Shown: positions 1-64,000 of the stretch, piece after piece | Layout: each line of letters opens with the position of its first letter | Numbering within the stretch: the first letter of the stretch is position 1 | Assembly: GCA_963702335.1 (NCBI GenBank) | Contig: CAVPCC010000016.1 | Coordinates: forward strand, 49,528 to 113,527 | DNA: 64,000 nt | DNA from: Vulcanimicrobiota bacterium | GTDB lineage: Bacteria; Vulcanimicrobiota; Vulcanimicrobiia; Vulcanimicrobiales; Vulcanimicrobiaceae | Reading direction: 5' to 3' | The notes under the pieces: generated by a model | The model's input: only the letters and a program-made list of their open reading frames with translations | Database searches by the model: none | Told to the model about the DNA's origin: nothing | Position numbers and translations under genes: made by a program

Positions 1-494
1 GATAGAGCTGGCACGAAAAGCTTGCCGTTCGCGACGTAAAACTGAAACAGGACGTGACAGGGCGCGAGCGCCATCTTCGGAATCTCCGCGACGTTCCATG
101 CGCTCACGATCAGCCGGCGCGAATCGGGATTGCGCTTGATCTCGTCAAGCACTTGGGCCAGTTGGTCCACGACCGTGCCGTCCGGTGCCGCCCACGATCG
201 CCACTGCTCGCCGTACACCGGTCCGAGGTTTCCATCGGCGTCAGCCCACTCGTCCCAAATCGTCACGCCGTTATCGCGCAGATACTGCACGTTCGTCTCG
301 CCGCGCAAAAACCACAACAGTTCGTGCACGATCGATTTGACGTGAAGCCGTTTGGTGGTCACCAGCGGGAAACCCTGATGCAAATCGAAACGCATCTGGT
401 AACCAAAGACGCTGCGCGTTCCGGTTCCGGTGCGGTCGCCTTTTTCGGTTCCGCGCTCGATGATGTCGGAGAGAAATTGCAAGTATTGGCGCAC
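1..494 (-). CDS. thyA: thymidylate synthase, 5' part (3' end off window; apparent 1-nt indel at A-run 16-19)
   Basis: Own minus-strand translation from GTG at 494 gives [38 protein letters not shown]...[37 protein letters not shown]. This is the classical ThyA motif order, including the catalytic Cys (PCH). After GK the expected LSCQLY is readable only one frame over. Confidence 0.9.
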
Positions 495-547
495 GAATCG
501 ACTCTTCGCTCCAGGGGGCGCGCGGCCTTCGCGGAAATACGTCGTGC

Positions 548-1519
548 ATGAAAATTACGGCCGCATTCTCCTTTCCGGCCGCGGCGGTTGCGGCCGTCCT
601 CTTGAGCGCGTGCAGCGGAGCGAGCGTTCCGGGTTCGCCGGCAGCGGGCGGCGGAACGCAGTGGCGATTGAACGCAGGTGCGTCCGGCCATTCGGCGGCG
701 TTTCAGGGGTTGCAGTTCTATCCGAAGACGATAACCATCGATGCGGGCGACACCGTAACGTGGACGTATGCCGGACCCGAACCGCACACCGTCTCATTCC
801 TGGGCTCGGGGCAAGCAACACCGCCTCCGCCCAGCGATCCGTCGGCACCCCGGCCGGCGGGAGGCGCAACGTATGACGGCAGCACGTACACCAGCTCGGG
901 ATATATCGCCGGCGGCTATTCGTACTCGCTCACCTTCACCAAACCCGGAACGTACGCTTACTACTGTTTGCTGCATCAACCGGAGATGCAAGGGACCGTC
1001 ATTGTGAACGCGGCCGGCGCCGCGTATCCGTACGACGAAGATAGTTATTCGCGCGAAGCCGTGACGCAGAGCAGTGCGGATTTGAACGCGGCTGCAGCGG
1101 CGGTCGCGTCGTTTCCGTATGCGCCCGGCGGCACGCATCTGAGCGCAGGCATAGCCCCGGGTTTGGCCGCCTCGGCACCCGCGAACGAAACCGTCAGCCG
1201 GTTCTTGGCCGACACGAACGTGGATGATTCCACGATTACAATTCCGGCCGGAACGACCGTTTCGTGGACCAATCAATCGAATAACGCGCCGCATACGATC
1301 ACGTTCCCCGCCGCCGGTCAACCGCTGCCCGCGCTCCCCGGCGATCCGTTCACGCCGCCGATGGGCGGCTCAACCTACGACGGAACGCAAGTGACCAACT
1401 CAGGCGTGCTGCAGCCCGGCCAAACGTACAGTTTAACGTTTACCCGAGCCGGGACGTACGTGTACTATTGCCTCTTCCACGACCAAGAGGGCATGCAGGG
1501 CACGATCGTCGTCCAATAG
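548..1519 (+). CDS. lipoprotein with two cupredoxin (type-1 copper) domains
   Basis: ORF track, 323 aa. Signal peptide plus lipobox (LLSAC). Two repeats, each with an upstream His (EPHTVSF, APHTITF) and a Cys-x2-His-x3/4-Met ligand set ([25 protein letters not shown]). Confidence 0.75.
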
Positions 1520-1594
1520 CGCCGGCCCTTGTCGAAATTGGCTTGCGCCGTTCGACGTAGTGATAGAGCACTGCGAATAGGAAAGGAAAATACC

Positions 1595-3280
1595 GTGCGA
1601 TTTGTAGTTTTAGTGAAAGCCACCGAGGCATCGGAATCGGGCGCTCTGCCTAGCCGCGAGCAGCTGGCCGAGATGGGCAAGTTCAACGAACAACTTATTA
1701 AAGACGGCGTGATGCTGGCCGGCGAGGGTCTGCACGCCTCCTCGAAGGGCGCTCGCCTACGCTTCGACCAGGGACGCACCACCGTCACCGACGGCCCGTT
1801 TGCCGAAACGAAAGAACTCGTTGCCGGATTTTGGATTGTCCAGGGCAAGTCGAAGGAAGAAGTCGTAGAGCGTTTCACGCACGCGCCCTTCGACGGCGGA
1901 GCCGAGATCGAAATCCGGCAAATCCACGAGTTTGAAGATCTGGGCGACCTCGTGACTCCCGAACATGCACAAGCAAGAAGGGCGTTTGCCGACCGCAGCG
2001 CGCCTGAGCTTCAGCGCGCGATCGAGGCCGTTTGGCGAATTGAATCGCCGAAACTGATCGCCACGCTTGCGCGCATGCTGCAAGACATCGGCCGCGCCGA
2101 GGATATCGCGCAGGATGCATTTGTTACGGCCCTGGATCAATGGCCGCAGACGGGCATCCCGCGCAATCCCGGCGCATGGCTGATGACGGCCGCTAAACGG
2201 CGCGCGATCGATTTGCTGCGGCGCGAGAAAACGCTGGGCCGCAAGACCGAAGCAATCGGGGCGAATCTGCAGCGGTCGTCCTTCGCCGAGCCTGACGTAG
2301 ACGAGGAGCCCGAGGCCATAGACGATGACGTGCTGCGTCTGATGTTCGTTGCCTGCCACCCGCTGCTGAACGCGGAATCGCGCGTTGCCCTTACGCTGCG
2401 TTTGCTCGGCGGATTGACCGTCGCGGAGATTTCGCGCGCGTTTCTGCTGCCCGAATCGACCATAGCCCAGCGTATCGTCCGGGCAAAACGCACGATTGCT
2501 AAAGCAGGCGTGCCGTTCGAGGTGCCCACCGGCGTGGACCGCGCCGCCCGCGTCGCCACGGTACTAGAAGCGATCTATTTGATTTTCAACGAGGGGTACG
2601 CGGCGACGTCGGGCGACGACGTCTTGCGGCCCGAACTCGTCCAAGACGCGCTGCGCTTAGGGCGTATGCTTGCCGCGCTTATGCCGGAGGAGGCCGAAGC
2701 GCATGCCTTAAGTGCGCTCATGGAACTGCACGCCTCGCGGATGCGTGCGCGCGTGGGGCCATCGGGAGAACCGATCTTGCTTGCCGATCAAGATCGCGGA
2801 CGGTGGAACCATCTGTTCATCGGGCGAGGACTCGAAGCGCTCGGCCGCGCGCAAGCGTTGAACGCCGGCGGCCCATATGCGTTGCAAGCGGCAATTGCGG
2901 CCGAGCACGCGCGCGCCTCAAGCGCCGAACGAACCGATTGGACGCGCATCGCTTCCCTGTACGCGCAGCTCGCCGGCATCATGCCCTCGCCGGTTGTAGA
3001 ATTGAACCGCGCAGTTGCGGTCGGCATGGCGCAGGGACCCGCCGCGGCATTGCCGCTCGTGGAACGGTTGCTGAACGAACCGGCGCTGCGCACGTACCAT
3101 CTGCTGCCTAGCGTGCGCGCGGATTTGCTTTTCAAACTGGATCGTTTCCGGGAAGCCGGTGACGAATTCGAACGCGCCGCACGAATGGCATCAAACGCGC
3201 GCGACCGGGCGCTGCTGCTGGACCGTGCCTCCGCTTGTCGAAATCGCAGGCCCTCCTTCGACGTAAAGAAAAAGGACTAA
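1595..3280 (+). CDS. YCII (DGPF) domain fused in frame to an ECF-type sigma-70 factor with a long C-terminal helical domain
   Basis: GTG at 1595 preceded by AGGAAAGGAAAA. N-terminus VRFVVLVKATE...TDGPFAETKELVAGFWIVQ...EIEIRQIHEFEDLG is YCII-like. It continues without a stop into ELQRAIEAVWRIESPKLIATLARMLQDIGRAEDIAQDAF...NPGAWLMTAAKRRAIDLLRREK (sigma region 2) and LTVAEISRAFLLPESTIAQRIVRAKRTI (region 4 HTH). Confidence 0.75.
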   Translation: MRFVVLVKATEASESGALPSREQLAEMGKFNEQLIKDGVMLAGEGLHASSKGARLRFDQGRTTVTDGPFAETKELVAGFWIVQGKSKEEVVERFTHAPFDGGAEIEIRQIHEFEDLGDLVTPEHAQARRAFADRSAPELQRAIEAVWRIESPKLIATLARMLQDIGRAEDIAQDAFVTALDQWPQTGIPRNPGAWLMTAAKRRAIDLLRREKTLGRKTEAIGANLQRSSFAEPDVDEEPEAIDDDVLRLMFVACHPLLNAESRVALTLRLLGGLTVAEISRAFLLPESTIAQRIVRAKRTIAKAGVPFEVPTGVDRAARVATVLEAIYLIFNEGYAATSGDDVLRPELVQDALRLGRMLAALMPEEAEAHALSALMELHASRMRARVGPSGEPILLADQDRGRWNHLFIGRGLEALGRAQALNAGGPYALQAAIAAEHARASSAERTDWTRIASLYAQLAGIMPSPVVELNRAVAVGMAQGPAAALPLVERLLNEPALRTYHLLPSVRADLLFKLDRFREAGDEFERAARMASNARDRALLLDRASACRNRRPSFDVKKKD

Positions 3281-3283
3281 GCC

Positions 3284-3658
3284 ATGCACATCGTTCGCAT
3301 CGTTGTCCGCGTGCTCATCGGAGCGCTGTTCGTTCTTGGCGGCGTTGCGTCGTTTTTTGCGCCGCCGCCGGAGCCGGGATTGGCCGGTGCGTTTGCGGAT
3401 CTCTTCTACCGCTCGCACTGGGGCCAGATCGTTGGCCTTGCGCAAATCGCGCTGGGCATCTTATTGATTAGCAACCGTTACGTGCCGGTCGCGCTGATTA
3501 TGCTTGCCGCGTTCTTATACAACAGTGTGGCATACCATCTCACGACCTCGCCGATGGTACTGCCCGTTCCGCTTGCGATCGCAGCGCTCGGCGTATGGTT
3601 GGCGTGGCCCTATCGCGGTGCGTTCGCAGCGCTCTTTTCAGCCCGGCCCGTTCAGTAA
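3284..3658 (+). CDS. small polytopic membrane protein (DoxX-like?)
   Basis: ORF track, 124 aa with four hydrophobic segments. Starts 4 nt after the sigma ORF stop. Confidence 0.45.
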   Translation: MHIVRIVVRVLIGALFVLGGVASFFAPPPEPGLAGAFADLFYRSHWGQIVGLAQIALGILLISNRYVPVALIMLAAFLYNSVAYHLTTSPMVLPVPLAIAALGVWLAWPYRGAFAALFSARPVQ

Positions 3659-4076
3659 CCGAAGCGTTCGAACAATCCCAGCAGTGCTAACCGGTCGCCG
3701 CGCGTCACACTGCCGGCAAACGCCTCGGTCACGACCTGCTCCACCGTGGGCGTGGCTTGATCCAGGCGTTCGCGTCCGTGGCCGGTGAGAACAACGTAGC
3801 TTCCGCGGCCGTCGCGCTCGTCGGCGGCGCGCTCGAGCAGCCCGATTTTTTCCAGCGGAATAACCGCGCGGGTGACCCCCGAGGGGCTAAGCATCAGGCG
3901 CTTGGCAAGATCGGCGGCGCGCAGGCGTCCACCCTGGACTGCAGAGACTCGGCCAGGATTTGGAAGTCGGTGAACCCGATGCCGTGCCCGCTTCCGAGCG
4001 GGGCATCCAGACGCCGCCGCAGGGCAGCCTCCGTGCGGGAGAGGCCGATGGCCAGAGCGAGGTTTTCGGTCAGCAT
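3652..4076 (-). CDS. MarR-family transcriptional regulator (frame shift near 3930-3936)
   Basis: N-terminal frame (3894..4076): MLTENLALAIGLSRTEAALRRRLDAPLGSGHGIGFTDFQILAESLQS. C-terminal frame (3652..): GGRLRAADLAKRLMLSPSGVTRAVIPLEKIGLLERAADERDGRGSYVVLTGHGRERL (winged HTH). The two parts are in different frames. Confidence 0.7.
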
Positions 4077-4085
4077 CTCCGCATG

Positions 4086-4116
4086 ATACTTGACTGCTCA
4101 AATACTTGTCAAGTAT
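4086..4116. promoter_or_regulatory. perfect 9-bp inverted repeat ATACTTGAC-N13-GTCAAGTAT, candidate MarR operator
   Basis: Read directly. The arms at 4086-4094 and 4108-4116 are exact reverse complements, 10-40 bp upstream of the MarR start (4076, minus strand), in the MarR/rplM divergent region. Confidence 0.4.
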
Positions 4117-4134
4117 TTTTCCACGTAAAAGCGC

Positions 4135-4163
4135 TTGACGCCGCCTCCGATTTCCCGTAAACT
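4135..4163 (+). promoter_or_regulatory. sigma-70-like promoter for rplM-rpsI (TTGACG-17 nt-TAAACT)
   Basis: TTGACG at 4135-4140 and TAAACT at 4158-4163 with a 17-nt spacer. The -10 element ends only 9 nt before the rplM ATG (4173). Confidence 0.35.
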
Positions 4164-4172
4164 GACCCGGTT

Positions 4173-4598
4173 ATGCGGACCTATCAACAGAAAACCGCCG
4201 AGACCAAACACGATTGGTACATCGTGGACGCGCAAGGCCAGCGCCTGGGCACGTTAGCCGTGCGCATTGCGCGCGCCCTCTCGGGCAAGCACAAACCCAC
4301 CTGGACGCCTCACATCGACGACGGCGACCACGTCGTGGTCATCAATGCCGACAAGGTGGAACTGGGCGGCAACAAATGGGAGAAAAAAGTTTACTACCGG
4401 CACAGCGGCTTTCCGGGCGGCATCAAGGTTGAGACCGCGCAGCAAGTCCGCGAGAAACATCCCGAGCGCCTTATCGAACGGGCCGTTCGCGGCATGCTTC
4501 CCACCAACCGCACGCGCAACGTGCAACTTACTCGTCTCAAAGTCTACACGGGAACGGCTCATCCGCATGAAGCGCAGCAGCCGCAACCGCTCGCGTAG
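4173..4598 (+). CDS. rplM: 50S ribosomal protein L13
   Basis: ORF track, 141 aa: [47 protein letters not shown]...[10 protein letters not shown]. Typical uL13. Confidence 0.97.
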
Positions 4599-4606
4599 GA
4601 GTATCT

Positions 4607-4996
4607 GTGATCGATAATTTTCAAGGCACCGGCCGCCGTAAGCGCTCCATAGCGCGCGTGCGCATCTCGCTGGGTCAAGGCGTAATCACGATCAACAAGC
4701 GGCCCATCGATGCGTACTTCCCGCGTCAGACGCTGCAGCAGATCGTCCGCCAGCCGCTCGAAGCCACGCAAAGCGTTTCGCGCTTCAACATCGATGTCAA
4801 AGCGGAAGGCGGGGGCCCTTCGGGTCAAGCCGGCGCGGTTCGCCACGGCATCGCCCGCGCGCTTGTTTCGATGGACGAGTCGCTGCGCGAAGTGTTGCGT
4901 AAAGCCGGATTGCTCACGCGCGACCCGCGTGAGAAAGAATCGAAGAAGTACGGCCGCAAGCGCGCCCGCAAACGCTTCCAGTTCAGCAAACGCTAA
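4607..4996 (+). CDS. rpsI: 30S ribosomal protein S9
   Basis: ORF track, 129 aa: [12 protein letters not shown]...[19 protein letters not shown]...[17 protein letters not shown]. Typical uS9 in the conserved rplM-rpsI order. Confidence 0.97.
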
Positions 4997-5052
4997 GACG
5001 CACGATAGCGCTCGACGTAGCGCTCGTCCTTGCGGGCATTCTTGCCGCTTCG

Positions 5053-6041
5053 GTGCGGCCGAGCCCGCAATGGGTCGAAGAGTCGTTCTCAAACGGCTAT
5101 TATCCCAAATGGGAGCACCTGTGGAGTTCGTTCACACCGGTGCTCCCTTTTGCTTTGGGTGACGTGATTGCGATCGCCGGGATCCTCGTGCTGCTTGCAG
5201 CGCTGCTGTTCGTGCGGCCATGGTGGCGCGCACTGCTGGGCATCGCGTCACTTGCCGGATTCTTCACGCTCTGGTTCTACGCGGGCTGGGGCTACGGGTA
5301 CGATCGCGCGCCGCTCGAATCGCGAACCGCTTTTTCAGCCGGGCGCGTCAACGCCGCCGCCATCGATACGCTGCGTGCACACGCCATCACGCAGATGAAC
5401 CGCCTGGCGCCAATCGCGCACCGTCTGCATTCAGGCGACGCGTTCGATTGGGAAGTACTGCGCGCGGAGTGGTTGCCGGTTGTGGTGCGCTTGGGCGACC
5501 GCTGGGCGCCGCAGGTTGCTCCCGCAAAGCAAACGCTGGCCGGGGAATTCATGAACCTGAGCGGGACGAGCGGTTTTACCAATCCTTTTTCGCTTGAAAC
5601 GCAGCTCGCACCGGATCTGCTCTGGTTCGAGCGGCCGTTTACGCAGGCGCACGAATGGAGCCATGCAGCCGGATTCAACCGCGAGGATGAAGCCAACTAC
5701 ATCGGCATCGTCGCCTGTCTGCGCGATCGCGATCCGGTCGTGCAATACTCGGGGTGGCTCGAGTCTTCTTGTATCTGCCGCGTCTGAATACGTATCCTAC
5801 GAAGATGTTCTCACCGCAGGTGTGGGCCGATTTCCGCGCCCTAGGGAAACGCAACGCGCACTTTGTAAACCTCGATCTCTCGCGCTTTTCATGGCGCGTC
5901 TACAACTCGTACCTTAAATCGAACCACATCGCCTCGGGCGTGCAGAACTACGACGAGGTAACGCGCTTGCTCGCGGGCATTCCGCTTGACGGCCAAGGGT
6001 TGCCGGTTTTGCCGGCGGCGAACACGGACATGCCGCGGTAA
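5053..6041 (+). CDS. DUF3810-like membrane metallopeptidase-like protein (frame shift near 5757-5765)
   Basis: The 5053..5787 frame has TM segments and TQAHEWSHAAGFNREDEANYIGIVACL...VQYSGWL (HExxH-type motif). The sequence continues in the 5754..6041 frame (LYLPRLNTYPTKMFSPQVWADF...). The N-terminus may extend upstream with no canonical start in frame. Confidence 0.65.
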
Positions 6042-6086
6042 CATTTCCGCCGTATTGCCGTCACAACCGGGCTGTACCGTGAGGAC

Positions 6087-6306
6087 ATGTTCGATGTAGC
6101 AGCCCCCCTACTGTCCGCGCTGCGCCAAGCGCAATCCGATCTCAGCGCTGCGGCGTCCGCCACGGCGCGCTCGCAAACCCCGCTGGGCAGCACGCAGGTT
6201 GACGCTCAAATGGCCTCGGCGGCGCAAGGCGCGGTGTTCACCGAAGCCCTCCTGGCGGCAATGCACGCGCGGCTGGCAGAGATCGAAGAGCGTGGCGCAT
6301 GGATAG
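6087..6306 (+). CDS. very short, divergent FlgB-like rod protein (tentative)
   Basis: First ORF of the cluster (MFDVAAPLLSALRQAQSDLSAAASATARSQTP...). The call rests on position before flgC/fliE and weak resemblance to the FlgB N- and C-termini. The end is uncertain because there is no in-frame stop without a frame shift. Confidence 0.3.
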
Positions 6307-6630
6307 CTTTGCGTTCTGAAAACCTCGGCAAGCGGCATGCGACGCACAGCGCGAGGCGCTGGAGCGTTGAAGCGCGCAACATCGCCGCCGCACAAGCCGC
6401 GGGACCGCGCGGTTCGTATGCGCGCGAGGTTCCGCAGTTCGCACTCTCAGACGACGAGGAAGTTCCGCACATCAGCGTTCACCGGTGCCCTCGTTCAAAA
6501 GAGCACCGGTTCCGACACGCTAACCGAGATGGTAAGCGTGTTGAACGCCTCACGCGCGTACGAGGCCAACGCCGCCGTTTTTGAGATTGGCAAGCAGCTC
6601 GCGCAGCGCACGATAGATATCGGGCCGCGT
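6299..6630 (+). CDS. flgC: FlgC-like proximal rod protein (several frame shifts)
   Basis: ATG at 6299 (MDSFA...). N-terminal pieces lie across three frames (..DAQREALE.., VEARNIAAAQAAGPRGSYAREVPQF). The C-terminus TEMVSVLNASRAYEANAAVFEIGKQLAQRTIDIG matches the conserved FlgC/FlgG C-terminal motif (SRxYEAN). Confidence 0.55.
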
Positions 6631-6896
6631 ATGAGCGTGGAACCGCTGATCCCCGATATTGCACCGCAACCGGTGCCTGCAACTGCAAGAGCAACGCCTT
6701 TGCGGGATTGCTCGACGATCTGGTTCCCGTGCTCGGAAATGCCGAGCGCGCAGAGGACCGTTTTGCGGCGGGCGCGGGCGACTTGCAAAGCGCCGTCTAC
6801 GAGCGCGCGCAGGCAGACGTCGCGCTTTCGGTTGCCACAGCCGCGGCGCAGCGCGGCGCGCAGGCACTGCAATCCGTCCTGAACATGGCGGTGTAG
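6631..6896 (+). CDS. fliE: flagellar hook-basal body complex protein FliE (frame shift near 6690-6697)
   Basis: ATG at 6631 (MSVEPLIPDI...). The C-terminal frame reads FAGLLDDLVPVLGNAERAEDRFAAGAGDLQSAVYERAQADVALSVATAAAQRGAQALQSVLNMAV, a typical FliE C-terminus. It lies between flgC and fliF. Confidence 0.65.
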
Positions 6897-6899
6897 CGC

Positions 6900-8555
6900 G
6901 TGGACGTCGCCGCGCTCCTGCGCCGCTGGCAAACCCTCCCGGGCAGGACGCGCACCGTTGCTGCCGGCGCCGCCTCATTGGCGATTGCTGCAAGCGTTTT
7001 GCTGGCCGTCTTTGCGCATCCATCACGCACGGCGCTCTTCATTGCGCCGCTCCATGCCGAGCAACTTGCCGAGGTGCAGGAGCGCTTAGCATCGTGGAAC
7101 GTTGCCTTTTCGCCAACCGCCGACAACGTCGTGGTCGATGCATCGAAGCGCAACGAGCTGCTGCTGCGGTTATCGATGGCCGGCGTTCCGCACGCGCACG
7201 TGGATACGTCGGGCGAGTTGCTCGGAAAGTTGGGCGCGCTTACGCCGCAAGCGGTGATTGACGAGCAGACGCGTGACGGTTTGGCGGGCGATATCGAACT
7301 TGCGCTACGCGGGATCGACGGCGTTCAAGATGCGCGCGTCATCGTTGCGCCGGCAAAGGCCGGGGATTTTGCCGATGAAAGCAGCGCGCAAGCCAGCGCA
7401 AGCGTGCGCCTGAGGATGATCGACGGCGCGCGTCTTTCCGGCGACGCTGTTGCCGGGGTGCGCGCTTTTGTCGCGGCAAGCGTGGCCGGCCTGGATGCGA
7501 AGAACGTGACGATTTTGGACGACCGGGGGATTGCGCTCGAGGAAACGCCGGGCAGCGATCAAGGTGGGGAATTGCAGCGATCCCTGCAGTCCGCGCTGGA
7601 CGATGCACTTGGCAACGGCGCAGCAATCGTGCGCGTGCACGTTGAGTACGACCGGCGCACCATCACCAGCAAAGATGTGCGGCGCACGCCGGTCTCCGCA
7701 TTGCCGATCGCCGCGCAAACACAGGAAGAACGCTTCGCCGGCGGTGGAAAACGTTACGATAAGTCGGCGCAGCAACTGGATCGCGGCAGCGAGACGCACG
7801 AGTCCCTTGCAACCACTGCAGGCGCGCGGCCTTCGCGAATCACCGCCGCGGTTTTGGTAGATGCTGCGCGGGTGACCGATTTGCTGCAGGTGCGTGCCTT
7901 GGCCGACGCCACGCTCGGCATTGAGCAAAGCCGTGGCGATACGGTCGAGGTAGAAGCCGTCAATTTTGCCCACGCCGCCGTTGCTAGAAAGGACGGCTGG
8001 TGGCTCGCGTACGGCGCGCTGGTTCCGCTGTTGCCGACGCTCGTGCTTACCGTTGCCGCACTGGTGGCCCTTGGATGGGCGCGCGAACCGCTCGCGCAGC
8101 TGTTGAAAGCCTGTACGGAGCGAGCGTTCATCGCGCGCACCGCGCAAGCGGCACACGGCATCGCACCCGATAGGGTGCGCAGCGTGCTTGCGAACGAACC
8201 CCCCCACGCCGCGGCGGCGATCATCAGCGCACTTCCGGCGGCAACGGCAGCCGCGGTGTTAGACCTGTATCCCGAGCACGAACGTGCGGCGATCGTTCGC
8301 CGCATGCAGTGCGAGGTTTCCCCGCTCGTGCCCGATGCGCGGGAGATTCATTGCAAACGCCTGAAGGGTTCCGCAGTTTTGCGCAGTTGCTCGCACCGGC
8401 AGCGCCGGTTGCGCAATCGCCGCTTTGTGAAAAACTGCCGGACCCGGTTCCCGAGCCGCAGATCTTGGAGTCGCAGGCGGCATGCGCTCGCAGCGCCCGT
8501 TTGTTTCATGCGCGCCTTGAGGATGCGCTGCGGTCGGCGTACCGCATGCTGCTGA
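6900..8555 (+). CDS. fliF: FliF/SctJ-family MS-ring protein with a FliG-like C-terminal extension; the true end is probably near 8360
   Basis: ORF track, 551 aa. N-terminal TM, then LFIAPLHAEQLAEVQERLASWNVAFSPTADNVVVDASKRNELLLRLSMAGVP (FliF/YscJ signature), and a second TM WWLAYGALVPLLPTLVLTVAALVALGW. The tail ANEPPHAAAAIISALPAATAAAVLDLYPEHERAAIVRRM resembles FliG N-terminal / MgtE-N helices. The last ~65 codons overlap fliH and look non-coding. Confidence 0.8.
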   Translation: MDVAALLRRWQTLPGRTRTVAAGAASLAIAASVLLAVFAHPSRTALFIAPLHAEQLAEVQERLASWNVAFSPTADNVVVDASKRNELLLRLSMAGVPHAHVDTSGELLGKLGALTPQAVIDEQTRDGLAGDIELALRGIDGVQDARVIVAPAKAGDFADESSAQASASVRLRMIDGARLSGDAVAGVRAFVAASVAGLDAKNVTILDDRGIALEETPGSDQGGELQRSLQSALDDALGNGAAIVRVHVEYDRRTITSKDVRRTPVSALPIAAQTQEERFAGGGKRYDKSAQQLDRGSETHESLATTAGARPSRITAAVLVDAARVTDLLQVRALADATLGIEQSRGDTVEVEAVNFAHAAVARKDGWWLAYGALVPLLPTLVLTVAALVALGWAREPLAQLLKACTERAFIARTAQAAHGIAPDRVRSVLANEPPHAAAAIISALPAATAAAVLDLYPEHERAAIVRRMQCEVSPLVPDAREIHCKRLKGSAVLRSCSHRQRRLRNRRFVKNCRTRFPSRRSWSRRRHALAAPVCFMRALRMRCGRRTACC

Positions 8556-8830
8556 ACGACCTCGCCGCGCACGTCCTGGGGCGCGAACTCGAGCTTACGC
8601 CGTGCGAGCTGGAAGCGATCTTGCAGCGGGCCTTACAACACTACGCCGCCGAGGAGCCCGTGCGCCTGCGCGTTCATCCGGAGGATGCGGCCGGGCTGCA
8701 ATGCACCGTTCCCGTTGTGCCGGACGAAACGCTTGCGCGCGGCGATGCGCTGCTGGAACTGCGCACCGGCGAGATCGACGCCTCCCTTGGCGCGCGCCTG
8801 GCGCGCGTGCTGCGCGACTTACAGCAATGA
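8309..8830 (+). CDS. fliH: FliH/SctL-like export ATPase regulator
   Basis: ORF track. C-terminus VRLRVHPEDAAGLQCTVPVVPDETLARGDALLELRTGEIDASLGARLARVLRDL has the FliH pattern. The stop overlaps the fliI ATG (ATGA). An alternative TTG start lies at 8351. Confidence 0.6.
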   Translation: MRGFPARARCAGDSLQTPEGFRSFAQLLAPAAPVAQSPLCEKLPDPVPEPQILESQAACARSARLFHARLEDALRSAYRMLLNDLAAHVLGRELELTPCELEAILQRALQHYAAEEPVRLRVHPEDAAGLQCTVPVVPDETLARGDALLELRTGEIDASLGARLARVLRDLQQ

Positions 8831-10011
8831 TCGCGCGCGGCACCGTCTTGCGCGCGAACGGCGGAATCGTGCAAGCGGCGCTGCCCGGCGCGCGCGTGGG
8901 CGATCGCGTGCGCGTCGCAAACACGCGCGCGGGAGTTTGCGGCATCGTCACCTCACTGGGCGATGAGCGCGCGTTCATTGCCGTGAGCGGCGATTTAGAC
9001 GGGATCGCCTGCGGCAGCAGGGTCGAGATCGACCTGACGCAGACGGTAGTTCCGGGCACGCCGTATTTGGGGCGGGCGATGGACGCACAGACTCCACTGG
9101 CCTTGCCGCGCGCTCCGCTTCCGCACGAGCGCGAAGCGATCGCTACGCCGCTGTGGACCGGCGTGGCGGCCATCGACGGGTTCCTGACCGTTGGGCGGGG
9201 TGCGCGCGTGGGAATCTTCGGTCCGCCGGGTGCCGGCAAATCGACCTTGCTCCGAAGCATCCTCGCCCATGCGGATGCCGACGCAGTGGTGCTTGCGCTC
9301 ATCGGCGAGCGCGGGCGCGAAGCGCACGAATGGATGCAGTCCATACCTGCGCACGCAACCTTCGTTTGCGCAACGAGCGATCGCAGTGCTGCCGAACGTA
9401 TCGCTTGCGCGCACACCGCGATGGCGCAGGCCGACGCGCTGCGCTCGCGCGGTTTACATGTGCTGTTGATCCTCGATAGTTTGGCGCGTTACGCGCAAGC
9501 GCTGCGCGAAGTTGCGCTCGCCCAAGGACAGCCCGTGGGGAGGGGCGGGTTTCCCGCCGGCGTGTTCGCGCGCCTCGCGCAGTATTCCGAGGCCGCCGGC
9601 AACGCCGGCGGTGGTTCGGTCACGGCGATGGTCACCGTACTCTCCGACGGCGACGAGCGCGATCCGGTCAGCGACTGCGCGCGTTCGCTCTTGGACGGCC
9701 ACATCGAACTGTGCGCGGCCCGCGCTCGCGAAGGGCGCTTCCCCGCAATCGACATCCTGAGCAGCCGCAGCCGCACGATGAGCCTTGTGAGCGCGCCGGC
9801 ACAGGTGGAGCAGGCCAATGCCGTCCGCACGGCGCTCGCCCTGCTTGAGCGGACGGCGGATGGCCGCTCGCTAGGCATTGCGTACGAGCAGCCCGGGCTG
9901 CCGCAGGCCGTGCAAGCCCAGGAGCAAATCGAGTCGTTTTTGAGCGCTGTGGGCGTCCCATCCGAGCGCACCCTATCGCTGCTGGCAGCCCTTGCCGATA
10001 CTTTGAAGTGA
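8827..10011 (+). CDS. fliI: flagellar/T3SS export ATPase FliI
   Basis: ATG at 8827 in the frame of ORF 8602..10011. Walker A GPPGAGKST, Walker B HVLLILDSLARYA, and DPVSDCARSLLDGHIEL...GRFPAIDILSSRSR. F1/FliI family. Confidence 0.92.
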   Translation: MIARGTVLRANGGIVQAALPGARVGDRVRVANTRAGVCGIVTSLGDERAFIAVSGDLDGIACGSRVEIDLTQTVVPGTPYLGRAMDAQTPLALPRAPLPHEREAIATPLWTGVAAIDGFLTVGRGARVGIFGPPGAGKSTLLRSILAHADADAVVLALIGERGREAHEWMQSIPAHATFVCATSDRSAAERIACAHTAMAQADALRSRGLHVLLILDSLARYAQALREVALAQGQPVGRGGFPAGVFARLAQYSEAAGNAGGGSVTAMVTVLSDGDERDPVSDCARSLLDGHIELCAARAREGRFPAIDILSSRSRTMSLVSAPAQVEQANAVRTALALLERTADGRSLGIAYEQPGLPQAVQAQEQIESFLSAVGVPSERTLSLLAALADTLK

Positions 10012-10570
10012 TGTTTATGGATATTTTTGGCGACATCGCGTCGGTCACGCGCCGGATCGACGAGATCACCGGCCAAACCGCGGCCCCAACGCCTGCGGGG
10101 GGCCAGAGCACGGCTTTCTCGGGCATGGTTAACGCCGCCATGAACGACCAGGCGCCGTTGCAGCCCACGCAGGGCCCGAACGTCATTCCGCCCCCGCAGA
10201 TCCAACGCTTGGTGGACGTGAATGCCGCAACGTTCAGCGTCGATCCCGCCCTGATCAAAGCGATCATCGCGAACGAGTCCGGTTTCGATGCGAATGCTAC
10301 GTCTAAAACAGGGGCGCAGGGTTTGATGCACTCGAGCCCGAAACGGCCGGCGGCCTGGGTGTAGACAACGCTTACGATCCGGCGCAAAATATTTCCGGAG
10401 GAACGCGTTACATTCGGGGCCTCCTCGAACGTTTCCATGGTAACCTGCCGTTGGCGATCGCCGCCTACAACGCGGGTCCGGGAGCGGTCGAAAAATATGG
10501 CGGTGTTCCACCTTATGCCGAAACGCAAGCGTACGTTCAAAACGTCTTGTCCGGCCTACAGTCAGTATAA
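10008..10570 (+). CDS. lytic transglycosylase (SLT domain, FlgJ/IagB-like), frame shift near 10330
   Basis: [26 protein letters not shown] then, one frame over, [58 protein letters not shown]. The catalytic ES, GLMQ and AYNAG motifs of family-1 SLT are present. Confidence 0.8.
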
Positions 10571-10666
10571 ATCGCAGTAGTACCGGCGCTGCGCTGCTGG
10601 CCGCGCTCTTCTTGTGCGCGTCCGTCCTCTCCGGCGCATGGCCAAACCCCAACCCTAGCGAGCGTC

Positions 10667-12107
10667 TTGGCGGCGCGATCGGCGGCCCTCAAAGCACTGC
10701 ACCTACGCGAACCGCAGACGCTGCAAGTGATCGGTGTTATCGAAGGCGTAGGGCTTAACGGTACATTTCACAGCTGGACCTCCCCGCGGGGGCGGCGTTT
10801 CGACCAACTGATCGGTTCGGCCATGCAGTCCAGCGTGCGCACCGCCGACGGGCGTCAATATGCCGTTGACGACAACGGCAACGTGCGCGAGATTCGCGGC
10901 CTCATGGAGCAGCGCGACCGCACGGAAGATTTTATCGAGGAAGAGCACTTCGTCGATGAGCCGCGGTACGATACGTTTAAGGGTGCGCTCACGTTACCCG
11001 GCGGCCGCAGCGTTTATGCTATCGAGGTGGATCCGCCCGGCGGCTTACCCGAGGAGATCGATCTGGACGCGCGCACGCTGATGATCGACCGCTTGACCTA
11101 CGATGAGTCGGACGGCGTTGCAACAACGGATTTTTCCGATTATAAGACGTTCGGAGGCGCGCTCGTAGCGCAGCACGAGGTGGAATCCAACGGCGACCAC
11201 GCGTTCGATCTGAGCAGCACGGCATCGCACATCATTGTTGACGCGCCGATTCAAACGTCCGTATTCGACGTTCCAAAGAACAACGAAGTGCAGGTCGCGG
11301 GCAGCCTCACCGTTCCGCTCGTCGAGCATGACGGACACTACTATACCCGCGTGCGCATCCATGGCCGTGACTATACGTTTCTCGTCGACACCGGCGCGCA
11401 GGCCGTCATTCTGGATTCGCGCGTTGCGGCCGAGCTCGGCTTGCACCCGGAAGGCCATTTGGAGGTTGCGGGCACGCAGCGCGTGGGCGGCTTGGGCATC
11501 GCCGAACTGGACGGCCTGCAAATCGGCGGCGCGACGCTTCCGCTGCGCACGGTCAGCGTGCTCAACATCAGCAACGCCACCGGTCCTTTTCAAGCCGACG
11601 GCGTGTTGGGGTATCCGTTCTTCGCGTCGGCCGAAGTGCGGTTTGACGCCGCGAACGGGCAGATGACCTTTGCGCGGCCGGGAACCTTAACCGCAGCCGG
11701 ATCGGCGATTCCCATCGACGTCGACCGCGAGATGGTCGAGACGCAAGCGCGCGTGAACGGCGTCGACGGCCGTTTCGTGCTGGACACGGGGAACAGCGGG
11801 GAACTCTTGTTGTTCTCGCCGTTCATGAAAGCGCACCCCCACTTGCTTCCGGCCGCTGCCCGATCGTTTGCGCAAAACTACGGCGTAGGAGGTCCGGCGG
11901 GCTGCGCTGGCGGCCTACGTCGACGAGCTCGACCTTAGCACGTTCCGTTTCTTCAACCGCTACTCGAACGTGATGCTCGAAGACCAGGGCGCGTTTGCCG
12001 ATCGCTTCGACGCGGGCAATATCGGCATGGGCGTCCTGCGGAATCTGGTCGTGACCTTCGATGTAGCAAATGGCAAGGTCTATGCCGCGCAATCGCGCGA
12101 TATTTGA
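10667..12107 (+). CDS. secreted retropepsin-like aspartic protease with two DTG domains (frame shift near 11890; the N-terminal signal peptide may lie upstream in another frame)
   Basis: ORF track 10667..11938 contains YTFLVDTGAQAVILDSRVAAELGL and GRFVLDTGNSGELLLFSPF. The C-terminus continues in another frame (AALAAYVDELDL...GVLRNLVVTFDVANGKVYAAQSRDI, stop 12105-12107). A signal-like segment GAALLAALFLCASVLSGAW is readable at ~10585-10640. Confidence 0.65.
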
Positions 12108-12203
12108 TGACGGCCGCTACCGTGAGCGTGTCGAACCCTCCGGGCAATGAAATGTTAACAATTCCGTAGTAAAGCGTTCACGATTGCCGCGTATGCTTGC
12201 GGC

Positions 12204-12735
12204 ATGACGATCACCGACAATTTGCAGTTCAACGTTTTAACCGCGCCGATTGCCGGTGCCGACCCGGCGCGCTCTCGCAGGCCTGGTATTCGGCGCTCTA
12301 TGGGAGCGGCGCCCCGCGCGAACCGCAGAGCCGCCGCTCCCGAGGGCGAATGCCGCAAGACCGCGAGCCCCGCACGAGCAGTCCATGCTCGCGCGCAGCG
12401 AGCTGGCTGGGCGCATCTCCGCCGAGCGTGGAAAACCCCCGCAACTCCAACCGCGTGCCGGCGTGGCTGTCGAACGGCGCGCGGCGCGCAACGGCCTAGC
12501 ACGCACGATAGAACGATCGCTCTTGCATCCTCGCGGGCAAACGCGGGCGGCAACGCTTACGCTCGGTAACGGGCGCGTGCGCGTCATTCTCAAGCACTCG
12601 CGCGCGGGGCTGCTTTTGGTTGCGATCTGCGCGCCGAAAGCGGGCTCGGCGGTTGCGCGAGCTTTGGCGCAGGCGCGGTACGCGCTGGCGCGGCGCGGCA
12701 TTGCACTGCAGACCGCTGTACGGGAAGCGGGCTGA
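12204..12735 (+). CDS. possible FliK/SctP-like hook-length control protein (frames broken)
   Basis: ATG at 12204 (MTITDNLQFNVLTAPIAGADPA). The C-terminal frame TLTLGNGRVRVILKHSRAGLLLVAICAPKAGSAVARALAQARYALARRGIAL resembles the FliK C-terminal domain. The stop overlaps the next ATG (TGATG). Assignment is weak. Confidence 0.35.
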
Positions 12736-13455
12736 TGCAAGTTTCAACGACAACGACGCAAGCGTTGGATGCGATAGCGCAGCGCGAGCGCGATCTGCTT
12801 AACGCCTATACGCCCGGCGCCTTTGCGGAACGCGGCGATGTGGCGCGGAACGCGAGCCCCGGTGCCCGCGATCGATCCGCTTTCAGTGAGCGCACCGCCG
12901 GGCGCGTACTTCATCACGGGCGGTGCGTCCGGCCGCACGCTCTATACGCGCGACGGATCGTTTTCGTTTTCAGCGGGCCGGCTGCTGGACGGAAGCGGGC
13001 AACCCGTACTGGGGTACACGACCTCGGGCGGCGCACTGGAGCCGCTTACGGCCGATCCGGTAGATGTCGCGCTCGGTTTTACCGGATCGATGCGCATCGG
13101 AACCGACGGGAGCGTGAGTTACGATCGCACTACGATCGATCCGCGTACCGGCTTGCGCGAAATGCAGACCGTGCACCTGGGCGTTCTTGCGCTCGCGCGA
13201 TTTCCCGCGGCAAGCAAACCGCAAGCCGTCGACGCATTGCACGTTGCCGCGCCCTCGGGAGTTGCACCCCACGTCGGCTGGGCGGGTGACGGTAATTTCG
13301 AACCGCTTGCCGCATTTTCGCGCGAGCAAAGCGGTATCGATCTCGACCTGGGCTTGCAGCGCTTGCAAGAAGCGTATTTAGCGTTCGACGCTATTCGCGC
13401 GGCGGGCAAGGCGCAAGGCGGGATCGAGAAGACGACGATGGACCTGCTCAAGTGA
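12735..13455 (+). CDS. FlgG/FlgF/FlgE-family rod/hook protein, ~240 aa (frame shift near 12830)
   Basis: N-terminus MQVSTTTTQALDAIAQRERDLLNAYTPGAF. Then YFITGGASGRTLYTRDGSFSFSAGRLLDGSGQPVLGY...LGVLALARFPAASKPQAV...[41 protein letters not shown]. The YTRDGSF and C-terminal heptad motifs are typical of flagellar axial proteins. Confidence 0.65.
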
Positions 13456-14225
13456 ATGCGCTGTGCTTCGAGCGCAAGGCGGTGCTGCACGGCAGCCGTC
13501 GCGTGCGCAACGCGTGTTTCCGGCAGCGCTCTTTTCTGCCCGTGAGCGCCGCTTGCGTCGTGGCAAACACCATACGGGAACGGCTCGGTGCGCTGCTGGG
13601 AACTGTGCGCGTACGGCTGCTCGAACCGGTGGTCCCCGATGCTGCGGGCTGGACCGCTCTCTTGGCGCAGGGACATCTGCATCGCGTGCGCGGCGCGCTT
13701 GCCCAGGCAGCCTTCGTCCTGCGGCCGGCCGATGCGACCGCCTTGGCCTGTGGGGCGTTCGGCGTGCCTTGTCCGCAGCCGCGGGCGCTCTCACCGATGG
13801 AGACGCAGGTCGTGCGCCGGGCGCTGGACGCTTGCACGCCCGCCCTTGCGTCCGTGTGCGGCAGAGACGCCGGAGTCGTGGAAGGGGCCGAGCGCGAGGC
13901 GTTCGCCACGTATTTCGAACTGATCGTGGAAGGGGCGGCGCAGTTCCGCCTGGGCGTTGCGCTCGCGGCCGAGCCCCGGGAGGCGGTAGGAGCGACGCTC
14001 GGCTTAGACGACTTGGCCGACGTGGAGATCGAACTGAGCGTGCAGGTCGCGCGCGGGGACATTCCCGCCCGTGCTCTGCTGGACTTACGTCCCGGGGTCC
14101 GCCTGCCGATGATGACTAGGGTAGGGGATCCGGGCCTGCTTATGCTGGCCGGTGGCGTGCTTGCGCGAGGCGCTTGCGGAACGATGGCCGAGCGGCACGC
14201 GATGGTTGTGGGCACTCTGCACTAA
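13452..14225 (+). CDS. FliM/SctQ-like C-ring protein (SpoA domain), short, without a recognisable CheY-P binding N-terminus
   Basis: ORF track, 257 aa. The C-terminus [56 protein letters not shown] is a SpoA (FliN/FliM/YscQ) fold motif. The GTG start overlaps the previous stop (GTGA). Confidence 0.55.
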
Positions 14226-14239
14226 AAGGGCGGACGACA

Positions 14240-14533
14240 ATGATGATGGCGGAACACAAAAAAAATGGCGGCTTGACGGCAGATCAGCAGAACCTCGATC
14301 TGTTGATGAACGTGCCGCTGCAAGTGACGGCCGAGCTGGGCAAGTGCAAGATGTCCGTCTCCGATATTTTGAAATTGGGCACGGGCTCCATCGTGGAACT
14401 CGACCGCCTTGCCGGAGGCCCGGTAGACTTGCTGGTCAACAACAAACTTGTGGCGCGTGGAGAAGTGGTCGCGATAGACGATAACTTCGGCGTACGCGTT
14501 ACCGAACTGATTCGAGAAACCGAGCTGACATAA
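14240..14533 (+). CDS. fliN: flagellar motor switch / T3SS sorting platform protein FliN
   Basis: ATG at 14240: [74 protein letters not shown]. Canonical FliN SpoA domain. Confidence 0.85.
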
Positions 14534-14564
14534 CGCGGCAACATCCCGGCGCTATCGTAGTGCC

Positions 14565-15221
14565 ATGGATGGATTGTTAACGCTCGCAAATCACGCCCAC
14601 GCCGCCGCCCCGCTTGACGTGCTGGCAGCCCTGACCCTCTTATCGGTCGCGCCGTTCGTGCTGATCATGTCCACCTCGTTCGTACGCATCGTCGTTGTGC
14701 TCTCGCTCGTGCGATCGGCCATCGGGGCCGCTGCGCTCCCGCCGAATACCGTGCTGACGGGACTTGCGCTCGTGCTCACGCTGGTCATCATGTCACCAAC
14801 GCTGGACCGCATCTCGCACGATGCAGTGCAGCCGTACGCGCGAGGAACGCTCACGCAATCGCAGTTCATCGAGCGCGCGGGCACGCCGCTGCGCGAATTC
14901 ATGCTGCGCCAGACGCACCTTGCCGATATCGCGCTCTTCGAGCGCGTTGCTCACCGGCCGTCGGAGCCGGCCGCGCAGGCCCCCATGCTCGTGCTGCTTC
15001 CGGCGTTCGTCGTCGGCGAACTGCGCGATGCGTTCGGCATCGGCCTTGCGCTGTATCTGCCCTTCGTTGCGATCGATTTGGCCGTCGCCTCTATCTTGAT
15101 GGGCCTGGGAATGTTCATGCTCAGCCCGCCCGTGATCTCGCTGCCCGCCAAACTGCTTCTTTTCGTCATGGTTGACGGCTGGGCGCTCGTCTGCGGAGGC
15201 GTCGCAGATTCATTTAGATAA
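14565..15221 (+). CDS. fliP: export gate protein FliP/SctR
   Basis: ORF track, 218 aa: SVAPFVLIMSTSFVRIVVVLSLVRSAIG...PNTVLTGLALVLTLVIMSPT...LLPAFVVGELRDAFGIGLALYLPFVAIDLAVASILMGLGM. Confidence 0.93.
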   Translation: MDGLLTLANHAHAAAPLDVLAALTLLSVAPFVLIMSTSFVRIVVVLSLVRSAIGAAALPPNTVLTGLALVLTLVIMSPTLDRISHDAVQPYARGTLTQSQFIERAGTPLREFMLRQTHLADIALFERVAHRPSEPAAQAPMLVLLPAFVVGELRDAFGIGLALYLPFVAIDLAVASILMGLGMFMLSPPVISLPAKLLLFVMVDGWALVCGGVADSFR

Positions 15222-15230
15222 ACTTCGAAC

Positions 15231-16127
15231 ATGCGCATCAGTCACGCGCTCGCGACGCAGCGGCCATTCTTTTCATTTGAGTTTTTTCCGCCGAAGGATG
15301 AGCCGGCGCACGAGCATCTGCTCGAGACGGTGGAGCAACTGCGGCCGCTTCGGCCGGCCTTTGTTTCGGTGACGTGGGGCGCGGGGGATCCACGCGCGCG
15401 CGGACCATCGAGGTCGCCAAACAGATCCAAAACGACGTCGGCATCGACGTGATGGCGCACGTGACGTGCGTGGGAAGCACGCGCGCCGACCTGCGCGCTA
15501 TCTTCAACGAACTCGAATCGGCCGGCATTCAAAACGTCATGGCCCTTCGCGGCGATGCTCCGCGCGGTAGCGCGGGCTTCGAGCCGGGCGATCACGGCTT
15601 TATGCACGCAAACGAGCTCGATTGCCATGCTCGCGCGCGTGTACCGGTTCTGCATCGGCGCGGCGTGCTATCCGGAAAAGCATCCCGAAGCTGCGGATCC
15701 CGGTTCGGACCTGCGTTATCTGGTGCAAAAGGTGGAAGCGGGCGCGGATTTCTTAGTCTCGCAGTTTTTCTTCGACAACGAGAAGTATTTTGCGTTCGTG
15801 GAGCGCGCGCGCGGTGCGGGAATTACCGTGCCGATTCTGCCCGGAATAATGCCGATCACCAACTACGCGCAGATTAGCCGCATGAGCTCCTTCGGGGGCG
15901 GGCAGATTCCGCCAAAACTCATTGCCGAACTTGAGGAGCGGCGCGACGATCCCAAGGCCGTTGAGGATTTGGGCGTGGCTTACGCGGCGCTTCAGGCCTC
16001 GGACTTGCTCAAGCGCGGCGCTCCGGGCATTCATTTTTACACGCTGAACAAGTCGCCGGCGACGCGCGCCATCGTGAGCGCTCTGCTGGCGGCAACCGCA
16101 TGGAGATCGTTTACAGCGCGGTCATAA
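15231..16127 (+). CDS. metF: 5,10-methylenetetrahydrofolate reductase MetF (two frame shifts, ~15385-15390 and ~15617-15625)
   Basis: Three consecutive frames read FSFEFFPPKDEP...AFVSVTWGAG / GSTRARTIEVAKQIQNDVGIDVMAHVTCVG...VMALRGD / CIGAACYPEKHPEA...DLRYLVQKVEAGADFLVSQFFFDNEKYFAFVERARGAGITVPILPGIMPI...IHFYTLNKS. Confidence 0.85.
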
Positions 16128-16158
16128 CGCGGTAACAACTGCGCGCTATAGTGCGCGC

Positions 16159-16425
16159 ATGGACGCATTCGAGGGATTGCTGCGGGAAGCACTGCTGGTG
16201 ACGTCGGTCCTCTGCCTGCCCGTCTTAGGCGTTGCAACGCTTGCCGGTACGGCCGTAGCGGTGCTTCAGGCAGCAACGCAAGTGCAAGAGCAGACCCTCT
16301 CGCTGCTTCCCAAACTGCTAGCGGTCGGACTGGTGCTGGCCGCATTTGGTGCATTCGGCATGCACTTGTGCGCGGGATTGTTTACGGACGCACTGCGGCA
16401 GATCCCGGACCTGGTGCGCGGATGA
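16159..16425 (+). CDS. fliQ: export gate protein FliQ/SctS
   Basis: ORF track, 88 aa: ALLVTSVLCLPVLGVATLAGTAVAVLQAATQVQEQTLSLLPKLLAVGLVL. Confidence 0.9.
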   Translation: MDAFEGLLREALLVTSVLCLPVLGVATLAGTAVAVLQAATQVQEQTLSLLPKLLAVGLVLAAFGAFGMHLCAGLFTDALRQIPDLVRG

Positions 16426-17141
16426 ACGGCACTGCGCTGCTGGTTTTCGCGCGCAGCGTCGGGTTTGTTTCGCGCGCGCCGGGCTTCTCGCACCCAAGCG
16501 TCCCCGCGGCGGTACGCGCGGGACTGGCGCTCGTGCTTACGATTGCTTTGATCCCGGCGGTGCAGCAGCAGCGAGCGCCGGATGGTATCGAGCTGGTGAT
16601 TGCGCTCGCGGTCGATCTTGGAATCGGCGCGGCGATCGGTTTTGCTGCGTCGATTCTGTATGATGGCGCGTATGCGGGAGGCCGCGCGCTGGACGACTAC
16701 GTCGGTATCCGCGGCAGCGTACCGAACGCGCAGGTTTATGCGGCGAGCGGCTTCGGACGCATTTGGTCGGCCGCGTTCACTGCGGGCTTTTTCGTCTTGG
16801 GCGGCTACCGGATCGTCGTCGAAGCGCTGGCGCGAAGTTTCGAGCGCCTACCGGTGGGAACGCCGCCCGATACGCACGGGTTGTATGCATACGGACTCTC
16901 GCTGCCGCCGGCAATCGTCGAGGCCGCGCTGCTGGTGGCCGGTCCGGCTATGGCCATCGTCTTCCTTGCGCAGTTTACGCTCGGCGCACTCGCGCGGGTG
17001 ATCCCGCGCTTTGCCTCGTTTACGCTTTCATTCCCCATCGTGTTTGCGCTGGCGCTCATGGCGACCATTTTCGCTGCGCCGCAACTGCTGGGAAGCAGCG
17101 CCGTGCCCTGGCTGCGCCTCCCGTTTTTGGCGGCGCGTTAA
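16422..17141 (+). CDS. fliR: export gate protein FliR/SctT
   Basis: ATG at 16422 overlaps the fliQ stop (ATGA). Polytopic: LLVFARSVGFVSRAPGFSHPSVPAAVRAGLALVLT... Confidence 0.88.
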   Translation: MNGTALLVFARSVGFVSRAPGFSHPSVPAAVRAGLALVLTIALIPAVQQQRAPDGIELVIALAVDLGIGAAIGFAASILYDGAYAGGRALDDYVGIRGSVPNAQVYAASGFGRIWSAAFTAGFFVLGGYRIVVEALARSFERLPVGTPPDTHGLYAYGLSLPPAIVEAALLVAGPAMAIVFLAQFTLGALARVIPRFASFTLSFPIVFALALMATIFAAPQLLGSSAVPWLRLPFLAAR

Positions 17142-18143
17142 ATGTCGGAGAAACGCTTCGATGCCACGCCCTCGCGCCTGGCGCGCGCAAAGCGCGAGGG
17201 CGATCTTGCGATCTCGGCCGAGCTCTCCAGCGTTGCGGGTTTTGCCGCGGGGTTGATGGCGGTAGCCGGAGTTGTCGCGCCGCTTTCGGCTAGCGTGCGG
17301 AATCTGCTCGAAGCCGCAGCCGGCAATCGCTCCACGGTGCAGCCGTTCTTTGAGGCTTGTACGTGGATGCTGCTGCCCGCGCTGGCCGCCGCGCTTTCTT
17401 CGGCAGCGTGCAGTGTCGCGCAGTCGGGAGGCATACACATTGTCGCCGTAGCCCTTTCCATGCGCCGGCTCTCGCCGAATGAGAATCTCAAGCGAATGTT
17501 CTCGCGCGAGGCCGTGGTGACGGCCGTGCGCGCAACGCTTGCCTTCGCGTGTGCGGCGTGCGCTATCGTGCCCTCAGCTGCGGCGATCTATGCCGGCACG
17601 CTGCACGCATCGGCCGTTTCCGGGATCGCACAGGCGGCGTGGGGCGGTGTGCTGCGCGCCGGTGCGGTGGCCTGCGCCGTCGGCGGAATCTTTGCCGGCA
17701 TCGACTACGCGTTGCAAGTTGCGCGCCGCCGCAAGCGCCTGCGCATGTCGTTCGAGGACCTCAAACGCGACCACAAGGAGCACGAAGGCGATCCGCTCGC
17801 ACGCGGACGGCGCCGGGCACTGCACCGCGCCATTGCGCGCAGCTCGGTGCAGAGAGTTAAAGAGGCGGCGTTCGTCGTGACCAATCCCACCCATTTGGCG
17901 ATTGCCCTGGAATATGCACCTCCGCAGGTACCCGTTCCGCGCGTGCTGGTGCGTGCGGCGGACGAGGTGGCCGCCGCAGTCCGAGACGCTGCGCGCGAAC
18001 ACGGCGTTCCATTGATCGAAAATGTATCGCTAGCCCGCGAACTCTATGCGAAAACAAAGGCCGGCGAATTTATTCCGCAAGAAACGTACGTTGCCGTGGC
18101 CGAGATCGTAGGCGCACTCAAGAAGAGCGGGGTGCTGAACTAA
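17142..18143 (+). CDS. flhB: export switch protein FlhB/SctU
   Basis: ORF track, 333 aa: MSEKRFDATPSRLARAKREGDLA..., KRDHKEHEGDPLARGRRRALHRAI and the autocleavage motif VVTNPTHLAIAL. Confidence 0.92.
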   Translation: MSEKRFDATPSRLARAKREGDLAISAELSSVAGFAAGLMAVAGVVAPLSASVRNLLEAAAGNRSTVQPFFEACTWMLLPALAAALSSAACSVAQSGGIHIVAVALSMRRLSPNENLKRMFSREAVVTAVRATLAFACAACAIVPSAAAIYAGTLHASAVSGIAQAAWGGVLRAGAVACAVGGIFAGIDYALQVARRRKRLRMSFEDLKRDHKEHEGDPLARGRRRALHRAIARSSVQRVKEAAFVVTNPTHLAIALEYAPPQVPVPRVLVRAADEVAAAVRDAAREHGVPLIENVSLARELYAKTKAGEFIPQETYVAVAEIVGALKKSGVLN

Positions 18144-20146
18144 TGCGTTTGCCGGGCTATGCTTTTGCGGCGATTCTGCTGTGCATCGTTGCGATTCTCA
18201 TCGTCCCGCTGCCGCCGGTACTGCTCGACTTCCTCCTGGGCGTGAACATTTTTCTGTCCTCACTTGTGCTGCTGCTGAGCGTCACCGTCGAGGAACCGCT
18301 GCAATTTTCAGCCTTTGCGCCGGCGCTGCTTATCGCGACGCTTTTCCGGCTTTCGCTCGATGTTTCGGCAACGCGCTTGATTCTCACCCAGGGGCACGAG
18401 CCCGGCGGAGTGGGTTCCATCATTCCGGCGTTCGGCGATTTCGTCGTGCGCGGAAACATCGTCGTCGGGTTGATCGTCTTTGCGATTCTAATCACCATTC
18501 AGTTCATCGTTATTGCCAGCGGCTCGCAGCGCGTGGCCGAAGTCGCAGCCCGCTTTACGCTCGACGCCATGCCCGGCAAGCAGATGGCGATCGATGCCGA
18601 CGTGCATGCAGGTTTGCTCGATGCGGAAGGCGCGCGGCTCAAGCGCGAGCGCGTTCAACACGAAGCGGATTTTTACGGCGCGATGGACGGTGCAGGCAAA
18701 TTCGTCAAGGGCGATGCCATCGCGGCACTGACGATCGTTGCGCTCAACCTCGTCGGCGGCATTGCCGTCGGCATGTTTTATCGCGGCCTCTCCCCAGGGC
18801 AAGCGGTACAAACGTACGCACTGCTCTCCATCGGCAATGCGCTGGTCACCACGCTTCCCGCCTTTCTGATCTCCACCGCGATGGGCATGATGGTCACGCG
18901 CGTCGCCGCGGACGGATCGCTGGGCGCGGATCTTGCATCGCAGCTCTTTGCGCGGCCCGAGGTTTTGCGCGTGTCGGGCTGTTTGCTGCTCGCGCTCGCC
19001 GCAGTACCGGCGCTTCCGCGGCCGGTATTCGCAATATTGGCGTGTTGCGCGTTTGCCGCCGCACATTTTTCCGCGAAGCATAAAACGGCTGCCGTTCAGC
19101 ATCTGCAGCGCGAACGCGAACAGGCCAAGCGTCAAGCGATTCGCCGTCCGGAGATGGCGCTCGGCCTCATAGGTGTGGATGCGGTGTGCATTGAGATCGG
19201 CGCAAACTTAGCCTCGTTGCTGTGCTCGCCGCATGCGGATGCGTTGCTCGACCGCATCGGCGAGGTGCGGCGCGCACTTGCGGCAGAACTCGGCGTGGTG
19301 CTGCCGGGCGTGCGGCTGCGCGACGACCTCACGCGCGATCCCGACTCTTACGCCATTCGCGTGCGCGATGAACTTGCCGGTGAGGGAACGCTGCAGCTCG
19401 CGCGTATGCTTGCCGTCGCGGCGGACGACGTGCTTGCGCGCATTGCCGGCGAGCAGACGCGTGAACCGGTCTACGGTCTTGCCGCAAAGTGGATCGACCC
19501 TTCCGCGCGCGATGCCGCCTTGCGCGAAGGTGCGCTTGTGTTCGATCCGATCTCGATTATCGGATCGCATTTGGCCGAAACGGCGCGCTCAAACGCGGCG
19601 CAGCTGCTGGGCCGGCAAGAGCTGCAGACGCTGCTCGAACATTTGCGCGCGAGCGTTCCGAGTGTGGTCAAAGAGATTGGCACCGAGCATCTTCCGCTGG
19701 CGACGGTCCAAAAGGCGTTCGGACTGCTGCTGCGCGAGCGCGCTTGGCCGCGCGATCCGGTGGGGGTTCTGGAATCGATGTTGGAGGCCGCGCAAAACAG
19801 CCGCGATCCGCGCGACCTTGCCGAGGCTGCCCGGCGGGTTATCGTTCCCGCGCAGCTACGCCGGCGGGCCCACGAGCCGCTTGAGCCCCTGCTGCTGGAT
19901 CCCGAGTTCGAGCGCCGGCTGGGCGCCGACATGGAGCCCCAGGCCGCGCTGACCGTTCGCGAGCGCGCCCAGGCCTATGCGGCAAGCGTGCCGCCCGCGC
20001 GGGCAGCGCTCCTGTGCGGCACCGGCGTGCGCGCTCTACTGGCAGATTTCCTGTGCCGCTCGGGCGTGCGCCTGAACGTCTACAGCTACGCCGAGGTGCC
20101 GACGGAGATCCAACTGCTTCCCAGCGAGGTCCTCACCCCGGCCTAG
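18143..20146 (+). CDS. flhA: export gate protein FlhA/SctV
   Basis: ORF track, 667 aa: FLLGVNIFLSSLVLLLSV, GGVGSIIPAFGDFVVRGNIVVGLIVFAILITIQFIVI, ARFTLDAMPGKQMAIDAD, FYGAMDGAGKFVKGDAIA. Confidence 0.95.
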   Translation: MRLPGYAFAAILLCIVAILIVPLPPVLLDFLLGVNIFLSSLVLLLSVTVEEPLQFSAFAPALLIATLFRLSLDVSATRLILTQGHEPGGVGSIIPAFGDFVVRGNIVVGLIVFAILITIQFIVIASGSQRVAEVAARFTLDAMPGKQMAIDADVHAGLLDAEGARLKRERVQHEADFYGAMDGAGKFVKGDAIAALTIVALNLVGGIAVGMFYRGLSPGQAVQTYALLSIGNALVTTLPAFLISTAMGMMVTRVAADGSLGADLASQLFARPEVLRVSGCLLLALAAVPALPRPVFAILACCAFAAAHFSAKHKTAAVQHLQREREQAKRQAIRRPEMALGLIGVDAVCIEIGANLASLLCSPHADALLDRIGEVRRALAAELGVVLPGVRLRDDLTRDPDSYAIRVRDELAGEGTLQLARMLAVAADDVLARIAGEQTREPVYGLAAKWIDPSARDAALREGALVFDPISIIGSHLAETARSNAAQLLGRQELQTLLEHLRASVPSVVKEIGTEHLPLATVQKAFGLLLRERAWPRDPVGVLESMLEAAQNSRDPRDLAEAARRVIVPAQLRRRAHEPLEPLLLDPEFERRLGADMEPQAALTVRERAQAYAASVPPARAALLCGTGVRALLADFLCRSGVRLNVYSYAEVPTEIQLLPSEVLTPA

Positions 20147-20184
20147 GGGAAATTGACGGCCCCGGGGCTGCCTGCTACACTCTG

Positions 20185-20217
20185 AAGGTTGTGCGCCCAT
20201 GAGGGCCTTCTTTTTTT
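20185..20217 (+). terminator. possible intrinsic terminator after flhA
   Basis: GAAGG(20185-89)...CCTTC(20206-10) with an inner CCC/GGG pairing, followed directly by T7 (20211-20217), 40 nt after the flhA stop. Confidence 0.4.
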
Positions 20218-20230
20218 CCGTCGGTATGTA

Positions 20231-21579
20231 ATGAGTGGAATAAATACAGAAATCCCATCCGCCTGCTCCTGGTCGCGGCCATCCTGGCCTTGAGTCTGTG
20301 GGCGGCGCTGCCTATCCAAAACAAGATCCATCTCGGTCTCGACCTTGAAGGCGGCGTTCATCTGCTGCTCCAGCTCAAGCCGACGGCTGAAGTGAAAACG
20401 ATTACCGGCGACATTCAAAACCAGACGATCCAAGTGATCGACCGCCGCATCAACGGCCTGGGCGTGACCGAACCACAGATCAGCAAGGTCGGCACCGATC
20501 GCGTCGCTGTCGATCTACCGCAAGTCAAGAACCCCGAGCAAGCCGAGGCGGCCCTCAAAGATGTCGCGGTTTTGGAATACAAGATCATGCCGGACGCCGT
20601 GCGGCAAGCCGCCGACGCTGCGCTGGCTGCCTGCAAGGCCGATCCGAAGAATAAGAAGGCGTGCGACTTCGTAAAGATCGGCGCGTACAATGCCAGCGGT
20701 CCGGTAGTCTATTCGGGTAAGGATTTGAAGTCCGCTCAGGCCTCGTTCGCGCAAGGCGGCGCGCCGAATATCATCTTTACGACCAAAGATCCGAAAAAAT
20801 TCTACGACATCACCTCGAAGAACCTTAATCGTCCGCTCGCGATGTTCTTGGACAAGTCGTACTTATCGGCGCCTACGATTAACGGGCCTATTTCCAGCGA
20901 CGGCGAGATTACCGGTCAGTTCACGGAAGATCAAACGCTGGAACTTGCCAACAATTTAAATGCCGGCGCTCTGCCGGTGGGCATCGAGATCATTGAGAAC
21001 AATACGATTGGACCGACGCTGGGCAAGATCGACCTTGCGATGTCCCTTCGGGCCTCGATGCTGGGGCTTGGCCTTGTGCTGTTGTTCATGATCGTGGTGT
21101 ACCGTTTACCGGGTCTGCTTGCCGACATCGCGCTGCTCATTTACGTCGCGATGATGTTCGGGCTGCTCTCGGCGGCGCACGCGACGCTCACGCTTCCGGG
21201 CATTGCAGGCTTCGTGCTCTCAATCGGTATGGCCGTTGATGCCAACGTGCTGATCTTCGAGCGCATGAAAGAAGAACTGTGGTCGGGTAAGACGATGCGA
21301 GCCGCAGTCCGCATTGGTTTCGCTCGCGCGTTTTCCGCCGTCTTCGACAGCCACTTCACCACCATCGTCGGCGCGGGTGTTCTGTATATGCTCGGCACCG
21401 GAACGGTGAAGGGCTTCGCGTATACGCTGTTCTGGGGAACGGTGTTCTCGCTGGTGACGGCGGTCTTCATCACGCGGCTGTTCGTGGACGTGCTCGTGGA
21501 CAACGAGATTGCTACCAGTCCGCCGCTCTACGGCGTGAGCGAGAGCGATGTCGGCGTGTTTGCAAAGGCAGGTTCGTAA
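20231..21579 (+). CDS. secD: protein translocase subunit SecD (start region frame-shifted near 20240-20250)
   Basis: ORF track 20290..21579: LGLDLEGGVHLLLQL, IDRRINGLGVTEPQI, LPGIAGFVLSIGMAVDANVLIFERMKEE. The in-frame N-terminal TM (NKYRNPIRLLLVAAILAL) has no start. The ATG at 20231 is one frame off. Confidence 0.9.
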
Positions 21580-22716
21580 GTGTTCTTTCGCAGACTGAAC
21601 TGGAACGTCGTCGGATGGTTCCGCGTCGTTTCGCTCATCTCATATTTAATTATCGCCGCGGGCTTGGGCTCGATGGTAGTCCACGGTTTCCAAGGCGGCA
21701 ACGGTTTTCAGCCAAGCAAGATGATGCAACTGGGACTCTCGTTCGCCGGCGGAACATCCGTTGACGTTACGTACAAGCAGCCGGTGACGCAGAATGCGCT
21801 GCGTTCAGCGCTTGCACCGCTCAAGCTGACCGACGAAACGATTCGCACGGTCGGCACGCCTGCCGGCGGCGGCTTTACGCGCTATAACGTAGAGACGGAA
21901 ACCGCGCTCGGGAACAACGCTAAGCAGTTGTGGGATGCGCTGGCAAGCGCCGGAAGCCCCGTCGACCGCGGCAAGTCGCAGATTCAATCCGTCGGACCGA
22001 CCTTAGGCCGCGAGTATTTGATGAACGCGATCTACGCGCTTATCATCGCGCTCGGGATTCAGTTCTTGTACATCGCCTTCCGTTTCGGCTGGAACTACAT
22101 CTTCGGCTTGGTTACCGTCATCGCACTGGTTCGCGATGCCGCAATGATGATCGGCATCTACGCGCTGGCCGGGCGCCGCGCGGACGATGCGTTCTTGGCC
22201 GCCGTGCTGACGGTTATCGGCTATTCGGTCATGGATACAATCGTTATTCTGGACCGGATCCGTGAGAACACGAAACTCATGGCGGGCCAGCCGTACGAGA
22301 AGATCGTCAATACGTCGATCCTGCAGACCATGACGCGCTCGTTCAACACGCTCGCAACCGTGGTCATCACGCTGGTTGCGCTGCTTGCCCTTGGCGGCGG
22401 CTCGCTCCAGAACTTCGCATTTGCGCTGCTTGTCGGTATCTGCTCGGGCGGCTACCACTCGATCTTTTACTCCGCTCCGCTCGTGCTGGTCTTCCGCAAG
22501 AGACAGATTGAAGCGGCGGCGCGTAAACGCGCGGCCGGCTTGTCCGCCACGACCACGCGATCGTCGCGCAGTGTTGCCGAGGGCCGTTCCCTGGGATCGC
22601 AAAGCGGCGTCGCTCGTGAAGATATCGTCGCGGCACGCAAAGCGCGCCGGCAGAAAGCTGAAATCCACGAGGCCGCCGGGGGCAAGCCCCGCGCGCTACA
22701 AACGCAAACGCGATGA
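21580..22716 (+). CDS. secF: protein translocase subunit SecF with a basic C-terminal tail
   Basis: ORF track, 378 aa: LGLSFAGGTSVDV, VGPTLGREYLMNAIYALIIALGIQFLYIAFRFGWNY, VLTVIGYSVMDTIVILDRIREN. Confidence 0.9.
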   Translation: MFFRRLNWNVVGWFRVVSLISYLIIAAGLGSMVVHGFQGGNGFQPSKMMQLGLSFAGGTSVDVTYKQPVTQNALRSALAPLKLTDETIRTVGTPAGGGFTRYNVETETALGNNAKQLWDALASAGSPVDRGKSQIQSVGPTLGREYLMNAIYALIIALGIQFLYIAFRFGWNYIFGLVTVIALVRDAAMMIGIYALAGRRADDAFLAAVLTVIGYSVMDTIVILDRIRENTKLMAGQPYEKIVNTSILQTMTRSFNTLATVVITLVALLALGGGSLQNFAFALLVGICSGGYHSIFYSAPLVLVFRKRQIEAAARKRAAGLSATTTRSSRSVAEGRSLGSQSGVAREDIVAARKARRQKAEIHEAAGGKPRALQTQTR

Positions 22717-22838
22717 AATCGAGAGCGGCACTGCGACAGCGATTGCCGACGAGCAAGCCGGCCCGGCGCAAGAGTACGAAGGGTACGACGACGACAGTCA
22801 GTTGGATCAGGGCCACGAAGAGATCACGATGAACCTCG

Positions 22839-24893
22839 ATGGTTTCGAACCCGAGCAAACGCTTCCGCCGACGTCCGATGAGCCGGAGCAGCCGCACAAC
22901 GGCTAAACCTCTGCCGCCTCCGACCGCATCGGAGGCGGCTTTCGAACGCGTCCTCCTGACGTTTGGCACGAAGGCCCCGACCGCTCGTCATCCTGAGGCA
23001 TCGAAGGACCCCGAGGCCGATTCCAGCGGAATCGGACCGAGGGGCCTACAAGACTTCCTAACCCAAGCCTTTCAAAACCAAAAGCAATACCTCGCGCGCG
23101 ACGACTTCGCGGGGATCGGCGAGCGCGATTCGTTTCCCACCAAAGTGATGGGCGTTTCGTTCGAGGGACGGCAAGACATGGTCGCGGGCCTGCGCCCCGG
23201 GCAAGAGCTCGAACTGCGCCGCCAGCCCGATAACCCCGCGGATGCAAACGCGATCGCCGTGTGGTATGGCACGTTTCATATCGGGTTCTTGCGCAAGCAG
23301 ATCGCCAAGCATCTGGCGCCGCTCATTGACGGCGGTCTGCGCTACGCAGCGCGCATCGAGCACGTCACCGGCGGCGCGGACGGCAAGCATTTCGGTGTCA
23401 ACATTCGCGTCGAACGGCAACTGCAACGGCAGCCCGATGCCTTCGCTTTGGAATTGCGTGCAGGAGCCGACCACGAGAGCATCCGCCGCGCACTCATCGG
23501 CGATTCCCGCCCGCACGAAGCGCAAGAGGACGTGCTCTCGCGCGTGCAGGGCGGAAAGAACACGCTTGCCATTTTCGGAACGGGCCGCGGTAAGTCGTTC
23601 TGTTTTCAATACCCTGCTGCGTTCCGCGCCCTGGAATCGGAACAGAAGACGCTGATTCTCTATCCGCTGCGCGCGCTGGCGAACGATCAGTTCGACGCGT
23701 TGACGCGGCGGCTCGACGGATTCGGTTTGCGCATGCACCGCGCCAACGGTGCCATCTCGGCCGATGAGCGTGCAGCGCTGATGCAAGCGTTGCAAACCGG
23801 CGCATGGGACATCATTTTGGGAACGCCGGAGTTCTTGCAGTTTCATCGGGATGCGTTCTGGGGCGCGAGCGCGCCCTCGCTGGTCGTCGTGGATGAAGCG
23901 CATCACGTGCACGAATCCAAACACCGCGCGGCATATGGCAACCTGGGCCAAACGATCGCGAGTCTGGGACACCCGCAAGTGCTTGCGCTGACGGCAACCG
24001 CCGGCGATGAAGCGCACAAGCAGATCGTCGCCGATCTGCGCATCGATTCGTGGGTAATCGATCCGACCGTTCGCGAGAACCTGCACGTGGTGGATGCACG
24101 CGGAACGCGCGACAAAATTGGATATCTCACCGAACTCTTCCGGGAGGGCGGTAAAGGCATCGTCTACTGCAACTCGCGCACCGAGGCGACGAAAACGGCC
24201 GACGCGCTACGCAAATCCTTCAAAGACGAGGTCATGTTCTACCACGCCGGGATGCCGACGGCCGAGCGCGCGCAGGTGGAGCAGTACTTCCGCGCCGGCG
24301 AGCTGCGGATCATCGTTGCGACCTCGGCATTCGGCGAGGGCATCGATCTGCCCGACGTGCGCAACGTGGTGTTGTATCACCTCAACTTCGACTTCACCGA
24401 GTTCAACCAGCAAGCCGGCCGCGCGGGCCGCGACGGCAAGGCGGCCGGCATTCATCTGCTCTTTGGCGAGCCAGACCGGCGCATCAACGACTACATCATC
24501 GACCGTGAAGCCCCCACGCTCAACGTCCTGCGCGCGCTCTACCGCGGCATGCGCGGCCTTGCCGCGCAGGGTGAACTTCGCATGACGTTTACCGATATCG
24601 CGCGCACACTCGAACTCGACAAGGCGAACGAACGCACGGTGAGCACCGCGGTCCGCATCTTCGAGGACGAGGGGTTAGTCGAGAGCGGCATCGACGACGA
24701 TGGCCGCTTCGTCCGCTTCCGCTCCGTCAGCGGTAAAGTGGACCTCACGCAAAACGAGCGGTTCGCCGAGGGAGAAGCCACCCGCGATGACTTCTCCCGG
24801 TTCTGCGACTTCGTGCTCAGCGCAAAGCCCGAAACCCTCGAGCGCATTATCAACCGGCCGATCTACCCGGAGCGCGTGCCACTGAAGCGCTAA
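22839..24893 (+). CDS. RecQ-family SF2 DNA helicase with an N-terminal HIRAN domain
   Basis: ORF track, 684 aa. HIRAN-like VMGVSFEGRQDMVAGLRPGQELELRRQPDNPADANAIAV...IGFL. Helicase motifs FGTGRGKSFCFQ, VVVDEAHHV, LALTATA and IVATSAFGEGIDLPDVRNVVLYHL...QQAGRAGRDG. Confidence 0.8.
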   Translation: MVSNPSKRFRRRPMSRSSRTTAKPLPPPTASEAAFERVLLTFGTKAPTARHPEASKDPEADSSGIGPRGLQDFLTQAFQNQKQYLARDDFAGIGERDSFPTKVMGVSFEGRQDMVAGLRPGQELELRRQPDNPADANAIAVWYGTFHIGFLRKQIAKHLAPLIDGGLRYAARIEHVTGGADGKHFGVNIRVERQLQRQPDAFALELRAGADHESIRRALIGDSRPHEAQEDVLSRVQGGKNTLAIFGTGRGKSFCFQYPAAFRALESEQKTLILYPLRALANDQFDALTRRLDGFGLRMHRANGAISADERAALMQALQTGAWDIILGTPEFLQFHRDAFWGASAPSLVVVDEAHHVHESKHRAAYGNLGQTIASLGHPQVLALTATAGDEAHKQIVADLRIDSWVIDPTVRENLHVVDARGTRDKIGYLTELFREGGKGIVYCNSRTEATKTADALRKSFKDEVMFYHAGMPTAERAQVEQYFRAGELRIIVATSAFGEGIDLPDVRNVVLYHLNFDFTEFNQQAGRAGRDGKAAGIHLLFGEPDRRINDYIIDREAPTLNVLRALYRGMRGLAAQGELRMTFTDIARTLELDKANERTVSTAVRIFEDEGLVESGIDDDGRFVRFRSVSGKVDLTQNERFAEGEATRDDFSRFCDFVLSAKPETLERIINRPIYPERVPLKR

Positions 24894-25052
24894 GCGCATC
24901 CTCCACGGCGCTTTGCCAATCTGGTATACTGACGGCGAGCGCAAAAGAGCGCCGCCAGTCCGCGGGAAGGGCAATGCCCATCTTTGGTGTTCCTACGGTA
25001 ACGTTAGCGAACTACTTTCAGGCCTGATTAGCGCGGACTCCAGGCATCGAAT

Positions 25053-26177
25053 ATGAAAGCGAGTTCGATTGTGACCATTACCGATCTGCGCCCGCTGCCG
25101 CGCAAACCCAATCTGCAGCAGTATAAGAAACAAGCAAAAGCGCTGCTCAAGTCGGTGAAAGATTCCGATCCCGGCGCGCGCGCTCGCTTCGAGCGATTCC
25201 ATCCGCGCACGAGGGCCGCGATCGCGCTTGCCGATGCGCAGGCCGTTCTGGCGCGCGAGCACGGCTTTGAGAGCTGGCCGAAATTCGCCGCGCACATCGA
25301 AGCGCTGCGTCGAGCCGACACCTCGATTGCCGCTTTTGAGTCGGCAGCAGATGCAATCGCTGCCGGCGATATTGAGGCGCTCGCAGAACTCCTCAGCAAG
25401 AACCCGCACCTCGTACGCGAGCGCTCGTCGCGAACGCACCGCGCAACGCTTTTGCACTACACCGGAGCAAACGGCGTCGAGGATTATCGCCAGAAAACAC
25501 CGCCGAATGTTGCCGAAGTTGCGAAGCTCCTGTTGAGGGCGGGCGCCGAGGCCGACGCGCTGGCCGACATTTACGGCTCGTCGACAACGCTGAGCCTGGC
25601 GGTCAGCAGCGTGCATCCTCTACGGATGGGCGTCCAGATCGCGCTCATGGAATCGTTACTTGCCGGAGGAGCTGCAATTGACGGCGTTCCGGGCTGCCCA
25701 AATCCAATTCTTGGCGCGCTGCGCAACGGAAGGGGCGAAGCGGCACTATTCTTGGCGGAGCAGGGCGCGGCGCTAAATCTGGAAAGTGCCGCGGGCGTGG
25801 GCAGGGCAGATCTCGTTGAAGCATTCGTAAGACAAGGCGTTTCAAGCGAACAGGACCTCAGTTCAGCGCTCGCTTGGGCGAGTGAGTATGGGCGGGTGAG
25901 CGTCGTCGATTTTCTGCTGCGCTCCGGCGTTGACGTCAACCGGTTGTGTCACGGCCAAGCGGCCCTTCACTGGGCCGCGATTGGGTCCCAACCCGAAATG
26001 GCGCAGTTCCTACTATCGCACGGCGCTTCGCTCGACGTGCTGAATATGTACGGCGGAACGCCCCTGGGGCAAGCACAATGGTGCGCGGAGCATAGCGACG
26101 ATCCCGGCGCCTACACCGGCGTTATTGAGATCCTAACCAACCCCGGCATCGGACAACCCCCGCCGTACCGGCCTTAA
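25053..26177 (+). CDS. ankyrin-repeat protein
   Basis: ORF track, 374 aa: TLLHYTGANG, LLLRAGAEADA, ALHWAAIGSQPEMAQFLLSHGASLDVLNMYGGTPLGQA. Confidence 0.75.
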   Translation: MKASSIVTITDLRPLPRKPNLQQYKKQAKALLKSVKDSDPGARARFERFHPRTRAAIALADAQAVLAREHGFESWPKFAAHIEALRRADTSIAAFESAADAIAAGDIEALAELLSKNPHLVRERSSRTHRATLLHYTGANGVEDYRQKTPPNVAEVAKLLLRAGAEADALADIYGSSTTLSLAVSSVHPLRMGVQIALMESLLAGGAAIDGVPGCPNPILGALRNGRGEAALFLAEQGAALNLESAAGVGRADLVEAFVRQGVSSEQDLSSALAWASEYGRVSVVDFLLRSGVDVNRLCHGQAALHWAAIGSQPEMAQFLLSHGASLDVLNMYGGTPLGQAQWCAEHSDDPGAYTGVIEILTNPGIGQPPPYRP

Positions 26178-26872
26178 GCGATAACCCGCTCCAATGCGCC
26201 TGCGTCCGTTTCGGCAAAGAAGCGGTTGTGCGTCTCGCTGATTCGCGGCGCCCAGGGGTCGATTTGCTTTCGCGTTACCGGGAAATGCACCGTGGGTCCG
26301 GCTGCATCGCTATAATTGCTTCCGTCAAACGGCACGAAACTGTTGCTCTCGCGGTGGGCGAGCACGATGCCACCGACCGCTTTTTCGGCATCGCGCGCGG
26401 CGGAGCGGATCGAAGCATCGAGTCTATCGTCGCTTGCCAGCGAATCGTAGAGCGCGAGTGCCGGCCGGTCGGCGTGCCAGGGCATATCGGGCGTTGCGTC
26501 GGGAATGCGCGCCATGCCCTCGATGGCGCTTGCATCTTGGCGAATCGCGTCCCGCTGCGATCCGGTTGCGGCCGCGAGTGCATCGTTCAAACGTTTTACC
26601 GAGGATTCGACACCCGAAAACGACTGGCGGCTTACGTCGAGTACGTCGAACGCTGCGGCCGGCGTGTAATCGAAACCCGGCCCGACATTGTAGCGATACT
26701 GCATCACATCGTTCACGACGGCATCCGCCATTTCACGCGGATCGCTTTCGTGCGCCGCAATCGCGTGCGCGACATTGCTCGGAACACCGGGAGAAACCAT
26801 CGTCTCCGGACTTGCGGCCAAATATGTTACGCCGACATGCGAGAGCGCGTCGGCAAATCCGAGCGAGGCCAT
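26174..26872 (-). pseudogene. C-terminal half of a clostripain-like (peptidase C11) gene split by the island
   Basis: ORF track, 232 aa, begins MASLGFADALSHVGVTYLAASPETM. It continues in frame from the fragment at 52894..53400 (…ANQCL|MASLGF…). Confidence 0.7.
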
Positions 26873-26902
26873 ATTATACGAAGTACAAAGGAGTATATCA
26901 TT
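26873..26902. repeat. left terminal imperfect inverted repeat of the island
   Basis: ATTATACGAAGTACAAAGGAGTATATCATT compared with the reverse complement of 52860-52886, ATTATATAAAATACAAACCATATCATT. The blocks ATTATA, TACAAA and ATATCATT are shared. Confidence 0.4.
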
Positions 26903-27026
26903 TCGCCACGAAGGCGCCGCGAAACTAGGAGGCGCGCGCGATGCTGCGACTGGCCTTTACCTCGAGCGCTTTTCGGCTCCATGGCGTAAGTCGACGGACA
27001 TTCCAGTCATTATAGATGACAGCGAC

Positions 27027-28080
27027 ATGTCCATCGCGCGCGTACCAACTCTATGGCTTGTGTACGTCGCTACGATCCCCGGTAAGACCCGCAGCCCAAG
27101 GACTTGGCTGGCATATGGAACGGGAGTTGTGGATTGGTTGCGGGTCTGCGATGCAAACGGTTGGAGTTGGGAAACCGCCACGGAAGAACAGGCGGCTGCG
27201 TATCGAGACAATGCTATTTCGGAAGAGAGCAGTTTGTCGAGCGAGTCCTGGATCCGAAGTCCATTAATCTTTATCTCACAAGCTGTGCCCGCTTCTACAA
27301 GTGGTGCGAAGAACGCAGTGACGTTAAGGAAAGCCCTTTCAAATATGTTCGTTCAAACCGCGGTAAGCACGGTTTGTTGGCGCATGTTAATTCCGAGCGC
27401 GATTCATCAAAGCTCCTACTTGCGTTACCTGAAGTCAAAGGGAAAACTCCTCGATTCTACACCGTCGCCGAAAGACGCAAGATCCAATCACTCATGGGAA
27501 CGCGGGATAGATTGTTCATGCGATGGGCGCTGTATACCGGGATGAGGATCTTCGAGATCGTGATGCTGGCGTTGAGCGACATCCCGCATCAGGACACGTA
27601 TGCTTCTGGAAAATGGCGGAAATTAAACATTCTCGGGAAAGGCGGGTACAGGAGAGATGTTGGGTTCCATCATTCATTTTGGATGAGACGTGGACCTATA
27701 TACGGTTACATCGTTCAAAGATACTTTCGGAGTGCAAAGCGCGGGGTGGTAAAACCGGCGAATCGGCGCTCTGGCCGGGTCGTTGGGGGAGTAAGCTCAC
27801 TGAAGCCGGCGCGAGAGCAGCTTTCAATGCAGCGCTTGAAGCAGCCGGTATTACCGACGGCGTGTTTCACGACTGCAGGCACACCTACGCTATTACCACT
27901 CTCGATCGCCTGATGTTGAAGTCTAGCGACCCGAAGGCGAAGTTGCGTAATCCCCTCGAGGCGTTGAAAAAATTGCTTGGGCACAAGCATCTTTCGTCGA
28001 CCGCGATCTATCTGCAGGCGCGAGAACAGTACTTGGAAGACCTCACGGACGATGACATTGAGGCGCCCGACAGTGTCTAG
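27027..28080 (+). CDS. tyrosine recombinase 1 (TnpA/RitA-like, ~350 aa; frame shifts ~27225 and ~27645-27655)
   Basis: Three frames join. The first is a SAM-like N-domain (TWLAYGTGVVDWLRVCDANGW...LDPKSINLYLTSCARFYKWCEER). The second carries RDRLFMRWALYTGMRIFEI (catalytic Arg). The third carries VFHDCRHTYAITTL (HxxR) and LLGHKHLSSTAIYL (His...Tyr). Confidence 0.8.
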
Positions 28081-29817
28081 GGCCCTAAAACGACACAAGG
28101 CATTCGCCGTTAAACTTCCCGCCAAGGGCTATGAACATGAAACAACATGGGCTTTCCTGGATCCTCACACGGCAACACAATGCACATTTGATTTCAGCGA
28201 ATGGCACAAGAAGCCAGGTCCGATCGTGCCGGACCTCGTGGATGCAGCAAAGCGCCTTGAAGGTCACCAGAACCGCTCCGTAAGGGGTCGGAGCGCTGTG
28301 TTGAATTGGTTGTTTGAATACCTCGTTAAAGCGAATTTAAAACCAAAAGCGACAGATCTCACTGATCAGATCCTTGTTGACGCAGTTACGTCGCGAGGAC
28401 TGAAAGGGCATGCGCCCAGCGTCGTCCACGGAAAGTTAAGAAGTATTGTAAATGAGGCACTGCGTTTACAAAACGTGCAGTTAAAAACGATTTACGATCC
28501 CTTCGCACCTGAGCGTTTAGCAGCACAACATAGTGAGAGTTTGTCGAGAGAACAACGCGAAGCAATCCTCCAGGCCGCAATGATTGACGTTAGGCGGATC
28601 TGGGATGAATTCGAGCGAGCGCGTTCGGCCGAGGCGACGAGTGCTATGACGTCCGTCGCTAAAATTGCCACTGAAAATGGCGGCTTTCTTCCGATTATAG
28701 GCTATGGGAAAAATTACAAGCGACTAAAGAAAACCAAGGCGATGCGCGCATTGTGGGCATTGAAGGCCCGCGAGCGCCGTGCAGGAAGACCAGCCGACGT
28801 TAGGACGTTTGATAGATGGCTTTATGCCACCGTTGAATCACTTCTGCCGTTTCTCATAGTCATCGCATATAAGCTCGCGGGAAACGTGTATTCGCTTTTG
28901 GAGAGTAAGCGCGATTTGTTGCGTGACGTGGACGACGTTATCCGCGGATCGCGATGCGCAGTTAGTTTCTACAAACCTAGGGCACGCAGAATATTAACGC
29001 ACATGCTTAATCCGGCGGGTCGATTTTCGGTCCCGAGCCTTATCAAACAAGTGCTTGCAATGACAGATCCTTTGGTCCCGCTCGTGCCGGAAGCGATGAA
29101 GAACCGGTTGTTTATTTGCTTTAACCGTGTTGGAAACAGCAAGGGAAAGCCACAGACGCTCAAGTCGACGCCAGGCTCAATGCGCCGATGGTGTCAACGA
29201 CATAATCTCATGAACAAAGACGGAACGCCGTTAACGTTCACTCTCGACATGTTGCGTCCGACGAAGATCAACGACGTTTACGAGGACTCCGGTGGGGATC
29301 TGCTTCTGGCGTACAAGGTAGCGAATCACAAGGTGCTCTCCACAACGTATGATTACCTAAAGGGTATACGAGCAGCCGATCTCGATCGAACATCGATAAC
29401 TGACGCTCAGGGGCAGACTTTACAGCATCCACCGAACGACGCGAAAAACAGTCCCGAGACGGATCGCAGAAATCAAAATCTCGTGAGGAAAGGGCCAGAG
29501 CCGTCGAGCGAGACTGTCTTGATCCAACGGACCCACCAAGATACACGGAAAAAGACCTGTGCCCGGAGTGGATGTCCACCGTCGCCGATCCGCACCTTGC
29601 TGTGCCGAATGACCCGAAATATGTCGCGAATATAATACTTGATCGAGATGCGTTCCTTGAGGCACGTGAAAGGATCGACGCAACTCGTTTTGCTCGGTAT
29701 TATGCGAACAAATTGCGGATCATCGATCAAGAAAGTCTACCAAAATTATCCCCGGATGTAGTAAAAGAAGCGACAAAGATAGCGGCCGGTTTACCGCTGC
29801 GGATGGAGATATACTAA
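28073..29817 (+). CDS. large tyrosine recombinase 2 (TnpB-like, ~580 aa; frame shift ~29417)
   Basis: The GTG at 28073 overlaps the recombinase 1 stop. Motifs LTFTLDMLRPTKINDVYE and LLAYKVANHKVLSTTYDYL. The C-terminal part continues in the frame of ORF 29572..29817 (DCLDPTDPPRYTEKDLCPEW...). Confidence 0.65.
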
Positions 29818-31641
29818 TGAACGCGCAAGTGCGAAGGGAAACTACGCGAGGTCCCGCGGTGGCTGCTGGAGCTGTTTCAACGACGATGTTTGGTATCTGC
29901 CCAATGCTGTAGTTACATCAGCAAGTAATCATATTCATTGGAAGGTGCAACTCGGCGAAGGTCGATGTCTAACGGATCCAATACACGAGAAGATACTTTC
30001 CACGTGTAAACAGATGCTGTACTGCATGCTTAAAGGCGATTACGGAGTTTACAAGAAGGCGCGCTGCCGCACCGTGTTTGGCACCTGGAGCGCCCTAAGG
30101 CCATTAGTGGTGTGGATGATTGCGCAAGGTCTGACCGCGTTTTCCGAGATGGATGAAAACCAAATAGCAGTCTACAAGGCAAAAGTCACGTCAAGTGGGT
30201 TGTCCGAGAGTCGCCAAGGCCGATTACTCTTGCCTTTAAAAGTGCTTGTGGCGCTGCGCGATAAGATTGAAGACCAACCTCCCGTTAAACCTCATGTAAT
30301 GCTGGAAATCCTGACGCTACCGTCCACGGCGCAAAACGAGTGCAAGACGCCTGCGATCCCAGACCATATTGCCATGCCGTTATTTCGAGAGGCGCTGGAA
30401 TTCATTGCGGCAAATGGCGATTTTATTTGTGAAGTCTACGCGCAAGATTGGGAAAGCCGGCGTGTTCACTATCGGGCTACCGCAAAGGCTGGCATGACGC
30501 ATGGCGCCGGCGCGTTGCGTGTGAGTCGCGAACACTTCGAAAAATATGCGTCATGCGACGTCATTCGGGCCGGTAGCCAGATCTATGCAATTCGAGAGAT
30601 CTCGCAAGTGAACGAAATAGTAACCGTACTGGAGACTGCCTGCTTTATCGTAGTGGCCGGGTTCGTTGGCATGCGCATTAGTGAGATCGGCTCATTAAAA
30701 TCGGGTTGCCTTTCGGTCCAAAAGAGCAATCGCGGCCTAACGTTACTTACCGTGCACGGCCTTCTTTTTAAGACTTCGAGAGAAGAAGAGGGTGTCCCGT
30801 GGCAGTGGGTCGCCGGTTGGGACGGGCCAGAAAATGTGGTCCGGAAAGCGATTGAAACGCTTGAGCGGCTTCGGCGCGCAGAAAAGTGTCAGCCAGCGTC
30901 GAGTGGATATTTATTCACCAGAAGTCACGGCCGCTTTCTGGATGGAGACGCTAACCCCCTGAAGAGCTCCTACTTTACTGCGCGAGTCAATAAATTTGCA
31001 CGGCTTTATGACATTGAGCCGTGGCATTTTACGCCTCACCAATTTCGACGCACCTTTGCACGGTGGGTAACGCGAAAGGACCCGAACGCGTTGCTCGCGC
31101 TTCGTCGTCACTTTGCTCATGTCTCGGTGCAAATGACGGAATTCTATTCATTCTGGGATAGTGACCTAGTCCAAGAAGTGTTGGATGCGGATGTTGAGCA
31201 AGACTATGAAGCATTCGACCAGATACTTGCCGCGGATCATTTGGCGGGCCAAAAGGGCGAAGAAATTCTGTCTCGCAAGTACCGATTCCGTGGTGTCGCC
31301 GGAGAGGAAGCGCGGGGAGCTATATCCGCGCTGAACTTGCGCGTCCGGCCGATGAACAGCTGATCATTATGCGTCACGATTACGGATATTGCATTTACTT
31401 GCCTGACAAGGCGTCCTGCGGCGGTGAACGCTGGCGCATCGGTATTGACACGTGTATCGGATGTTCAAACGCCGTATTTACGAAGCAGCATGTGCCTTTC
31501 TTAGTGCGCCAGAAGGAAGCGCGGCGTTCCGTTATAAGCGCGCCAATTTTTAAGACGCTTTCAGCCCGAGCTCAGACCGACGCACAAAATGGACTTGAGC
31601 GCGTGGAAAAGCTGCTGATCGATCTTACGGGGGCCGCCTAG
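29817..31641 (+). CDS. large tyrosine recombinase 3 (TnpB-like, ~600 aa; frame shifts near 29850-29900 and ~31320)
   Basis: The ATG at 29817 overlaps the previous stop (TAATG). ORF 29945..31363 has VAGFVGMRISEIGSLK (Arg), FTPHQFRRTFARW (HxxR) and LRRHFAHVSVQMTEFY (His...Tyr). A Cys-rich C-terminus continues in ORF 31369..31641 (HDYGYCIYLPDKASCGGE...CIGCSNAVF). Confidence 0.75.
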
Positions 31642-31997
31642 TGACGAAAAAGGAGCAAACGTTGCGCAATCTCAATGCGGCTTTGTCGCGCCTAATAAAA
31701 GAAAAACCAACGAATGAACACAATCAGAAAAACAAGAGCCCGGTTTCTGTAGCGGCGGTGGCCCGAGAGGCAGGCGTCAAGCCGGTCACTGTTTTTAGAT
31801 ACCCATCTGTATGCGATCGTATAAGGGCATTGAAAAAGCGATCGAAGAGTGCCAAGAGAACAGCAACCCGCGTCGCGAATGCGGCGGCTGAAAATGGTGA
31901 ACTTAGAAGGCAGATCCGGTGTCTGATCGATCGAAATATGGAATTAACGGTTAAGCTTTCAAAATATGAGTCCGATGAACCAGGATCAAAACGGTAG
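31641..31997 (+). CDS. TnpC-like small protein (DUF6262-like, HTH)
   Basis: ORF track, 118 aa. RNLNAALSRLIKE...VSVAAVAREAGVKPVTVFRYPSVCDRIRALKKR resembles the small third protein of Tn554-family elements (recalled from memory, not searched). The start overlaps the recombinase 3 stop. Confidence 0.5.
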   Translation: MTKKEQTLRNLNAALSRLIKEKPTNEHNQKNKSPVSVAAVAREAGVKPVTVFRYPSVCDRIRALKKRSKSAKRTATRVANAAAENGELRRQIRCLIDRNMELTVKLSKYESDEPGSKR

Positions 31998-32089
31998 TAA
32001 GGTTGCCTTGCGCAATCGATTTGCATCTGCCGCAATCGGCGTAGTACCGAAAATCCCCTCGGAGGCGCGGCGTATCTCACAATCGTGCA

Positions 32090-32429
32090 TACATCGGCCG
32101 TTCGTTGGAACGTCTTGTGCTGATACGAACTCGATGACGCCGCTCTAAACTTCTCCGGCACGTCGAGATGAACATCATGTCCGGCTTGCGGAAGTTGACC
32201 AACTAAGCATGTCGGATTATGTCTGCTACGTCGCGGACGCCTTCTCGATCCGCGAACGGAATGAACGCGAGCTGAAAATTGCACCATCGCGATCAATGGC
32301 TCCGGAAATCGTCCGGGTTGCCTTTCGGCCGGTGATGTCATGTTCGGGCACGCTCAGGAAACTTTCGATGCCGAGTAGACCGCCGAAAAACCACACAAAG
32401 CTTTGAACGATGCGCCGAACTATCGTCAT
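32090..32429 (-). pseudogene. possible C-terminal remnant of an alpha/beta hydrolase
   Basis: Two minus frames give ...GAIDRDGAIFSS... and ...CLVGQLPQAGHDVHLDVPEKFRAA (the GH..E.PE.F C-terminal pattern). No N-terminal nucleophile region is present. Confidence 0.3.
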
Positions 32430-32639
32430 AACAAATCGTTGATTTCCTCTTGGCTAGCGTCATCGCCGGCGCAAAAGCGGGCAGCCTCGTTCAGCAGCCG
32501 CTCGTGCGCGTCATCGCACATGCGCGGCCGACGCCGGTTGTTGGATCGTCCTCTCATCGTGAAGCGGGCGGTTTAATTACACTGCGGACGCCCAACAGTG
32601 ACCCGAAGAACTCGACGAAAGCTTCGGCAATCTCGCTTA

Positions 32640-32894
32640 TCATGAGTCTTCGAAAAGATTCGCGATGTCGTCGTTCGACGCGTCGAAATCGCCGGCGATT
32701 TGTACCTTTCCTCGGTCGACGCCCAGTTCACGCTTCGGATGCGCTTTATCTGTTTCGCCTTTGGGCGACGCCGAATCGTCGGACGAATTCCAAGATTCCC
32801 GCTCGGCCTTCACGTACGCGTCAGAGTTCCCGTAGACGCCTTTCAATTCACCGGCGAATGACTTATCGCCCGACGTTTTATCGTTTTCTTGCAT
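32640..32894 (-). CDS. small acidic antitoxin-like protein
   Basis: ORF track, 84 aa. The C-terminal GKVQIAGDFDASNDDIANLFEDS resembles the DFDAPL tail seen in some type II antitoxins. The stop overlaps a following short ATG ORF (ATGA). Confidence 0.3.
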   Translation of the reverse strand: MQENDKTSGDKSFAGELKGVYGNSDAYVKAERESWNSSDDSASPKGETDKAHPKRELGVDRGKVQIAGDFDASNDDIANLFEDS

Positions 32895-33549
32895 CTTATT
32901 GCGACTCCGTCTACTCTGCTTTGTGGCAGTAATCAGTGGCTAAACGTGCCAAAACAGAATCAATTCCTATAACTGAGTTCGTCGGCGGTCGGAACGCCGT
33001 CCGGCGTTGGTGCTGCGTTTCGCTTTACGACGCGCTCCTCGTTCCAAATGCCTTCAACCAGGTCGCGGATGCCCGAGGGCATGTGGCGCAAATCATTCCA
33101 TATTTCGCTGGGTCTCAGGAGATCGCGTATTCCGGCGACTAACTTCCGAAAATCTCATGCTCGATTTTACCGCATCAGAGACCATAGGTTTCGCCCGGTC
33201 CGCCGAACGGGTGAGTGCGACGCCGCTTCCGCCGATGGAACGCCTTGGTCGGGTCTAGTTTCCTCGTACCAACCAATCCTCGGGCTCCTCTCGTAGCGTG
33301 GGCCACAGGGCCGTGCCGATTTTCCCGATTGCGGTCCCCTCATCTGAATACATGCGGGTCAGCGGCTCGTCTAGCATCTCGCTCATGAGCTGCAGTGCCC
33401 GCAATGTCGACGAGTGGGACATCGCCGCCGGCCCCTGCCGCAATTAACCAACAAACGGTCGTTGCCACAATTGTCAGAAAGTGTCAGGCGTTACCAAATT
33501 CCAGTTTCTAGAACCCGTAATCCAAAGCGGCGCGATGCCCTTACTGCTC

Positions 33550-33750
33550 TCACTGCTGATCGGCGGTACGGTCCAGACATTCTCGTGCCCAGTTAGATGG
33601 TTCATCACGCACCTCGTCGCGTAAGCGCTCGAGATCAAGATCTATTCCAACCATTGGTGACGAGCGAAGAAAATCAAACAGCTTAGCGTTACTGTCGCCG
33701 CGCCCAATCTTGGTTGGTACGTTTTCGCGATCATCGTTCAATGTGGTCAC
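33550..33750 (-). CDS. VapB/AbrB-like antitoxin fragment followed by a decayed PIN-like region (33250-33550)
   Basis: ORF track, 66 aa with LFDFLRSSPMVGIDLDLERLRDEVRD. Downstream minus frames contain CWLIAAGAGGDVPLVD, reminiscent of the VapC motif D.WIAA.A...PLVT. The region is weak and frame-broken. Confidence 0.3.
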   Translation of the reverse strand: MTTLNDDRENVPTKIGRGDSNAKLFDFLRSSPMVGIDLDLERLRDEVRDEPSNWARECLDRTADQQ

Positions 33751-34410
33751 CTCACACGTTGCGTCTCTATGTTGTATGGCGCGTCATCGTCTAACTTCGT
33801 GCAGCAGCCTCAGGAATGATATGTACGCTCGCTCTTCACATTTGTAGCACGAGACAGCGAGCGTGCCCATTGAAAAGAACTTAAAAGTGCGACCGAAACA
33901 CCGGCAAGGAGCACTCCCCAATGCGGTAACAACCCGCCGTGGCGGCTTCGTAACCCAGACAAGAATCCCCAAATTTGTGAGGCCATAGATTGGAAACATG
34001 GCTGGAAAGGGAGTTTTCATTGCGAGTCACCTTTCGGACGCTCTGAGGCGCAAAGGCATTCCGCTCGAGCGGCGTAGTTTTACCGCTCGCTGGATCTCGT
34101 ATGAAACAATACTTGCATACCGCGACAGCGCTTGTCGTTGCTCCGGCACGGACCACGCGTCGATAAGGCGTGACACTTCGGCTGACTTCGCAAATACGTA
34201 GCGGATGTGCCCATCGCTGAGGAGTTCCCGGTTTAAGAGCTTCTGTCGATTAAACAGAAGCCATGATGCAAGCTTAGGTTCTCAACAGCGACCGTCTTTG
34301 ACTTCCCTGTCATTACAAGGCACTTAGAACGTTCCCCCGATGGAGCCCCGACTAGTGCCTTGCGCTGGGTTTGCCCAGGCCGGTGAATTGGGGTCCACGC
34401 CATATATGGC

Positions 34411-34665
34411 GTGGTGCATACCGAGTTCCTTCTGTACGCTCGCCTGGTGGCGGACCACCAGTACAAACGGACTCTCAAACGTCTAGCCGCCAACATTCGG
34501 AAGCGGCGAGGAGAGGCTCGGCCTAACGCAGGAAGACGTTGCTCATGCGGCCGACATGGCGGTTCGACATTTTCAAAAGCTCAGGACGCAGACGTTAACG
34601 TGACGCTCCGTACGATGACGAAAGTTGCGCGTGCTCTCAAAAGCGATTTACGCGATTTGTTGTAA
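34411..34665 (+). CDS. XRE-family HTH regulator (frame-broken)
   Basis: LKRLAANIRKRRGEAR.. / ..QEDVAHAADMAVRHFQK.. / ..NVTLRTMTKVARALKSDLRDLL across frames. This is the typical Cro/C1 HTH layout. Confidence 0.45.
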   Translation: MVHTEFLLYARLVADHQYKRTLKRLAANIRKRRGEARPNAGRRCSCGRHGGSTFSKAQDADVNVTLRTMTKVARALKSDLRDLL

Positions 34666-35675
34666 AGTTGTCGTCAACAGATTGATGGAGCGCGACGCAG
34701 CGTCTAGCACTCTTCAAAAGGCTGATAATCTCGGTATCGGGCGCCTCAAAATGCTCCCGAAGATGCAAGTTGACCGAGTGCATTCCAGTGTTTCCGTTCG
34801 GAGCCGGCGCGAGCGTTTTCGCGAATACCTAAGCGCACGAATCAACCGCAATGGTGCAACAATCGCAGTTACCGAAACCGGCGATTTTCCTGCCATCATT
34901 CGGCGCCGTATCTTCGAACAAGCAAAATTCGAAAAGCCAGCTGCTAGATCGCCAAATCGTACCAAAGGGCGGTAGATAGCGATCACGCTTGGGAGCAGCA
35001 GGTACTAGATCGAATAGGTGCGGGCAAACGTGTCGCAACCCTCGCCGAGCGCGTTGGCGAAACGACCCGTGCGATTGAGGCGGCCTGGCCAAGCATGCGG
35101 CGCGCGAAATATATTCAGGAAAAACGACCGAACCCCACGAAATCAGCCTATTCGGAGGATACCAATGGCACGTTCACTCCTCGGTGCGCTTACGTCGGCT
35201 CTTTTCAAAGCCGGCCGTACCTCATCGAACATCCATCTCGCCGAGTCGCTCCTTACCGGTAACACCAAGTCGGTCGAGCGTAGCCTCAAGACGCGTGTGC
35301 GCAATAAGGCGAAAACCGCGCTCTGGCACGCGATCACCGGCAAACGCCGATGAAATTGACCCCGGAAATTGGCAGTCAACTACGTCGCCTCGAGGGCGTA
35401 ACCAATAGATTGAATAGCGCGCTTGGTGCGTTGAATGAAAATATCGAATCGCTCAAGCGAATCGATCCGCGCTATGTCGAAACGATGCATCAGTATCGGA
35501 CAATGGAATGCATTCGCGACGTCGGCAACACATTTGATGATTTCAGTTCAGCACTTGTGTCGCTGTTTCGCTTGCTGGATCTCGAGTAGTCGCCTTCGCA
35601 TTACGCGCTGTGACAGGCTCACCGTGGCCCGAGGCTCTTGCGTCGAGCACGCATCTTTTACATCATGGGCGGCCT

Positions 35676-35861
35676 TTAACGAGGAACCACGCTACTCCGC
35701 CGATCGTTATGATGCACGCTGTCGGCATCTTCGTTGTACGTGATACCGGAATGAATTAGGATACGTTCACGAAGATTTGTTCTGCGGGGCCGGTTCTCAA
35801 TGGTCTTTCGGCCGTCGGCGACCACGAGCGACCACGGCGGCCGGATGGAAAGCGCGCGCAT
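35676..35861 (-). CDS. ASCH-domain protein (C-terminal part continues in other frames to ~35600)
   Basis: MRALSIRPPWSLVVADGRKTIENRPRRTNLRERILIHSG matches the ASCH N-terminal pattern (ALSIRQPWA...GxKxIENR). It lies 10 nt downstream of the RHH gene. Confidence 0.4.
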   Translation of the reverse strand: MRALSIRPPWSLVVADGRKTIENRPRRTNLRERILIHSGITYNEDADSVHHNDRRSSVVPR

Positions 35862-35871
35862 GCTTTAGACG

Positions 35872-36095
35872 TTACCGCGCCTTAGACGTTGTTTTATTAA
35901 CAACGTCCCGTCGAATCAAATCAGCAATATACTCACTCTTGCTGTCAGCAAGGCTGGCGTCTAAGGTTTCATGAAACCGCCAATTCTGGTCAACAGCGCT
36001 CAAAACATCCGGCGGAAAAGTGTACGTCGCTTTCTTGTGCGGACCAGCAGCCGGAGCGTTGGTAGTCTTTGCTTGCTCATGCGTTTGACGGTCAT
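35872..36095 (-). CDS. ribbon-helix-helix (CopG-like) protein (frame shift ~36070)
   Basis: The ATG at 36095 overlaps the GIY-YIG stop (ATGA). The main frame reads KKATYTFPPDVLSAVDQNWRFHETLDASLADSKSEYIADLIRRDVVNK, a beta-strand followed by two helices as in RHH proteins. Confidence 0.45.
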
Positions 36096-37326
36096 CGTGG
36101 CAGAATCTTGCGGCTTATCGCGTCGTAGCGATAATTAACGATGCTACGATCGAGAATGCGTTTCACCGCTTCTTCGACCAGATCGAGCGGCACAACAAAC
36201 CACTCCTTTGGCACCACGCGCCTGCCCAAAACGACTTCTACCTGCAAATTCGCGTGTGCGAAAAACTGATGCAGCAATTGCTCCAGTTTGCGCGCAGTAA
36301 AATTTGTTTCGAAAGTTGCGCGCAATTGCACCTTGGCACACAAGAACGTAGGATCTTTGTCCGTGTCTGCAAGGCGCTTTTCTAGTGGCTGCGTTGTGAA
36401 TCCAATCTTATACAATTTCCCTTTAAGAGCGACAATGTTCGGGTCTTGAGACAAACTCTCGACTATATAAACGGTGCCTTTAACGTCGCCAAATTCGGCT
36501 TCTGCTTCACCGGTAAAAAGCGGGCCGGCAACGTGACCAGAGCCGCCGAACAGCGGGCCGCTGATCGTAGGCGCAGCCTCAATAACTTGTCTACCGTTAT
36601 CGTCCTCGTATAGCAATCGGGCCAGCGAGCGAAGTAGGTGATTACTTTCCGTTCCATTATCAAAGATGATGTGCGTACGTGCGTCGTGCTCCTTGCCGCG
36701 TCGGTGCGGCTCATCTACGGCTGCGACATACGATATAATACCGTTCAGGATGAACACGGCACCCGGAACGATGCTGCTTTCGCGCTCAAACCGTTTCGTG
36801 TAACGTCTGCCGGACCGGAGGTCTTCTTTCAATTCGGCGAATATCGGTGCAAAGCGCTCAAAGTCCGGGCACGGCCGCCGCTTTGCAATGTCATCAGGAG
36901 CCGCCTTACTTGCCGTCGGCGCCGCTACATGCTTGAGATCAAAAATTGCGTCCGCGGGTGTGGAAAGCAACGCATCATCTGACGCGAGAATCTCGTCAAT
37001 GCTGCTCGGTATCGGCGTGACTTGCGCAGGCGGCCCGAGGAAACCGTGGCGGTCGAAAGGGGCAAGCAGCGTTCGATATGATTCCGTCGCGCGGAACGTT
37101 TCGAGATTTCCCTCGAGCGAGTATTCTTGAAGCGCGGGGGCTCGACCGTTTTCCGTATTGCCCGGCAGGAAGCCATGCTGATCGAAGAATGCGTTGACTG
37201 CCTCGAATTGGCTAATCACGATATCGTCTTCGGTCGATCGCGTCGGGCCAGCGGCTTTACCGGCAAGCAGTCCTAGGTCGTCGTCTTCCGAGAAGATGTC
37301 TCAAACCGAGCCGGCTTATCGCTCAT
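36092..37326 (-). CDS. T5orf172 / GIY-YIG-like nuclease-domain protein (~410 aa; frame shift ~37295-37300)
   Basis: ORF track 36092..37219. The C-terminal domain GTVYIVESLSQDPNIVALKGKLYKIGFTTQPLEKRLAD...KLEQLLHQFFAH...PKEWFVVPLDLVEEAV has the GIY...YIG...EWF pattern of T5orf172. The in-frame upstream extension lacks a start. The ATG at 37326 overlaps the helicase stop (ATGA) one frame off. Confidence 0.75.
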
Positions 37327-39314
37327 GAGATTGCGGCTCGTTCCCGTTCGCGTTTCGCATTGCGAATTATTGAAAGGGCGTGTGCGAGACGCTGCTCGCG
37401 GGGATCTTGCGCGTTCAGATTCGGTTCGCGACCACGATTTTGCGTAAATGCCTTTACGCTTGGCCAGAGCATCGCGGCCTCCTCGTCGTTCATTGGGAGC
37501 CGACCAGCAACGATATTGCCATGAATCGTCCGCAGAACTCGCTCATCTAGATTCTTCGAAAGAATCTCGTATGCGTGCTCAAACGGGTTAATACTATCGA
37601 TCAGGTCGATTGAGAGGTCGTCGAGATTGACGAACTTCCGTGCGAGTTTGACAAGCACATTCTCGCCTTCGCGCTTCGTTTCAAGTTCACCATTGGTGGC
37701 CGGGGCCGAATCGCCGGGTTCCGGCGACACGGCATTCTTAAAGTTCAAATCCAGCAGGACTGCGTGGCGTACTTCGTTCACTTGCGACTCGGTGAGGTCA
37801 GGGTACCGCTTAGCGATCACCATCGGGATAATTTTCGTGTTAATTTCAGCCGGCGTATATACGTCCGGGTGTATCGTAACTAGTTTGATGAGCGGATCCT
37901 GGATAATGTCGACTTTGAGTTCATCTAATTGGTCCTCAACGATCTCACGCACACGATCGGTGGACGGCTCCTGGAATCCCTTGATGTAAAGCGGTACACC
38001 CGGACCAGGCTCTTCTGCCGGCACGTCAGGCACCTTTGTTTTAAAATTGAAGTTTGGCGCGAGCACCTGTTCCATGATCAGGGAAACGGAGATGGCCTTC
38101 AGCATGTTGTTTACCGCTTCAGTCACCGTTGATTGCTGCTCTATAGGTTCGGCAACGAGGTTGGTGAATTGGGCATGCGTTTTGCCTTCCGCGTCACGCG
38201 TAGCACGTCCGATGATCTGGATGACTTCTGTCATGGAGTTGCGGTAACCAACCGTGAGCACATGCTCGCACCAGATCCAGTCGAACCCTTCCTTCGCCAT
38301 CCCTAGCGCGATAATGATGTCGAGATCATCGCGTTTCTCAACTTTTCGCAGACTAGCGAGAACAGTCTCCCGGTATGCGCTGTCGTCCACAAGGTCTGCA
38401 ACCTTCAGGACGGTCCCATCGGGCTGCGTGACGTGATAAAAGCCGGTAGTCTCGTCGCGAATAAAGTTACTCGCATCGCCACCGGCCATGAACTCCAATA
38501 GGTCATCAACTTGTTCATTTTTGCCTTTCGGCGCTTCGGACGAGTTGACGCTCGGGATGTGAATGATGGTTTTCTTCGAAAGGTCAAGAACTTCTTCAAC
38601 GGCCTTGATATACGATTCAGTATAAAAGTGATAGCCAATTCCAAGATTTTTTAAATGTTCGTATGACGCGAGTTGTTCGTAGTATGTGTACGTAACGCGC
38701 GTAAATCGGTTCTCGTCTTCAGGCCGAAGTACCGGCATCGTGTCGCCGCGGAAGTAGGACCCGGTCATCGCCACGATATGCGGTCGGCCATCGGCGATCA
38801 GTCCGCGAACGAGTTCGCCAAGTTTCGACTCTGCGTCAGCCGATGTGTGATGGAACTCGTCAATAGCAACGACGCAATCGGCAAAGGCGGCCGCACCGAG
38901 TTTTTCGTAGGCGAAGCGCAACGTCGCATGCGTGCAAACGAGTATAGACTCGTCTGAAGTGAGAAACTCTGCCACGGCAGCGGTCTTGTGCCCCCCGCCG
39001 GACGTTGTGAGGTTGTACTTCGGGGTTATAAGCCAATCGGCAAAAAAACCGGTCGGCTTCAGCGGCGTCGTCTTGAACGAGTTACCGATGGAGCGCTCCG
39101 GAACGGCGACGACGATCTTCTTGACCCCTTGGTTCGCGATCTTGTCCAAGGCGATGTACATTAGCGCGCGCGACTTGCCGGACGCCGGCGGTGCTTTTAT
39201 TAAGAGATACTGCGCGTTGCGCGCATCAAATGCACGGGCCTGCATTTCGCGCATGCCCATCGCATTAACGGTTGCTTTGTGTGTCCCGCAAATGTGCGTG
39301 ATGAGGTTAGGCAC
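37323..39314 (-). CDS. SF2 DEAD/DEAH-box (ResIII-like) helicase, 663 aa
   Basis: ORF track, intact. Motif I LLIKAPPASGKSRAL, motif II VVAIDEFHH, TGSYFRGD, motif VI QIIGRATRD. A long helical C-terminal region has no recognisable nuclease motif. Confidence 0.88.
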   Translation of the reverse strand: MPNLITHICGTHKATVNAMGMREMQARAFDARNAQYLLIKAPPASGKSRALMYIALDKIANQGVKKIVVAVPERSIGNSFKTTPLKPTGFFADWLITPKYNLTTSGGGHKTAAVAEFLTSDESILVCTHATLRFAYEKLGAAAFADCVVAIDEFHHTSADAESKLGELVRGLIADGRPHIVAMTGSYFRGDTMPVLRPEDENRFTRVTYTYYEQLASYEHLKNLGIGYHFYTESYIKAVEEVLDLSKKTIIHIPSVNSSEAPKGKNEQVDDLLEFMAGGDASNFIRDETTGFYHVTQPDGTVLKVADLVDDSAYRETVLASLRKVEKRDDLDIIIALGMAKEGFDWIWCEHVLTVGYRNSMTEVIQIIGRATRDAEGKTHAQFTNLVAEPIEQQSTVTEAVNNMLKAISVSLIMEQVLAPNFNFKTKVPDVPAEEPGPGVPLYIKGFQEPSTDRVREIVEDQLDELKVDIIQDPLIKLVTIHPDVYTPAEINTKIIPMVIAKRYPDLTESQVNEVRHAVLLDLNFKNAVSPEPGDSAPATNGELETKREGENVLVKLARKFVNLDDLSIDLIDSINPFEHAYEILSKNLDERVLRTIHGNIVAGRLPMNDEEAAMLWPSVKAFTQNRGREPNLNAQDPREQRLAHALSIIRNAKRERERAAIS

Positions 39315-42044
39315 TTATGGGGTTCTCCGTGAGTGACGTACGTAGCAGGGGGCTGTCCGCTCGAGCCGACAATGTGGCATAAAGATCAAAAAGGTGTTGG
39401 AGGCGCTTGGTGTCGTCCTTGAATTTTCGCCCATAGACGAATTCTTCTAAGTAAGTATCGTTGTCTCTATGAGCGGATAGCAAATCAGGGGGCATCGTTT
39501 CAGGGTTATAGAGCCATGCAATGGTCTTGCCAGGGTGCTTTGCGCGCGCCTTAAGAATAGCGTTTGCATTTTCGGCGAGTGCGCGGTTTTGGTCGCTCGA
39601 AATACCTGGAATGGGAAACGTGTTGTATGCCAGACCGCTTGAGTAGCGGATACGATTTTTAGTTTTCCGCCAACTACTTCAGTCCAAATACGTACCATTC
39701 TCGAGGAGATGATGGCAAACAGAGATGCAGGCGCTCCGTACACTACGTACATTTGATTGTTGGCGATGTCTCGCGCCGACAGCAAGCCGACCTGTAAGTA
39801 TTGCCGGCGCTCAGATGACACTTCGGGGATGACGATGCCATCTTCGTCGCGATGCGTTATGAAGCAAAAGCGATGTGGAGTGCTTGCAACGCGCCTCTTG
39901 TTGCGGCCGCCGGACTCGCGGTCCTGGCGCGTTTTCGCGATGCGTGCCGCAACAGGGGGGATCGTCGCCGCTAGTGGCAGCGTGTCGTCAGTAATCCATA
40001 GGACGTAACGTTCAATGTTGTAAAGAAAATCCTCGGAACCGTAAAAGCGCCGAATGAGCGGCGCAGATTCCGGATAATCTGCAAGCATTTGTCGCTTTTC
40101 GGTTGGCGTCAGGATAAGGTGACCGCCATCACTTGGTTCATCGCCTTTGACGACCGCTGGAAAGTCGCCAATAGGTGTTGTGCGACGAGCGACGACAAGG
40201 TTGTGTGACGATGGCACGAGATACGCGTTGATGTTTGGCGTAGAAAGATGGTACGAATCGGTGTAGAGCGTCGCCGGTACCGATTGCTCTTTCTTTCCGA
40301 TGCCGATAATAACGCAAGAGACGCCGGCGTTATGGGATGCGCTGTTTGCCCACTTGAAAGTTGTATGCGCGAAAATAATTCGAAGGCCGTGCGAAAAAAT
40401 GTACGGCCACAATAGCGGAACCTGCTCACCTTGACACACGGAGTTAGTCGCAACAAGAGCCGCTAACGTTGTTTTGTCGGCATTGATGTAGTTGGTCGCC
40501 TTGATTAGCCAGCACGCGACGTAGTCTACCTTAGTGCTTCCACCAAGAATCCCTAAAAACACCCTTTTCACATCGGCCCTTTGGTCAGGTGTCTGGCCGT
40601 ATACGCCTTGATAGGGAGGGTTGCCGCAAATATACGTTTCGCGATCGGCTCGTAATGGACATACATTGAGCCAGTCGAGATGAAGAGCATTTGCGCAGTG
40701 AATTGTTTCAATTTTGGACAGCGGAAGTGTCGGTCGTGTATTCCCAAAAGTCTTCTTAAAAAGGCCGTTCATCTGGTGCTCAGCGATCCACAAGGATAAC
40801 TTCGCGGTTTCGCAAGCGAAGTCGATGACGTCAATGCCAAAAAAGTTATCAAGTGAAATGCCGGATAAATGAAGTTGCGAGGTCCCTGTGATCTCGGCGA
40901 TACGGCTAAGCGTCTGAATCTCGAGATGGCGTAGTGCTTTGTAAGCGATGACGAGAAAGTTTCCTGAGCCGCAGGCCGGATCAAATACACGAAGTTTTGA
41001 AAGGCGGTCGAGAAGCCCGTTGAGTTTAGTAAGCGATCCATTTGCCTTCGCGTATGCTTCGTGCAATTCGTCAAGAAATAGCGGCTGCAACACCTTCATT
41101 ATATTAGGCACACTTGTGTAGTGCATGCCAAGGTCGCTACGCGTGCCATCCTGCGCGATGGTCTGGATCATGGAGCCAAAGATGTCTGGATTGACTGTTG
41201 TCCAGTCGAGGTCGCCGCATTCTAGCAACTGCCGGCGTGCAGTACGGTCGAATTGCGGAATTTCAACGGTATCCTCGAAAAGGCTGCCGTTCACGTACGG
41301 AAACTTGCCTTCGACCATCGGCGTGCTCTTTGTTCGCGATGTTTCCTCGACGTTCATGATACGGAACAAACGATCAAGTAACGGCGCTACATCGTTGCCA
41401 CTTTCGCTGGTATATTGCGTGACGGTGTTTGTGAACACCTGAGGTTCGTCGAATATCCCGGTGTCTTCTGCATAGAAGCAGAAGAGCAGCCGCGTCATCA
41501 GCAGATTGAGTTCATGCGTGTGGTGACCGCTGCTCCACGTTGGATTTGCGGCGAGGATGGAATCGTAGAACTTCTTGAGTTTCTTAGCCGCCTTGATGTC
41601 GGCCGGATGTTCCTCGACGACGTTGCGGCGTTCGAAGCCGGCCAATGGTAAAAGGAAATCGGACTTTTCATCCAGTTTTGCGAACTGGACGTTCAGCGTG
41701 TCGTCGCTCTGCATATCGCGAGCATGAACGTGCTCGCCATTCGCGACGACAATAAACCGCGGCTTGTGCTTCGCGGTTAACGGATCGGCGGCGAGCGCAT
41801 CACCAATGGCTCCGACGTCCTCGCCAGTTCCAGCCGGTCGGAAGAAGAGGTGTTTCTTCCAGAGGACGTCACGGGGCTGTTTCGCAGCGTTCGTTGTGCC
41901 GTTTTTAAGTCGGCTAACGGTGACCTTGGACGCATTGTAGATGCCCGCGAGATCATAAGGGAATGTTGCCGGATCGAACGGTTTCGCGACCAGGTCTCTT
42001 ACGGCAAATTCGATTTCAGTTGGGTTCATACGAGTGGAAGTCAC
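39307..42044 (-). CDS. MmeI-family (type IIL-like) N6-adenine DNA methyltransferase with TRD, endonuclease motif apparently lost (frame shift at T5 run 39656-39660)
   Basis: Colinear with my recollection of MmeI. Shared segments: LLMTRLLFCFYAEDTGIF, FPYVNGSLFE, WTTVNPDIFGSMIQ, LGMHYTSVPNIMKVL, FDPACGSGNFLV (motif I), CGNPPYQG (motif IV), NSVCQGEQVPLLWP and VGGKLK|NRIRYSSGLAYNTFP...YNPETMPPDLLSAHRDND. The last 62 aa are in ORF 39307..39495. Confidence 0.88.
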
Positions 42045-42700
42045 ACGTCCTTGTCACAGCAAGTAAGGGGCATTTCCCTTCTTCCGAGGGAATATACACC
42101 ATACTCACCATACTAGCGGGCCTTCGTCGCTGTCGCAAGCGCCTGGCCGCCCAGGCGGTAACAGGGAACGCGCCGGGTCAGCCGTGGGTGCGATGCCAGA
42201 ATGTGGTGAGGCCCTTACATGTCGCAAACTCGGCTTGCCGGTGCCATCAGTCGAGATCTGCGTAAAACGCCGCGCGGTGCGATTATCGGCTCGATGACGA
42301 TCGTGGATTGGCTTACAGTGGCGCACGTGCCCAGGAGCACCGGCCGTGGGCGATGGGGCTCTACTGCTACGTTGTTGCGGGCGCGCGTCTTTTTAAGACG
42401 CCGATTCCCTGGAAAGGCAGTCTTGGGTTTTCCAGGTGCCCGACGAGGTAGTTCGGCGCGCGCTGCGTTCATCTCATTCGCGACGCCGTTAACTGCCCAG
42501 CGTCGGCGCGGATGCCTGCCGTCTCTGCAGAATCAGGGTGCCGGCCTAAAATACCTTTGCGACGGGCCGTACGCCGAAGTGTCGCTGCTTACGTTTATTC
42601 AGGATCACGCCCGTCCGAGGTCGTGCACTAGCAGCGACTCCAGCTCGCGGGCGTGCTTCCGGTTCGCGACCCCTTTTGGCCCATTGAAGCTGCTGTTGTG

Positions 42701-45700
42701 CTAAAAAATGCCGCTCTCAAACTCATCATCCGTTGCTTTCGCGCGGTCTCGCTCTCTTGACAAGCCACATCGCAAGTCTTCCTTCCATGCAGCAATTTTG
42801 GGATTCCCAAATGCTGGTATATCTTCGACCAATTCAAGCCGTTCGTCGTAGTAATCAGCCATCGGGCCAACAGTCATAAAGCTGTGAAAGTTAGCATCCA
42901 AGTTCCTAAGGACATCGTCACGGTCGCCAAAATGTTGAAGCAACGCCTTCATCAGATCCGAAATTACAAGGGGCGCATTACGCTTAGCGACAACCATTTG
43001 GCCCCTATATGCGAGAAACCAAGGAACATCATCTGGATAACTTCGCGCGAAGTCGACCAAAGTATCGAGCGGTAGAACTTCCAGCGCAAGCCGGTGACCA
43101 ACTTCACCCGGTTCGTTGTATTGCATCGCGTTGAGCAACTCCCATCGTTCCCGTCGATCCAACGAACGATATGCCTCACGAAGTCTTAGCCACGTGCTGC
43201 TGTCGCGCAGAAGATCACGCCATAACCCAGACGCTCGATACTTTTCGTGAAACCCAGCCCCAGAAAGTGCGAGTGCAAGCATCTGGTCCGCCAGGTGAAC
43301 CGCGAAGCCATGATTCTTCTGCAAAATACGTGGTATGATCTTAAATAGGCTCCACTCGAGTGTGTTCGGCAACGGATTCTCGACAAACTTACTCTCGATG
43401 ACGATACGTGCAAATACATTATCGAACGAGTGCGTCTGTTCTACACCAAATATGAGCATATGCACGACGGATGCGTACCATCCGCGATCAATCAGCACAT
43501 TTGCGAGCTCTGCTATTAGGGATGGCTCGATATCTGACAAGCGCTTCCCGACGAAGGCATACCCCGAAGGTTCCTGCTCTAGCATGCCGTCGCGGTATGC
43601 TCCAATGAGTCGGCGCACGTCCTCAGGCAAAAAACGCGGTTGGCTGGAAAGCAGCGGCAAAGGCTGGCGCGAGCGTCTTGTCTCCGGCAATGCGTTGGAG
43701 AATCAGTTGCCGCAGTTCAGGGTCTCGATCGGCGATCACCTGAATCATTCCGGTCAGTGCAAGTTCGTTGCGCGGCGGAGCCGCAGTGCGATACGCGTCA
43801 ATGGCAAACTCCGCAAGCGCCGGCAGATCAGCTGTCATCTCTGCTACACGTTGTCCATACGAAAAGGCCAGCGAGTGATGTCCGCTACTGAGTGCATTGA
43901 TGACTTGTTTAACCTCACCGCAGTCCATTGTGGCAGCCGCAAACTTTTCAAGCCGCTCCAGTGAAACATCAACGACCGTTCCATCGCGCTCCTCCAGATT
44001 GCTCGGCGGAGCCGTAACGTATACTCGAACGCGATCTTCAAGACTTGAGGGCTCCAGTAAGCCTAGCATGCTCTCCGCAGCTGCTCGGTCCTCAATTGGG
44101 GCATCTTTAAGCTCGTAGTTAAGAACCCAGGTTAATCGTTCGATCGCTTTAGGCCACGCGCCACCAGACAACGATTTTAGTGCTAGGCGTAGATCATCCC
44201 ATCTCCGATAACGCACGAGCGTAATAGTCGCATCAGCAATAACATCCCGTGCAAGTTCTAATCCCTTCTCGCCAATTGACGCCAAGCGCAAAGCCCGTTC
44301 TACACCGCTGCGGTAATAATCAAAAATCTCGTCCCAGGTTTGTGGTCTCCACTCGACGAGTTTCGGACGTCCGCCTTGCCACTCCGGGCCCAAACGAATA
44401 CAGCCGCCTTCGTGTTGAAACATCCGTTTGAGATTCCCAGCGATTACCGATTCTTTGTTGTTTCGGTGGCTCTCAAACATCTCGTCGAGCACCTGTAGTC
44501 TATTACGCGGAGGCGCTTCGGTTTGCGAGCCGAGTAGTCCAAATAGTTTATGAAGTGTACCAGTCGCATTATTGGTATAGGTGCTGTTCTCGTTGCAAGA
44601 TAAAGCGAATAGAACACGAGTGCGTTGATGAATTGCTCGTGATGAAAGGCCATGCATTCTAGAGCGAAAACCAGTGTCTGGCGCCCTTTTGAGTCATCTA
44701 TAGACCGTAACTCGTCATCACTAAGGCGCAATAGTGTCCGAGCAAGAGCGGAGGCCGCTGAAGTCGGGTCCACCTCCGATAAAGCGTACACAAAGTCTGC
44801 GTTGCCGCTACCAATAATGCCGTCTAGCGTCCCAAATCGCCCATTAGGTGCGAAAAGCTCTTCGGCCAGTCGCACGGCGGTAGGAGTACTAATTTCGTGA
44901 AAACGCTTTGCGAGCGAATCAGCCAACGATTCTGGCAGATTATTAAATAGCCGCTCTTTTGTGTCAGGCAATGCATCAAGTAGCCATTCATGTGCTAGAC
45001 GAATCGCCAGCGGCGGTGGCGTAACTCTCCAGTATCTTCCAATAGTGGCGATGAGCCCGCTCCGCTGATAAGCTCAGGATAGGCCGGTAGAAACGTTCCC
45101 GTGATATGTCAGGAGCGAACATCGATCTTAGAACGTCCCACTCATCTTTGACATTATCCACGTGCCCTACGTGATCGAAAAGCGCTAGTAGGCGTAGCAC
45201 CTTTGGCGCATCTAGATCGCTATCGTTGGAAATCAAGCGCTGGGTCAACTCATCATCTCGGAGGGATGCGATATGCTGCTGCCCAGCCTCGACTGCGTCC
45301 AGAACGATCAAAGCCATTAAGGGCCAACCTTGAGCGTAATCAACGATACGTCGGATATCTGCATCGTTGAACCTTATGTGAAGATCGGCACGACCGACAA
45401 CGTACGCCCGAACGATACTTTCGATAGTGGCGTCGTGCAACGGTTGAAGAATCCGCATTGGACGCTGAATCGGTCTGTGTACTTATTGTGATAGCGGTTA
45501 GATTCGTTCCGTGAATTTCTTGGGCGATTCGATTATGAAGTTCGAGCGTGCAGTCGTCGACTACGATTATGCCGCGAGTTCCGGCGCGTTTCCAATGGGG
45601 TAACGCCCTTAATAGATCGACTGATGCCGGGAAACCGAGCATTAAAGTATACAGCGGCGTCCTTCGCATTTTCGGCGGCTCGCAGCGTTTCCAACGCTAC

Positions 45701-46596
45701 ACGTGTCTTGCCCAGGCCAGGAGCACCCGTAATTCTGTAAACCGCTCCCGATGCATCGAGTGTCTCGCGAATCCCTTTGACTATTTCGTTAGTTCCGTCG
45801 GACGGGACGTAGGGGTTCTGAAAGTGTGCTTGCCGTTGCCATTCGTCGAACGTGATGAGTGTAGTGGCTCAGAGCGACCCGTTGCTCGCAACACAAAAGT
45901 TCGCGCCCAGAGATCTTGACTGGCCCACGCTGCGATCTCCTCGGCAGCAAAGATTGCAATTGTAACTCCGTTCGAACGAAGGTGCCGTTCCGCTGCCTCG
46001 ACCATCGAGCAAATTCGGATTTCTTGTTGTTCTGCAGTTAGATCGGCGGAACAGAAGAGCACGTATGCGCCGCTCGCCGCAAGGACATTGCGTATCGCCG
46101 GTTTTAGGTCACTCCGATCGCGCCGCTCGATCTCGCGAACCAGGCTCCGACGCGCTCATTCCGCGTCCAGACTTCGCCTGCCAGACAATTTGCCGCGCAG
46201 GAAGGTGCGGTGTGCGCTCGCGGCCGTCCTGCCAGTGAATGGTTCCGTCGACGCCGCCGTCTGCCACGGTAATCCGCCTTGTGGTTCGCATCGTAGCGTC
46301 GAGGCCGTTTTGTAAGGCCTCCGCTCGGATGAGGTGATTGAGCAACATCACGAAATCCGAAGGGCTGAGTGCTTCAACGTCCTCCGGACCGATGTCGAAC
46401 GGACTTGCGGCGCGACTCGGCGACGGCGCGACGTCCATTCGCGCAGGTGTCGCTGGACGGTAGCAAGGCTACCCTCGCCGAGGTGGTCGCGAACAGCGCG
46501 AGATGTCGGCCGTGCTCCGCTTCCCAAGAGCCGGTTTGCCGCAGCCGCAACTTGTTCGTACGTGATCCCGGGTCTGCCGGGGGAAGTGGTACTCAT
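42701..46596 (-). CDS. NLR/STAND-type NTPase locus: KfrA-like HTH + Mrr-like nuclease-like domain + P-loop NTPase + long helical repeats (~1300 aa if one protein; at least 7 frame breaks)
   Basis: Joined minus-strand ORFs 46348..46641, 46109..46438, 45781..46062, 45340..45669, 44988..45458, 44444..44971, 43623..44657 and 42701..43690. Motifs:
- ITYEQVAAAANRLLGSGARPTSRAVRDHLGEGSLATVQRHLREW (KfrA_N-like);
- LSPSDFVMLLNHLIRAE...ITVADGGVDGTI...QIVWQAKSG (D...QxK);
- Walker A GAPGLGKTR (45704-45727);
- Walker B GIIVVDDC;
- IVDYAQGWPLMAL. Confidence 0.65.
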
Positions 46597-47248
46597 AGTA
46601 AAATTATGGATTCGAATCAAATCATATCGGACCCTTGTCAAAGGAAGGGGACGTGGGAACTTCTGTCGTAGGCCCGGGCCAAGGCGCGTGGAGCGCCCCA
46701 GCGCAAATGTACTCAGCCCCGGCGCAGGGGCCGACGGAAACGCGCGAGAGGGCCGGCAATCTTTTTGGCGACCGGGTCGGCGGCGACGGCCAACGACTCG
46801 GTCGTCGCGCGGTATGATGACTACGATTCACATTACGGTAGGTCAGATCAAACGGCATAACGCGCCTGCTCTGCACCGCAGAGCGTCGCACCGGTGACTA
46901 TCGTTCACGAGCGCCGAAAGCAAGGGGCGAAACCGCAGTCATTTACTTATCGCGTACGAACTGATCGTACGGTGAACTATCGAGTGCGCGAAGCGGGCGT
47001 GCGGGGTTTCTTCACGCCTTGGCTCGACGCGGAAATTGATCCGCAGCCAGCGTTCTCGAAGCACCGTTGTCTGAGACAATACGGATCGTTCCCGACTCGA
47101 AGACGGCGCACGTGGCGCAGTTGTTCTTCACATCAGAACAGTCGGTTCTACAAGCGGAGATTCAAGATGGCGTTTGCCCTTCACTCGAGCCTCCGCCAAT
47201 GCTTCGCCGGCCTGCAGATGCTGCTGAGGTCCGCGTGCCGCGTCACTT

Positions 47249-50200
47249 ATGAGCATAATGGATGATCTAAATGTCCGTTCTGCGGCCGACCCTCTGCGCG
47301 GATACGAGTATCAACTCTACCGTTCCGTGCTGGACTGGTTGTCATTACCAGTCGGCGATCGGCTATTTCTTGAGCGCGGCGAAGACTTATTGACTTTGGG
47401 AAGCAAGGGCGAGCAGCAGCATCAGCAAATCCGGGATGTCGCCGCGCCCATTTCCCTCAACCAACAGAAAACACTCCGTTCGCTCGAATACTTTTGGACA
47501 GACCCGAACCACTGAACCGCGCGCCAACTTCAGGTACATTACGACCGGCGACATCGGAGTTGAACAGGGCCAACCTTTTGGACCCGGAGTTAAAGGCGTC
47601 GCATTATGGCAACAAGCACGGCGCTTGGGAACGCTGGAAGCAGAAGAGATAACAGAACGTATTCGCAAATATCTTCTCAACAAAGGCAAAATCGGAGGCG
47701 AACTAAAGGCTGCGCTTGGGACTAAATCGTGAAGATCTTCATCGCGAGTTAATCGTTCCATTCGATTGGTTACTAAAGCGCCAACTACTGAAACGATCCG
47801 CCAACAGGCTCTTGGCGTCCTAATTGAAATTTCGGCGGACGCGCAGTATCGCATTCCGACGCAGGAAGCAGAAAGCGTCTTAAATACCCTCGTGACGGAG
47901 GTTCTACGCGTCGCCGCGAGAGAGCCAACTGAATGTTTGACACGCGGAACACTCCACACCATTCTGTCGAATCATGCACTGCGGCTTGTACATCCGGGTG
48001 ACCTTCAAGACATGATGACGACGATTGCGACTCAGGTAATCACGCAGGCTGGCGGAAGATCTGTTGAAACCTCTGTATCGCTAGCGCCGCCGCCTCTACC
48101 AATGCAATACCTGCGTCGCGAACGCATCTATGGCGCCGTTCTGTCCGCGCTACAACGGCGATCTTTTTGCTTCATCAGCGGAAGTGTCGGAACCGGTAGA
48201 GATCCTCGCCAAAGACATTGCTGCACACGGAGCGTGGTCGTGGCTTGCACTACGAGGTTTGTCCGGGGTTGCGGCTGCGGACCCGCATTGACCGCGCATG
48301 GCGTGAGACTCTGCGATTGAGAGACCGTCGATAGTGTCGTAGTAGATGATATCAACTTCGATGAAGACACCGGGGCTGTGGTTGACTCCGTCGCTCGGCT
48401 CTTGAACACGCTGCGATCACGGAATGCGTAACCTCGTTGGAACCAGCTCGCGCGGCATGCCGACTCGGCTCGAATCGCTTGTCGGCATCGAAACATCACA
48501 TGCGATCAACGTCGATTACTTTGACGTAGCGGAAATTTCGACGCTTCTGTTAGAGTTTGGCGCGACGCCGGGAAGCATGCAAGGTCTCTTGCCGTTCGTT
48601 TGGCTCCCGCAGCTTCGGTGGTCACCCCAGACTCGTCATTGCACATATTGCCGCATTGAAGCGCTTAAATTGGGACATGGATACGTTCAGAAGAGCAGGC
48701 ACGCTCGGGAGTTGCGAACATTCATCTCGATATTCGGCGGCTGGTGAAGTCTCTTCAGCGTGAAGAGCGTTTGTTTCTATATCGTCTCAGTCTGGCGCTC
48801 GTATCGCTTTCGCGAAAGCAACTGGTACACTTGGCTTCCGTCGCTCCGCGGATTGAGGAGCCAGGGCTTGTCATTGACCGGCTCACTGGCCCATGGCTTG
48901 AGCTTGATGCCACGGGAGCCGTACGCAAAACTCCACTTATATCCGGATTATGTGAAGAAGTGCTGGACGCCCAGGATGTTATCGCGCTCCATGCCGGCAT
49001 CGCCGACGCACTCTTAATTGAACGCTCGTTACGGCTCGATGACGTTGTCGGTACTTTATGGCACGGAATCCACGGTGGGAACCAAGACGCAATCGCCTTC
49101 CTGTTGGCAGCATTATTACAGCAAGGTGACGGTATTATTCGATCTGCAGCGCGGTCGGCCGAATTTTTCGTAAGATGGCGCACTGAGGGCGATTCTACCA
49201 TACCGTTCTCCAGACCCGTCGTGCGTCTTGTTGTCCGCATGGCGCAAGTACGCATGGCGTCGCTATTAGAAAACGGTGATCTCGTGAAGGCGGTAGTCGA
49301 TGCTGCTGAACGCGAGATGCCCGACGCCGGCAACACGAGACGCAAGCGATCTCTTTCGACGGCTACGTACTGGTCTTCGGGCGCCTTTCGATCGAATCGA
49401 TGACTCGCCGCGCTATAGCGTGGGCAAAAAAAGCCAGCAACGACCCGGCTTTCTCCCGTATAGAAAGCGGCCGCGGCCAGAAGACGCGCCGGTCCACGGC
49501 ATCGTCTGCTCTGGAGATGGCAGCGAGCATGGTTCTCGGACGAATTCGAAATTCCAACGACCTTCAGGCCATGCTACGCGCCCTTGTCGCAGCACCCGAA
49601 GAGGTCCGGCGCGAGTTCCTGGAGTGGTTAGGTGACTCTCGCTTTATGCTGCGGGGCGTGTTTGGACAGGCCGAGTTACTCGAATTTGACCGTGGGGAGC
49701 CGCGTTGGCAAGACGTCGTAACGGCCGTGCAGCACTTATTTCAAGTCGCGATTGGACTGAACTTGATTCACGTCGCCAGATTGTGCGCGGGGGAAATAGT
49801 CAAAATCATCGCGGGTCCATTGAACAATCCGGCGCAGGCGTTGGATGAGTTGACGAAAATAGAGCACGAAATCGGTACGGACCCACTCGTGTCCTGCGCT
49901 CGAGCGCATGCCCTATTTCGGGCCGCGCATTACGACCGTGCACTTGATCTGTGGCAAACTGTGTTACCCGACTCAGGTGACCCCGCCGATCTGCAATCCT
50001 CCGACGAGGCGAGGTACGCCGCGATGGCGGCTGCTGCGTTGGGGCGCTACAAAGACGCAAAGCATTGGCTATTGTGGGCGCGGGAGCGCCTTTCTGAAGA
50101 GTACTTTGGGCTTTCGCGCGCTGTACTGGCTGTCGATGCGGCATTTGCTTCGTGGAAGGCCTTCGAAGACATGGAGGCGTGCCGACTGCTGAGGCTTGGC

Positions 50201-51254
50201 ATCCGCGAGCTGGCAGCGCATGCATGACCCGTTGGATTCCATGCAATTCGCCTCATTAAAGCGGGTGGGACAGGTTGTATCATGGATGTCGTCGCCTGAC
50301 CGCAACAACTTGCGCGCGATGGACTATGTAGTTCCGGATATCGGTATCGCCAGTAAACTCGACACTGTTACAGACGAACGAGTACGTGCTACGCCATTGA
50401 CCTACATCGCGGCGTGCGCATGTGATGTCGAGTTTCGCGTGAATGGCGATGGCTCTATGTATGACGAATTTCAACAAGCGTTTGATGCCGACAGGACGCC
50501 TGAAGTTGCCTACAAGGCCGCGCTATTGAGAATGGTGGCTGGTCGATCCGCAGACATTTAAAAGATATTCCTGAGGCGTTACGCGCAATCGTCAAGGAAC
50601 GTGAGCGGGTGTGCGCGTCGCTCGGAAGGCCCATGCCGGCGTCGGATATGGACATTTTCGTTTCGCGCGACATCTTCCGCTGCGATTCTTTCCCTTACGT
50701 CGGAGAAGACCCGTCATCTGAACTCTTGGTCGGTTGGCCTTAACGGAATACGGCTTCCCAACCGCCGCCTCGGTGGCGCAGCACGCTGCAGAGATGGCGG
50801 AAATGAGCGAACAACAACTTGTGCAGTTAATCAACGGCTCTGATGGATTGGTGCGCATGCTCGCCTCAATCTTCTTAGGCACCGGCTTCTGTTCCAACAA
50901 TCCGCGGCTATTGTCTGTCTGCGCACATTACTGGATCAATGTCGCTGAAGGGCCGACGCGTCGCTCGATCCGGCGAGAATGGTCGGCGAAACGCTTGGCG
51001 CATCAATTGCGCCGATAGTGCGCGAACGCTTTGCATTTAGCAACCCGCAGCAGGCTGTTCCTATTATCGAAAAGGTACTAAACGCGATGGAAACGCCGTG
51101 GCGGTACCTTCGCAGTTGCTCGAAGCACTTCTCGGAGCGGTTACTGGCAGGATGTGACGGCCGTTATCCGCAGCATACTAGAGAAAGTATCCGCAAACGA
51201 GCAGAAGTGGTATTTCGATCGGTAGATCTTTTAATCGAACGAAACCTACATTAA
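47249..51254 (+). CDS. Avs/NLR-like STAND locus: DUF4297 (Cap4-type) nuclease-like N-domain + P-loop NTPase + TPR-like repeats (~1330 aa if one protein; many frame breaks, possibly more than one gene)
   Basis: Joined plus-strand ORFs 47249..47515 (DPLRGYEYQLYRSVLDWLSL...LFLERGEDLL), 47436.., 47766..48320 (Walker A ISGSVGTG at 48177-48200), then SVVVDDINFDED (Walker B), FGGHPRLVIAHIAAL, 48744..49403, 49400..50227 (TPR-like AHALFRAAHYDRALDLWQ, AAALGRYKDAKHWLLWA), 50196..50561 and on to 51254. Confidence 0.65.
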
Positions 51255-52397
51255 AATGAGCATGCCGTACGCGGACGCCGTGGGCGAGCTGATCGCCGGA
51301 GAATCCGGCTCCAATGGCGCGATGGTGAGCGTCCCAAACTTTGATAAGGGCCATATATTATGGTGAAACGTATAAAGAACCGCAAGGCGCGGTCCAAGCA
51401 AGCTTGGCCTGCGTAATCGAGTTGGCGTGGTTTGTACGCAACCGATACGCGCTGGCCTTGATATTGGGCTTTTGAAACTTCTTCAAGAATGTGAAAGCGC
51501 GTTCTACGCCTTACGCGAAAAGGCTACTACGTTCCAAGTCGCAGAAGCGCCGGCGCGTGCTGCAGTGCAGCAGTACTTGACCTATCTCAGTATGCTGGTT
51601 GACATCGCGCTTTGGGCGATCGTGGCTCTCGCGCTGCACGACAACGCACGCGCGGCGTTTATATCTACAACGCCTTATGTTGGAATACGCCGGCGAAGCC
51701 GACTATTACGATACTCACGCTGATTATGCGCTGTGGGCTACGACCATTGGTGAACGGGAAGATTATTTCAGGCGCATGCGGGACATCGGTGTGGATCCCA
51801 CTTCCTGGATAACTTAACAGCCGAAATCGAAGTCGCAAAGTCACAATATCCCGAACCCGCCAAACGGTCTCAGTCGGAGAAGAAGTGACTTTCGGGGATT
51901 ACCTTCACCGATATGTGTATGGGGGCTGGCGGCGAGCGCTTGACGTGGTTTTACAAGCGACCGAGCATTTATATTCATGGCGATCCGGTTGGAATGCGTG
52001 AAATGTTTGTGTCATCAGGCTCTGCCACTGGGGGCAAGATTGACTTTACCGACGAGGAAGTTAATGCGCACCTCGTTGATACCGGAGGAAATTTCTTAAC
52101 GTTCTGCCGCGCATATCGAGCGGAACTTTGCGGAAACGCAGACCCCTGTGCTTGACAATCTATTTGACGGCCTTCAAAATCGGCTCGTGCGTTTCGCGCG
52201 GAGATATGGTGATCGCGACCCTGATCTGCTCGATGAACTTATTCACCAAACTTCGGACGATTGATGCGTCATCCGTGGATCAGCGCTTCAGACAGCCAGA
52301 TTTGCAGCGCGACGGTGCAGGCACACATCGAGGAAAGTGCGGCTCAGTTTGCCGAGGTTCGATACCGTGTGCATACAAACAACGTCTGGGACGACTG

Positions 52398-52715
52398 CTA
52401 CACGTGCGGCTTGCCGTCAACAGCATAACACTTCTGATGCACAATTATTGACGGCGAAAGTTGAGCCAATTCACGATTTTGTTGGTGATCGGATGAATTG
52501 AAGCAGCCTCTATACGATAGTACAGCGGCGGCTCGATTTGGCCGCCGACCACGGAACGAACTAACGCCACAGTGTCGGCGGAGTTGATCTGCCAGATTCA
52601 CAGCATTATTTCCGCGCGCCCAGCCGTATTGTACCGGCGGATTGATAGCAATCACGTCGACATCAGAGTACTGAGTGTGTACGAGGTCATCAATTGCATC
52701 GATGAGTGACTCCAT
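52398..52715 (-). CDS. small unassigned protein at the island's right end (~92 aa after one frame correction)
   Basis: MESLIDAIDDLVHTQYSDVDVIAINPPVQYGWARGNNAVNLA then, one frame over, QINSADTVALVRSVVGGQIEPPLYYRIEAASIHPITNKIVNWLNFRRQ. Composition is protein-like, but I recognise no family. Confidence 0.3.
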   Translation of the reverse strand: MESLIDAIDDLVHTQYSDVDVIAINPPVQYGWARGNNAVNLADQLRRHCGVSSFRGRRPNRAAAVLSYRGCFNSSDHQQNRELAQLSPSIIVHQKCYAVDGKPHV

Positions 52716-52859
52716 AATGCATTAATGTTCTCCATATGCCTGGCCGTCACTCCCGACTGTCGGATTGTAGATTAAGCAGCATGAGCACCGTCGACACGCC
52801 GATTCTATCTAGGCGCGTCAGCGAAGATAGACGCGGGCACCTGATGAAATGTGTGCAAC

Positions 52860-52886
52860 AATGATATGGTTTGTATTTTATATAAT
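52860..52886. repeat. right terminal imperfect inverted repeat of the island
   Basis: See the left repeat. It lies 7 bp inside the right junction. Confidence 0.4.
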
Positions 52887-52893
52887 TAGCGAT

Positions 52894-53400
52894 AAGACAC
52901 TGATTGGCGACCACACCGTCGATTTTGCGGCCTGCGTCCTCGGGATGCTCCCGTGCGTGCAGTTTGATGCCGTCCGCAATGGCCTGCGCCATCTGCGGCA
53001 TTGCCATGATCTGCTTTGCGCTGTCCGCTTCCAGTCCGCCGCCATCGCCCGCGCCGTGGTCGACCAGATCGATCCACGTCTCTTTTGCGCCCGCCTTCTG
53101 CGCGTTGTCCAGCGTGCGTGCAACGAACTGCGCTAGGTTCTGTTCCGAGGCCATGTCGTGCGGCGCATCGATCGAGGCCTGCCCGATGTGCCCGTCGGCA
53201 AGCGTAAACGAGTCCGTGCGCAGTTTCTTGCCGCCCAAAGACGTCGTGTCTTGGACCGTGTATTCGATTCGCGAATCGGCGGCGCTGGTCTTCAACGCCT
53301 GACCGAGCGTTACGCCCTGGGATTCGTCCAAATTGTTATCGCCATCGCGATAAATCCCGAACTCCAACGTCCGGGTTTTTGCCGGGCTCAATGCCTGCAT
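52894..53400 (-). pseudogene. N-terminal half of the clostripain-like (peptidase C11) gene split by the island
   Basis: From the ATG at 53400: MQALSPAKTRTLEFGIYRDGDNNLDES...ETWIDLVDHGAGDGGG (His motif)...KIDGVVANQCL. Homology ends at 52894. The ORF then reads through island DNA (IANYIKYKPYHCC...). Confidence 0.7.
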
Positions 53401-53483
53401 GAAGTCTCCTTTGCAAAGTAGGTTGCAAGAGACTATCGCGACGAAACGGCACGGCAGCAAGGCCTGCGAGGTGACATTGTGGT

Positions 53484-54062
53484 CTACATGGCGATCGAGC
53501 GGTTCAACGGCAATGCATATGTTGTGGGCGAGCGTTTCAAACAGCAGGGCCGGATGCTGGGATTGGCGTAACGAGCGCATTCTCGAAGTAGATAAGAGAG
53601 AAACGCGCGCACTACTGCGTCGTGAATGAACCCGCTAGCGCGGGCGTACAGACTATACAGCGAGTCATTCAGAAAGACATAGTACGTTCCGTGCGGGAAC
53701 GTTGCACCCACCGTGGCGCTCTCGTAATCGGGATTGCTGATGGTCACGGTCGCCGAAGGCGATGGTACTTGCGAGGACGAGATCTGCTGGAAGGCCGCCG
53801 CACCTCCCGAGACGGGATGGCTTGCGTTTTGATCCGTGGCGACCAAAACCTCAAACGAGCTCGGGAAAAGTTGGCTGGTCGCAAAGACGATCTGCCCAGG
53901 CGAATCGGGCACGTTGCTTGCGCCGGGAGCGGGGTAGATGAGCTGCGAGAGCCCGCTAAAGAGGCACGCTGAGGTGCTCGGAACCGAAGCGCCGCCGCCG
54001 CACGCCGTCAGCGCGCAGAGAGCCGCAAGACCAATTGCAAAGCGCAGGGCCGTGGTATTCAA
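53484..54062 (-). CDS. lipoprotein, unknown function
   Basis: TTG at 54062: NTTALRFAIGLAALCALTACGGG (lipobox LTAC). The rest is Ser/Pro-rich and predicted extracytoplasmic. Confidence 0.5.
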   Translation of the reverse strand: MNTTALRFAIGLAALCALTACGGGASVPSTSACLFSGLSQLIYPAPGASNVPDSPGQIVFATSQLFPSSFEVLVATDQNASHPVSGGAAAFQQISSSQVPSPSATVTISNPDYESATVGATFPHGTYYVFLNDSLYSLYARASGFIHDAVVRAFLSYLLRECARYANPSIRPCCLKRSPTTYALPLNRSIAM

Positions 54063-54063
54063 C

Positions 54064-54240
54064 TCAGCGCTTAAAGCGGCCCTCGACGTTTTGCACGCCG
54101 TTCTCAACGGCGTTTTCGGTGCGGCGGACCGCGTCCATGATCCAGCGGATAATCGCAATGATGCCGACGAGCGCCAGGAGGAAGATAATTAGAAACGCCC
54201 AGGCGGCAAAGTGAACCAAATGCAGTAGTGCTTGTTCCAT
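54064..54240 (-). CDS. 58-aa single-TM membrane protein (below the ORF-track size cutoff)
   Basis: Own translation: MEQALLHLVHFAAWAFLIIFLLALVGIIAIIRWIMDAVRRTENAVENGVQNVEGRFKR. The stop lies 1 nt before the lipoprotein start. Confidence 0.45.
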   Translation of the reverse strand: MEQALLHLVHFAAWAFLIIFLLALVGIIAIIRWIMDAVRRTENAVENGVQNVEGRFKR

Positions 54241-54262
54241 GCTCTCCCCTACAAAGAGTGCG

Positions 54263-54967
54263 TTATTGCGGCGAGATGCTAATGCTGCCGCTGACGGTGG
54301 AGAGGTTCATCGCAGCCGAGCCGCTTCCTAGCCTAGCGCTGGAATCTGCCCCGACATAACCGTGATGCACCGTGCCGTCCATGAACTGCGTGATGGAGCC
54401 GCTGATCGTCTTTGCCGTCACCTGCACGTCGCTGTTCTTGGCGATGCTCACGCCGATCTTTCCGCTCACGGCGGTGATCCGGATGGTTCGCGGTCCGCTC
54501 ACGCGGCCGAGTGAGGCCCGCACGTCGCCGCTGACCTCGCTGGCTTGAACGTCGCCCGCCGCGCCGGTGATAGAAAGCGCGCCGCTCACATTGGTAACGT
54601 CCAGGGCCAACCGCGCGGGTACGCGCAGATGGTACTCGACCGACGCGCCGCCGCGATTGCCGAACCAGCTGCCGCCGCTTTGATCGTAGTCGGTCTTCAC
54701 CGACAGCTCGTTGCCGCTGGTCGAGATGTCGACGTGCGTACGCGCTAGGTCGGCGCTCGTAGAGCCGGATTTCGTGGCATCCACGGTGATAGTATCTCCC
54801 GTCCCCGCGGTGACGGTGATAGAACCGGAAACATTCTCGATGCGTACGCGCTGCAGCGCGCCGGCTGCCACCGTACGGTGGATCTGCTCGTGCACGTTTT
54901 GGCTTGAGGACGTGCTGAAGGTGCAGCCGCAAAGCGGCAGCGCAAGCGCCAAGGCAAGGTACTTCAT
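54263..54967 (-). CDS. DUF4097-like beta-repeat lipoprotein (putative adhesin fold)
   Basis: ORF track, 234 aa. Lipobox LPLCGC and repeated VSGSITV / VSGALSI / VSGDVRA / VSGKIGV strands. Confidence 0.7.
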   Translation of the reverse strand: MKYLALALALPLCGCTFSTSSSQNVHEQIHRTVAAGALQRVRIENVSGSITVTAGTGDTITVDATKSGSTSADLARTHVDISTSGNELSVKTDYDQSGGSWFGNRGGASVEYHLRVPARLALDVTNVSGALSITGAAGDVQASEVSGDVRASLGRVSGPRTIRITAVSGKIGVSIAKNSDVQVTAKTISGSITQFMDGTVHHGYVGADSSARLGSGSAAMNLSTVSGSISISPQ

Positions 54968-55000
54968 GCCCTCACCTACAGCGGCTGCGGCCGCCGTGTT

Positions 55001-55864
55001 TCACTTCGGGCACTCTTTGAGGACCGTGCGCCCATCGGAGGTGGTGTGCTGCATGACGTACTGCACCAGTGAGGGTTCGTCTGCGCGCTGGTCGTAAGGT
55101 GGGAACTGGAAAAGCGCGTCGACATCCTTCTCTTCGAACGGATCCTCTGCCAGGCTCGAATAGTTGAATGGGTAATCGAGGATCTGGGTTTGATCGGTCC
55201 CATCCGGAAACGAGACATGGATCTCGACGTGTTCTTGAACCCGTCCGCTCCCACGATCGACGCTGGCTTGAGTCGTTGGAATGAAATCGACGAACCCGCA
55301 CGGCTCGTGCGCCGCCGGCGGGCCGCCGGTCCCGTTGCCGTTGCCGCCAAGACCGGTGCCGTTGCCGCCCGGGCCGATGCCGCCGGTGTTCGCGACGGCT
55401 TTGCGGCTCACGCCCGAGCCGTGGCCGCCGACCGGCACGTGAATCGTTGCGGGCTTGCTGTGATAGCGCGTGTGCACCAGCGGGCGGGCCGAGGCGATGC
55501 GCTTAACGTGGCTTTTCTGTGAAGCCGCCCCGGGGTCGACAATCGGCGTCGGCGTGTGCGTTTCGGCGATCACCTTCGTTGTTACAACGGGCTGCGGTGT
55601 AGGCGTCGGACGGGGAGTGGGCCGGGGCGTGGGGGTGGGCCGGTGTTCGATGCGGATCAGCTTAGCGATCGTGATGGTCTCGACGGGCGCCTCGCGCATG
55701 GTCGCGGTATGGAACGGGACGAGCGCGGCGGCGATCTCGTGGAAAGCCAAAGCGCCGGCAAGCGCCAGAACCAATCGGCGGCGGCTATCGTCGTCAAAGA
55801 ACGATGAGAGCCAGCCGCTCAAGGCGCCCGGCTCAGACCGTTTCAAATGTCGGGCTTCACTCAC
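55001..55864 (-). CDS. membrane-anchored protein with a Pro/Thr-rich linker (TonB-like topology, C-domain unassigned)
   Basis: ORF track, 287 aa. TM LVLALAGALAFHEIAAALV, then RPTPTPRPTPRPTPTPQP. Confidence 0.45.
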   Translation of the reverse strand: MSEARHLKRSEPGALSGWLSSFFDDDSRRRLVLALAGALAFHEIAAALVPFHTATMREAPVETITIAKLIRIEHRPTPTPRPTPRPTPTPQPVVTTKVIAETHTPTPIVDPGAASQKSHVKRIASARPLVHTRYHSKPATIHVPVGGHGSGVSRKAVANTGGIGPGGNGTGLGGNGNGTGGPPAAHEPCGFVDFIPTTQASVDRGSGRVQEHVEIHVSFPDGTDQTQILDYPFNYSSLAEDPFEEKDVDALFQFPPYDQRADEPSLVQYVMQHTTSDGRTVLKECPK

Positions 55865-55938
55865 GTCACTGAATCTTTCCCACGGATCAACGGAAAGGCC
55901 GCATGGTAAGTTGCAGAGCGCGGGGAACCAGAGGGCCC

Positions 55939-56452
55939 GTGGACGTTCAAAGTTATATCCGGGCCATCCCGGATTTTCCCATTCCCGGCATCCTTTTTCG
56001 TGACATTACCCCGCTGCTCAAAGACAAGCAAGGGTTCAAAGGCGCCGTCGATCTCTTCGTGGAGGCATACCGCGGAAAGGATATCGACTATGTGGTCGGC
56101 ATCGAGGCGCGCGGCTACATGCTCGGTGCGCCGCTCGCTTACGCCATCGGCGCGGGTTTCGTGCCGGTCCGCAAACCGGGCAAGCTGCCGTACGAGAAGC
56201 TCACCGAGTCGTATGCCTTGGAGTACGGCACGAACTCGCTGGAGATCCACTCCGACGCCCTGGGCCACGGCGATCGCGTGCTGGTGGTGGACGACCTGCT
56301 GGCCACCGGAGGCACTGCTGCCGCTACCCGGCGCTTGCTGGAGCGCCTTGGGGCGAACGTTGCGGGCTTCGCGTTTCTCATCGAGACTCGACGCGCTGCA
56401 CGGGCGCGACGCTTTGAGCGGAATCGACGTTACTACGTTCATTAGATACTAA
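55939..56452 (+). CDS. apt: adenine phosphoribosyltransferase (frame shift ~56385)
   Basis: GTG at 55939: IRAIPDFPIPGILFRDITPLL, YVVGIEARGYMLGAPLA, VLVVDDLLATGGTAAA (PRPP motif), AGFAFLIE | LDALHGRDALSGIDVTTFIRY in the next frame. Confidence 0.88.
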
Positions 56453-56480
56453 AGATACTAACCACGCCCGAAGGAACTTC

Positions 56481-56930
56481 ATGCGCGTTAACCGGCTCTT
56501 TGTAGCGTTCACCTTGGTTTGCGGCCTTTCGCTTGCAACGGCGGCCGCCGGCGGCGCGCAGTCCACCGATCCGGGCACCGCGCCGGCCCCCACGATCACC
56601 AATCCGCCGATTCCTTCGCCAAAGCCCACAGCCGAAGACCCCCACGTCCGCAAACTTGCCGTGCAGCAATTCCTGGCCTGGCAGACGGCGACCGTGGATC
56701 GGGACTTGTACTCCGATACCGTGAACGGCGAGCTCTCGGATGACCTGATGGACCGCGCGACCAAGACGCTGGCCAATCTGGGGGCGCTTCAATCGGCCGT
56801 CTTCCAGGGCATCAGCACGACCAAAGGTACCAGCCTGTACGTCTACCAGATGACCTGCGCGAACGGTGTCATCCAAATGGATTTTGCGCTGGACCCCTCG
56901 GGCAAGATCGCGCTCATCTTCTTCCAGTAA
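56481..56930 (+). CDS. secreted protein, unknown function
   Basis: ORF track, 149 aa. Signal peptide, Pro-rich linker and a small globular C-domain. Confidence 0.45.
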   Translation: MRVNRLFVAFTLVCGLSLATAAAGGAQSTDPGTAPAPTITNPPIPSPKPTAEDPHVRKLAVQQFLAWQTATVDRDLYSDTVNGELSDDLMDRATKTLANLGALQSAVFQGISTTKGTSLYVYQMTCANGVIQMDFALDPSGKIALIFFQ

Positions 56931-56982
56931 CACGGCCCCTTTTGCAATCAGTGGGGCGTCTGTGGCACTATAGAGCGAACAC

Positions 56983-59162
56983 ATGACGGTCGCAGAGCTC
57001 GTTCAAAAGGTTCAAACCTACGACCCGTCCCTGGACGGGTCGTGGCTTATGCGCGTTTACGAGGTGGCCGACCAGGCACACGAGGGCCAGCGGCGCGCTT
57101 CGGGCGAGTCCTATATCGAGCATCCGCTGGCCGTGGCCGGCATCTTGGCGGATTTAGAGATGGACCGCCAGACGATAGCCGCGGCCATCCTGCACGATGT
57201 CGTCGAAGATACCAGCATTACGGCCGAGCAAGTATCGGCGCAGTTCGGCGAAGAGATCGGCGCGCTGGTTGAAGGCGTGACCAAACTCACGCGTATTCCG
57301 TATCAATCGAAAGAAGAAGCGCAGGTCGAGAATCTGCGCAAGATGTTCATGGCAATGGCCAAGGACATTCGCGTCATCATTATCAAGCTTGCCGACCGTC
57401 TGCACAACATGCGCACGTTGGCCAGTTTGCCCCCCGCAAAACAGACTGGGCATTGCCCGCGAAACGCTGGACATCTATACGCCGATCGCGCACCGGCTGG
57501 GCATCTGGAAGATCAAGTGGGAGATGGAAGATCTTTGTCTTCGCTACATCGACCCCGACGGCTATCGCGAGATCGTGGAACGCGTTGCCAAGACGCGCAA
57601 AGATCGCGAGAGCACGGTTGCTACCGTCGTAAAGACGCTGAACGACGAATTCAAGACGCTGGCCATCCAGGCCGAGATTCAAGGCCGCCCCAAACACTTC
57701 TATTCGATCTACACGAAGATGAAGAAGGGCCGCGATTTCTCGACCATTTACGACCTCTCGGCAATCCGCATCATCGTGGAATCGGTCAAAGATTGTTACG
57801 CGGCGCTGGGAACCGTGCACGCGTTTTGGACACCGCTGCCCGGGCGCTTCAAAGACTACATCGCGATGCCCAAGCCCAACATGTACCAGTCGTTGCACAC
57901 AACCGTCGTCGGGCCCGAGGGCGATCCGCTCGAGATTCAGATCCGCACCTGGGAGATGCACCGCACCAGCGAATACGGCATCGCAGCGCATTGGCGCTAC
58001 AAAGAGGGCGGCAAGGCCGATCAGTTCGAGAACAAACTCTCCTGGCTGCGCGCGCTGCTTGAATGGCAAAAGGACATGCGCGACTCGCGCGTGTTCATGG
58101 AGAACCTCAAACTCGACCTCTTCGACTCGCAGGTCTTTGTCTTCTCGCCGCGCGGCGACGTTTTCAGCATGCCCGCCGGCGGAACGCCGTTGGACTTCGC
58201 GTATGCCGTTCATACGGGCGTTGGCAACCACTGCGTGGGCGCGCGCGTCAACGGACGCATCGTTCCGCTCGACTACGCCATGCAGAACGGCGACATCTGC
58301 GAGATCTTAGTCAACAAGAATAGCGGGCGGCCTTCACTGGACTGGATTGCGATTGCCAAGACCAGCAGCGCGAAGCACAAGATCAAGCAGTGGTTCCGCA
58401 AGGAGCGCCGTGAAGAGAACGTGCTTGCGGGGCAAGAGGCCGTAGAACGCGAGCTCGCGCGCCAGCACATCAGGCTTCTCGACCCTCAGCGGCGAGATTA
58501 TCGAGCGCATCGCCAACCGGATGAACTACGGCACGCCTGCCGATCTGTTCGCCGCCGTGGGCTTCGGCGATGCCTCGGCACAGAATATCGCCAACCGCAT
58601 CAAGGACGAGCTCAAAGCGAGCAACGTGGTGGACTTCGCGCCGATCTCGCGTCCGCAGTCGGTTTCGCGCCGCGTCGTGCGCAAGACCAGCGGCATCCGC
58701 ATCGCCGGCGTGGACGACGTGCTCGTGCGGCTCTCCAAATGCTGCAGTCCGGTGCCGGGCGACCCAATCATCGGCTACGTGACCATCGGCAAGGGCGTTT
58801 CCGTGCATCGCGCGGATTGTCCGAACGTTGCGTACATGACGGCGACGCCGGAGCGGATGCTTGAGGCAACCTGGATCGGCAAGACCGATTTCACGCACGC
58901 GGTCGACATCGAAGTGGAAGCCATCGACCGGCCGGCGCTGCTGCAAGACGTTATGGCGGTGTTCGCCGAGCTCAAGACCGCCGTCAGCTCGGTGACGGCG
59001 CGCGTGAAACGCGACCGGCACGCGCTGGTTAGTCTGACCGTGCAAATTCAAGACTTGGAGCATCTCCACCGCATCTTGCGCAAGCTCGAAACGCTCAAGG
59101 ATGTGCGGCGCGTCTACCGCGTCACCAAACGCGAAGCCAAGAGGCTCGTGATGCGCCTCTGA
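56983..59162 (+). CDS. rel: bifunctional (p)ppGpp synthetase/hydrolase RelA/SpoT (frame shifts at C-run ~57430-57435 and ~58470)
   Basis: Frame 1: HD domain ([13 protein letters not shown]...[11 protein letters not shown]...[12 protein letters not shown]). Frame 2: synthetase, TGS and beyond ([42 protein letters not shown]...). Frame 3: ACT end ([29 protein letters not shown]...). Confidence 0.92.
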
Positions 59163-59236
59163 CTCACTATGCACTACTGATTGCGGCGGCGTTTATCGGC
59201 GGTGCGATCAATAGCGTCGCCGGCGGCGGCAGTTTC

Positions 59237-59896
59237 TTGACGTTTCCATCGCTGCTCTTCTTGGGCGTTCCCGCCATTTCGGCCAATGCTACGAACAACA
59301 CGGCCATGTGGCTGGGCGGGCTCGCAAGCGCGCGTGGCTACCGCGAGGAGATTCGCACGTACCGTTCGGTTGTCGTGCCCGCGCTTGTCGTGAGCGTGCT
59401 GGGCTCTACCGGCGGTGCGCTGCTTCTGCTCCATACTCCGCAGCGCACGTTCGAGCGGCTCATTCCATGGCTGCTGCTCTTTGCAACCGTCGTGTTTGCA
59501 CTCAGCCCGCTGCTGGCGCGCAGCCGCGAGCGGCGACCTGCGCTGCACTCTCCGCTGCAGCTCATCGTGCAGTTTGTGATTTCGATCTACGGCGGCTACT
59601 TCGGAGCAGGCATGGGCATTTTGATGCTTGCGGTTCTTTCGTTTTCGGGACTTCCAAACATGAATGCCATGAACGGTGTCAAGAATCTGCTGGCCATCGC
59701 CGTCAACGGCGTGGCCGTGATCCCGTTTTTCATCGCCGGCGTAATCAATTGGCCCATCGCTTTGCTGATGGCCGTGTTCGCGATGCTCGGCGGCTACTTG
59801 GGAGCGCGCTTCTTCCGGAAACTTCCGTCGATTTACTCACGCTCGCTCGTTCTAACCATCGCCGCCTGCATGACGGCTTACTTCTTTTTCAAATAA
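59237..59896 (+). CDS. TauE/SafE-family anion exporter (true start probably ~59165-59170)
   Basis: ORF track. The conserved N-terminal helix HYALLIAAAFIGGAINSVAGGGSFLTFP is in frame upstream of the TTG at 59237 but has no canonical start. The ATG at 59169 is one frame off. Confidence 0.8.
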   Translation: MTFPSLLFLGVPAISANATNNTAMWLGGLASARGYREEIRTYRSVVVPALVVSVLGSTGGALLLLHTPQRTFERLIPWLLLFATVVFALSPLLARSRERRPALHSPLQLIVQFVISIYGGYFGAGMGILMLAVLSFSGLPNMNAMNGVKNLLAIAVNGVAVIPFFIAGVINWPIALLMAVFAMLGGYLGARFFRKLPSIYSRSLVLTIAACMTAYFFFK

Positions 59897-59922
59897 CGGC
59901 TTGCTACGTTGTAGAACGTAGA

Positions 59923-61215
59923 TCAAGGCAGAAGCGTAAGGGTCAGCAGCGCGATGTCGTCGGTGTGGTTTCCCCTTACGACGGCATCGCGGATCGCCCG
60001 CGCCACGTTGTTTGAAGCGCGGACTGCGGCCTGAGCAAGAGCCTGTTTGATAGCCGCTTCGCCCGCCAGATAATCGCGACTCCATTCCGAAACGCCGTCG
60101 GTGAAGAAGACGCCCAGCGCTCCCGGCTCCAAAGCGATCGTCTCAATGGATTTTGGCTGCGGACACAACGTGCGCAGCCCCAAGGGAAGGCCGCGATCCG
60201 TAAAGGGATCGATGCTCTTGCCCTCCGACGGGTTCCAGATAAGCGGACCCGGATGTCCCGCGGCCGCGCAACTTAGCGTGCGTTTACGCGCGTCGAAAAT
60301 GCCGATCATGGCCGTTGCGTATTTGCCCTCAGGAAATTCTGCGCTGACCAACCGGTCCGCACTTAAGAGCGCTTCAGAAAGACTGAGGTCTGCATAAAGC
60401 AACGCCCGGATACCATCGCGAAGGCCGACCATCAACGCAGCTGCCTCGACGCCATGGCCGGAGATATCACCGATAGATATGCCGAACCGGCCGTCGGAAA
60501 GCGCAAAAGCATCGTACCAGTCTCCGCCGACAAGCCACTCCGTTTGTGCGGGTTCGTAATATGCGGAAAAGACAACGGGTTCGGCGCGCGGCAGCGCGCG
60601 CGGCAATGCGGCCAGTTGCATTCTGGTTGCGAACGCCAGCGTCTGTGAGTAAAGCATTGCTTTGGAGAGCGCCGCACCGCAGCGGCGCCCGATGTCTTCT
60701 GCAAACAGCAATGCGCCCTCGTCGAAAGGCCGGCGATCGCTGTCGCCGGTGCGGATCATCCGAAGGGCGCCCAGGACGCCCTTGGCCGTTGAGATGACCG
60801 GGACGACGATTAACGAGCGGTAGTTCATCTCGCGCATGAACTGCGCGTGGGCCGGGGACGTTGCGTTTGCCTCAATGTATGCTTGGTCGATGGTCTCGAT
60901 GAATATGGGCTCGTTGCGGTCGAGAGCGTGCAAGACCGGATGCAAAGGATATCCCTCGGCACTTCGCAGATAGCGTCCCGCCTTCCGAACCGCCGCTGTC
61001 TTTTCCGGATCGCGGTGCGCCGCGGCCGCCAGAGTGATAACGCCTCGTTCGTTTTTCAAGTCGAGGACGCAGATGTCGGCCACCGTTTCCACCGCCGCCC
61101 TACAGACGTTCCGAAGGGTCTCGTTATAATCCAGCGATGAGCCCAGAATCTCACCGGCATGCACCAGCAGATGGAGGTACGAGTTGTCCAGTGTGGACGG
61201 TTGCGGTTGCGCCAT
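59923..61215 (-). CDS. GAF-domain PP2C (SpoIIE/RsbU-type) serine phosphatase
   Basis: ORF track. Probable start MAQPQPS at 61215. GAF region, then GGDWYDAF, GDISGHGVEAAALM, AAAGHPGPL and FFTDGVSE. Confidence 0.8.
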   Translation of the reverse strand: MAQPQPSTLDNSYLHLLVHAGEILGSSLDYNETLRNVCRAAVETVADICVLDLKNERGVITLAAAAHRDPEKTAAVRKAGRYLRSAEGYPLHPVLHALDRNEPIFIETIDQAYIEANATSPAHAQFMREMNYRSLIVVPVISTAKGVLGALRMIRTGDSDRRPFDEGALLFAEDIGRRCGAALSKAMLYSQTLAFATRMQLAALPRALPRAEPVVFSAYYEPAQTEWLVGGDWYDAFALSDGRFGISIGDISGHGVEAAALMVGLRDGIRALLYADLSLSEALLSADRLVSAEFPEGKYATAMIGIFDARKRTLSCAAAGHPGPLIWNPSEGKSIDPFTDRGLPLGLRTLCPQPKSIETIALEPGALGVFFTDGVSEWSRDYLAGEAAIKQALAQAAVRASNNVARAIRDAVVRGNHTDDIALLTLTLLP

Positions 61216-61247
61216 TTCCAGTTGGTAATTCCCCGCGTATGGAGTGG

Positions 61248-64000
61248 TCAAGCGGTTGGCGCGGGAACTTCTCCGGTTACTGCCGTGCGCCCGAGGCCGG
61301 CCTTCGTGCGGCGGTTCTTTGCCCATGGTTCAATGTGGTTGGCCGCCCAGAGATACAGCGTTGGAATGACCACAAGCGAAAGCATCGTCGAACACAGCAG
61401 CCCGCCGATGACCACCGTACCCAGAGGCGCTTGGGTCGAACTGCCCGCTTCGATGCCTGCGGCGATCGGGAGCATGCCCCCGACGGTTGCCAGCGTCGTC
61501 ATCAAAATTGGGCGCAGCCGCATCGGTGCTGCTTGTAACACCGCGTCGCGCGGCGTCATCCCGCGGCCACGGAGTTGATTGGTGAACTCCACGACAAGGA
61601 TTGCGTTCTTGACCACGATTCCAACGAGCATCAACAGGCCGATGAATGCCGTCAGCCCGAACGAACGCTGCGTGATCATCAAGGCAAGGATGACGCCTGC
61701 AAGTGAAAGCGGTACCGCAAACATGATAATCAGCGGGTGCAGAAGCGATTCGAACTGCGATGCAAGCAGCATATAAATGAGGAGGATAGCCATGATGACG
61801 ATTAAGCCAAGACTTCCGAACGTGTCGTTCTGCTGCGTGACCGACTGTCCGAACTGCCAATAATATCCGGCCGGAAGCGCAACGTGCGACATCGCGCTCG
61901 TCGTGGCTTGCACTGCCGTACCCAGCGGAATGTTCGTCAGCGTCGCCGTTACGTCGATTTCACGCTGTTTGTCTTGACGCGTAATTTCCGATGGGCCCGC
62001 GCCGGTCGCAATGTTCGCAACTTCCGCAAGAGGCAGGGTGGGCAGCGCGTAGGTTTGCCCCGGCGCTGAGGTCGACGTCGTGGCAAGCGAGGTCGTGTTG
62101 GAGCCCGTTGCAACCACCGGTATCTGTAGGCCTTGTACGGTTGTGAGCGACCGCCGCTGAGCGGCGGGCAACTGCACGATAATCGGATACTGCGTGCCGT
62201 TGATCTGCAAATACGATGCGGTGCTGCCGCTGGTTGCCGTGTCGATTGTTTGTGCGATCGACTGCGTGGAAAGACCCAGCTGCGCCGCGCGATCGCGATT
62301 CACGCTAATATTCAGCAGCGGCTGCGAGGGCGTGATGCTCGTATCGGGGCGGGTCAATCCCTGAATCTGCTCGAGCTGCGGAATGACTTTCGTTTGCGCG
62401 ATCGTGTAGAGCTGGTTCATATCCGGGCCGTAAATCTGCAGATCGAGAGCGTCTTGACCGCGAGAGATGACGTTCTGGAGAATATCGATGGTTCGCCCGA
62501 AGGCCATCAGACCCGGAATCGGCGGACCGGCAATCTTGCGGAATGCGGCAAACTGCGCGTTCGGCTTGCGCGTGGGCGCCCCGGGGCGCTTTGCACCCCC
62601 GCCGAAAGAGCCGTTCAGCGATCCTTGCCACTGCGTTACAAATTGGGCTGCCGCACTTCCGCTCACGTTGGGCTGCAGCGTGAGCGAAATATTGGCAACG
62701 TTCGAAACGGAACCGCTTTGCCCGTATCCGCCTTGGCCGACCTGCGAGCCGACATCGACAACGCGCGGGTCTTTCATCATGCGCTGTTCTACCTGCTGCG
62801 TTACGTTGTTCATGATGTTGAGGGCGGTGCCGTTGGGCATACGAAGGTTGAAGCGGACGAAACGGGAGTTAGAGGCGGGGAACATCTCCGTCTTAACCGC
62901 GCCGAGTTTTAAAGCGCCGACCGTGAGCATTAAGATGACGCCTGCGGCTGCGAAAATCACGCCGGGGTGGTCGATGCTCCACTCCAAGCGGCCCCGGTAC
63001 CACGACGAAAAACGTTCGTATCCCGCGTCGAACTTCTTGACGAAGCGGCCGTATCCGCCCGTATGATGCCCGTTGGTGTGCGGTTTCTCCGAACGCAGCA
63101 ACAGGGTTGAAAGCATCGGAACGGTGGTCACAGCAACGAGCAGTGAGATGCCTACCGCAACCATGACCATCAGTGCAAACGGCTTGAAAATAAGTCCCTG
63201 CAGGCCTGGGATCAGCATCAGCGGCACAAAAACGGTGATGACCGTGATCGAAGACGCAAGTACGGCAGCAAATATTTCAGTGACGGCGCTTTCCGCCGCC
63301 TCTTTCACGGCCTGGCCGCGAGACATATGCCTGTAGATGTTTTCGATCACGACGATGGCATCGTCCACAATGAGTCCGACCGCGAGTGCCAGACCTCCCA
63401 AGGTCATCGTGTTCAGCGTGTAGCCGAACATGTAGGCTGCAAAGAGCGTGCCGAGGACGGCAATCGGGAGCGAGACCGCAACGATCAGCGTCGAGCGCCA
63501 GGAGTGCAGAAACAGCAGAATGATGAGGATAGCCAGAACGGCGCCGTAAATGGCCGTATGTTCGAGCGCATTGACGGCATCGGTAATAAAGCCTCGCTGA
63601 TCGAAGACGACCGCCAGTTTCATTCCCGGATAGCGCTTTTCAATCTGGGCAATCTTAGCGTAGACGCCGTTTGCGGTTTGAACGACGTTGGCGTTTGGCT
63701 GCGCAATGATGGAAACACCGATGGAATCGACGCCATTCAAGCGCTGGAACGTGCGCTGTTCTTCAATCGAGTCGCTCACGTTGGCGATGTCGTGCATGAA
63801 GACGGGTGCGCCGTTCTTGGTCGCGACGACGATGTTGCCGATCTCTTGCGCGTTCTGAAACAATTCGTTCGCTTGGATCTGATATTCCTGATTGGCAATC
63901 TGCACGATGCCCGCGGGCAGGTTCAGGTTCTCTTGATTCACGCGCGAGACGACCTGCGCCATCGTTAGGCCGTACCCGGCCAGTTTATTGATGTCCGGTT
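61248..64000 (-). CDS. RND efflux transporter permease (AcrB/HAE family), N-terminus beyond the window
   Basis: ORF track 61248..63962. The frame stays open to 64000 (…DINKLAGYGLTMAQVVSRVNQENLNLPAG). 12-TM architecture with VVIENIYRH and AVLQAAPMRLRPILMTT. Confidence 0.9.
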   Translation of the reverse strand, partial: PDINKLAGYGLTMAQVVSRVNQENLNLPAGIVQIANQEYQIQANELFQNAQEIGNIVVATKNGAPVFMHDIANVSDSIEEQRTFQRLNGVDSIGVSIIAQPNANVVQTANGVYAKIAQIEKRYPGMKLAVVFDQRGFITDAVNALEHTAIYGAVLAILIILLFLHSWRSTLIVAVSLPIAVLGTLFAAYMFGYTLNTMTLGGLALAVGLIVDDAIVVIENIYRHMSRGQAVKEAAESAVTEIFAAVLASSITVITVFVPLMLIPGLQGLIFKPFALMVMVAVGISLLVAVTTVPMLSTLLLRSEKPHTNGHHTGGYGRFVKKFDAGYERFSSWYRGRLEWSIDHPGVIFAAAGVILMLTVGALKLGAVKTEMFPASNSRFVRFNLRMPNGTALNIMNNVTQQVEQRMMKDPRVVDVGSQVGQGGYGQSGSVSNVANISLTLQPNVSGSAAAQFVTQWQGSLNGSFGGGAKRPGAPTRKPNAQFAAFRKIAGPPIPGLMAFGRTIDILQNVISRGQDALDLQIYGPDMNQLYTIAQTKVIPQLEQIQGLTRPDTSITPSQPLLNISVNRDRAAQLGLSTQSIAQTIDTATSGSTASYLQINGTQYPIIVQLPAAQRRSLTTVQGLQIPVVATGSNTTSLATTSTSAPGQTYALPTLPLAEVANIATGAGPSEITRQDKQREIDVTATLTNIPLGTAVQATTSAMSHVALPAGYYWQFGQSVTQQNDTFGSLGLIVIMAILLIYMLLASQFESLLHPLIIMFAVPLSLAGVILALMITQRSFGLTAFIGLLMLVGIVVKNAILVVEFTNQLRGRGMTPRDAVLQAAPMRLRPILMTTLATVGGMLPIAAGIEAGSSTQAPLGTVVIGGLLCSTMLSLVVIPTLYLWAANHIEPWAKNRRTKAGLGRTAVTGEVPAPTA

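Follow-up and report, generated by a model that had tools for sequence, protein, structure and literature searches.

SEs, which are set apart from both Tn554 and the GInts (PMC10214605) and are named for strand-biased copy-out, have four core genes in a set order beside one terminus (intA, tfp, intB and srap), which encode an ordinary tyrosine recombinase, a protein of ~600 aa whose catalytic set is incomplete, a large recombinase that ends in a Cys-rich tail and a small protein. They are target-specific and cause no duplication, dissimilar spacers of 6-7 nt abut their imperfect terminal inverted repeats, with a 6-bp spacer beside motif C (PMC10214605), they lack transfer genes, and they have been reported mainly from Gammaproteobacteria, at a median size of 15.7 kb. 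GInts (genomic islands that carry three integrases; Bardaji et al. 2017, PMC5385486) carry a four-gene operon, ginABCD, at one end, a variable cargo in which restriction-modification genes are common, and a short AT-rich far end; they insert site-specifically into genes, sit at gene ends between imperfect flanking direct repeats of 10-17 nt, have a median size of 34.9 kb (PMC10214605) and are reported beyond Proteobacteria (PMC5385486). Tn554 elements show no duplication, high target specificity and a dissimilar 6-7-nt spacer at one end, and are set apart by their gene content, namely three core genes (tnpA, tnpB, tnpC; PMC10214605). In recombinase-in-trio (RIT) elements, inverted repeats enclose several genes of tyrosine-recombinase type that lie side by side; the recombinases are of 315-410 aa and all catalytically complete, and there is no small fourth gene (PMC10214605).

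We compared with these systems an island of 26,021 bp (26873-52893) in a window, the whole stretch of DNA analysed, of 64,000 nucleotides from an uncultured soil bacterium (Eremiobacterota). Both its sequence and the order of its genes place it nearest to the SEs, with intA-, tfp-, intB- and srap-like genes, and it is probably an SE-like element.

The split peptidase gene and its empty site

The island differs from its surroundings in composition, as the first-pass annotation had noticed: GC is 0.50-0.57 within it, except for one 1-kb bin at 0.61, versus 0.58-0.69 in the flanks, and the step falls at both junctions. It divides a minus-strand gene (Table 1) between Leu169 and Met170 of the motif ANQCLMASLGF, and the N-terminal fragment continues into the island, where 48 unrelated codons precede a stop at 52747. 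Joining 52894 to 26872 in silico yields a protein of 401 aa with 1163 database relatives and more than 1000 one-piece homologues; the best 120 of the 1163 relatives are 393-431 aa long and 62-72% identical, and cover 98-100% of the rejoined protein. In an alignment of 24 sequences, the homologues are full-length, the join position is free of gaps, and DGVVANQCLM..GF is invariant. The halves show no decay, since the rejoined protein deviates at three of 139 otherwise invariant columns, as compared to 0-6 in intact homologues.

The uninterrupted site was found in a relative, in a soil-metagenome contig of 2555 nt that matches the window up to 26872 (its position 1880) and again from 52897 (its 1884); the base equivalent to 52894 therefore directly follows 26872 there. 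Thus, the earlier proposal of a single bisected gene, whose empty site can be reconstructed to the base, is upheld by both the gapless alignment and this contig. That the gene is C11-like, as had also been suggested, agrees with the AlphaFold model of a homologue, a predicted fold whose seven best PDB matches are clostripain-family proteases (E ~1e-11). The split gene is a conserved cytoplasmic C11-fold peptidase, and the insertion lies in the codons of its catalytic-cysteine motif.

Ends, recombinase module and cargo of the island

The imperfect inverted repeats seen at the termini on first reading hold up: 26873-26902 aligns with the reverse complement of 52860-52886 over 27 positions, 24 of them matching, with a single 3-nt gap. 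Among 5000 shuffles, 34 score as high, as do 24 among 5000 internal windows (p ~0.006). The end motif recurs, reverse-complemented, at the island's right end and is kept in a relative, L085 (CTTATCTGAAGTACAAAAGGACCGTATCAT), whose proteins are 49-60% identical to those of the island. GGCCAT, made up of host letters, would be the crossover core by the anatomy of SEs, whose 6-bp spacer is placed in the same way (PMC10214605). TAGCGAT lies outside both repeat and target and is missing from the uninterrupted gene in the empty-site contig, and by the SE/Tn554 rule it is a candidate "footprint" of the previous insertion site (PMC10214605). Dissimilar spacers of 6-7 nt likewise abut the repeats of the SE on pAQU1 and those listed in the SE tables. 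The letters common to both junctions are ATA (26871-73 and 52892-94), within GC[C/G]ATA; the absence of a long target duplication stands as first described, but not the statement that AT alone is common. No circular junction of the island and no uninterrupted site in the same strain was seen. Two 99%-identical short contigs end their alignment at 26873, the sole hint of either a circular form or a same-strain empty site.

Table 1. Features of the island and of the gene that it splits (window coordinates)
Feature	Position	Strand	Remarks
C-terminal peptidase fragment	26174..26872	-	232 codons, starts MASLGFADAL; translation and gapless alignment with 23 full-length homologues
attL spacer, putative crossover core GGCCAT	26867..26872		host letters, codons Met170-Ala171, beside left repeat
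Left terminal inverted repeat	26873..26902	+	ATTATACGAAGTACAAAGGAGTATATCATT; recombinase-proximal end
Gene 1, intA-like tyrosine recombinase	26941..28080	+	380 aa after reading through three 1-nt deletions
Gene 2, tfp-like	28052..29817	+	~588 aa after reading through one 1-nt deletion
Gene 3, intB-like large tyrosine recombinase	29817..31641	+	608 aa after reading through two 1-nt deletions
Gene 4, srap-like small protein	31641..31997	+	118 aa; start overlaps intB stop
ORF-poor stretch	32000..36090		32644-34655 82% identical to L001 15010-17049
T5orf172/MUG113 (GIY-YIG-like) domain protein	36092..37219	-	375 aa, intact; Pfam 2e-13, 9e-12
DEAD/DEAH-box helicase	37323..39314	-	663 aa, intact; Pfam DEAD 1.6e-7, Helicase_C, ResIII
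MmeI-family type IIG (IIL) restriction-modification enzyme	39447..42044	-	865 aa, intact
Further cargo ORFs	42219..52715		without Pfam or PHROGs matches
Right terminal inverted repeat	52860..52886	-	reverse complement ATTATATAAAATACAAACCATATCATT; inside AT-rich end
attR spacer TAGCGAT	52887..52893		between right repeat and resumed gene
N-terminal peptidase fragment	52894..53400	-	169 codons, ends ...DGVVANQCL

Once six single-base gaps are read through, four ORFs emerge beside the left inverted repeat, the stop of one overlapping the start of the next. The recombinase cluster that had been placed at one end is present; the six frameshifts in its genes had been missed. The gaps are 1-nt deletions after 26994, 27232 and 27659 in the intA-like gene, after 29417 in the tfp-like gene, and after 29868 and 31319 in the intB-like gene. 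Gene 1, preceded by the ribosome-binding site AGGAGG (26927-26932), is split across three frames in the window as assembled; its read-through protein matches Phage_integrase (5.8e-14) and has the full set of catalytic residues (R, K, HxxR, H and Y). Gene 2 has no Pfam match, and a search of 1.84 billion representatives gave it only 201 relatives at E<=1e-3; its best profile match, a weak one, is SE Tfp, and it seems to be related to recombinases, with Asn instead of Arg-I. Gene 3 (Phage_integrase 1.1e-11; R, HxxR, H and Y present) has full-length matches in 75 plasmid records at 25-31% identity, and what reads as a 90-aa ORF at 31369-31641 is its Cys-rich C-terminus. Gene 4 gives weak helix-turn-helix and DUF6262 matches. 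Over the four read-through frames, pN/pS is 0.12, 0.13, 0.36 and 0.58, and the frames are therefore real genes.

The cargo includes an MmeI-type enzyme with strong matches in both Pfam (MmeI_Mtase 2.7e-97, MmeI_TRD 1.7e-53, MmeI_hel, MmeI_N) and PADLOC (REase_MTase_IIG 3e-236). PADLOC matches are weak for the helicase (to PbeA and Cas3) and for an ORF at 43623-44657(-) (to PD-Lambda-4_A, 1.3e-9). The ORF-poor stretch gave no match to an Rfam family and contains neither a tRNA nor a tandem repeat, and in the island as a whole there were no features of phages or conjugation and none of tRNA or other RNA. As the island has no transfer genes, it must use other routes between cells.

Affiliation and state of the element

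The island shares with the SEs the four core genes beside one terminus and their order, the four types of protein, the imperfect inverted repeats with their dissimilar abutting spacers, the lack of duplication and of transfer genes, and target specificity. When profiles of three sequences were compared by hhalign with single sequences from one element labelled as SE (pAQU1) and one labelled as GInt (E. coli Sakai), each module protein found its best labelled match in the positionally equivalent SE protein, at probabilities of 96.8% for IntA, 13.5% for Tfp, 93.1% for IntB and 70.2% for Srap, the homology of Tfp and Srap being weak. The differences are that identity to the gammaproteobacterial SE is merely 21-26%, that the island's IntA has 380 aa versus 545 aa, that its host belongs to the Eremiobacterota, that it measures 26 kb, and that its target lies within a C11 peptidase gene; moreover, the mode of copying for which SEs are named is one that a sequence does not reveal. 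Beyond Eremiobacterota, its nearest sequence relatives are modules of four genes carried by plasmids of alpha- and betaproteobacteria, annotated only as integrase or hypothetical protein and likened here by their genes. Those of Mesorhizobium (NZ_AP023260; 380/595/606/149 aa) and Bradyrhizobium (NZ_CP025114, beside mer genes; 386/614/632/142 aa) are colinear with all four island proteins, with the same order and similar sizes, 24-32% full-length identity for genes 1-3, E-values of 4e-35 and 3e-29 for gene 2, and 2.9e-7 for gene 4 against its Bradyrhizobium counterpart.

Could the island instead be a GInt? The tripartite layout with an AT-rich far end, the cargo size, the restriction-modification cargo, the site-specific insertion into a gene and the wide distribution of GInts would all fit, and gene 3 matches GinC at 81%, so that the distinction between SE and GInt is not sharp at such distance. 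This is nevertheless the only GInt match above 16%: genes 1, 2 and 4 reach merely 15.6%, 0.1% and 0.5% against GinA, GinB and GinD, no detectable similarity in this comparison, and match SE proteins instead. Furthermore, the member without catalytic Arg-I is gene 2 in the island and gene 3 in GInts, gene 2 encodes ~590 aa versus 437 aa for GinB, the flanking direct repeats are absent save for GC[C/G]ATA, and the island destroys its target gene, all of which makes a GInt unlikely. The Tn554-type behaviour proposed at first holds in the broad sense of site-specific insertion without duplication, a dissimilar 6-7-nt spacer at one end and a strong site preference within a gene, and also for the gene types (an ordinary and a large tyrosine recombinase and a small protein), but not for the three-gene type, as a fourth core gene is present. 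That gene of ~590 aa between the recombinases, with no Tn554 counterpart, is under purifying selection (pN/pS 0.13) and kept in every relative examined (L001, L003, L004 and L085). Tn554 relatives, here compared by their description, are small (~6-7 kb, versus 26 kb for the island) and known from Firmicutes such as Staphylococcus and Enterococcus, and membership of the Tn554 family proper is highly improbable. RIT elements resemble the island in their adjacent recombinases between inverted repeats and differ from it in that two island proteins have ~600 aa, one without Arg-I. An assembly artefact hardly deserves credence. It could draw on the right junction (52893/52894), known from this assembly only, and on the odd excess of single-base indels in the recombinase region, which may point to consensus trouble; however, the left junction recurs in an independent assembly (L001), which excludes a chimera there, the halves are complementary to the base and in the right order and orientation, relatives' contigs cross the site uninterrupted, and GC steps at both junctions. 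That the halves are normally separate genes is refuted by the one-piece homologues.

A further reading concerns the state of this copy and not its kind, and its likelihood does not exclude an SE-like element: the island may be a fixed dead relic, disabled by real frameshifts after its arrival and kept for its defence cargo only, to which we give somewhat less than an even chance. As assembled, this copy cannot move by itself, because the six deletions break all three large genes, which are frameshifted in L001 as well. The extra base is present at all three intA sites in Illumina contigs of related copies and in L001; short-read contigs of related copies confirm five of the six gaps, and L001 supports the sixth. 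In favour of a relic, the frameshifts are limited to recombination genes, whereas the three large genes of the cargo are intact, as are host genes over 37 kb; L001 is broken at eleven other places, and L085 is truncated within intB. Moreover, host DNA compared with same-strain short-read contigs has indels solely in likely non-coding DNA, so that errors in genes are not a general trait of the assembly. On the other hand, pN/pS versus L001 of 0.12 (intA-like) and 0.13 (tfp-like), together with nine indels against 38 substitutions in intA, is unlike long neutral decay, and the peptidase halves are undecayed. All six window changes are deletions and all eleven further L001 changes insertions, a pattern more technical than biological in appearance; L001, a metagenome-assembled genome, includes a contig of 1.07 Mb, and contigs of great length point to long-read data; and the module is common to co-occurring populations at 85-97% identity, where consensus errors arise. 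The six deletions are either a very recent disabling or consensus errors.

Insertion and reuse of the site

The exactness of the insertion, the conservation of the ends, and the anatomy and relatives of the module are shown by the sequences. An SE-like element, the reading that we prefer, would have entered site-specifically into the catalytic-cysteine codons (ANQCL/MASLGF) without target duplication, leaving the target core GGCCAT beside the left repeat and, by the SE/Tn554 rule, bringing TAGCGAT beside the right repeat from its previous site. Recombination would be performed by IntA and IntB, aided by the two accessory proteins, presumably via a circular intermediate.

The same site is used in a second species. 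L001 and L010 belong to the metagenome-assembled genome MFD09603.bin.2.176, whose backbone and peptidase fragment share 72-73% identity with those in the window; similarity to L001 rises to 96.9% exactly where ...GAGGCCAT meets ATTATACG and stays so across 5.1 kb of module, and the cargo of the two copies is not alike. The insertion position was exact as first given; its use by other types of element had been missed: in other Eremiobacterota, serine-recombinase islands and a Cas1-bearing element break the same ~90 nt of the peptidase gene, and the site is therefore an insertion hotspot. A mobile island with a restriction enzyme has landed in active-site codons, at a spot used by several unrelated elements in related genomes.

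An interrupted gene and its reconstructed empty site

The island is most likely a distant new variant of the four-gene integrative elements that circularize with a strand bias (SEs; core genes intA, tfp, intB and srap), in a phylum and a target that are both new. It occupies 26873-52893, an insertion of 26,021 bp, and GC content is 0.50-0.57 within it versus 0.58-0.69 outside, a drop already noticed in the first-pass annotation. On the minus strand, the frame from 53400 runs through ...DGVVANQCL up to 52894, continues for 48 unrelated codons and stops at 52747, and a second frame starts at 26872 with MASLGFADAL and ends at 26174. Both halves rejoined give a 401-aa protein. The first-pass annotation had proposed that the island splits a single gene and that the empty site can be rebuilt to the base, and had asked for full-length homologs of the rejoined protein and for uninterrupted copies of the site in related genomes or reads; both were found. 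The protein collection holds 1163 relatives of the rejoined peptidase, and the best 120 of these match it over almost its whole length (393-431 aa, identity 62-72%, coverage 98-100%), the named ones among them being Eremiobacterota (Baltobacteraceae, Vulcanimicrobiaceae and related groups). When the rejoined protein is aligned with 23 homologs, the join is gap-free and DGVVANQCLM..GF is invariant. In a short-read contig of 2555 nt from a soil metagenome, position 1880 corresponds to window 26872 and the match resumes at 1884 with window 52897, so the peptidase halves are contiguous in that relative, as predicted; further soil-metagenome short-read contigs of relatives run uninterrupted across the join, with ...GCCAT followed directly by CAAGCATTGG. 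The original observation was right, and the reconstruction is exact. That there is no long target duplication also stands, whereas the letters common to both junctions, given earlier as AT alone, extend to ATA, which leaves the place of the crossover uncertain by three letters; the sequence common to the two junctions is GC[C/G]ATA only. Two short-read contigs from separate runs of one soil study (X3 and X9) are 100% identical to window 26620-26873, and in both the alignment ends at 26873 with 2 and 7 unaligned letters beyond. Such a common stop would be expected if the assembly graph branches at the junction, with occupied and other alleles side by side in one population. A search for sequencing runs holding the right end or the cargo of the island found none.

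The termini carry the imperfect inverted repeat that had been read from the sequence, with the left end ATTATACGAAGTACAAAGGAGTATATCATT pairing with the reverse complement of the right end ATTATATAAAATACAAACCATATCATT; the terminal repeats begin at 26873 and 52886. The same motif lies in the same place (CTTATCTGAAGTACAAAAGGACCGTATCAT) in a distant relative of the element, L085 (JGI contig Ga0558092_0072888, 1-4200), which marks the ends as conserved functional sites. On that contig, where the element is truncated inside intB, the left end of L085 has no inverted-repeat partner. GGCCAT, which is the target's own, abuts the left repeat, and the 7 nt that follow the right repeat before the gene resumes, TAGCGAT, are absent from the empty site. 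SE and Tn554 ends consist of an inverted repeat with unlike 6-bp spacers, and in the scheme common to both, the recombinase-distal spacer comes from the previous site (PMC10214605). By this rule, TAGCGAT would be the spacer carried over from the element's previous site. The features that characterize SE ends, 13-19-bp imperfect inverted repeats, unlike 6-bp spacers and no target duplication, are all found here.

The window's rejoined peptidase matches no Pfam and no NCBIfam family; PF03415 is weakly matched by 9 of 24 homologs (best E 1.7e-7), fragipain gives a marginal match that spans the join, and a profile of the 24 homologs returned nothing useful from PDB sequences. The AlphaFold model of one homolog, P0002 (pLDDT 83, pTM 0.87), has C11 proteases as all seven of its best Foldseek matches in the PDB (6nag, 6mzo, 9cip, 6n9j, 5l20; E 8e-12 to 4e-6, TM up to 0.73), with iotapain, the Parabacteroides C11 zymogen and clostripain among them. 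DHGAGDGGG and ANQCLM, corresponding to the His-Gly ... Cys catalytic dyad of C11 enzymes, are invariant in the alignment. The structural model thereby supports the earlier call of the split gene product as clostripain-like at the level of the fold, and as a putative peptidase. Both halves are undecayed, as the rejoined window protein deviates at 3 of 139 otherwise invariant columns (0-6 in intact homologs) and the C-terminal fragment of a second copy, described below, at 0 of 75. Since neither half has decayed, the peptidase gene might be interrupted and restored in a reversible way, by analogy with elements that XisF-type recombinases excise from the genes they interrupt.

A divergent four-gene recombination module

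SEs, the ginABCD genomic islands (GInts) and Tn554, which disseminate genes for drug resistance and virulence, rank with the most poorly understood mobile DNA of bacteria, and SEs were reported mainly from Gammaproteobacteria. SEs are characterized by attL x attR recombination that forms a circle, preferentially from one strand, and leaves no empty site behind (copy-out). As assembled, the module at the left end of the island has its first recombinase gene spread over three frames and its second and third genes with odd ends. It contains six 1-nt deletions, at 26994, 27232, 27659, 29417, 29868 and 31319, and reading through these gaps yields four open reading frames with overlapping stops and starts (see table). 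Short-read soil-metagenome contigs of related copies (85-95% identical) have one extra base after 26994, 27232, 27659, 29417 and 31319; the second copy, L001, agrees at those five sites and is the sole source of an extra base at the sixth, after 29868. For genes 1-4, pN/pS of the window versus L001 is 0.12, 0.13, 0.36 and 0.58, from which the frames are real and were under selection during most of the 3% divergence.

Coordinates and matches of the module, the cargo, the plasmid modules and the classes of break in the peptidase gene (hhalign values are for the labeled SE protein in the same position)
Feature	Location	Size or number	Matches and remarks
Gene 1, intA-like	26941-28080	380 aa	Phage_integrase 5.8e-14; SE IntA, hhalign 96.8%
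Gene 2, tfp-like	28052-29817	~588 aa	no Pfam family; SE Tfp, hhalign 13.5%, weak yet the best match of gene 2
Gene 3, intB-like	29817-31641	608 aa	Phage_integrase 1.1e-11; SE IntB, hhalign 93.1%; its Cys-rich tail is what had been taken for a "90-aa ORF"
Gene 4, srap-like	31641-31997	118 aa	weak helix-turn-helix signals; SE Srap, hhalign 70.2%, weak
MmeI-family type IIG restriction-modification enzyme	island cargo		intact; PADLOC 3e-236
DEAD-box helicase	island cargo		
T5orf172 protein	island cargo		
PD-Lambda-4-like protein	island cargo		weak match
Unknown ORFs	island cargo		
Mesorhizobium plasmid module (L003)	NZ_AP023260, 3012-8194	380/595/606/149 aa	all four genes colinear
Bradyrhizobium plasmid module (L004)	NZ_CP025114, 2958-8287	386/614/632/142 aa	all four genes colinear
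Break after ...GFA (...CLMxxxGFA)		39 of 120 listed fragments	conserved EGYY(I/T)R... tail
Break after ...LAASPET	L080 (10001-20556), L081	about a dozen fragments	588-aa XisF/Ccr-like serine recombinase
Break after ANQ	L009 (10001-19724)		482-aa serine recombinase, then HamA and DEAD helicase, Hachiman-like
Break after ANQC	L084		none of the genes within 10 kb is a recombinase
Break after CL	window, L001		SE-like four-gene tyrosine-recombinase island

The frameshifts themselves may reflect real decay of the recombination genes, considering that breaks occur only in these genes while cargo and host genes are intact, and that, where same-strain short-read contigs show indels against the host flanks, these fall solely in likely non-coding DNA. 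Alternatively, they may be consensus errors: intA carries 9 indels against 38 mostly synonymous substitutions, a misfit with neutral decay, one assembly has deletions only and the other insertions only, and the module is common to co-occurring populations at high identity. L001 (6560-11720) has eleven further 1-nt insertions, at places that differ from those in the window and mostly outside homopolymers. The one-sided pattern of indels, combined with pN/pS of 0.12-0.36, matches neither simple decay nor the usual error profile of long reads. The three runs that contain the same strain have a coverage of 2-3 fold, in which none of the six frameshift sites is covered. The same-strain short-read contigs are one base short at host positions 12098, 14514 and 53652, all in likely non-coding DNA.

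As read from alignments, gene 1 retains the complete catalytic set of R (TGMRIFE), HxxR (HDCRHT), H and Y, as does gene 3 (GMRISE, HQFRRT, H and Y), and in gene 2, as in its relatives, the Arg-I position is taken by Asn. This is the SE pattern, in which IntA and IntB carry the RHRY set and Tfp does not. The gene 2 family is rare: of 1.84 billion representatives, 201 match it at E<=1e-3. Profiles of the island's four families were compared by hhalign with labeled SE proteins, from SE-Pda04Ya311 on pAQU1 (IntA 545, Tfp 614, IntB 671 and Srap 161 aa; tables of PMC10214605), and GInt proteins, from E. coli Sakai ECs_3512-3509 (GinA 401, GinB 437, GinC 543 and GinD 132 aa; PMC10214605). The best labeled match of each gene is the pAQU1 protein in the same position, preserving the SE gene order. 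Read-through gene 3 further has full-length matches (~600 aa, 25-31% identity) in 75 plasmid records and weaker ones in 272; the Mesorhizobium and Bradyrhizobium modules in the table have genes annotated only as integrase or hypothetical protein, and mer genes adjoin the latter module. On these profile and residue comparisons, the module is a very divergent SE-type module.

The related families fit less well. The island resembles GInts in having a short AT-rich end opposite the operon (~40 nt at 52850-52893), and gene 3 matches GinC at 81%; in contrast, genes 1, 2 and 4 score 15.6%, 0.1% and 0.5% with GinA, GinB and GinD, the member without the first Arg is GinC in GInts, where GinA and GinB are catalytic and GinD is small, and gene 2 here, and in place of the 10-17-nt flanking imperfect direct repeats of GInts there is only GC[C/G]ATA. 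A GInt operon is therefore rejected, because genes 1, 2 and 4 lack matches to their Gin counterparts and the Arg-less member differs. The first-pass annotation had likened the island to Tn554-type elements. As to behavior this holds in spirit: Tn554 inserts without duplicating its target and with a 6-7-nt junction sequence from the previous site, and the island shows no duplication and has at its right end a 7-nt non-target spacer that may have such an origin; as to membership it does not, since Tn554 has three core genes (tnpA, tnpB, tnpC), whereas the four-gene SE-type module includes a gene between the two recombinases that is conserved in the window, L001, both plasmid modules and L085, so that Tn554 proper is rejected by gene count. 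RIT elements have three catalytically complete recombinases of 315-410 aa between 34-bp inverted repeats; the island differs from them in protein sizes (380, ~588 and 608 aa), in the missing Arg-I of gene 2 and in its small fourth gene. Together, the window copy, its soil-metagenome relatives and the alpha- and betaproteobacterial plasmid modules extend the SE-type elements to a far wider, very divergent branch, which reaches a hardly cultured phylum.

Searches of the island with PHROGs, Pfam and PADLOC found no phage or transfer genes, and a prophage or conjugative element is rejected on this ground. No tRNA-type attachment site, CRISPR array, RNA gene (Rfam) or tandem repeat was found in the island. 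Along ~4 kb of the island, at 32000-36090, the longest ORFs reach only ~115 aa, and neither an Rfam family nor a tRNA nor repeats were found there, yet 2 kb of this ORF-poor stretch is 82% identical to L001 15010-17049. An 84-aa ORF at 32640-32894 on the minus strand ends in ...GKVQIAGDFDASNDDIANLFEDS; no partner gene was seen, and we take its C-terminus to resemble those of small antitoxin-type proteins.

A second copy and other family members

A relative of the third gene lies on a 1.07-Mb contig of the genome bin MFD09603.bin.2.176 (GCA_963795855.1; L001/L010). Neighboring host genes are 73% identical to those of the window and the C-terminal peptidase fragment ~72%, and identity rises to 96.9% exactly at the step from ...GAGGCCAT to ATTATACG, which defines the left boundary to the base. 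This identity is held over 5.1 kb, past which the L001 cargo is unlike that of the window save for the 2-kb stretch at 82% identity. The two copies, which are independent insertions, thus have the same junction to the base, in an orthologous gene on backbones 73% identical, as the target specificity of SEs would have it. The comparison shows that the element moves between species and recognizes the peptidase site. Insertions at the identical base of such divergent backbones provide a natural test of target recognition, and the same pair provides one of the rule of no duplication and a carried-over spacer.

Close relatives are rare, given that a word-based search for proteins like the third gene product, in its uncorrected form, returned 4 matches only. 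A one-genome-per-species scan with read-through IntB found nothing beyond the L001 contig, a metagenome scan with IntA found no relative, and a metagenome scan with a degenerate terminal-repeat pattern returned 69 loci, every one of which is AT-rich, matches by chance and lacks a related protein. In L085 the genes for the IntA-like (60% identical) and Tfp-like (49%) proteins are both intact, and at the point inside intB where the element ends, GC changes from 0.50 to 0.63. Its left end adjoins a different gene, a minus-strand ORF at the contig end with the motif TRQIGNAV, which we presume to resemble a C5 DNA methyltransferase in its C-terminal portion; this points to another family member with a different target.

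Insertions at one conserved segment of the peptidase gene

The N-terminal fragment, used as query, retrieved many short products of the peptidase gene on long contigs, of which 120 fragments were listed, with the classes of break given in the table. Several unrelated elements make use of the most conserved ~90 nt of the gene. In L008, L009, L080 and L082, all Eremiobacterota contigs with broken copies, the upstream neighborhood with relA and a phosphoribosyltransferase is kept, which places the peptidase gene in the core genome. It is possible, at slightly less than an even chance in our estimate, that the ~90 nt encoding the active-site stretch ANQCLMASLGFADALSHAGVKYLAASPETM form an Eremiobacterota-wide landing pad on which at least four unrelated insertion systems converged: the SE-like island, two kinds of large-serine-recombinase islands (ANQ and ASPET breaks) and a widespread Cas1-bearing inverted-repeat element (GFA break). 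If true, this one conserved segment could serve as a marker site for charting mobile DNA and defense islands of Eremiobacterota in metagenomes. Most elements seen at the hotspot carry defense genes; the island at the LAASPET break (L080/L081) also has genes for Fic and a DyP peroxidase.

In the GFA class, the inserted end has a conserved ~40 nt (GAGGGATACTACATAAGG.CCTTT.AAAC.TCCGGT; tail EGYYIRAFKRPV). One such island, on contig L008 (10001-20642), encodes a 462-aa Cas1 (TIGR00287, 125 bits) and a 978-aa protein whose family-B polymerase match is weak in Pfam and without counterpart in PDB sequences or NCBIfam. In the L082/L083 pair (10001-20729), L082 shares the ~40-nt end, and behind it a homolog of the 978-aa protein, at 61% identity, is encoded in the reverse orientation relative to L008. 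The elements at the GFA break are hence a candidate casposon-like family, Cas1-bearing and with inverted-repeat ends, and the hotspot may in this way also hold a possibly new family of Cas1-bearing transposons.

What the first reader, a model, noticed from the sequence alone, without database searches (positions are those of the whole stretch)
35676..42044. Five-gene coupled operon that looks like an undescribed split R-M-like defence system
**Seen in sequence**
- All five genes lie on the minus strand with overlapping or near-abutting boundaries.
- The MTase stop at 39307 overlaps the helicase start at 39314.
- The helicase stop and the next ATG share ATGA at 37323-37326.
- The GIY-YIG stop and the RHH ATG share ATGA at 36092-36095.
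- The RHH-to-ASCH gap is 10 nt.
- The MTase has SAM motif FDPACGSGNF, NPPY and a TRD. The helicase has GKS, DEFH and QIIGRATR. The third protein has a T5orf172/GIY-YIG C-domain.

**Established knowledge**
- MmeI-family enzymes normally carry nuclease, MTase and TRD in one chain.

**Inference**
- Recognition and modification, translocation and cleavage are distributed over three proteins.
- The RHH may act as a controller and the ASCH protein as an accessory.
- In this window I see no PglZ/BrxC (BREX), no DUF1998/PLD (DISARM) and no HsdS/HsdR or Res partner. The architecture therefore does not fit the named systems I know.
Basis: partly seen in the sequence, partly recalled or inferred. Interest (0 to 1): 0.8.

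Follow-up and report, generated by a model that had tools for sequence, protein, structure and literature searches.

The report
Decayed YeeA-YeeB-YeeC restriction-like operon
The locus is a frameshift-damaged copy of a widespread three-gene module (nuclease-dead MmeI-like methyltransferase, helicase, GIY-YIG-type nuclease) first described in 2009 and known from Bacillus subtilis as dnmA(yeeA)-yeeB-yeeC, so it is not a new defence system.

Summary
The sequence observation holds. Five co-directional minus-strand genes have exactly the quoted junctions and motifs. The methyltransferase, the T5orf172 gene and the small "RHH" gene each carry a frameshift, and the "ASCH" gene is a 61-codon stump.

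The split reading (recognition/methylation, helicase, nuclease on three proteins) is reasonable but not new. Morgan et al. 2009 described MmeI homologues that lack the PD-ExK motif and are "invariably" followed by a YeeB-like DEAD helicase and a YeeC-like GIY-YIG protein. They proposed the same mechanism.

- **Nuclease motif:** the window protein has all five MmeI domains, but RPA replaces ExK.
- **Homology:** the helicase is 52% identical to B. subtilis YeeB. The third protein matches YeeC (E 1e-45).
- **Synteny:** all 74 informative related loci, across many phyla, keep the same gene order.
- **Accessory genes:** the RHH-like gene occurs only in the closest subclade. The ASCH gene occurs nowhere else.
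- **Published function:** B. subtilis DnmA methylates GACGAG without restriction. Vibrio crassostreae yeeAB protects against some phages.
- **Context:** the copy lies on a low-GC island with tyrosine recombinases, next to a shattered PD-Lambda-4-like gene.

Verdict: new, probably dead, member of a known kind. Low interest.

The parts
39307..42044 (-). yeeA/dnmA-like gene for a nuclease-dead MmeI-family N6-adenine methyltransferase with target-recognition domain. About 907-912 aa once frame-corrected. The likely start is the ATG at 42029. A 1-nt deletion at about 39660-39656 disrupts it.
   Evidence: - Pfam finds MmeI_N, MmeI_hel, MmeI_Mtase, MmeI_TRD and MmeI_C.
- PADLOC REase_MTase_IIG scores E 1.9e-270.
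- The match to MmeI structure 5HR4 scores E 7e-175, with ExK replaced by RPA.
- The frame switches from -3 to -2 relative to the intact L001 protein.
- The deletion is visible in the DNA alignment with L002.
37323..39314 (-). yeeB-like SF2 (DEAD/DEAH-type) helicase/ATPase, 663 aa. It is the only intact gene of the five.
   Evidence: - Pfam gives weak DEAD, Helicase_C and ResIII matches.
- It is 52% identical to B. subtilis YeeB over 616 residues and 50% identical to V. crassostreae YeeB.
- The Walker A motif (PPASGKSRALM), DEFHH and QIIGRxTRD are conserved in at least 93% of an 80-sequence alignment, and the window copy keeps them.
36092..37326 (-). yeeC-like gene with a C-terminal T5orf172/MUG113 (GIY-YIG-superfamily) domain. 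About 412 aa once corrected. A 1-nt deletion between 37301 and 37300 puts the first 8-9 codons out of frame.
   Evidence: - Pfam MUG113 scores E 2e-13 and T5orf172 E 1e-11.
- It matches B. subtilis YeeC (E 1e-45) and V. crassostreae YeeC (E 1e-57).
- Close intact homologues of 411-413 aa reach 79% identity.
- The deletion is seen against L001, L082 and L011.
- The motif residues Y287, K307, G309, R318, E349, H353 and E375 are retained.
35872..36095 (-). Small (about 75 aa) gene translationally coupled to the yeeC-like gene. It is frameshifted near 36072-36068. It is a lineage-specific accessory and not part of the conserved trio.
   Evidence: - Homologues follow the third gene only in L001, L082 and L083, with a shortened 57-aa version in L084 and L085.
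- It is absent downstream of the third gene in the other loci.
- There is no Pfam hit and no PDB profile hit. A single-sequence AF2 model is uninformative.
35676..35861 (-). 61-codon remnant with weak N-terminal ASCH similarity. It is truncated or frameshifted and is not associated with the trio elsewhere.
   Evidence: - Pfam ASCH scores E 0.037, 15.2 bits, below the 21.2-bit cut-off.
- tblastn finds no match in the 80 related loci.
- A possible continuation lies in another reading frame.

Best explanation
This is a decaying copy of the YeeA(DnmA)-YeeB-YeeC module, a three-gene, restriction-modification-like unit carried on mobile DNA.

**Likely mechanism of the intact form**
1. The MmeI-like protein binds a short asymmetric site through its MmeI-type recognition domain. 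It marks host DNA by N6-adenine methylation (NPPY motif).
2. Its N-terminal domain keeps the MmeI fold signature but has lost the ExK catalytic residues. It probably serves as a docking or signalling domain rather than a nuclease.
3. The YeeB-like SF2 ATPase supplies ATP-driven translocation or remodelling from unmethylated sites.
4. The YeeC-like protein cuts DNA with its T5orf172/GIY-YIG-type domain.

**Shown here**
- Domain content, loss of the nuclease triad, and direct homology to YeeB and YeeC.
- Strict conservation of gene order across phyla.

**Shown in the literature**
- DnmA methylates GACGAG, and YeeA alone does not cleave DNA.
- yeeAB protects V. crassostreae from one phage subclade.
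- The B. subtilis copy shows no restriction.

**Inferred only**
- Complex formation, translocation, and cleavage by YeeC.

**State of the window copy**
- The methyltransferase, the nuclease gene and the small accessory gene each carry a frameshift. The ASCH gene is a stump.
- The neighbouring PD-Lambda-4-like gene is shattered, while core genes in the window are intact.
- The island's defence genes therefore look pseudogenised.
For: **Family membership**
- Morgan 2009 defines the group and proposes the mechanism.
- The window protein matches MmeI end to end but has RPA at the ExK position. None of 61 helicase-linked homologues keeps the triad.
- The helicase is 52% identical to Bs YeeB and 50% to Vc YeeB. 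The third protein matches Bs YeeC (E 1e-45) and Vc YeeC (E 1e-57).
- All 74 informative loci, from Bacteroidota, Pseudomonadota, Bacillota, Cyanobacteria, Planctomycetota, Verrucomicrobiota and CPR, keep the order MTase -> helicase -> T5orf172.
- RefSeq annotates a Bosea plasmid copy as DNA methyltransferase / DEAD/DEAH box helicase / GIY-YIG nuclease family protein.

**Published function**
-.

**Decay**
- The frame switches against intact homologues and 1-nt deletions are visible in DNA alignments.
- All close homologues of the third protein are intact at 400-415 aa.
- The neighbouring gene is split into at least 8 overlapping ORFs. Its pieces hit positions 4-83 and 608-848 of the 1283-position PD-Lambda-4_A profile.
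- Core genes match their Pfam profiles almost end to end, for example FlhA at 1-656 of 657 and FlhB at 2-332 of 335.

**Mobile context**
- GC falls from about 0.62 to about 0.53 between 27 and 53 kb.
- Tyrosine recombinases lie at 27.1-31.4 kb.
- Close relatives sit in conjugative elements.
Against: - No biochemical reconstitution of YeeA/B/C exists. Translocation and GIY-YIG cleavage are hypotheses.
- The best-studied copy (B. subtilis) gave no restriction or phage protection.
- The window proteins still keep every residue conserved in at least 93% of family members, so any decay is recent.
- The MTase and probably the RHH-like lesions are single-base losses in or next to A-runs. That is also the typical signature of long-read or pyrosequencing errors.
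- I could not inspect reads. The source of the window is unknown, and an exact look-up of the helicase found nothing.
- The B. subtilis and Vibrio reference sequences came from machine-read text of a supplementary figure and contain small OCR errors.
Confidence: 0.85

Rival explanations
1. The operon is intact and active in the organism. The frameshifts are assembly or sequencing indel errors, so this is a functional YeeABC-type defence locus.
For: - All family-invariant catalytic residues are retained.
- The MTase lesion is a 1-nt loss in or next to an A5 run, and the RHH-like lesion lies in CAAAG.
- The helicase is fully intact.
- Overlapping start/stop junctions are preserved.
Against: - The lesion in the third gene (TTTGA-GACATC) is not in a homopolymer.
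- About 12 kb of core genes in the same window show no frame breaks against Pfam profiles. The island's PD-Lambda-4-like gene has at least 8. Uniform sequencing error would not concentrate in the island.
- The ASCH gene is truncated as well.
Confidence: 0.25
2. The family is not a defence system. The MmeI-like protein works as an orphan, regulatory methyltransferase, and the helicase and nuclease genes are relics, as concluded for B. subtilis.
For: - B. subtilis dnmA-yeeB-yeeC gave no restriction of plasmid uptake and no protection against three phages. DnmA methylation affects promoter activity.
- An S. mutans YeeA-type enzyme is described as an orphan regulator.
Against: - Strict three-gene synteny across phyla, with a highly conserved helicase (about 50% identity between phyla) and retained motifs, argues for selection on all three genes.
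- V. crassostreae yeeAB inactivation abolished resistance to a phage subclade.
- The module travels on plasmids, ICEs and islands beside other defence genes.
- In this window the methyltransferase itself is frameshifted.
Confidence: 0.1
3. One reading: a previously undescribed five-gene split R-M-like system with an RHH controller and an ASCH accessory.
For: - The five genes are tightly coupled in this window.
- The RHH-like gene also follows the nuclease gene in the closest relatives.
- PADLOC has no models that recognise the helicase or the T5orf172 protein.
Against: - The core trio and its proposed mechanism were published in 2009 and followed up in 2020-2023.
- The ASCH gene is in none of the related loci, and the RHH-like gene is absent outside one subclade.
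- The RHH fold is unverified, and the ASCH match is below threshold.
Confidence: 0.03
4. The locus is a fragment of a BREX, DISARM or Type I/III system whose partner genes lie elsewhere or were lost.
For: The first protein gives partial hits to PglX and DrmMI models.
Against: - NCBIfam BREX PglX scores of 16-26 bits are far below the 400-900-bit cut-offs.
- The DrmMI hits cover only part of the protein.
- None of the 74 syntenic loci needs PglZ/BrxC or DrmA/B to keep the trio together.
- The flanking genes examined are a PD-Lambda-4-like remnant and recombinases.
Confidence: 0.02

Closest known systems
B. subtilis DnmA(YeeA)-YeeB-YeeC and V. crassostreae YeeA-YeeB(-YeeC), i.e. 'group 2' MmeI homologues of Morgan et al. 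2009
   Same: - Same three proteins in the same order.
- MmeI-like protein without the PD-ExK triad.
- YeeB-like helicase (52% and 50% identity) and YeeC-like T5orf172/GIY-YIG protein (E 1e-45 and 1e-57).
- Located on horizontally acquired, low-GC DNA.
   Different: - The window copy carries frameshifts in two of the three core genes.
- It has an extra coupled gene of about 75 aa, shared only with its nearest relatives.
- The recognition domain is divergent (58% overall identity even to the closest MTases), so the target sequence is probably different.
MmeI (Type IIL / IIG single-chain restriction-modification enzyme, PDB 5HR4)
   Same: Collinear homology over residues 31-893, with all five MmeI Pfam domains. 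The FxPACGSGNF and NPPY motifs and the TRD are present.
   Different: The catalytic D70-X9-E80-X-K82 is not conserved; RPA replaces ExK. MmeI has no helicase or separate nuclease partner.
Type ISP enzymes LlaGI/LlaBIII (my knowledge plus abstracts listed)
   Same: They combine an adenine MTase and TRD, an SF2 helicase motor and a nuclease. The likely logic is the same: recognise an asymmetric site, translocate with ATP, cut remotely.
   Different: Type ISP is one polypeptide with an Mrr/PD-ExK nuclease. Here the functions lie on three chains, the nuclease is GIY-YIG-type, and the helicase is an unrelated SF2 family.
Type I R-M (HsdM/S/R)
   Same: - Separate modification/recognition and motor/nuclease subunits.
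- Morgan 2009 called the group a possible link to Type I.
- Related loci host the same 'embedded cargo' genes (RhuM, DUF1016/YhcG, Fic, AlbA_2) between the MTase and the motor gene. That these cargo classes occur in Type I operons is my own knowledge.
   Different: There is no HsdS. Recognition is built into the MTase chain. Modification is presumably single-strand, as in MmeI. Nuclease and motor are on different proteins.
BREX PglX / DISARM DrmMI methyltransferases
   Same: They have distantly related MmeI-like gamma-class adenine MTase cores.
   Different: Scores are far below family cut-offs. No PglZ, BrxC, DrmA or DrmB partners are present, and the helicase and T5orf172 partners are different.

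Membership tests
YeeA(DnmA)-YeeB-YeeC module (MmeI-homologue group 2, Morgan 2009) | First protein is homologous to MmeI along essentially its whole length beyond the first ~100 residues | tested here: met
   phmmer against 5HR4 gives E 7e-175 over residues 31-893. All five MmeI Pfam domains are found.
YeeA(DnmA)-YeeB-YeeC module (MmeI-homologue group 2, Morgan 2009) | First protein lacks the PD-ExK motif that aligns with MmeI D70/E80/K82 | tested here: met
   DVLWKKHLFFRPA aligns with DLFWPGILLIEMK. None of 61 helicase-linked homologues keeps D..ExK.
YeeA(DnmA)-YeeB-YeeC module (MmeI-homologue group 2, Morgan 2009) | Immediately followed by a DEAD-superfamily helicase similar to B. subtilis YeeB | tested here: met
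   52% identity over 616 residues to Bs YeeB, E=0. The reference sequence was taken from machine-read Fig. S5 of PMC9973331.
YeeA(DnmA)-YeeB-YeeC module (MmeI-homologue group 2, Morgan 2009) | Then followed by a conserved protein with GIY-YIG-family motifs similar to YeeC | tested here: met
   Pfam T5orf172/MUG113. 33% identity to Bs YeeC (E 1e-45) and 31% to Vc YeeC (E 1e-57). The Gx(I/V)Y and YK(I/V)G motifs are present.
YeeA(DnmA)-YeeB-YeeC module (MmeI-homologue group 2, Morgan 2009) | No second DNA methyltransferase gene flanking the module | tested here: inconclusive
   No MTase domain was found in the flanks that were scanned: three-frame Pfam of the minus strand of 42.1-47.1 kb, and selected ORFs of 27-32 kb and 47-54 kb. 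The flanks were not scanned exhaustively in all six frames.
YeeA(DnmA)-YeeB-YeeC module (MmeI-homologue group 2, Morgan 2009) | m6A methylation of a short asymmetric site; phage or plasmid restriction that depends on all three genes | not testable with these tools
   Needs methylome data and genetics. Literature results are mixed.
MmeI-type Type IIL/IIG single-chain R-M enzyme | Catalytic PD-(D/E)xK endonuclease motif in the N-terminal domain | tested here: not met
   ExK is replaced by RPA. PADLOC's Type IIG model still matches at E 1.9e-270, so automated tools would mislabel it.
BREX | PglX scoring above the family cut-off, together with PglZ and BrxC/PglY | tested here: not met
   NCBIfam PglX models score 16-26 bits against cut-offs of 400-900. 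No PglZ or BrxC was found in the flanks examined or needed in the 74 syntenic loci.
DISARM | DrmMI together with DrmA (DUF1998 helicase), DrmB and DrmC or DrmD | tested here: not met
   Only partial DrmMI hits, the best E 4e-27 over residues 472-834. The helicase matches no Drm model.
Type ISP (LlaGI-like) | Single polypeptide combining Mrr nuclease, SF2 helicase, MTase and TRD | tested here: not met
   There are three separate ORFs with their own starts and stops. No Mrr domain is found.
Ribbon-helix-helix regulator (for the ~75-aa gene) | Recognisable RHH/CopG/Arc-type domain | tested here: inconclusive
   No Pfam hit even at E<=10. No PDB hit with a four-sequence profile. The single-sequence AF2 model is one long helix. 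Only the sequence pattern (KKATYTFPPD ... SKSEYIADLIRRD) suggests an RHH.
ASCH domain (for the last ORF) | Pfam ASCH match above the gathering threshold over the full ~100-residue domain | tested here: not met
   15.2-16.4 bits against a 21.2-bit cut-off. Only profile positions 1-48 of 103 are covered, and the ORF ends after 61 codons.

The most novel reading that the evidence does not exclude
The most novel reading still open has three parts.
- The frameshifts are assembly errors and the locus is active.
- In this subclade (window, L001, L082/L083, and shortened in L084/L085) the YeeABC module has gained a translationally coupled, ~75-aa DNA-binding fourth gene. That gene controls expression in the way C-proteins control Type II systems.
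- The YeeABC family as a whole is an ATP-dependent, Type I/ISP-like restriction machine that cuts with a GIY-YIG-type nuclease. This has never been reconstituted biochemically.
Probability: 0.12. Interest if true: 0.35.

Novelty: new member of a known kind. Interest (0 to 1): 0.15.

Why it matters
It matters mainly as a correction. A locus flagged as a possible new defence system belongs to a family recognised since 2009.

- **Annotation trap.** PADLOC's Type IIG model matches the nuclease-dead MmeI-like protein end to end and ignores its two partners. Pipelines will therefore call such loci single-gene Type IIG R-M systems.
- **Open question.** The family is widespread on plasmids, ICEs and islands across many phyla, yet it has not been characterised biochemically. 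Intact relatives (for example L082 or L001) would be better starting material than this damaged copy.
- **Local biology.** The window shows a defence island decaying in place. Its defence genes carry frameshifts, while the chromosomal genes examined match their profiles full length.

Tried and rejected
- **Source look-up.** An exact-sequence look-up of the helicase found no record, so the source genome stays unknown.
- **NCBIfam.** Nothing scored above cut-off for any of the proteins.
- **PADLOC on the partners.** The helicase and third protein gave only weak, non-diagnostic hits to PbeA, Cas3 and PDC-S57.
- **Structure of the YeeC-like family.** An AF2 model from a 75-sequence alignment had mean pLDDT 77 and pTM 0.36.
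  - Foldseek against the PDB gave no match at E<=0.001.
  - There were only weak resemblances to EF-P/eIF5A/Tudor-type small beta-barrels. These probably involve the middle beta-rich region (residues ~176-251), though the aligned region was not checked.
  - The N-terminal two thirds of the protein remain unassigned.
- **RHH gene.** Pfam, a PDB profile search and single-sequence AF2 all failed to confirm the fold.
- **Frameshift detection.** A GC3 frame plot across the window was too noisy to use.
- **Promoters and terminators.** The scan found no more sites than shuffled sequence gives.
- **Cluster names.** Names for relatives say only 'DEAD/DEAH box helicase' and 'GIY-YIG nuclease family protein'.
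- Makarova 2011 is not in the library.
- **Rejected readings.** BREX, DISARM, Type I, Type III and Type ISP membership were considered and rejected (see the membership table).
- **Phase variation.** Phase variation at the MTase A-run was considered. It is unlikely for an A5/A6 tract and does not explain the other lesions.

Full report
**What is in the sequence**

Between 42044 and 35676 the minus strand carries five co-directional reading frames.
  - The stop at 39307-39309 overlaps the GTG at 39314.
  - ATGA lies at 37326-37323 and at 36095-36092.
  - A 10-nt gap precedes the ATG at 35861.
- The quoted motifs are all present: FDPACGSGNF, NPPY, GKS, DEFH and QIIGRATR.
- Only the helicase (37323-39314, 663 aa) is an uninterrupted ORF.

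Three-frame translation and tblastn with the intact proteins of the closest related locus L001 locate the breaks.
- The first gene switches frame near 39650.
- The third gene has its first 8-9 codons out of frame.
- The small fourth gene switches frame near 36070.

DNA alignments place two of the lesions.
- One single-base deletion lies in or next to the A-run at 39660-39656: CTA-AAAATCG in the window against CTAGAAAACCG in L002.
- Another lies between 37301 and 37300: TTTGA-GACATC against TTCAGCGACATC in L001. This site is not a homopolymer.

The fifth ORF ends after 61 codons. It reaches only E 0.037 against Pfam ASCH, below the family threshold.

**What the proteins are**

*First protein.* Once frame-corrected it is not a bare methyltransferase.
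- It has all five MmeI Pfam domains: N-terminal, helicase-spacer, Mtase, TRD and C-terminal.
- It matches PADLOC's Type IIG model PDLC03598 end to end (E 1.9e-270).
- It aligns with the MmeI crystal-structure sequence 5HR4 over residues 31-893 (E 7e-175).
- In that alignment the MmeI catalytic stretch DLFWPGILLIEMK (D70-X9-E80-X-K82, as defined in PMC2731913) lies opposite DVLWKKHLFFRPA. The ExK half of the nuclease motif is gone.

*Second protein.* It is an SF2 ATPase with weak DEAD, Helicase_C and ResIII matches.

*Third protein.* It carries a C-terminal T5orf172/MUG113 domain of the GIY-YIG superfamily.

*Small gene.* The 75-aa product has no Pfam match and no PDB match, even with a profile. 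Its single-sequence model is uninformative. 'RHH' rests on sequence pattern alone.

**Is the gene set a real unit?**

- In the 80 best loci I searched for the other four proteins.
- 74 loci carry MmeI-like gene, helicase and T5orf172 gene in that order on one strand.
- In the other six a contig end removes the place where the missing gene would lie.
- The loci come from Bacteroidota, Alpha-, Beta- and Gammaproteobacteria, Bacillota, Cyanobacteria, Planctomycetota, Verrucomicrobiota, Lentisphaerota, a CPR lineage and Eremiobacterota-like MAGs.
- None of the 61 helicase-linked MmeI homologues with a readable N-terminus keeps the D..ExK triad.

The window's three proteins keep every residue that is conserved in at least 93% of family members.
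- In the helicase these include Walker A, DEFHH and QIIGRxTRD.
- In the third protein they include GxxY, YKIG, R318, E349, H353 and E375.

The two small genes are not part of the conserved unit.
- No conserved fourth gene follows the third one across the 80 loci.
- A homologue of the 75-aa protein is present only in the nearest relatives: L001, L082 and L083, and shortened to 57 aa in L084 and L085.
- The ASCH remnant has no counterpart anywhere.

The conserved system therefore has three genes. The 75-aa gene is a subclade accessory and the ASCH stump is a local passenger.

**It is already described**

Morgan et al. 2009 (PMC2731913) split MmeI homologues into two groups.
- One group has the PD-ExK motif.
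[quoted passage not shown] These are a DEAD-domain helicase like B. subtilis YeeB and a protein with GIY-YIG motifs like YeeC.
- They proposed that the MmeI-like subunit provides specificity and protective modification, while the helicase and endonuclease subunits 'accomplish DNA scission'. They found no endonuclease activity for YeeA alone.

Later work added functional data.
- Nye et al. 2020 (PMC7261158) renamed YeeA as DnmA and showed m6A at GACGAG. They found no growth defect from deleting dnmA and no restriction of plasmid uptake.
- Fernandez et al. 2023 (PMC9973331) confirmed the conserved synteny. They found no protection against three Bacillus phages and called the B. subtilis copy a relic.
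- A V. crassostreae study showed that yeeAB alone mediates resistance to one phage subclade (bioRxiv 10.1101/2021.05.05.442762).

I tested membership directly.
- The machine-read text of Fig. S5 of PMC9973331 contains the YeeB and YeeC sequences of both species.
- The window helicase is 52% identical to B. subtilis YeeB over 616 residues and 50% identical to Vibrio YeeB.
- The third protein matches B. subtilis YeeC at E 1e-45 and Vibrio YeeC at E 1e-57.

No defence-system name exists for the trio. PADLOC and NCBIfam have no models for the two partners. RefSeq annotates a Bosea plasmid copy as DNA methyltransferase / DEAD/DEAH box helicase / GIY-YIG nuclease family protein.

**How it most likely works**

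*Shown here or in the cited papers:*
- Site-specific adenine methylation by the MmeI-like protein.
- Loss of that protein's own nuclease.
- Obligatory linkage to a strongly conserved SF2 ATPase and a GIY-YIG-type protein.
- Anti-phage activity in one species.

*Inferred:*
- The three proteins form a complex, perhaps through the degenerate MmeI_N domain.
- Unmethylated sites license ATP-dependent translocation, and the T5orf172 domain makes the cut. This gives a Type I/Type ISP-like logic with an MmeI-type reader.

*Side observation that fits the Type I analogy:*
- In about 30 of the related loci, extra co-directional genes sit between the methyltransferase and the helicase.
- These genes are RhuM, DUF1016/YhcG PDDEXK nucleases, Fic/DOC and Schlafen-AlbA_2 proteins.
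- From my own knowledge, the same cargo classes occur inside Type I operons.

An AlphaFold model of the YeeC-like family (mean pLDDT 77, pTM 0.36) found no significant structural neighbour in the PDB. The N-terminal two thirds of that protein remain unexplained.

**State of this copy and its surroundings**

The locus lies in a 27-53 kb stretch of about 0.53 GC, within a window of about 0.62 GC.
- Tyrosine recombinase genes lie at 27.1-31.4 kb.
- Close relatives sit in conjugative elements beside relaxase and type IV secretion genes.
- Helicase relatives occur on 178 plasmid records but on only 3 phage records.

Directly upstream (46641 down to 42701, minus strand) at least eight overlapping ORFs in alternating frames belong to one gene.
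- It has a KfrA_N domain at its start.
- Its pieces match positions 4-83 and 608-848 of the 1283-position PD-Lambda-4_A profile.

By contrast, ten core ORFs match their Pfam profiles essentially end to end. Examples:
- FlhA covers positions 1-656 of 657.
- FlhB covers positions 2-332 of 335.
- The set also includes FliI, SecD, SecF and a HIRAN helicase.

All 120 closest homologues of the third protein are intact or merely contig-truncated.

Frame breaks concentrated in the island favour real pseudogenisation over uniform sequencing error. I could not inspect reads, however. The conserved catalytic residues show that any decay is recent, so I leave 25% for assembly error.

**Verdict**

- The split-function reading is sound but sixteen years old.
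- The five-gene claim and the 'undescribed' claim fail.

The locus is a new, probably inactive, member of the YeeA(DnmA)-YeeB-YeeC family. Interest is low. What remains of value is twofold. The family still lacks biochemistry, and automated tools mislabel its first gene as a complete Type IIG enzyme.

Noticed in passing
window 42701-46641 (minus strand): A large gene is broken into at least 8 overlapping ORFs in alternating frames. It has a KfrA_N domain at the N-terminus and a P-loop (GAPGLGKT). Its pieces match positions 4-83 and 608-848 of PADLOC's PD-Lambda-4_A profile. It looks like a shattered second defence gene next to the operon.
   Followed up: partly
window ~27000-53000: A low-GC block (about 0.53 against about 0.62) with tyrosine-recombinase genes at its left end: 27104-27913 (weak match) and 29945-31363, plus a 552-aa ORF with no family match. 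It is probably an integrated mobile island. No tRNA gene occurs anywhere in the window.
   Followed up: partly
related loci L014, L022, L027-L030, L032, L034, L035, L037, L040, L052, L057, L075, L076, L080 (between the MTase and helicase genes): About 30 of the related loci carry extra co-directional genes inserted between the yeeA-like and yeeB-like genes. Recurrent families are Schlafen AlbA_2+HATPase_c_4 (6 loci), RhuM (6), DUF1016_N+YhcG_C PDDEXK nuclease (4) and Fic/DOC (2). This looks like a variable cargo slot, similar to the one in Type I R-M operons.
   Followed up: partly
L001 9529-9984 and L084 7562-8032: A 151-156-aa protein of unknown family (no Pfam hit) sits between the MTase and the helicase in two of the closest relatives. 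The window lacks it.
   Followed up: no
window 6900-8555: One ORF combines FliF domains (YscJ_FliF and YscJ_FliF_C) with the first 47 positions of FliG_M. A three-frame scan of 5900-8900 found FliH but no FliG_N or FliG_C. This is either an unusual FliF-FliG arrangement or a degraded fliG.
   Followed up: partly
window 1529-3280: A single 583-aa ORF contains a YCII domain, ECF sigma-70 regions 2 and 4, and DUF6596. It is either a fusion or two genes read through by the ORF finder.
   Followed up: no
window 22839-24893: An intact 684-aa HIRAN + DEAD/Helicase_C protein lies in the high-GC core, just left of the island.
   Followed up: no
window 34411-34665 (plus strand): An 84-aa ORF ends in a sequence that looks like the tail of an XRE-type helix-turn-helix protein (…TLRTMTKVARALKSDLRDLL). 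Its start looks out of frame, so this may be another frameshifted island gene. It was not tested.
   Followed up: no
window 36092-36280 vs L001 13020-13209: The last ~41 residues of the YeeC-like protein (VVPKEWFVVPLDLVEEAVKRILDRSIVNYRYDAISRKILPR) are identical between the window and L001. The proteins are only 71% identical overall. This suggests strong constraint or recent recombination at the 3' end.
   Followed up: no
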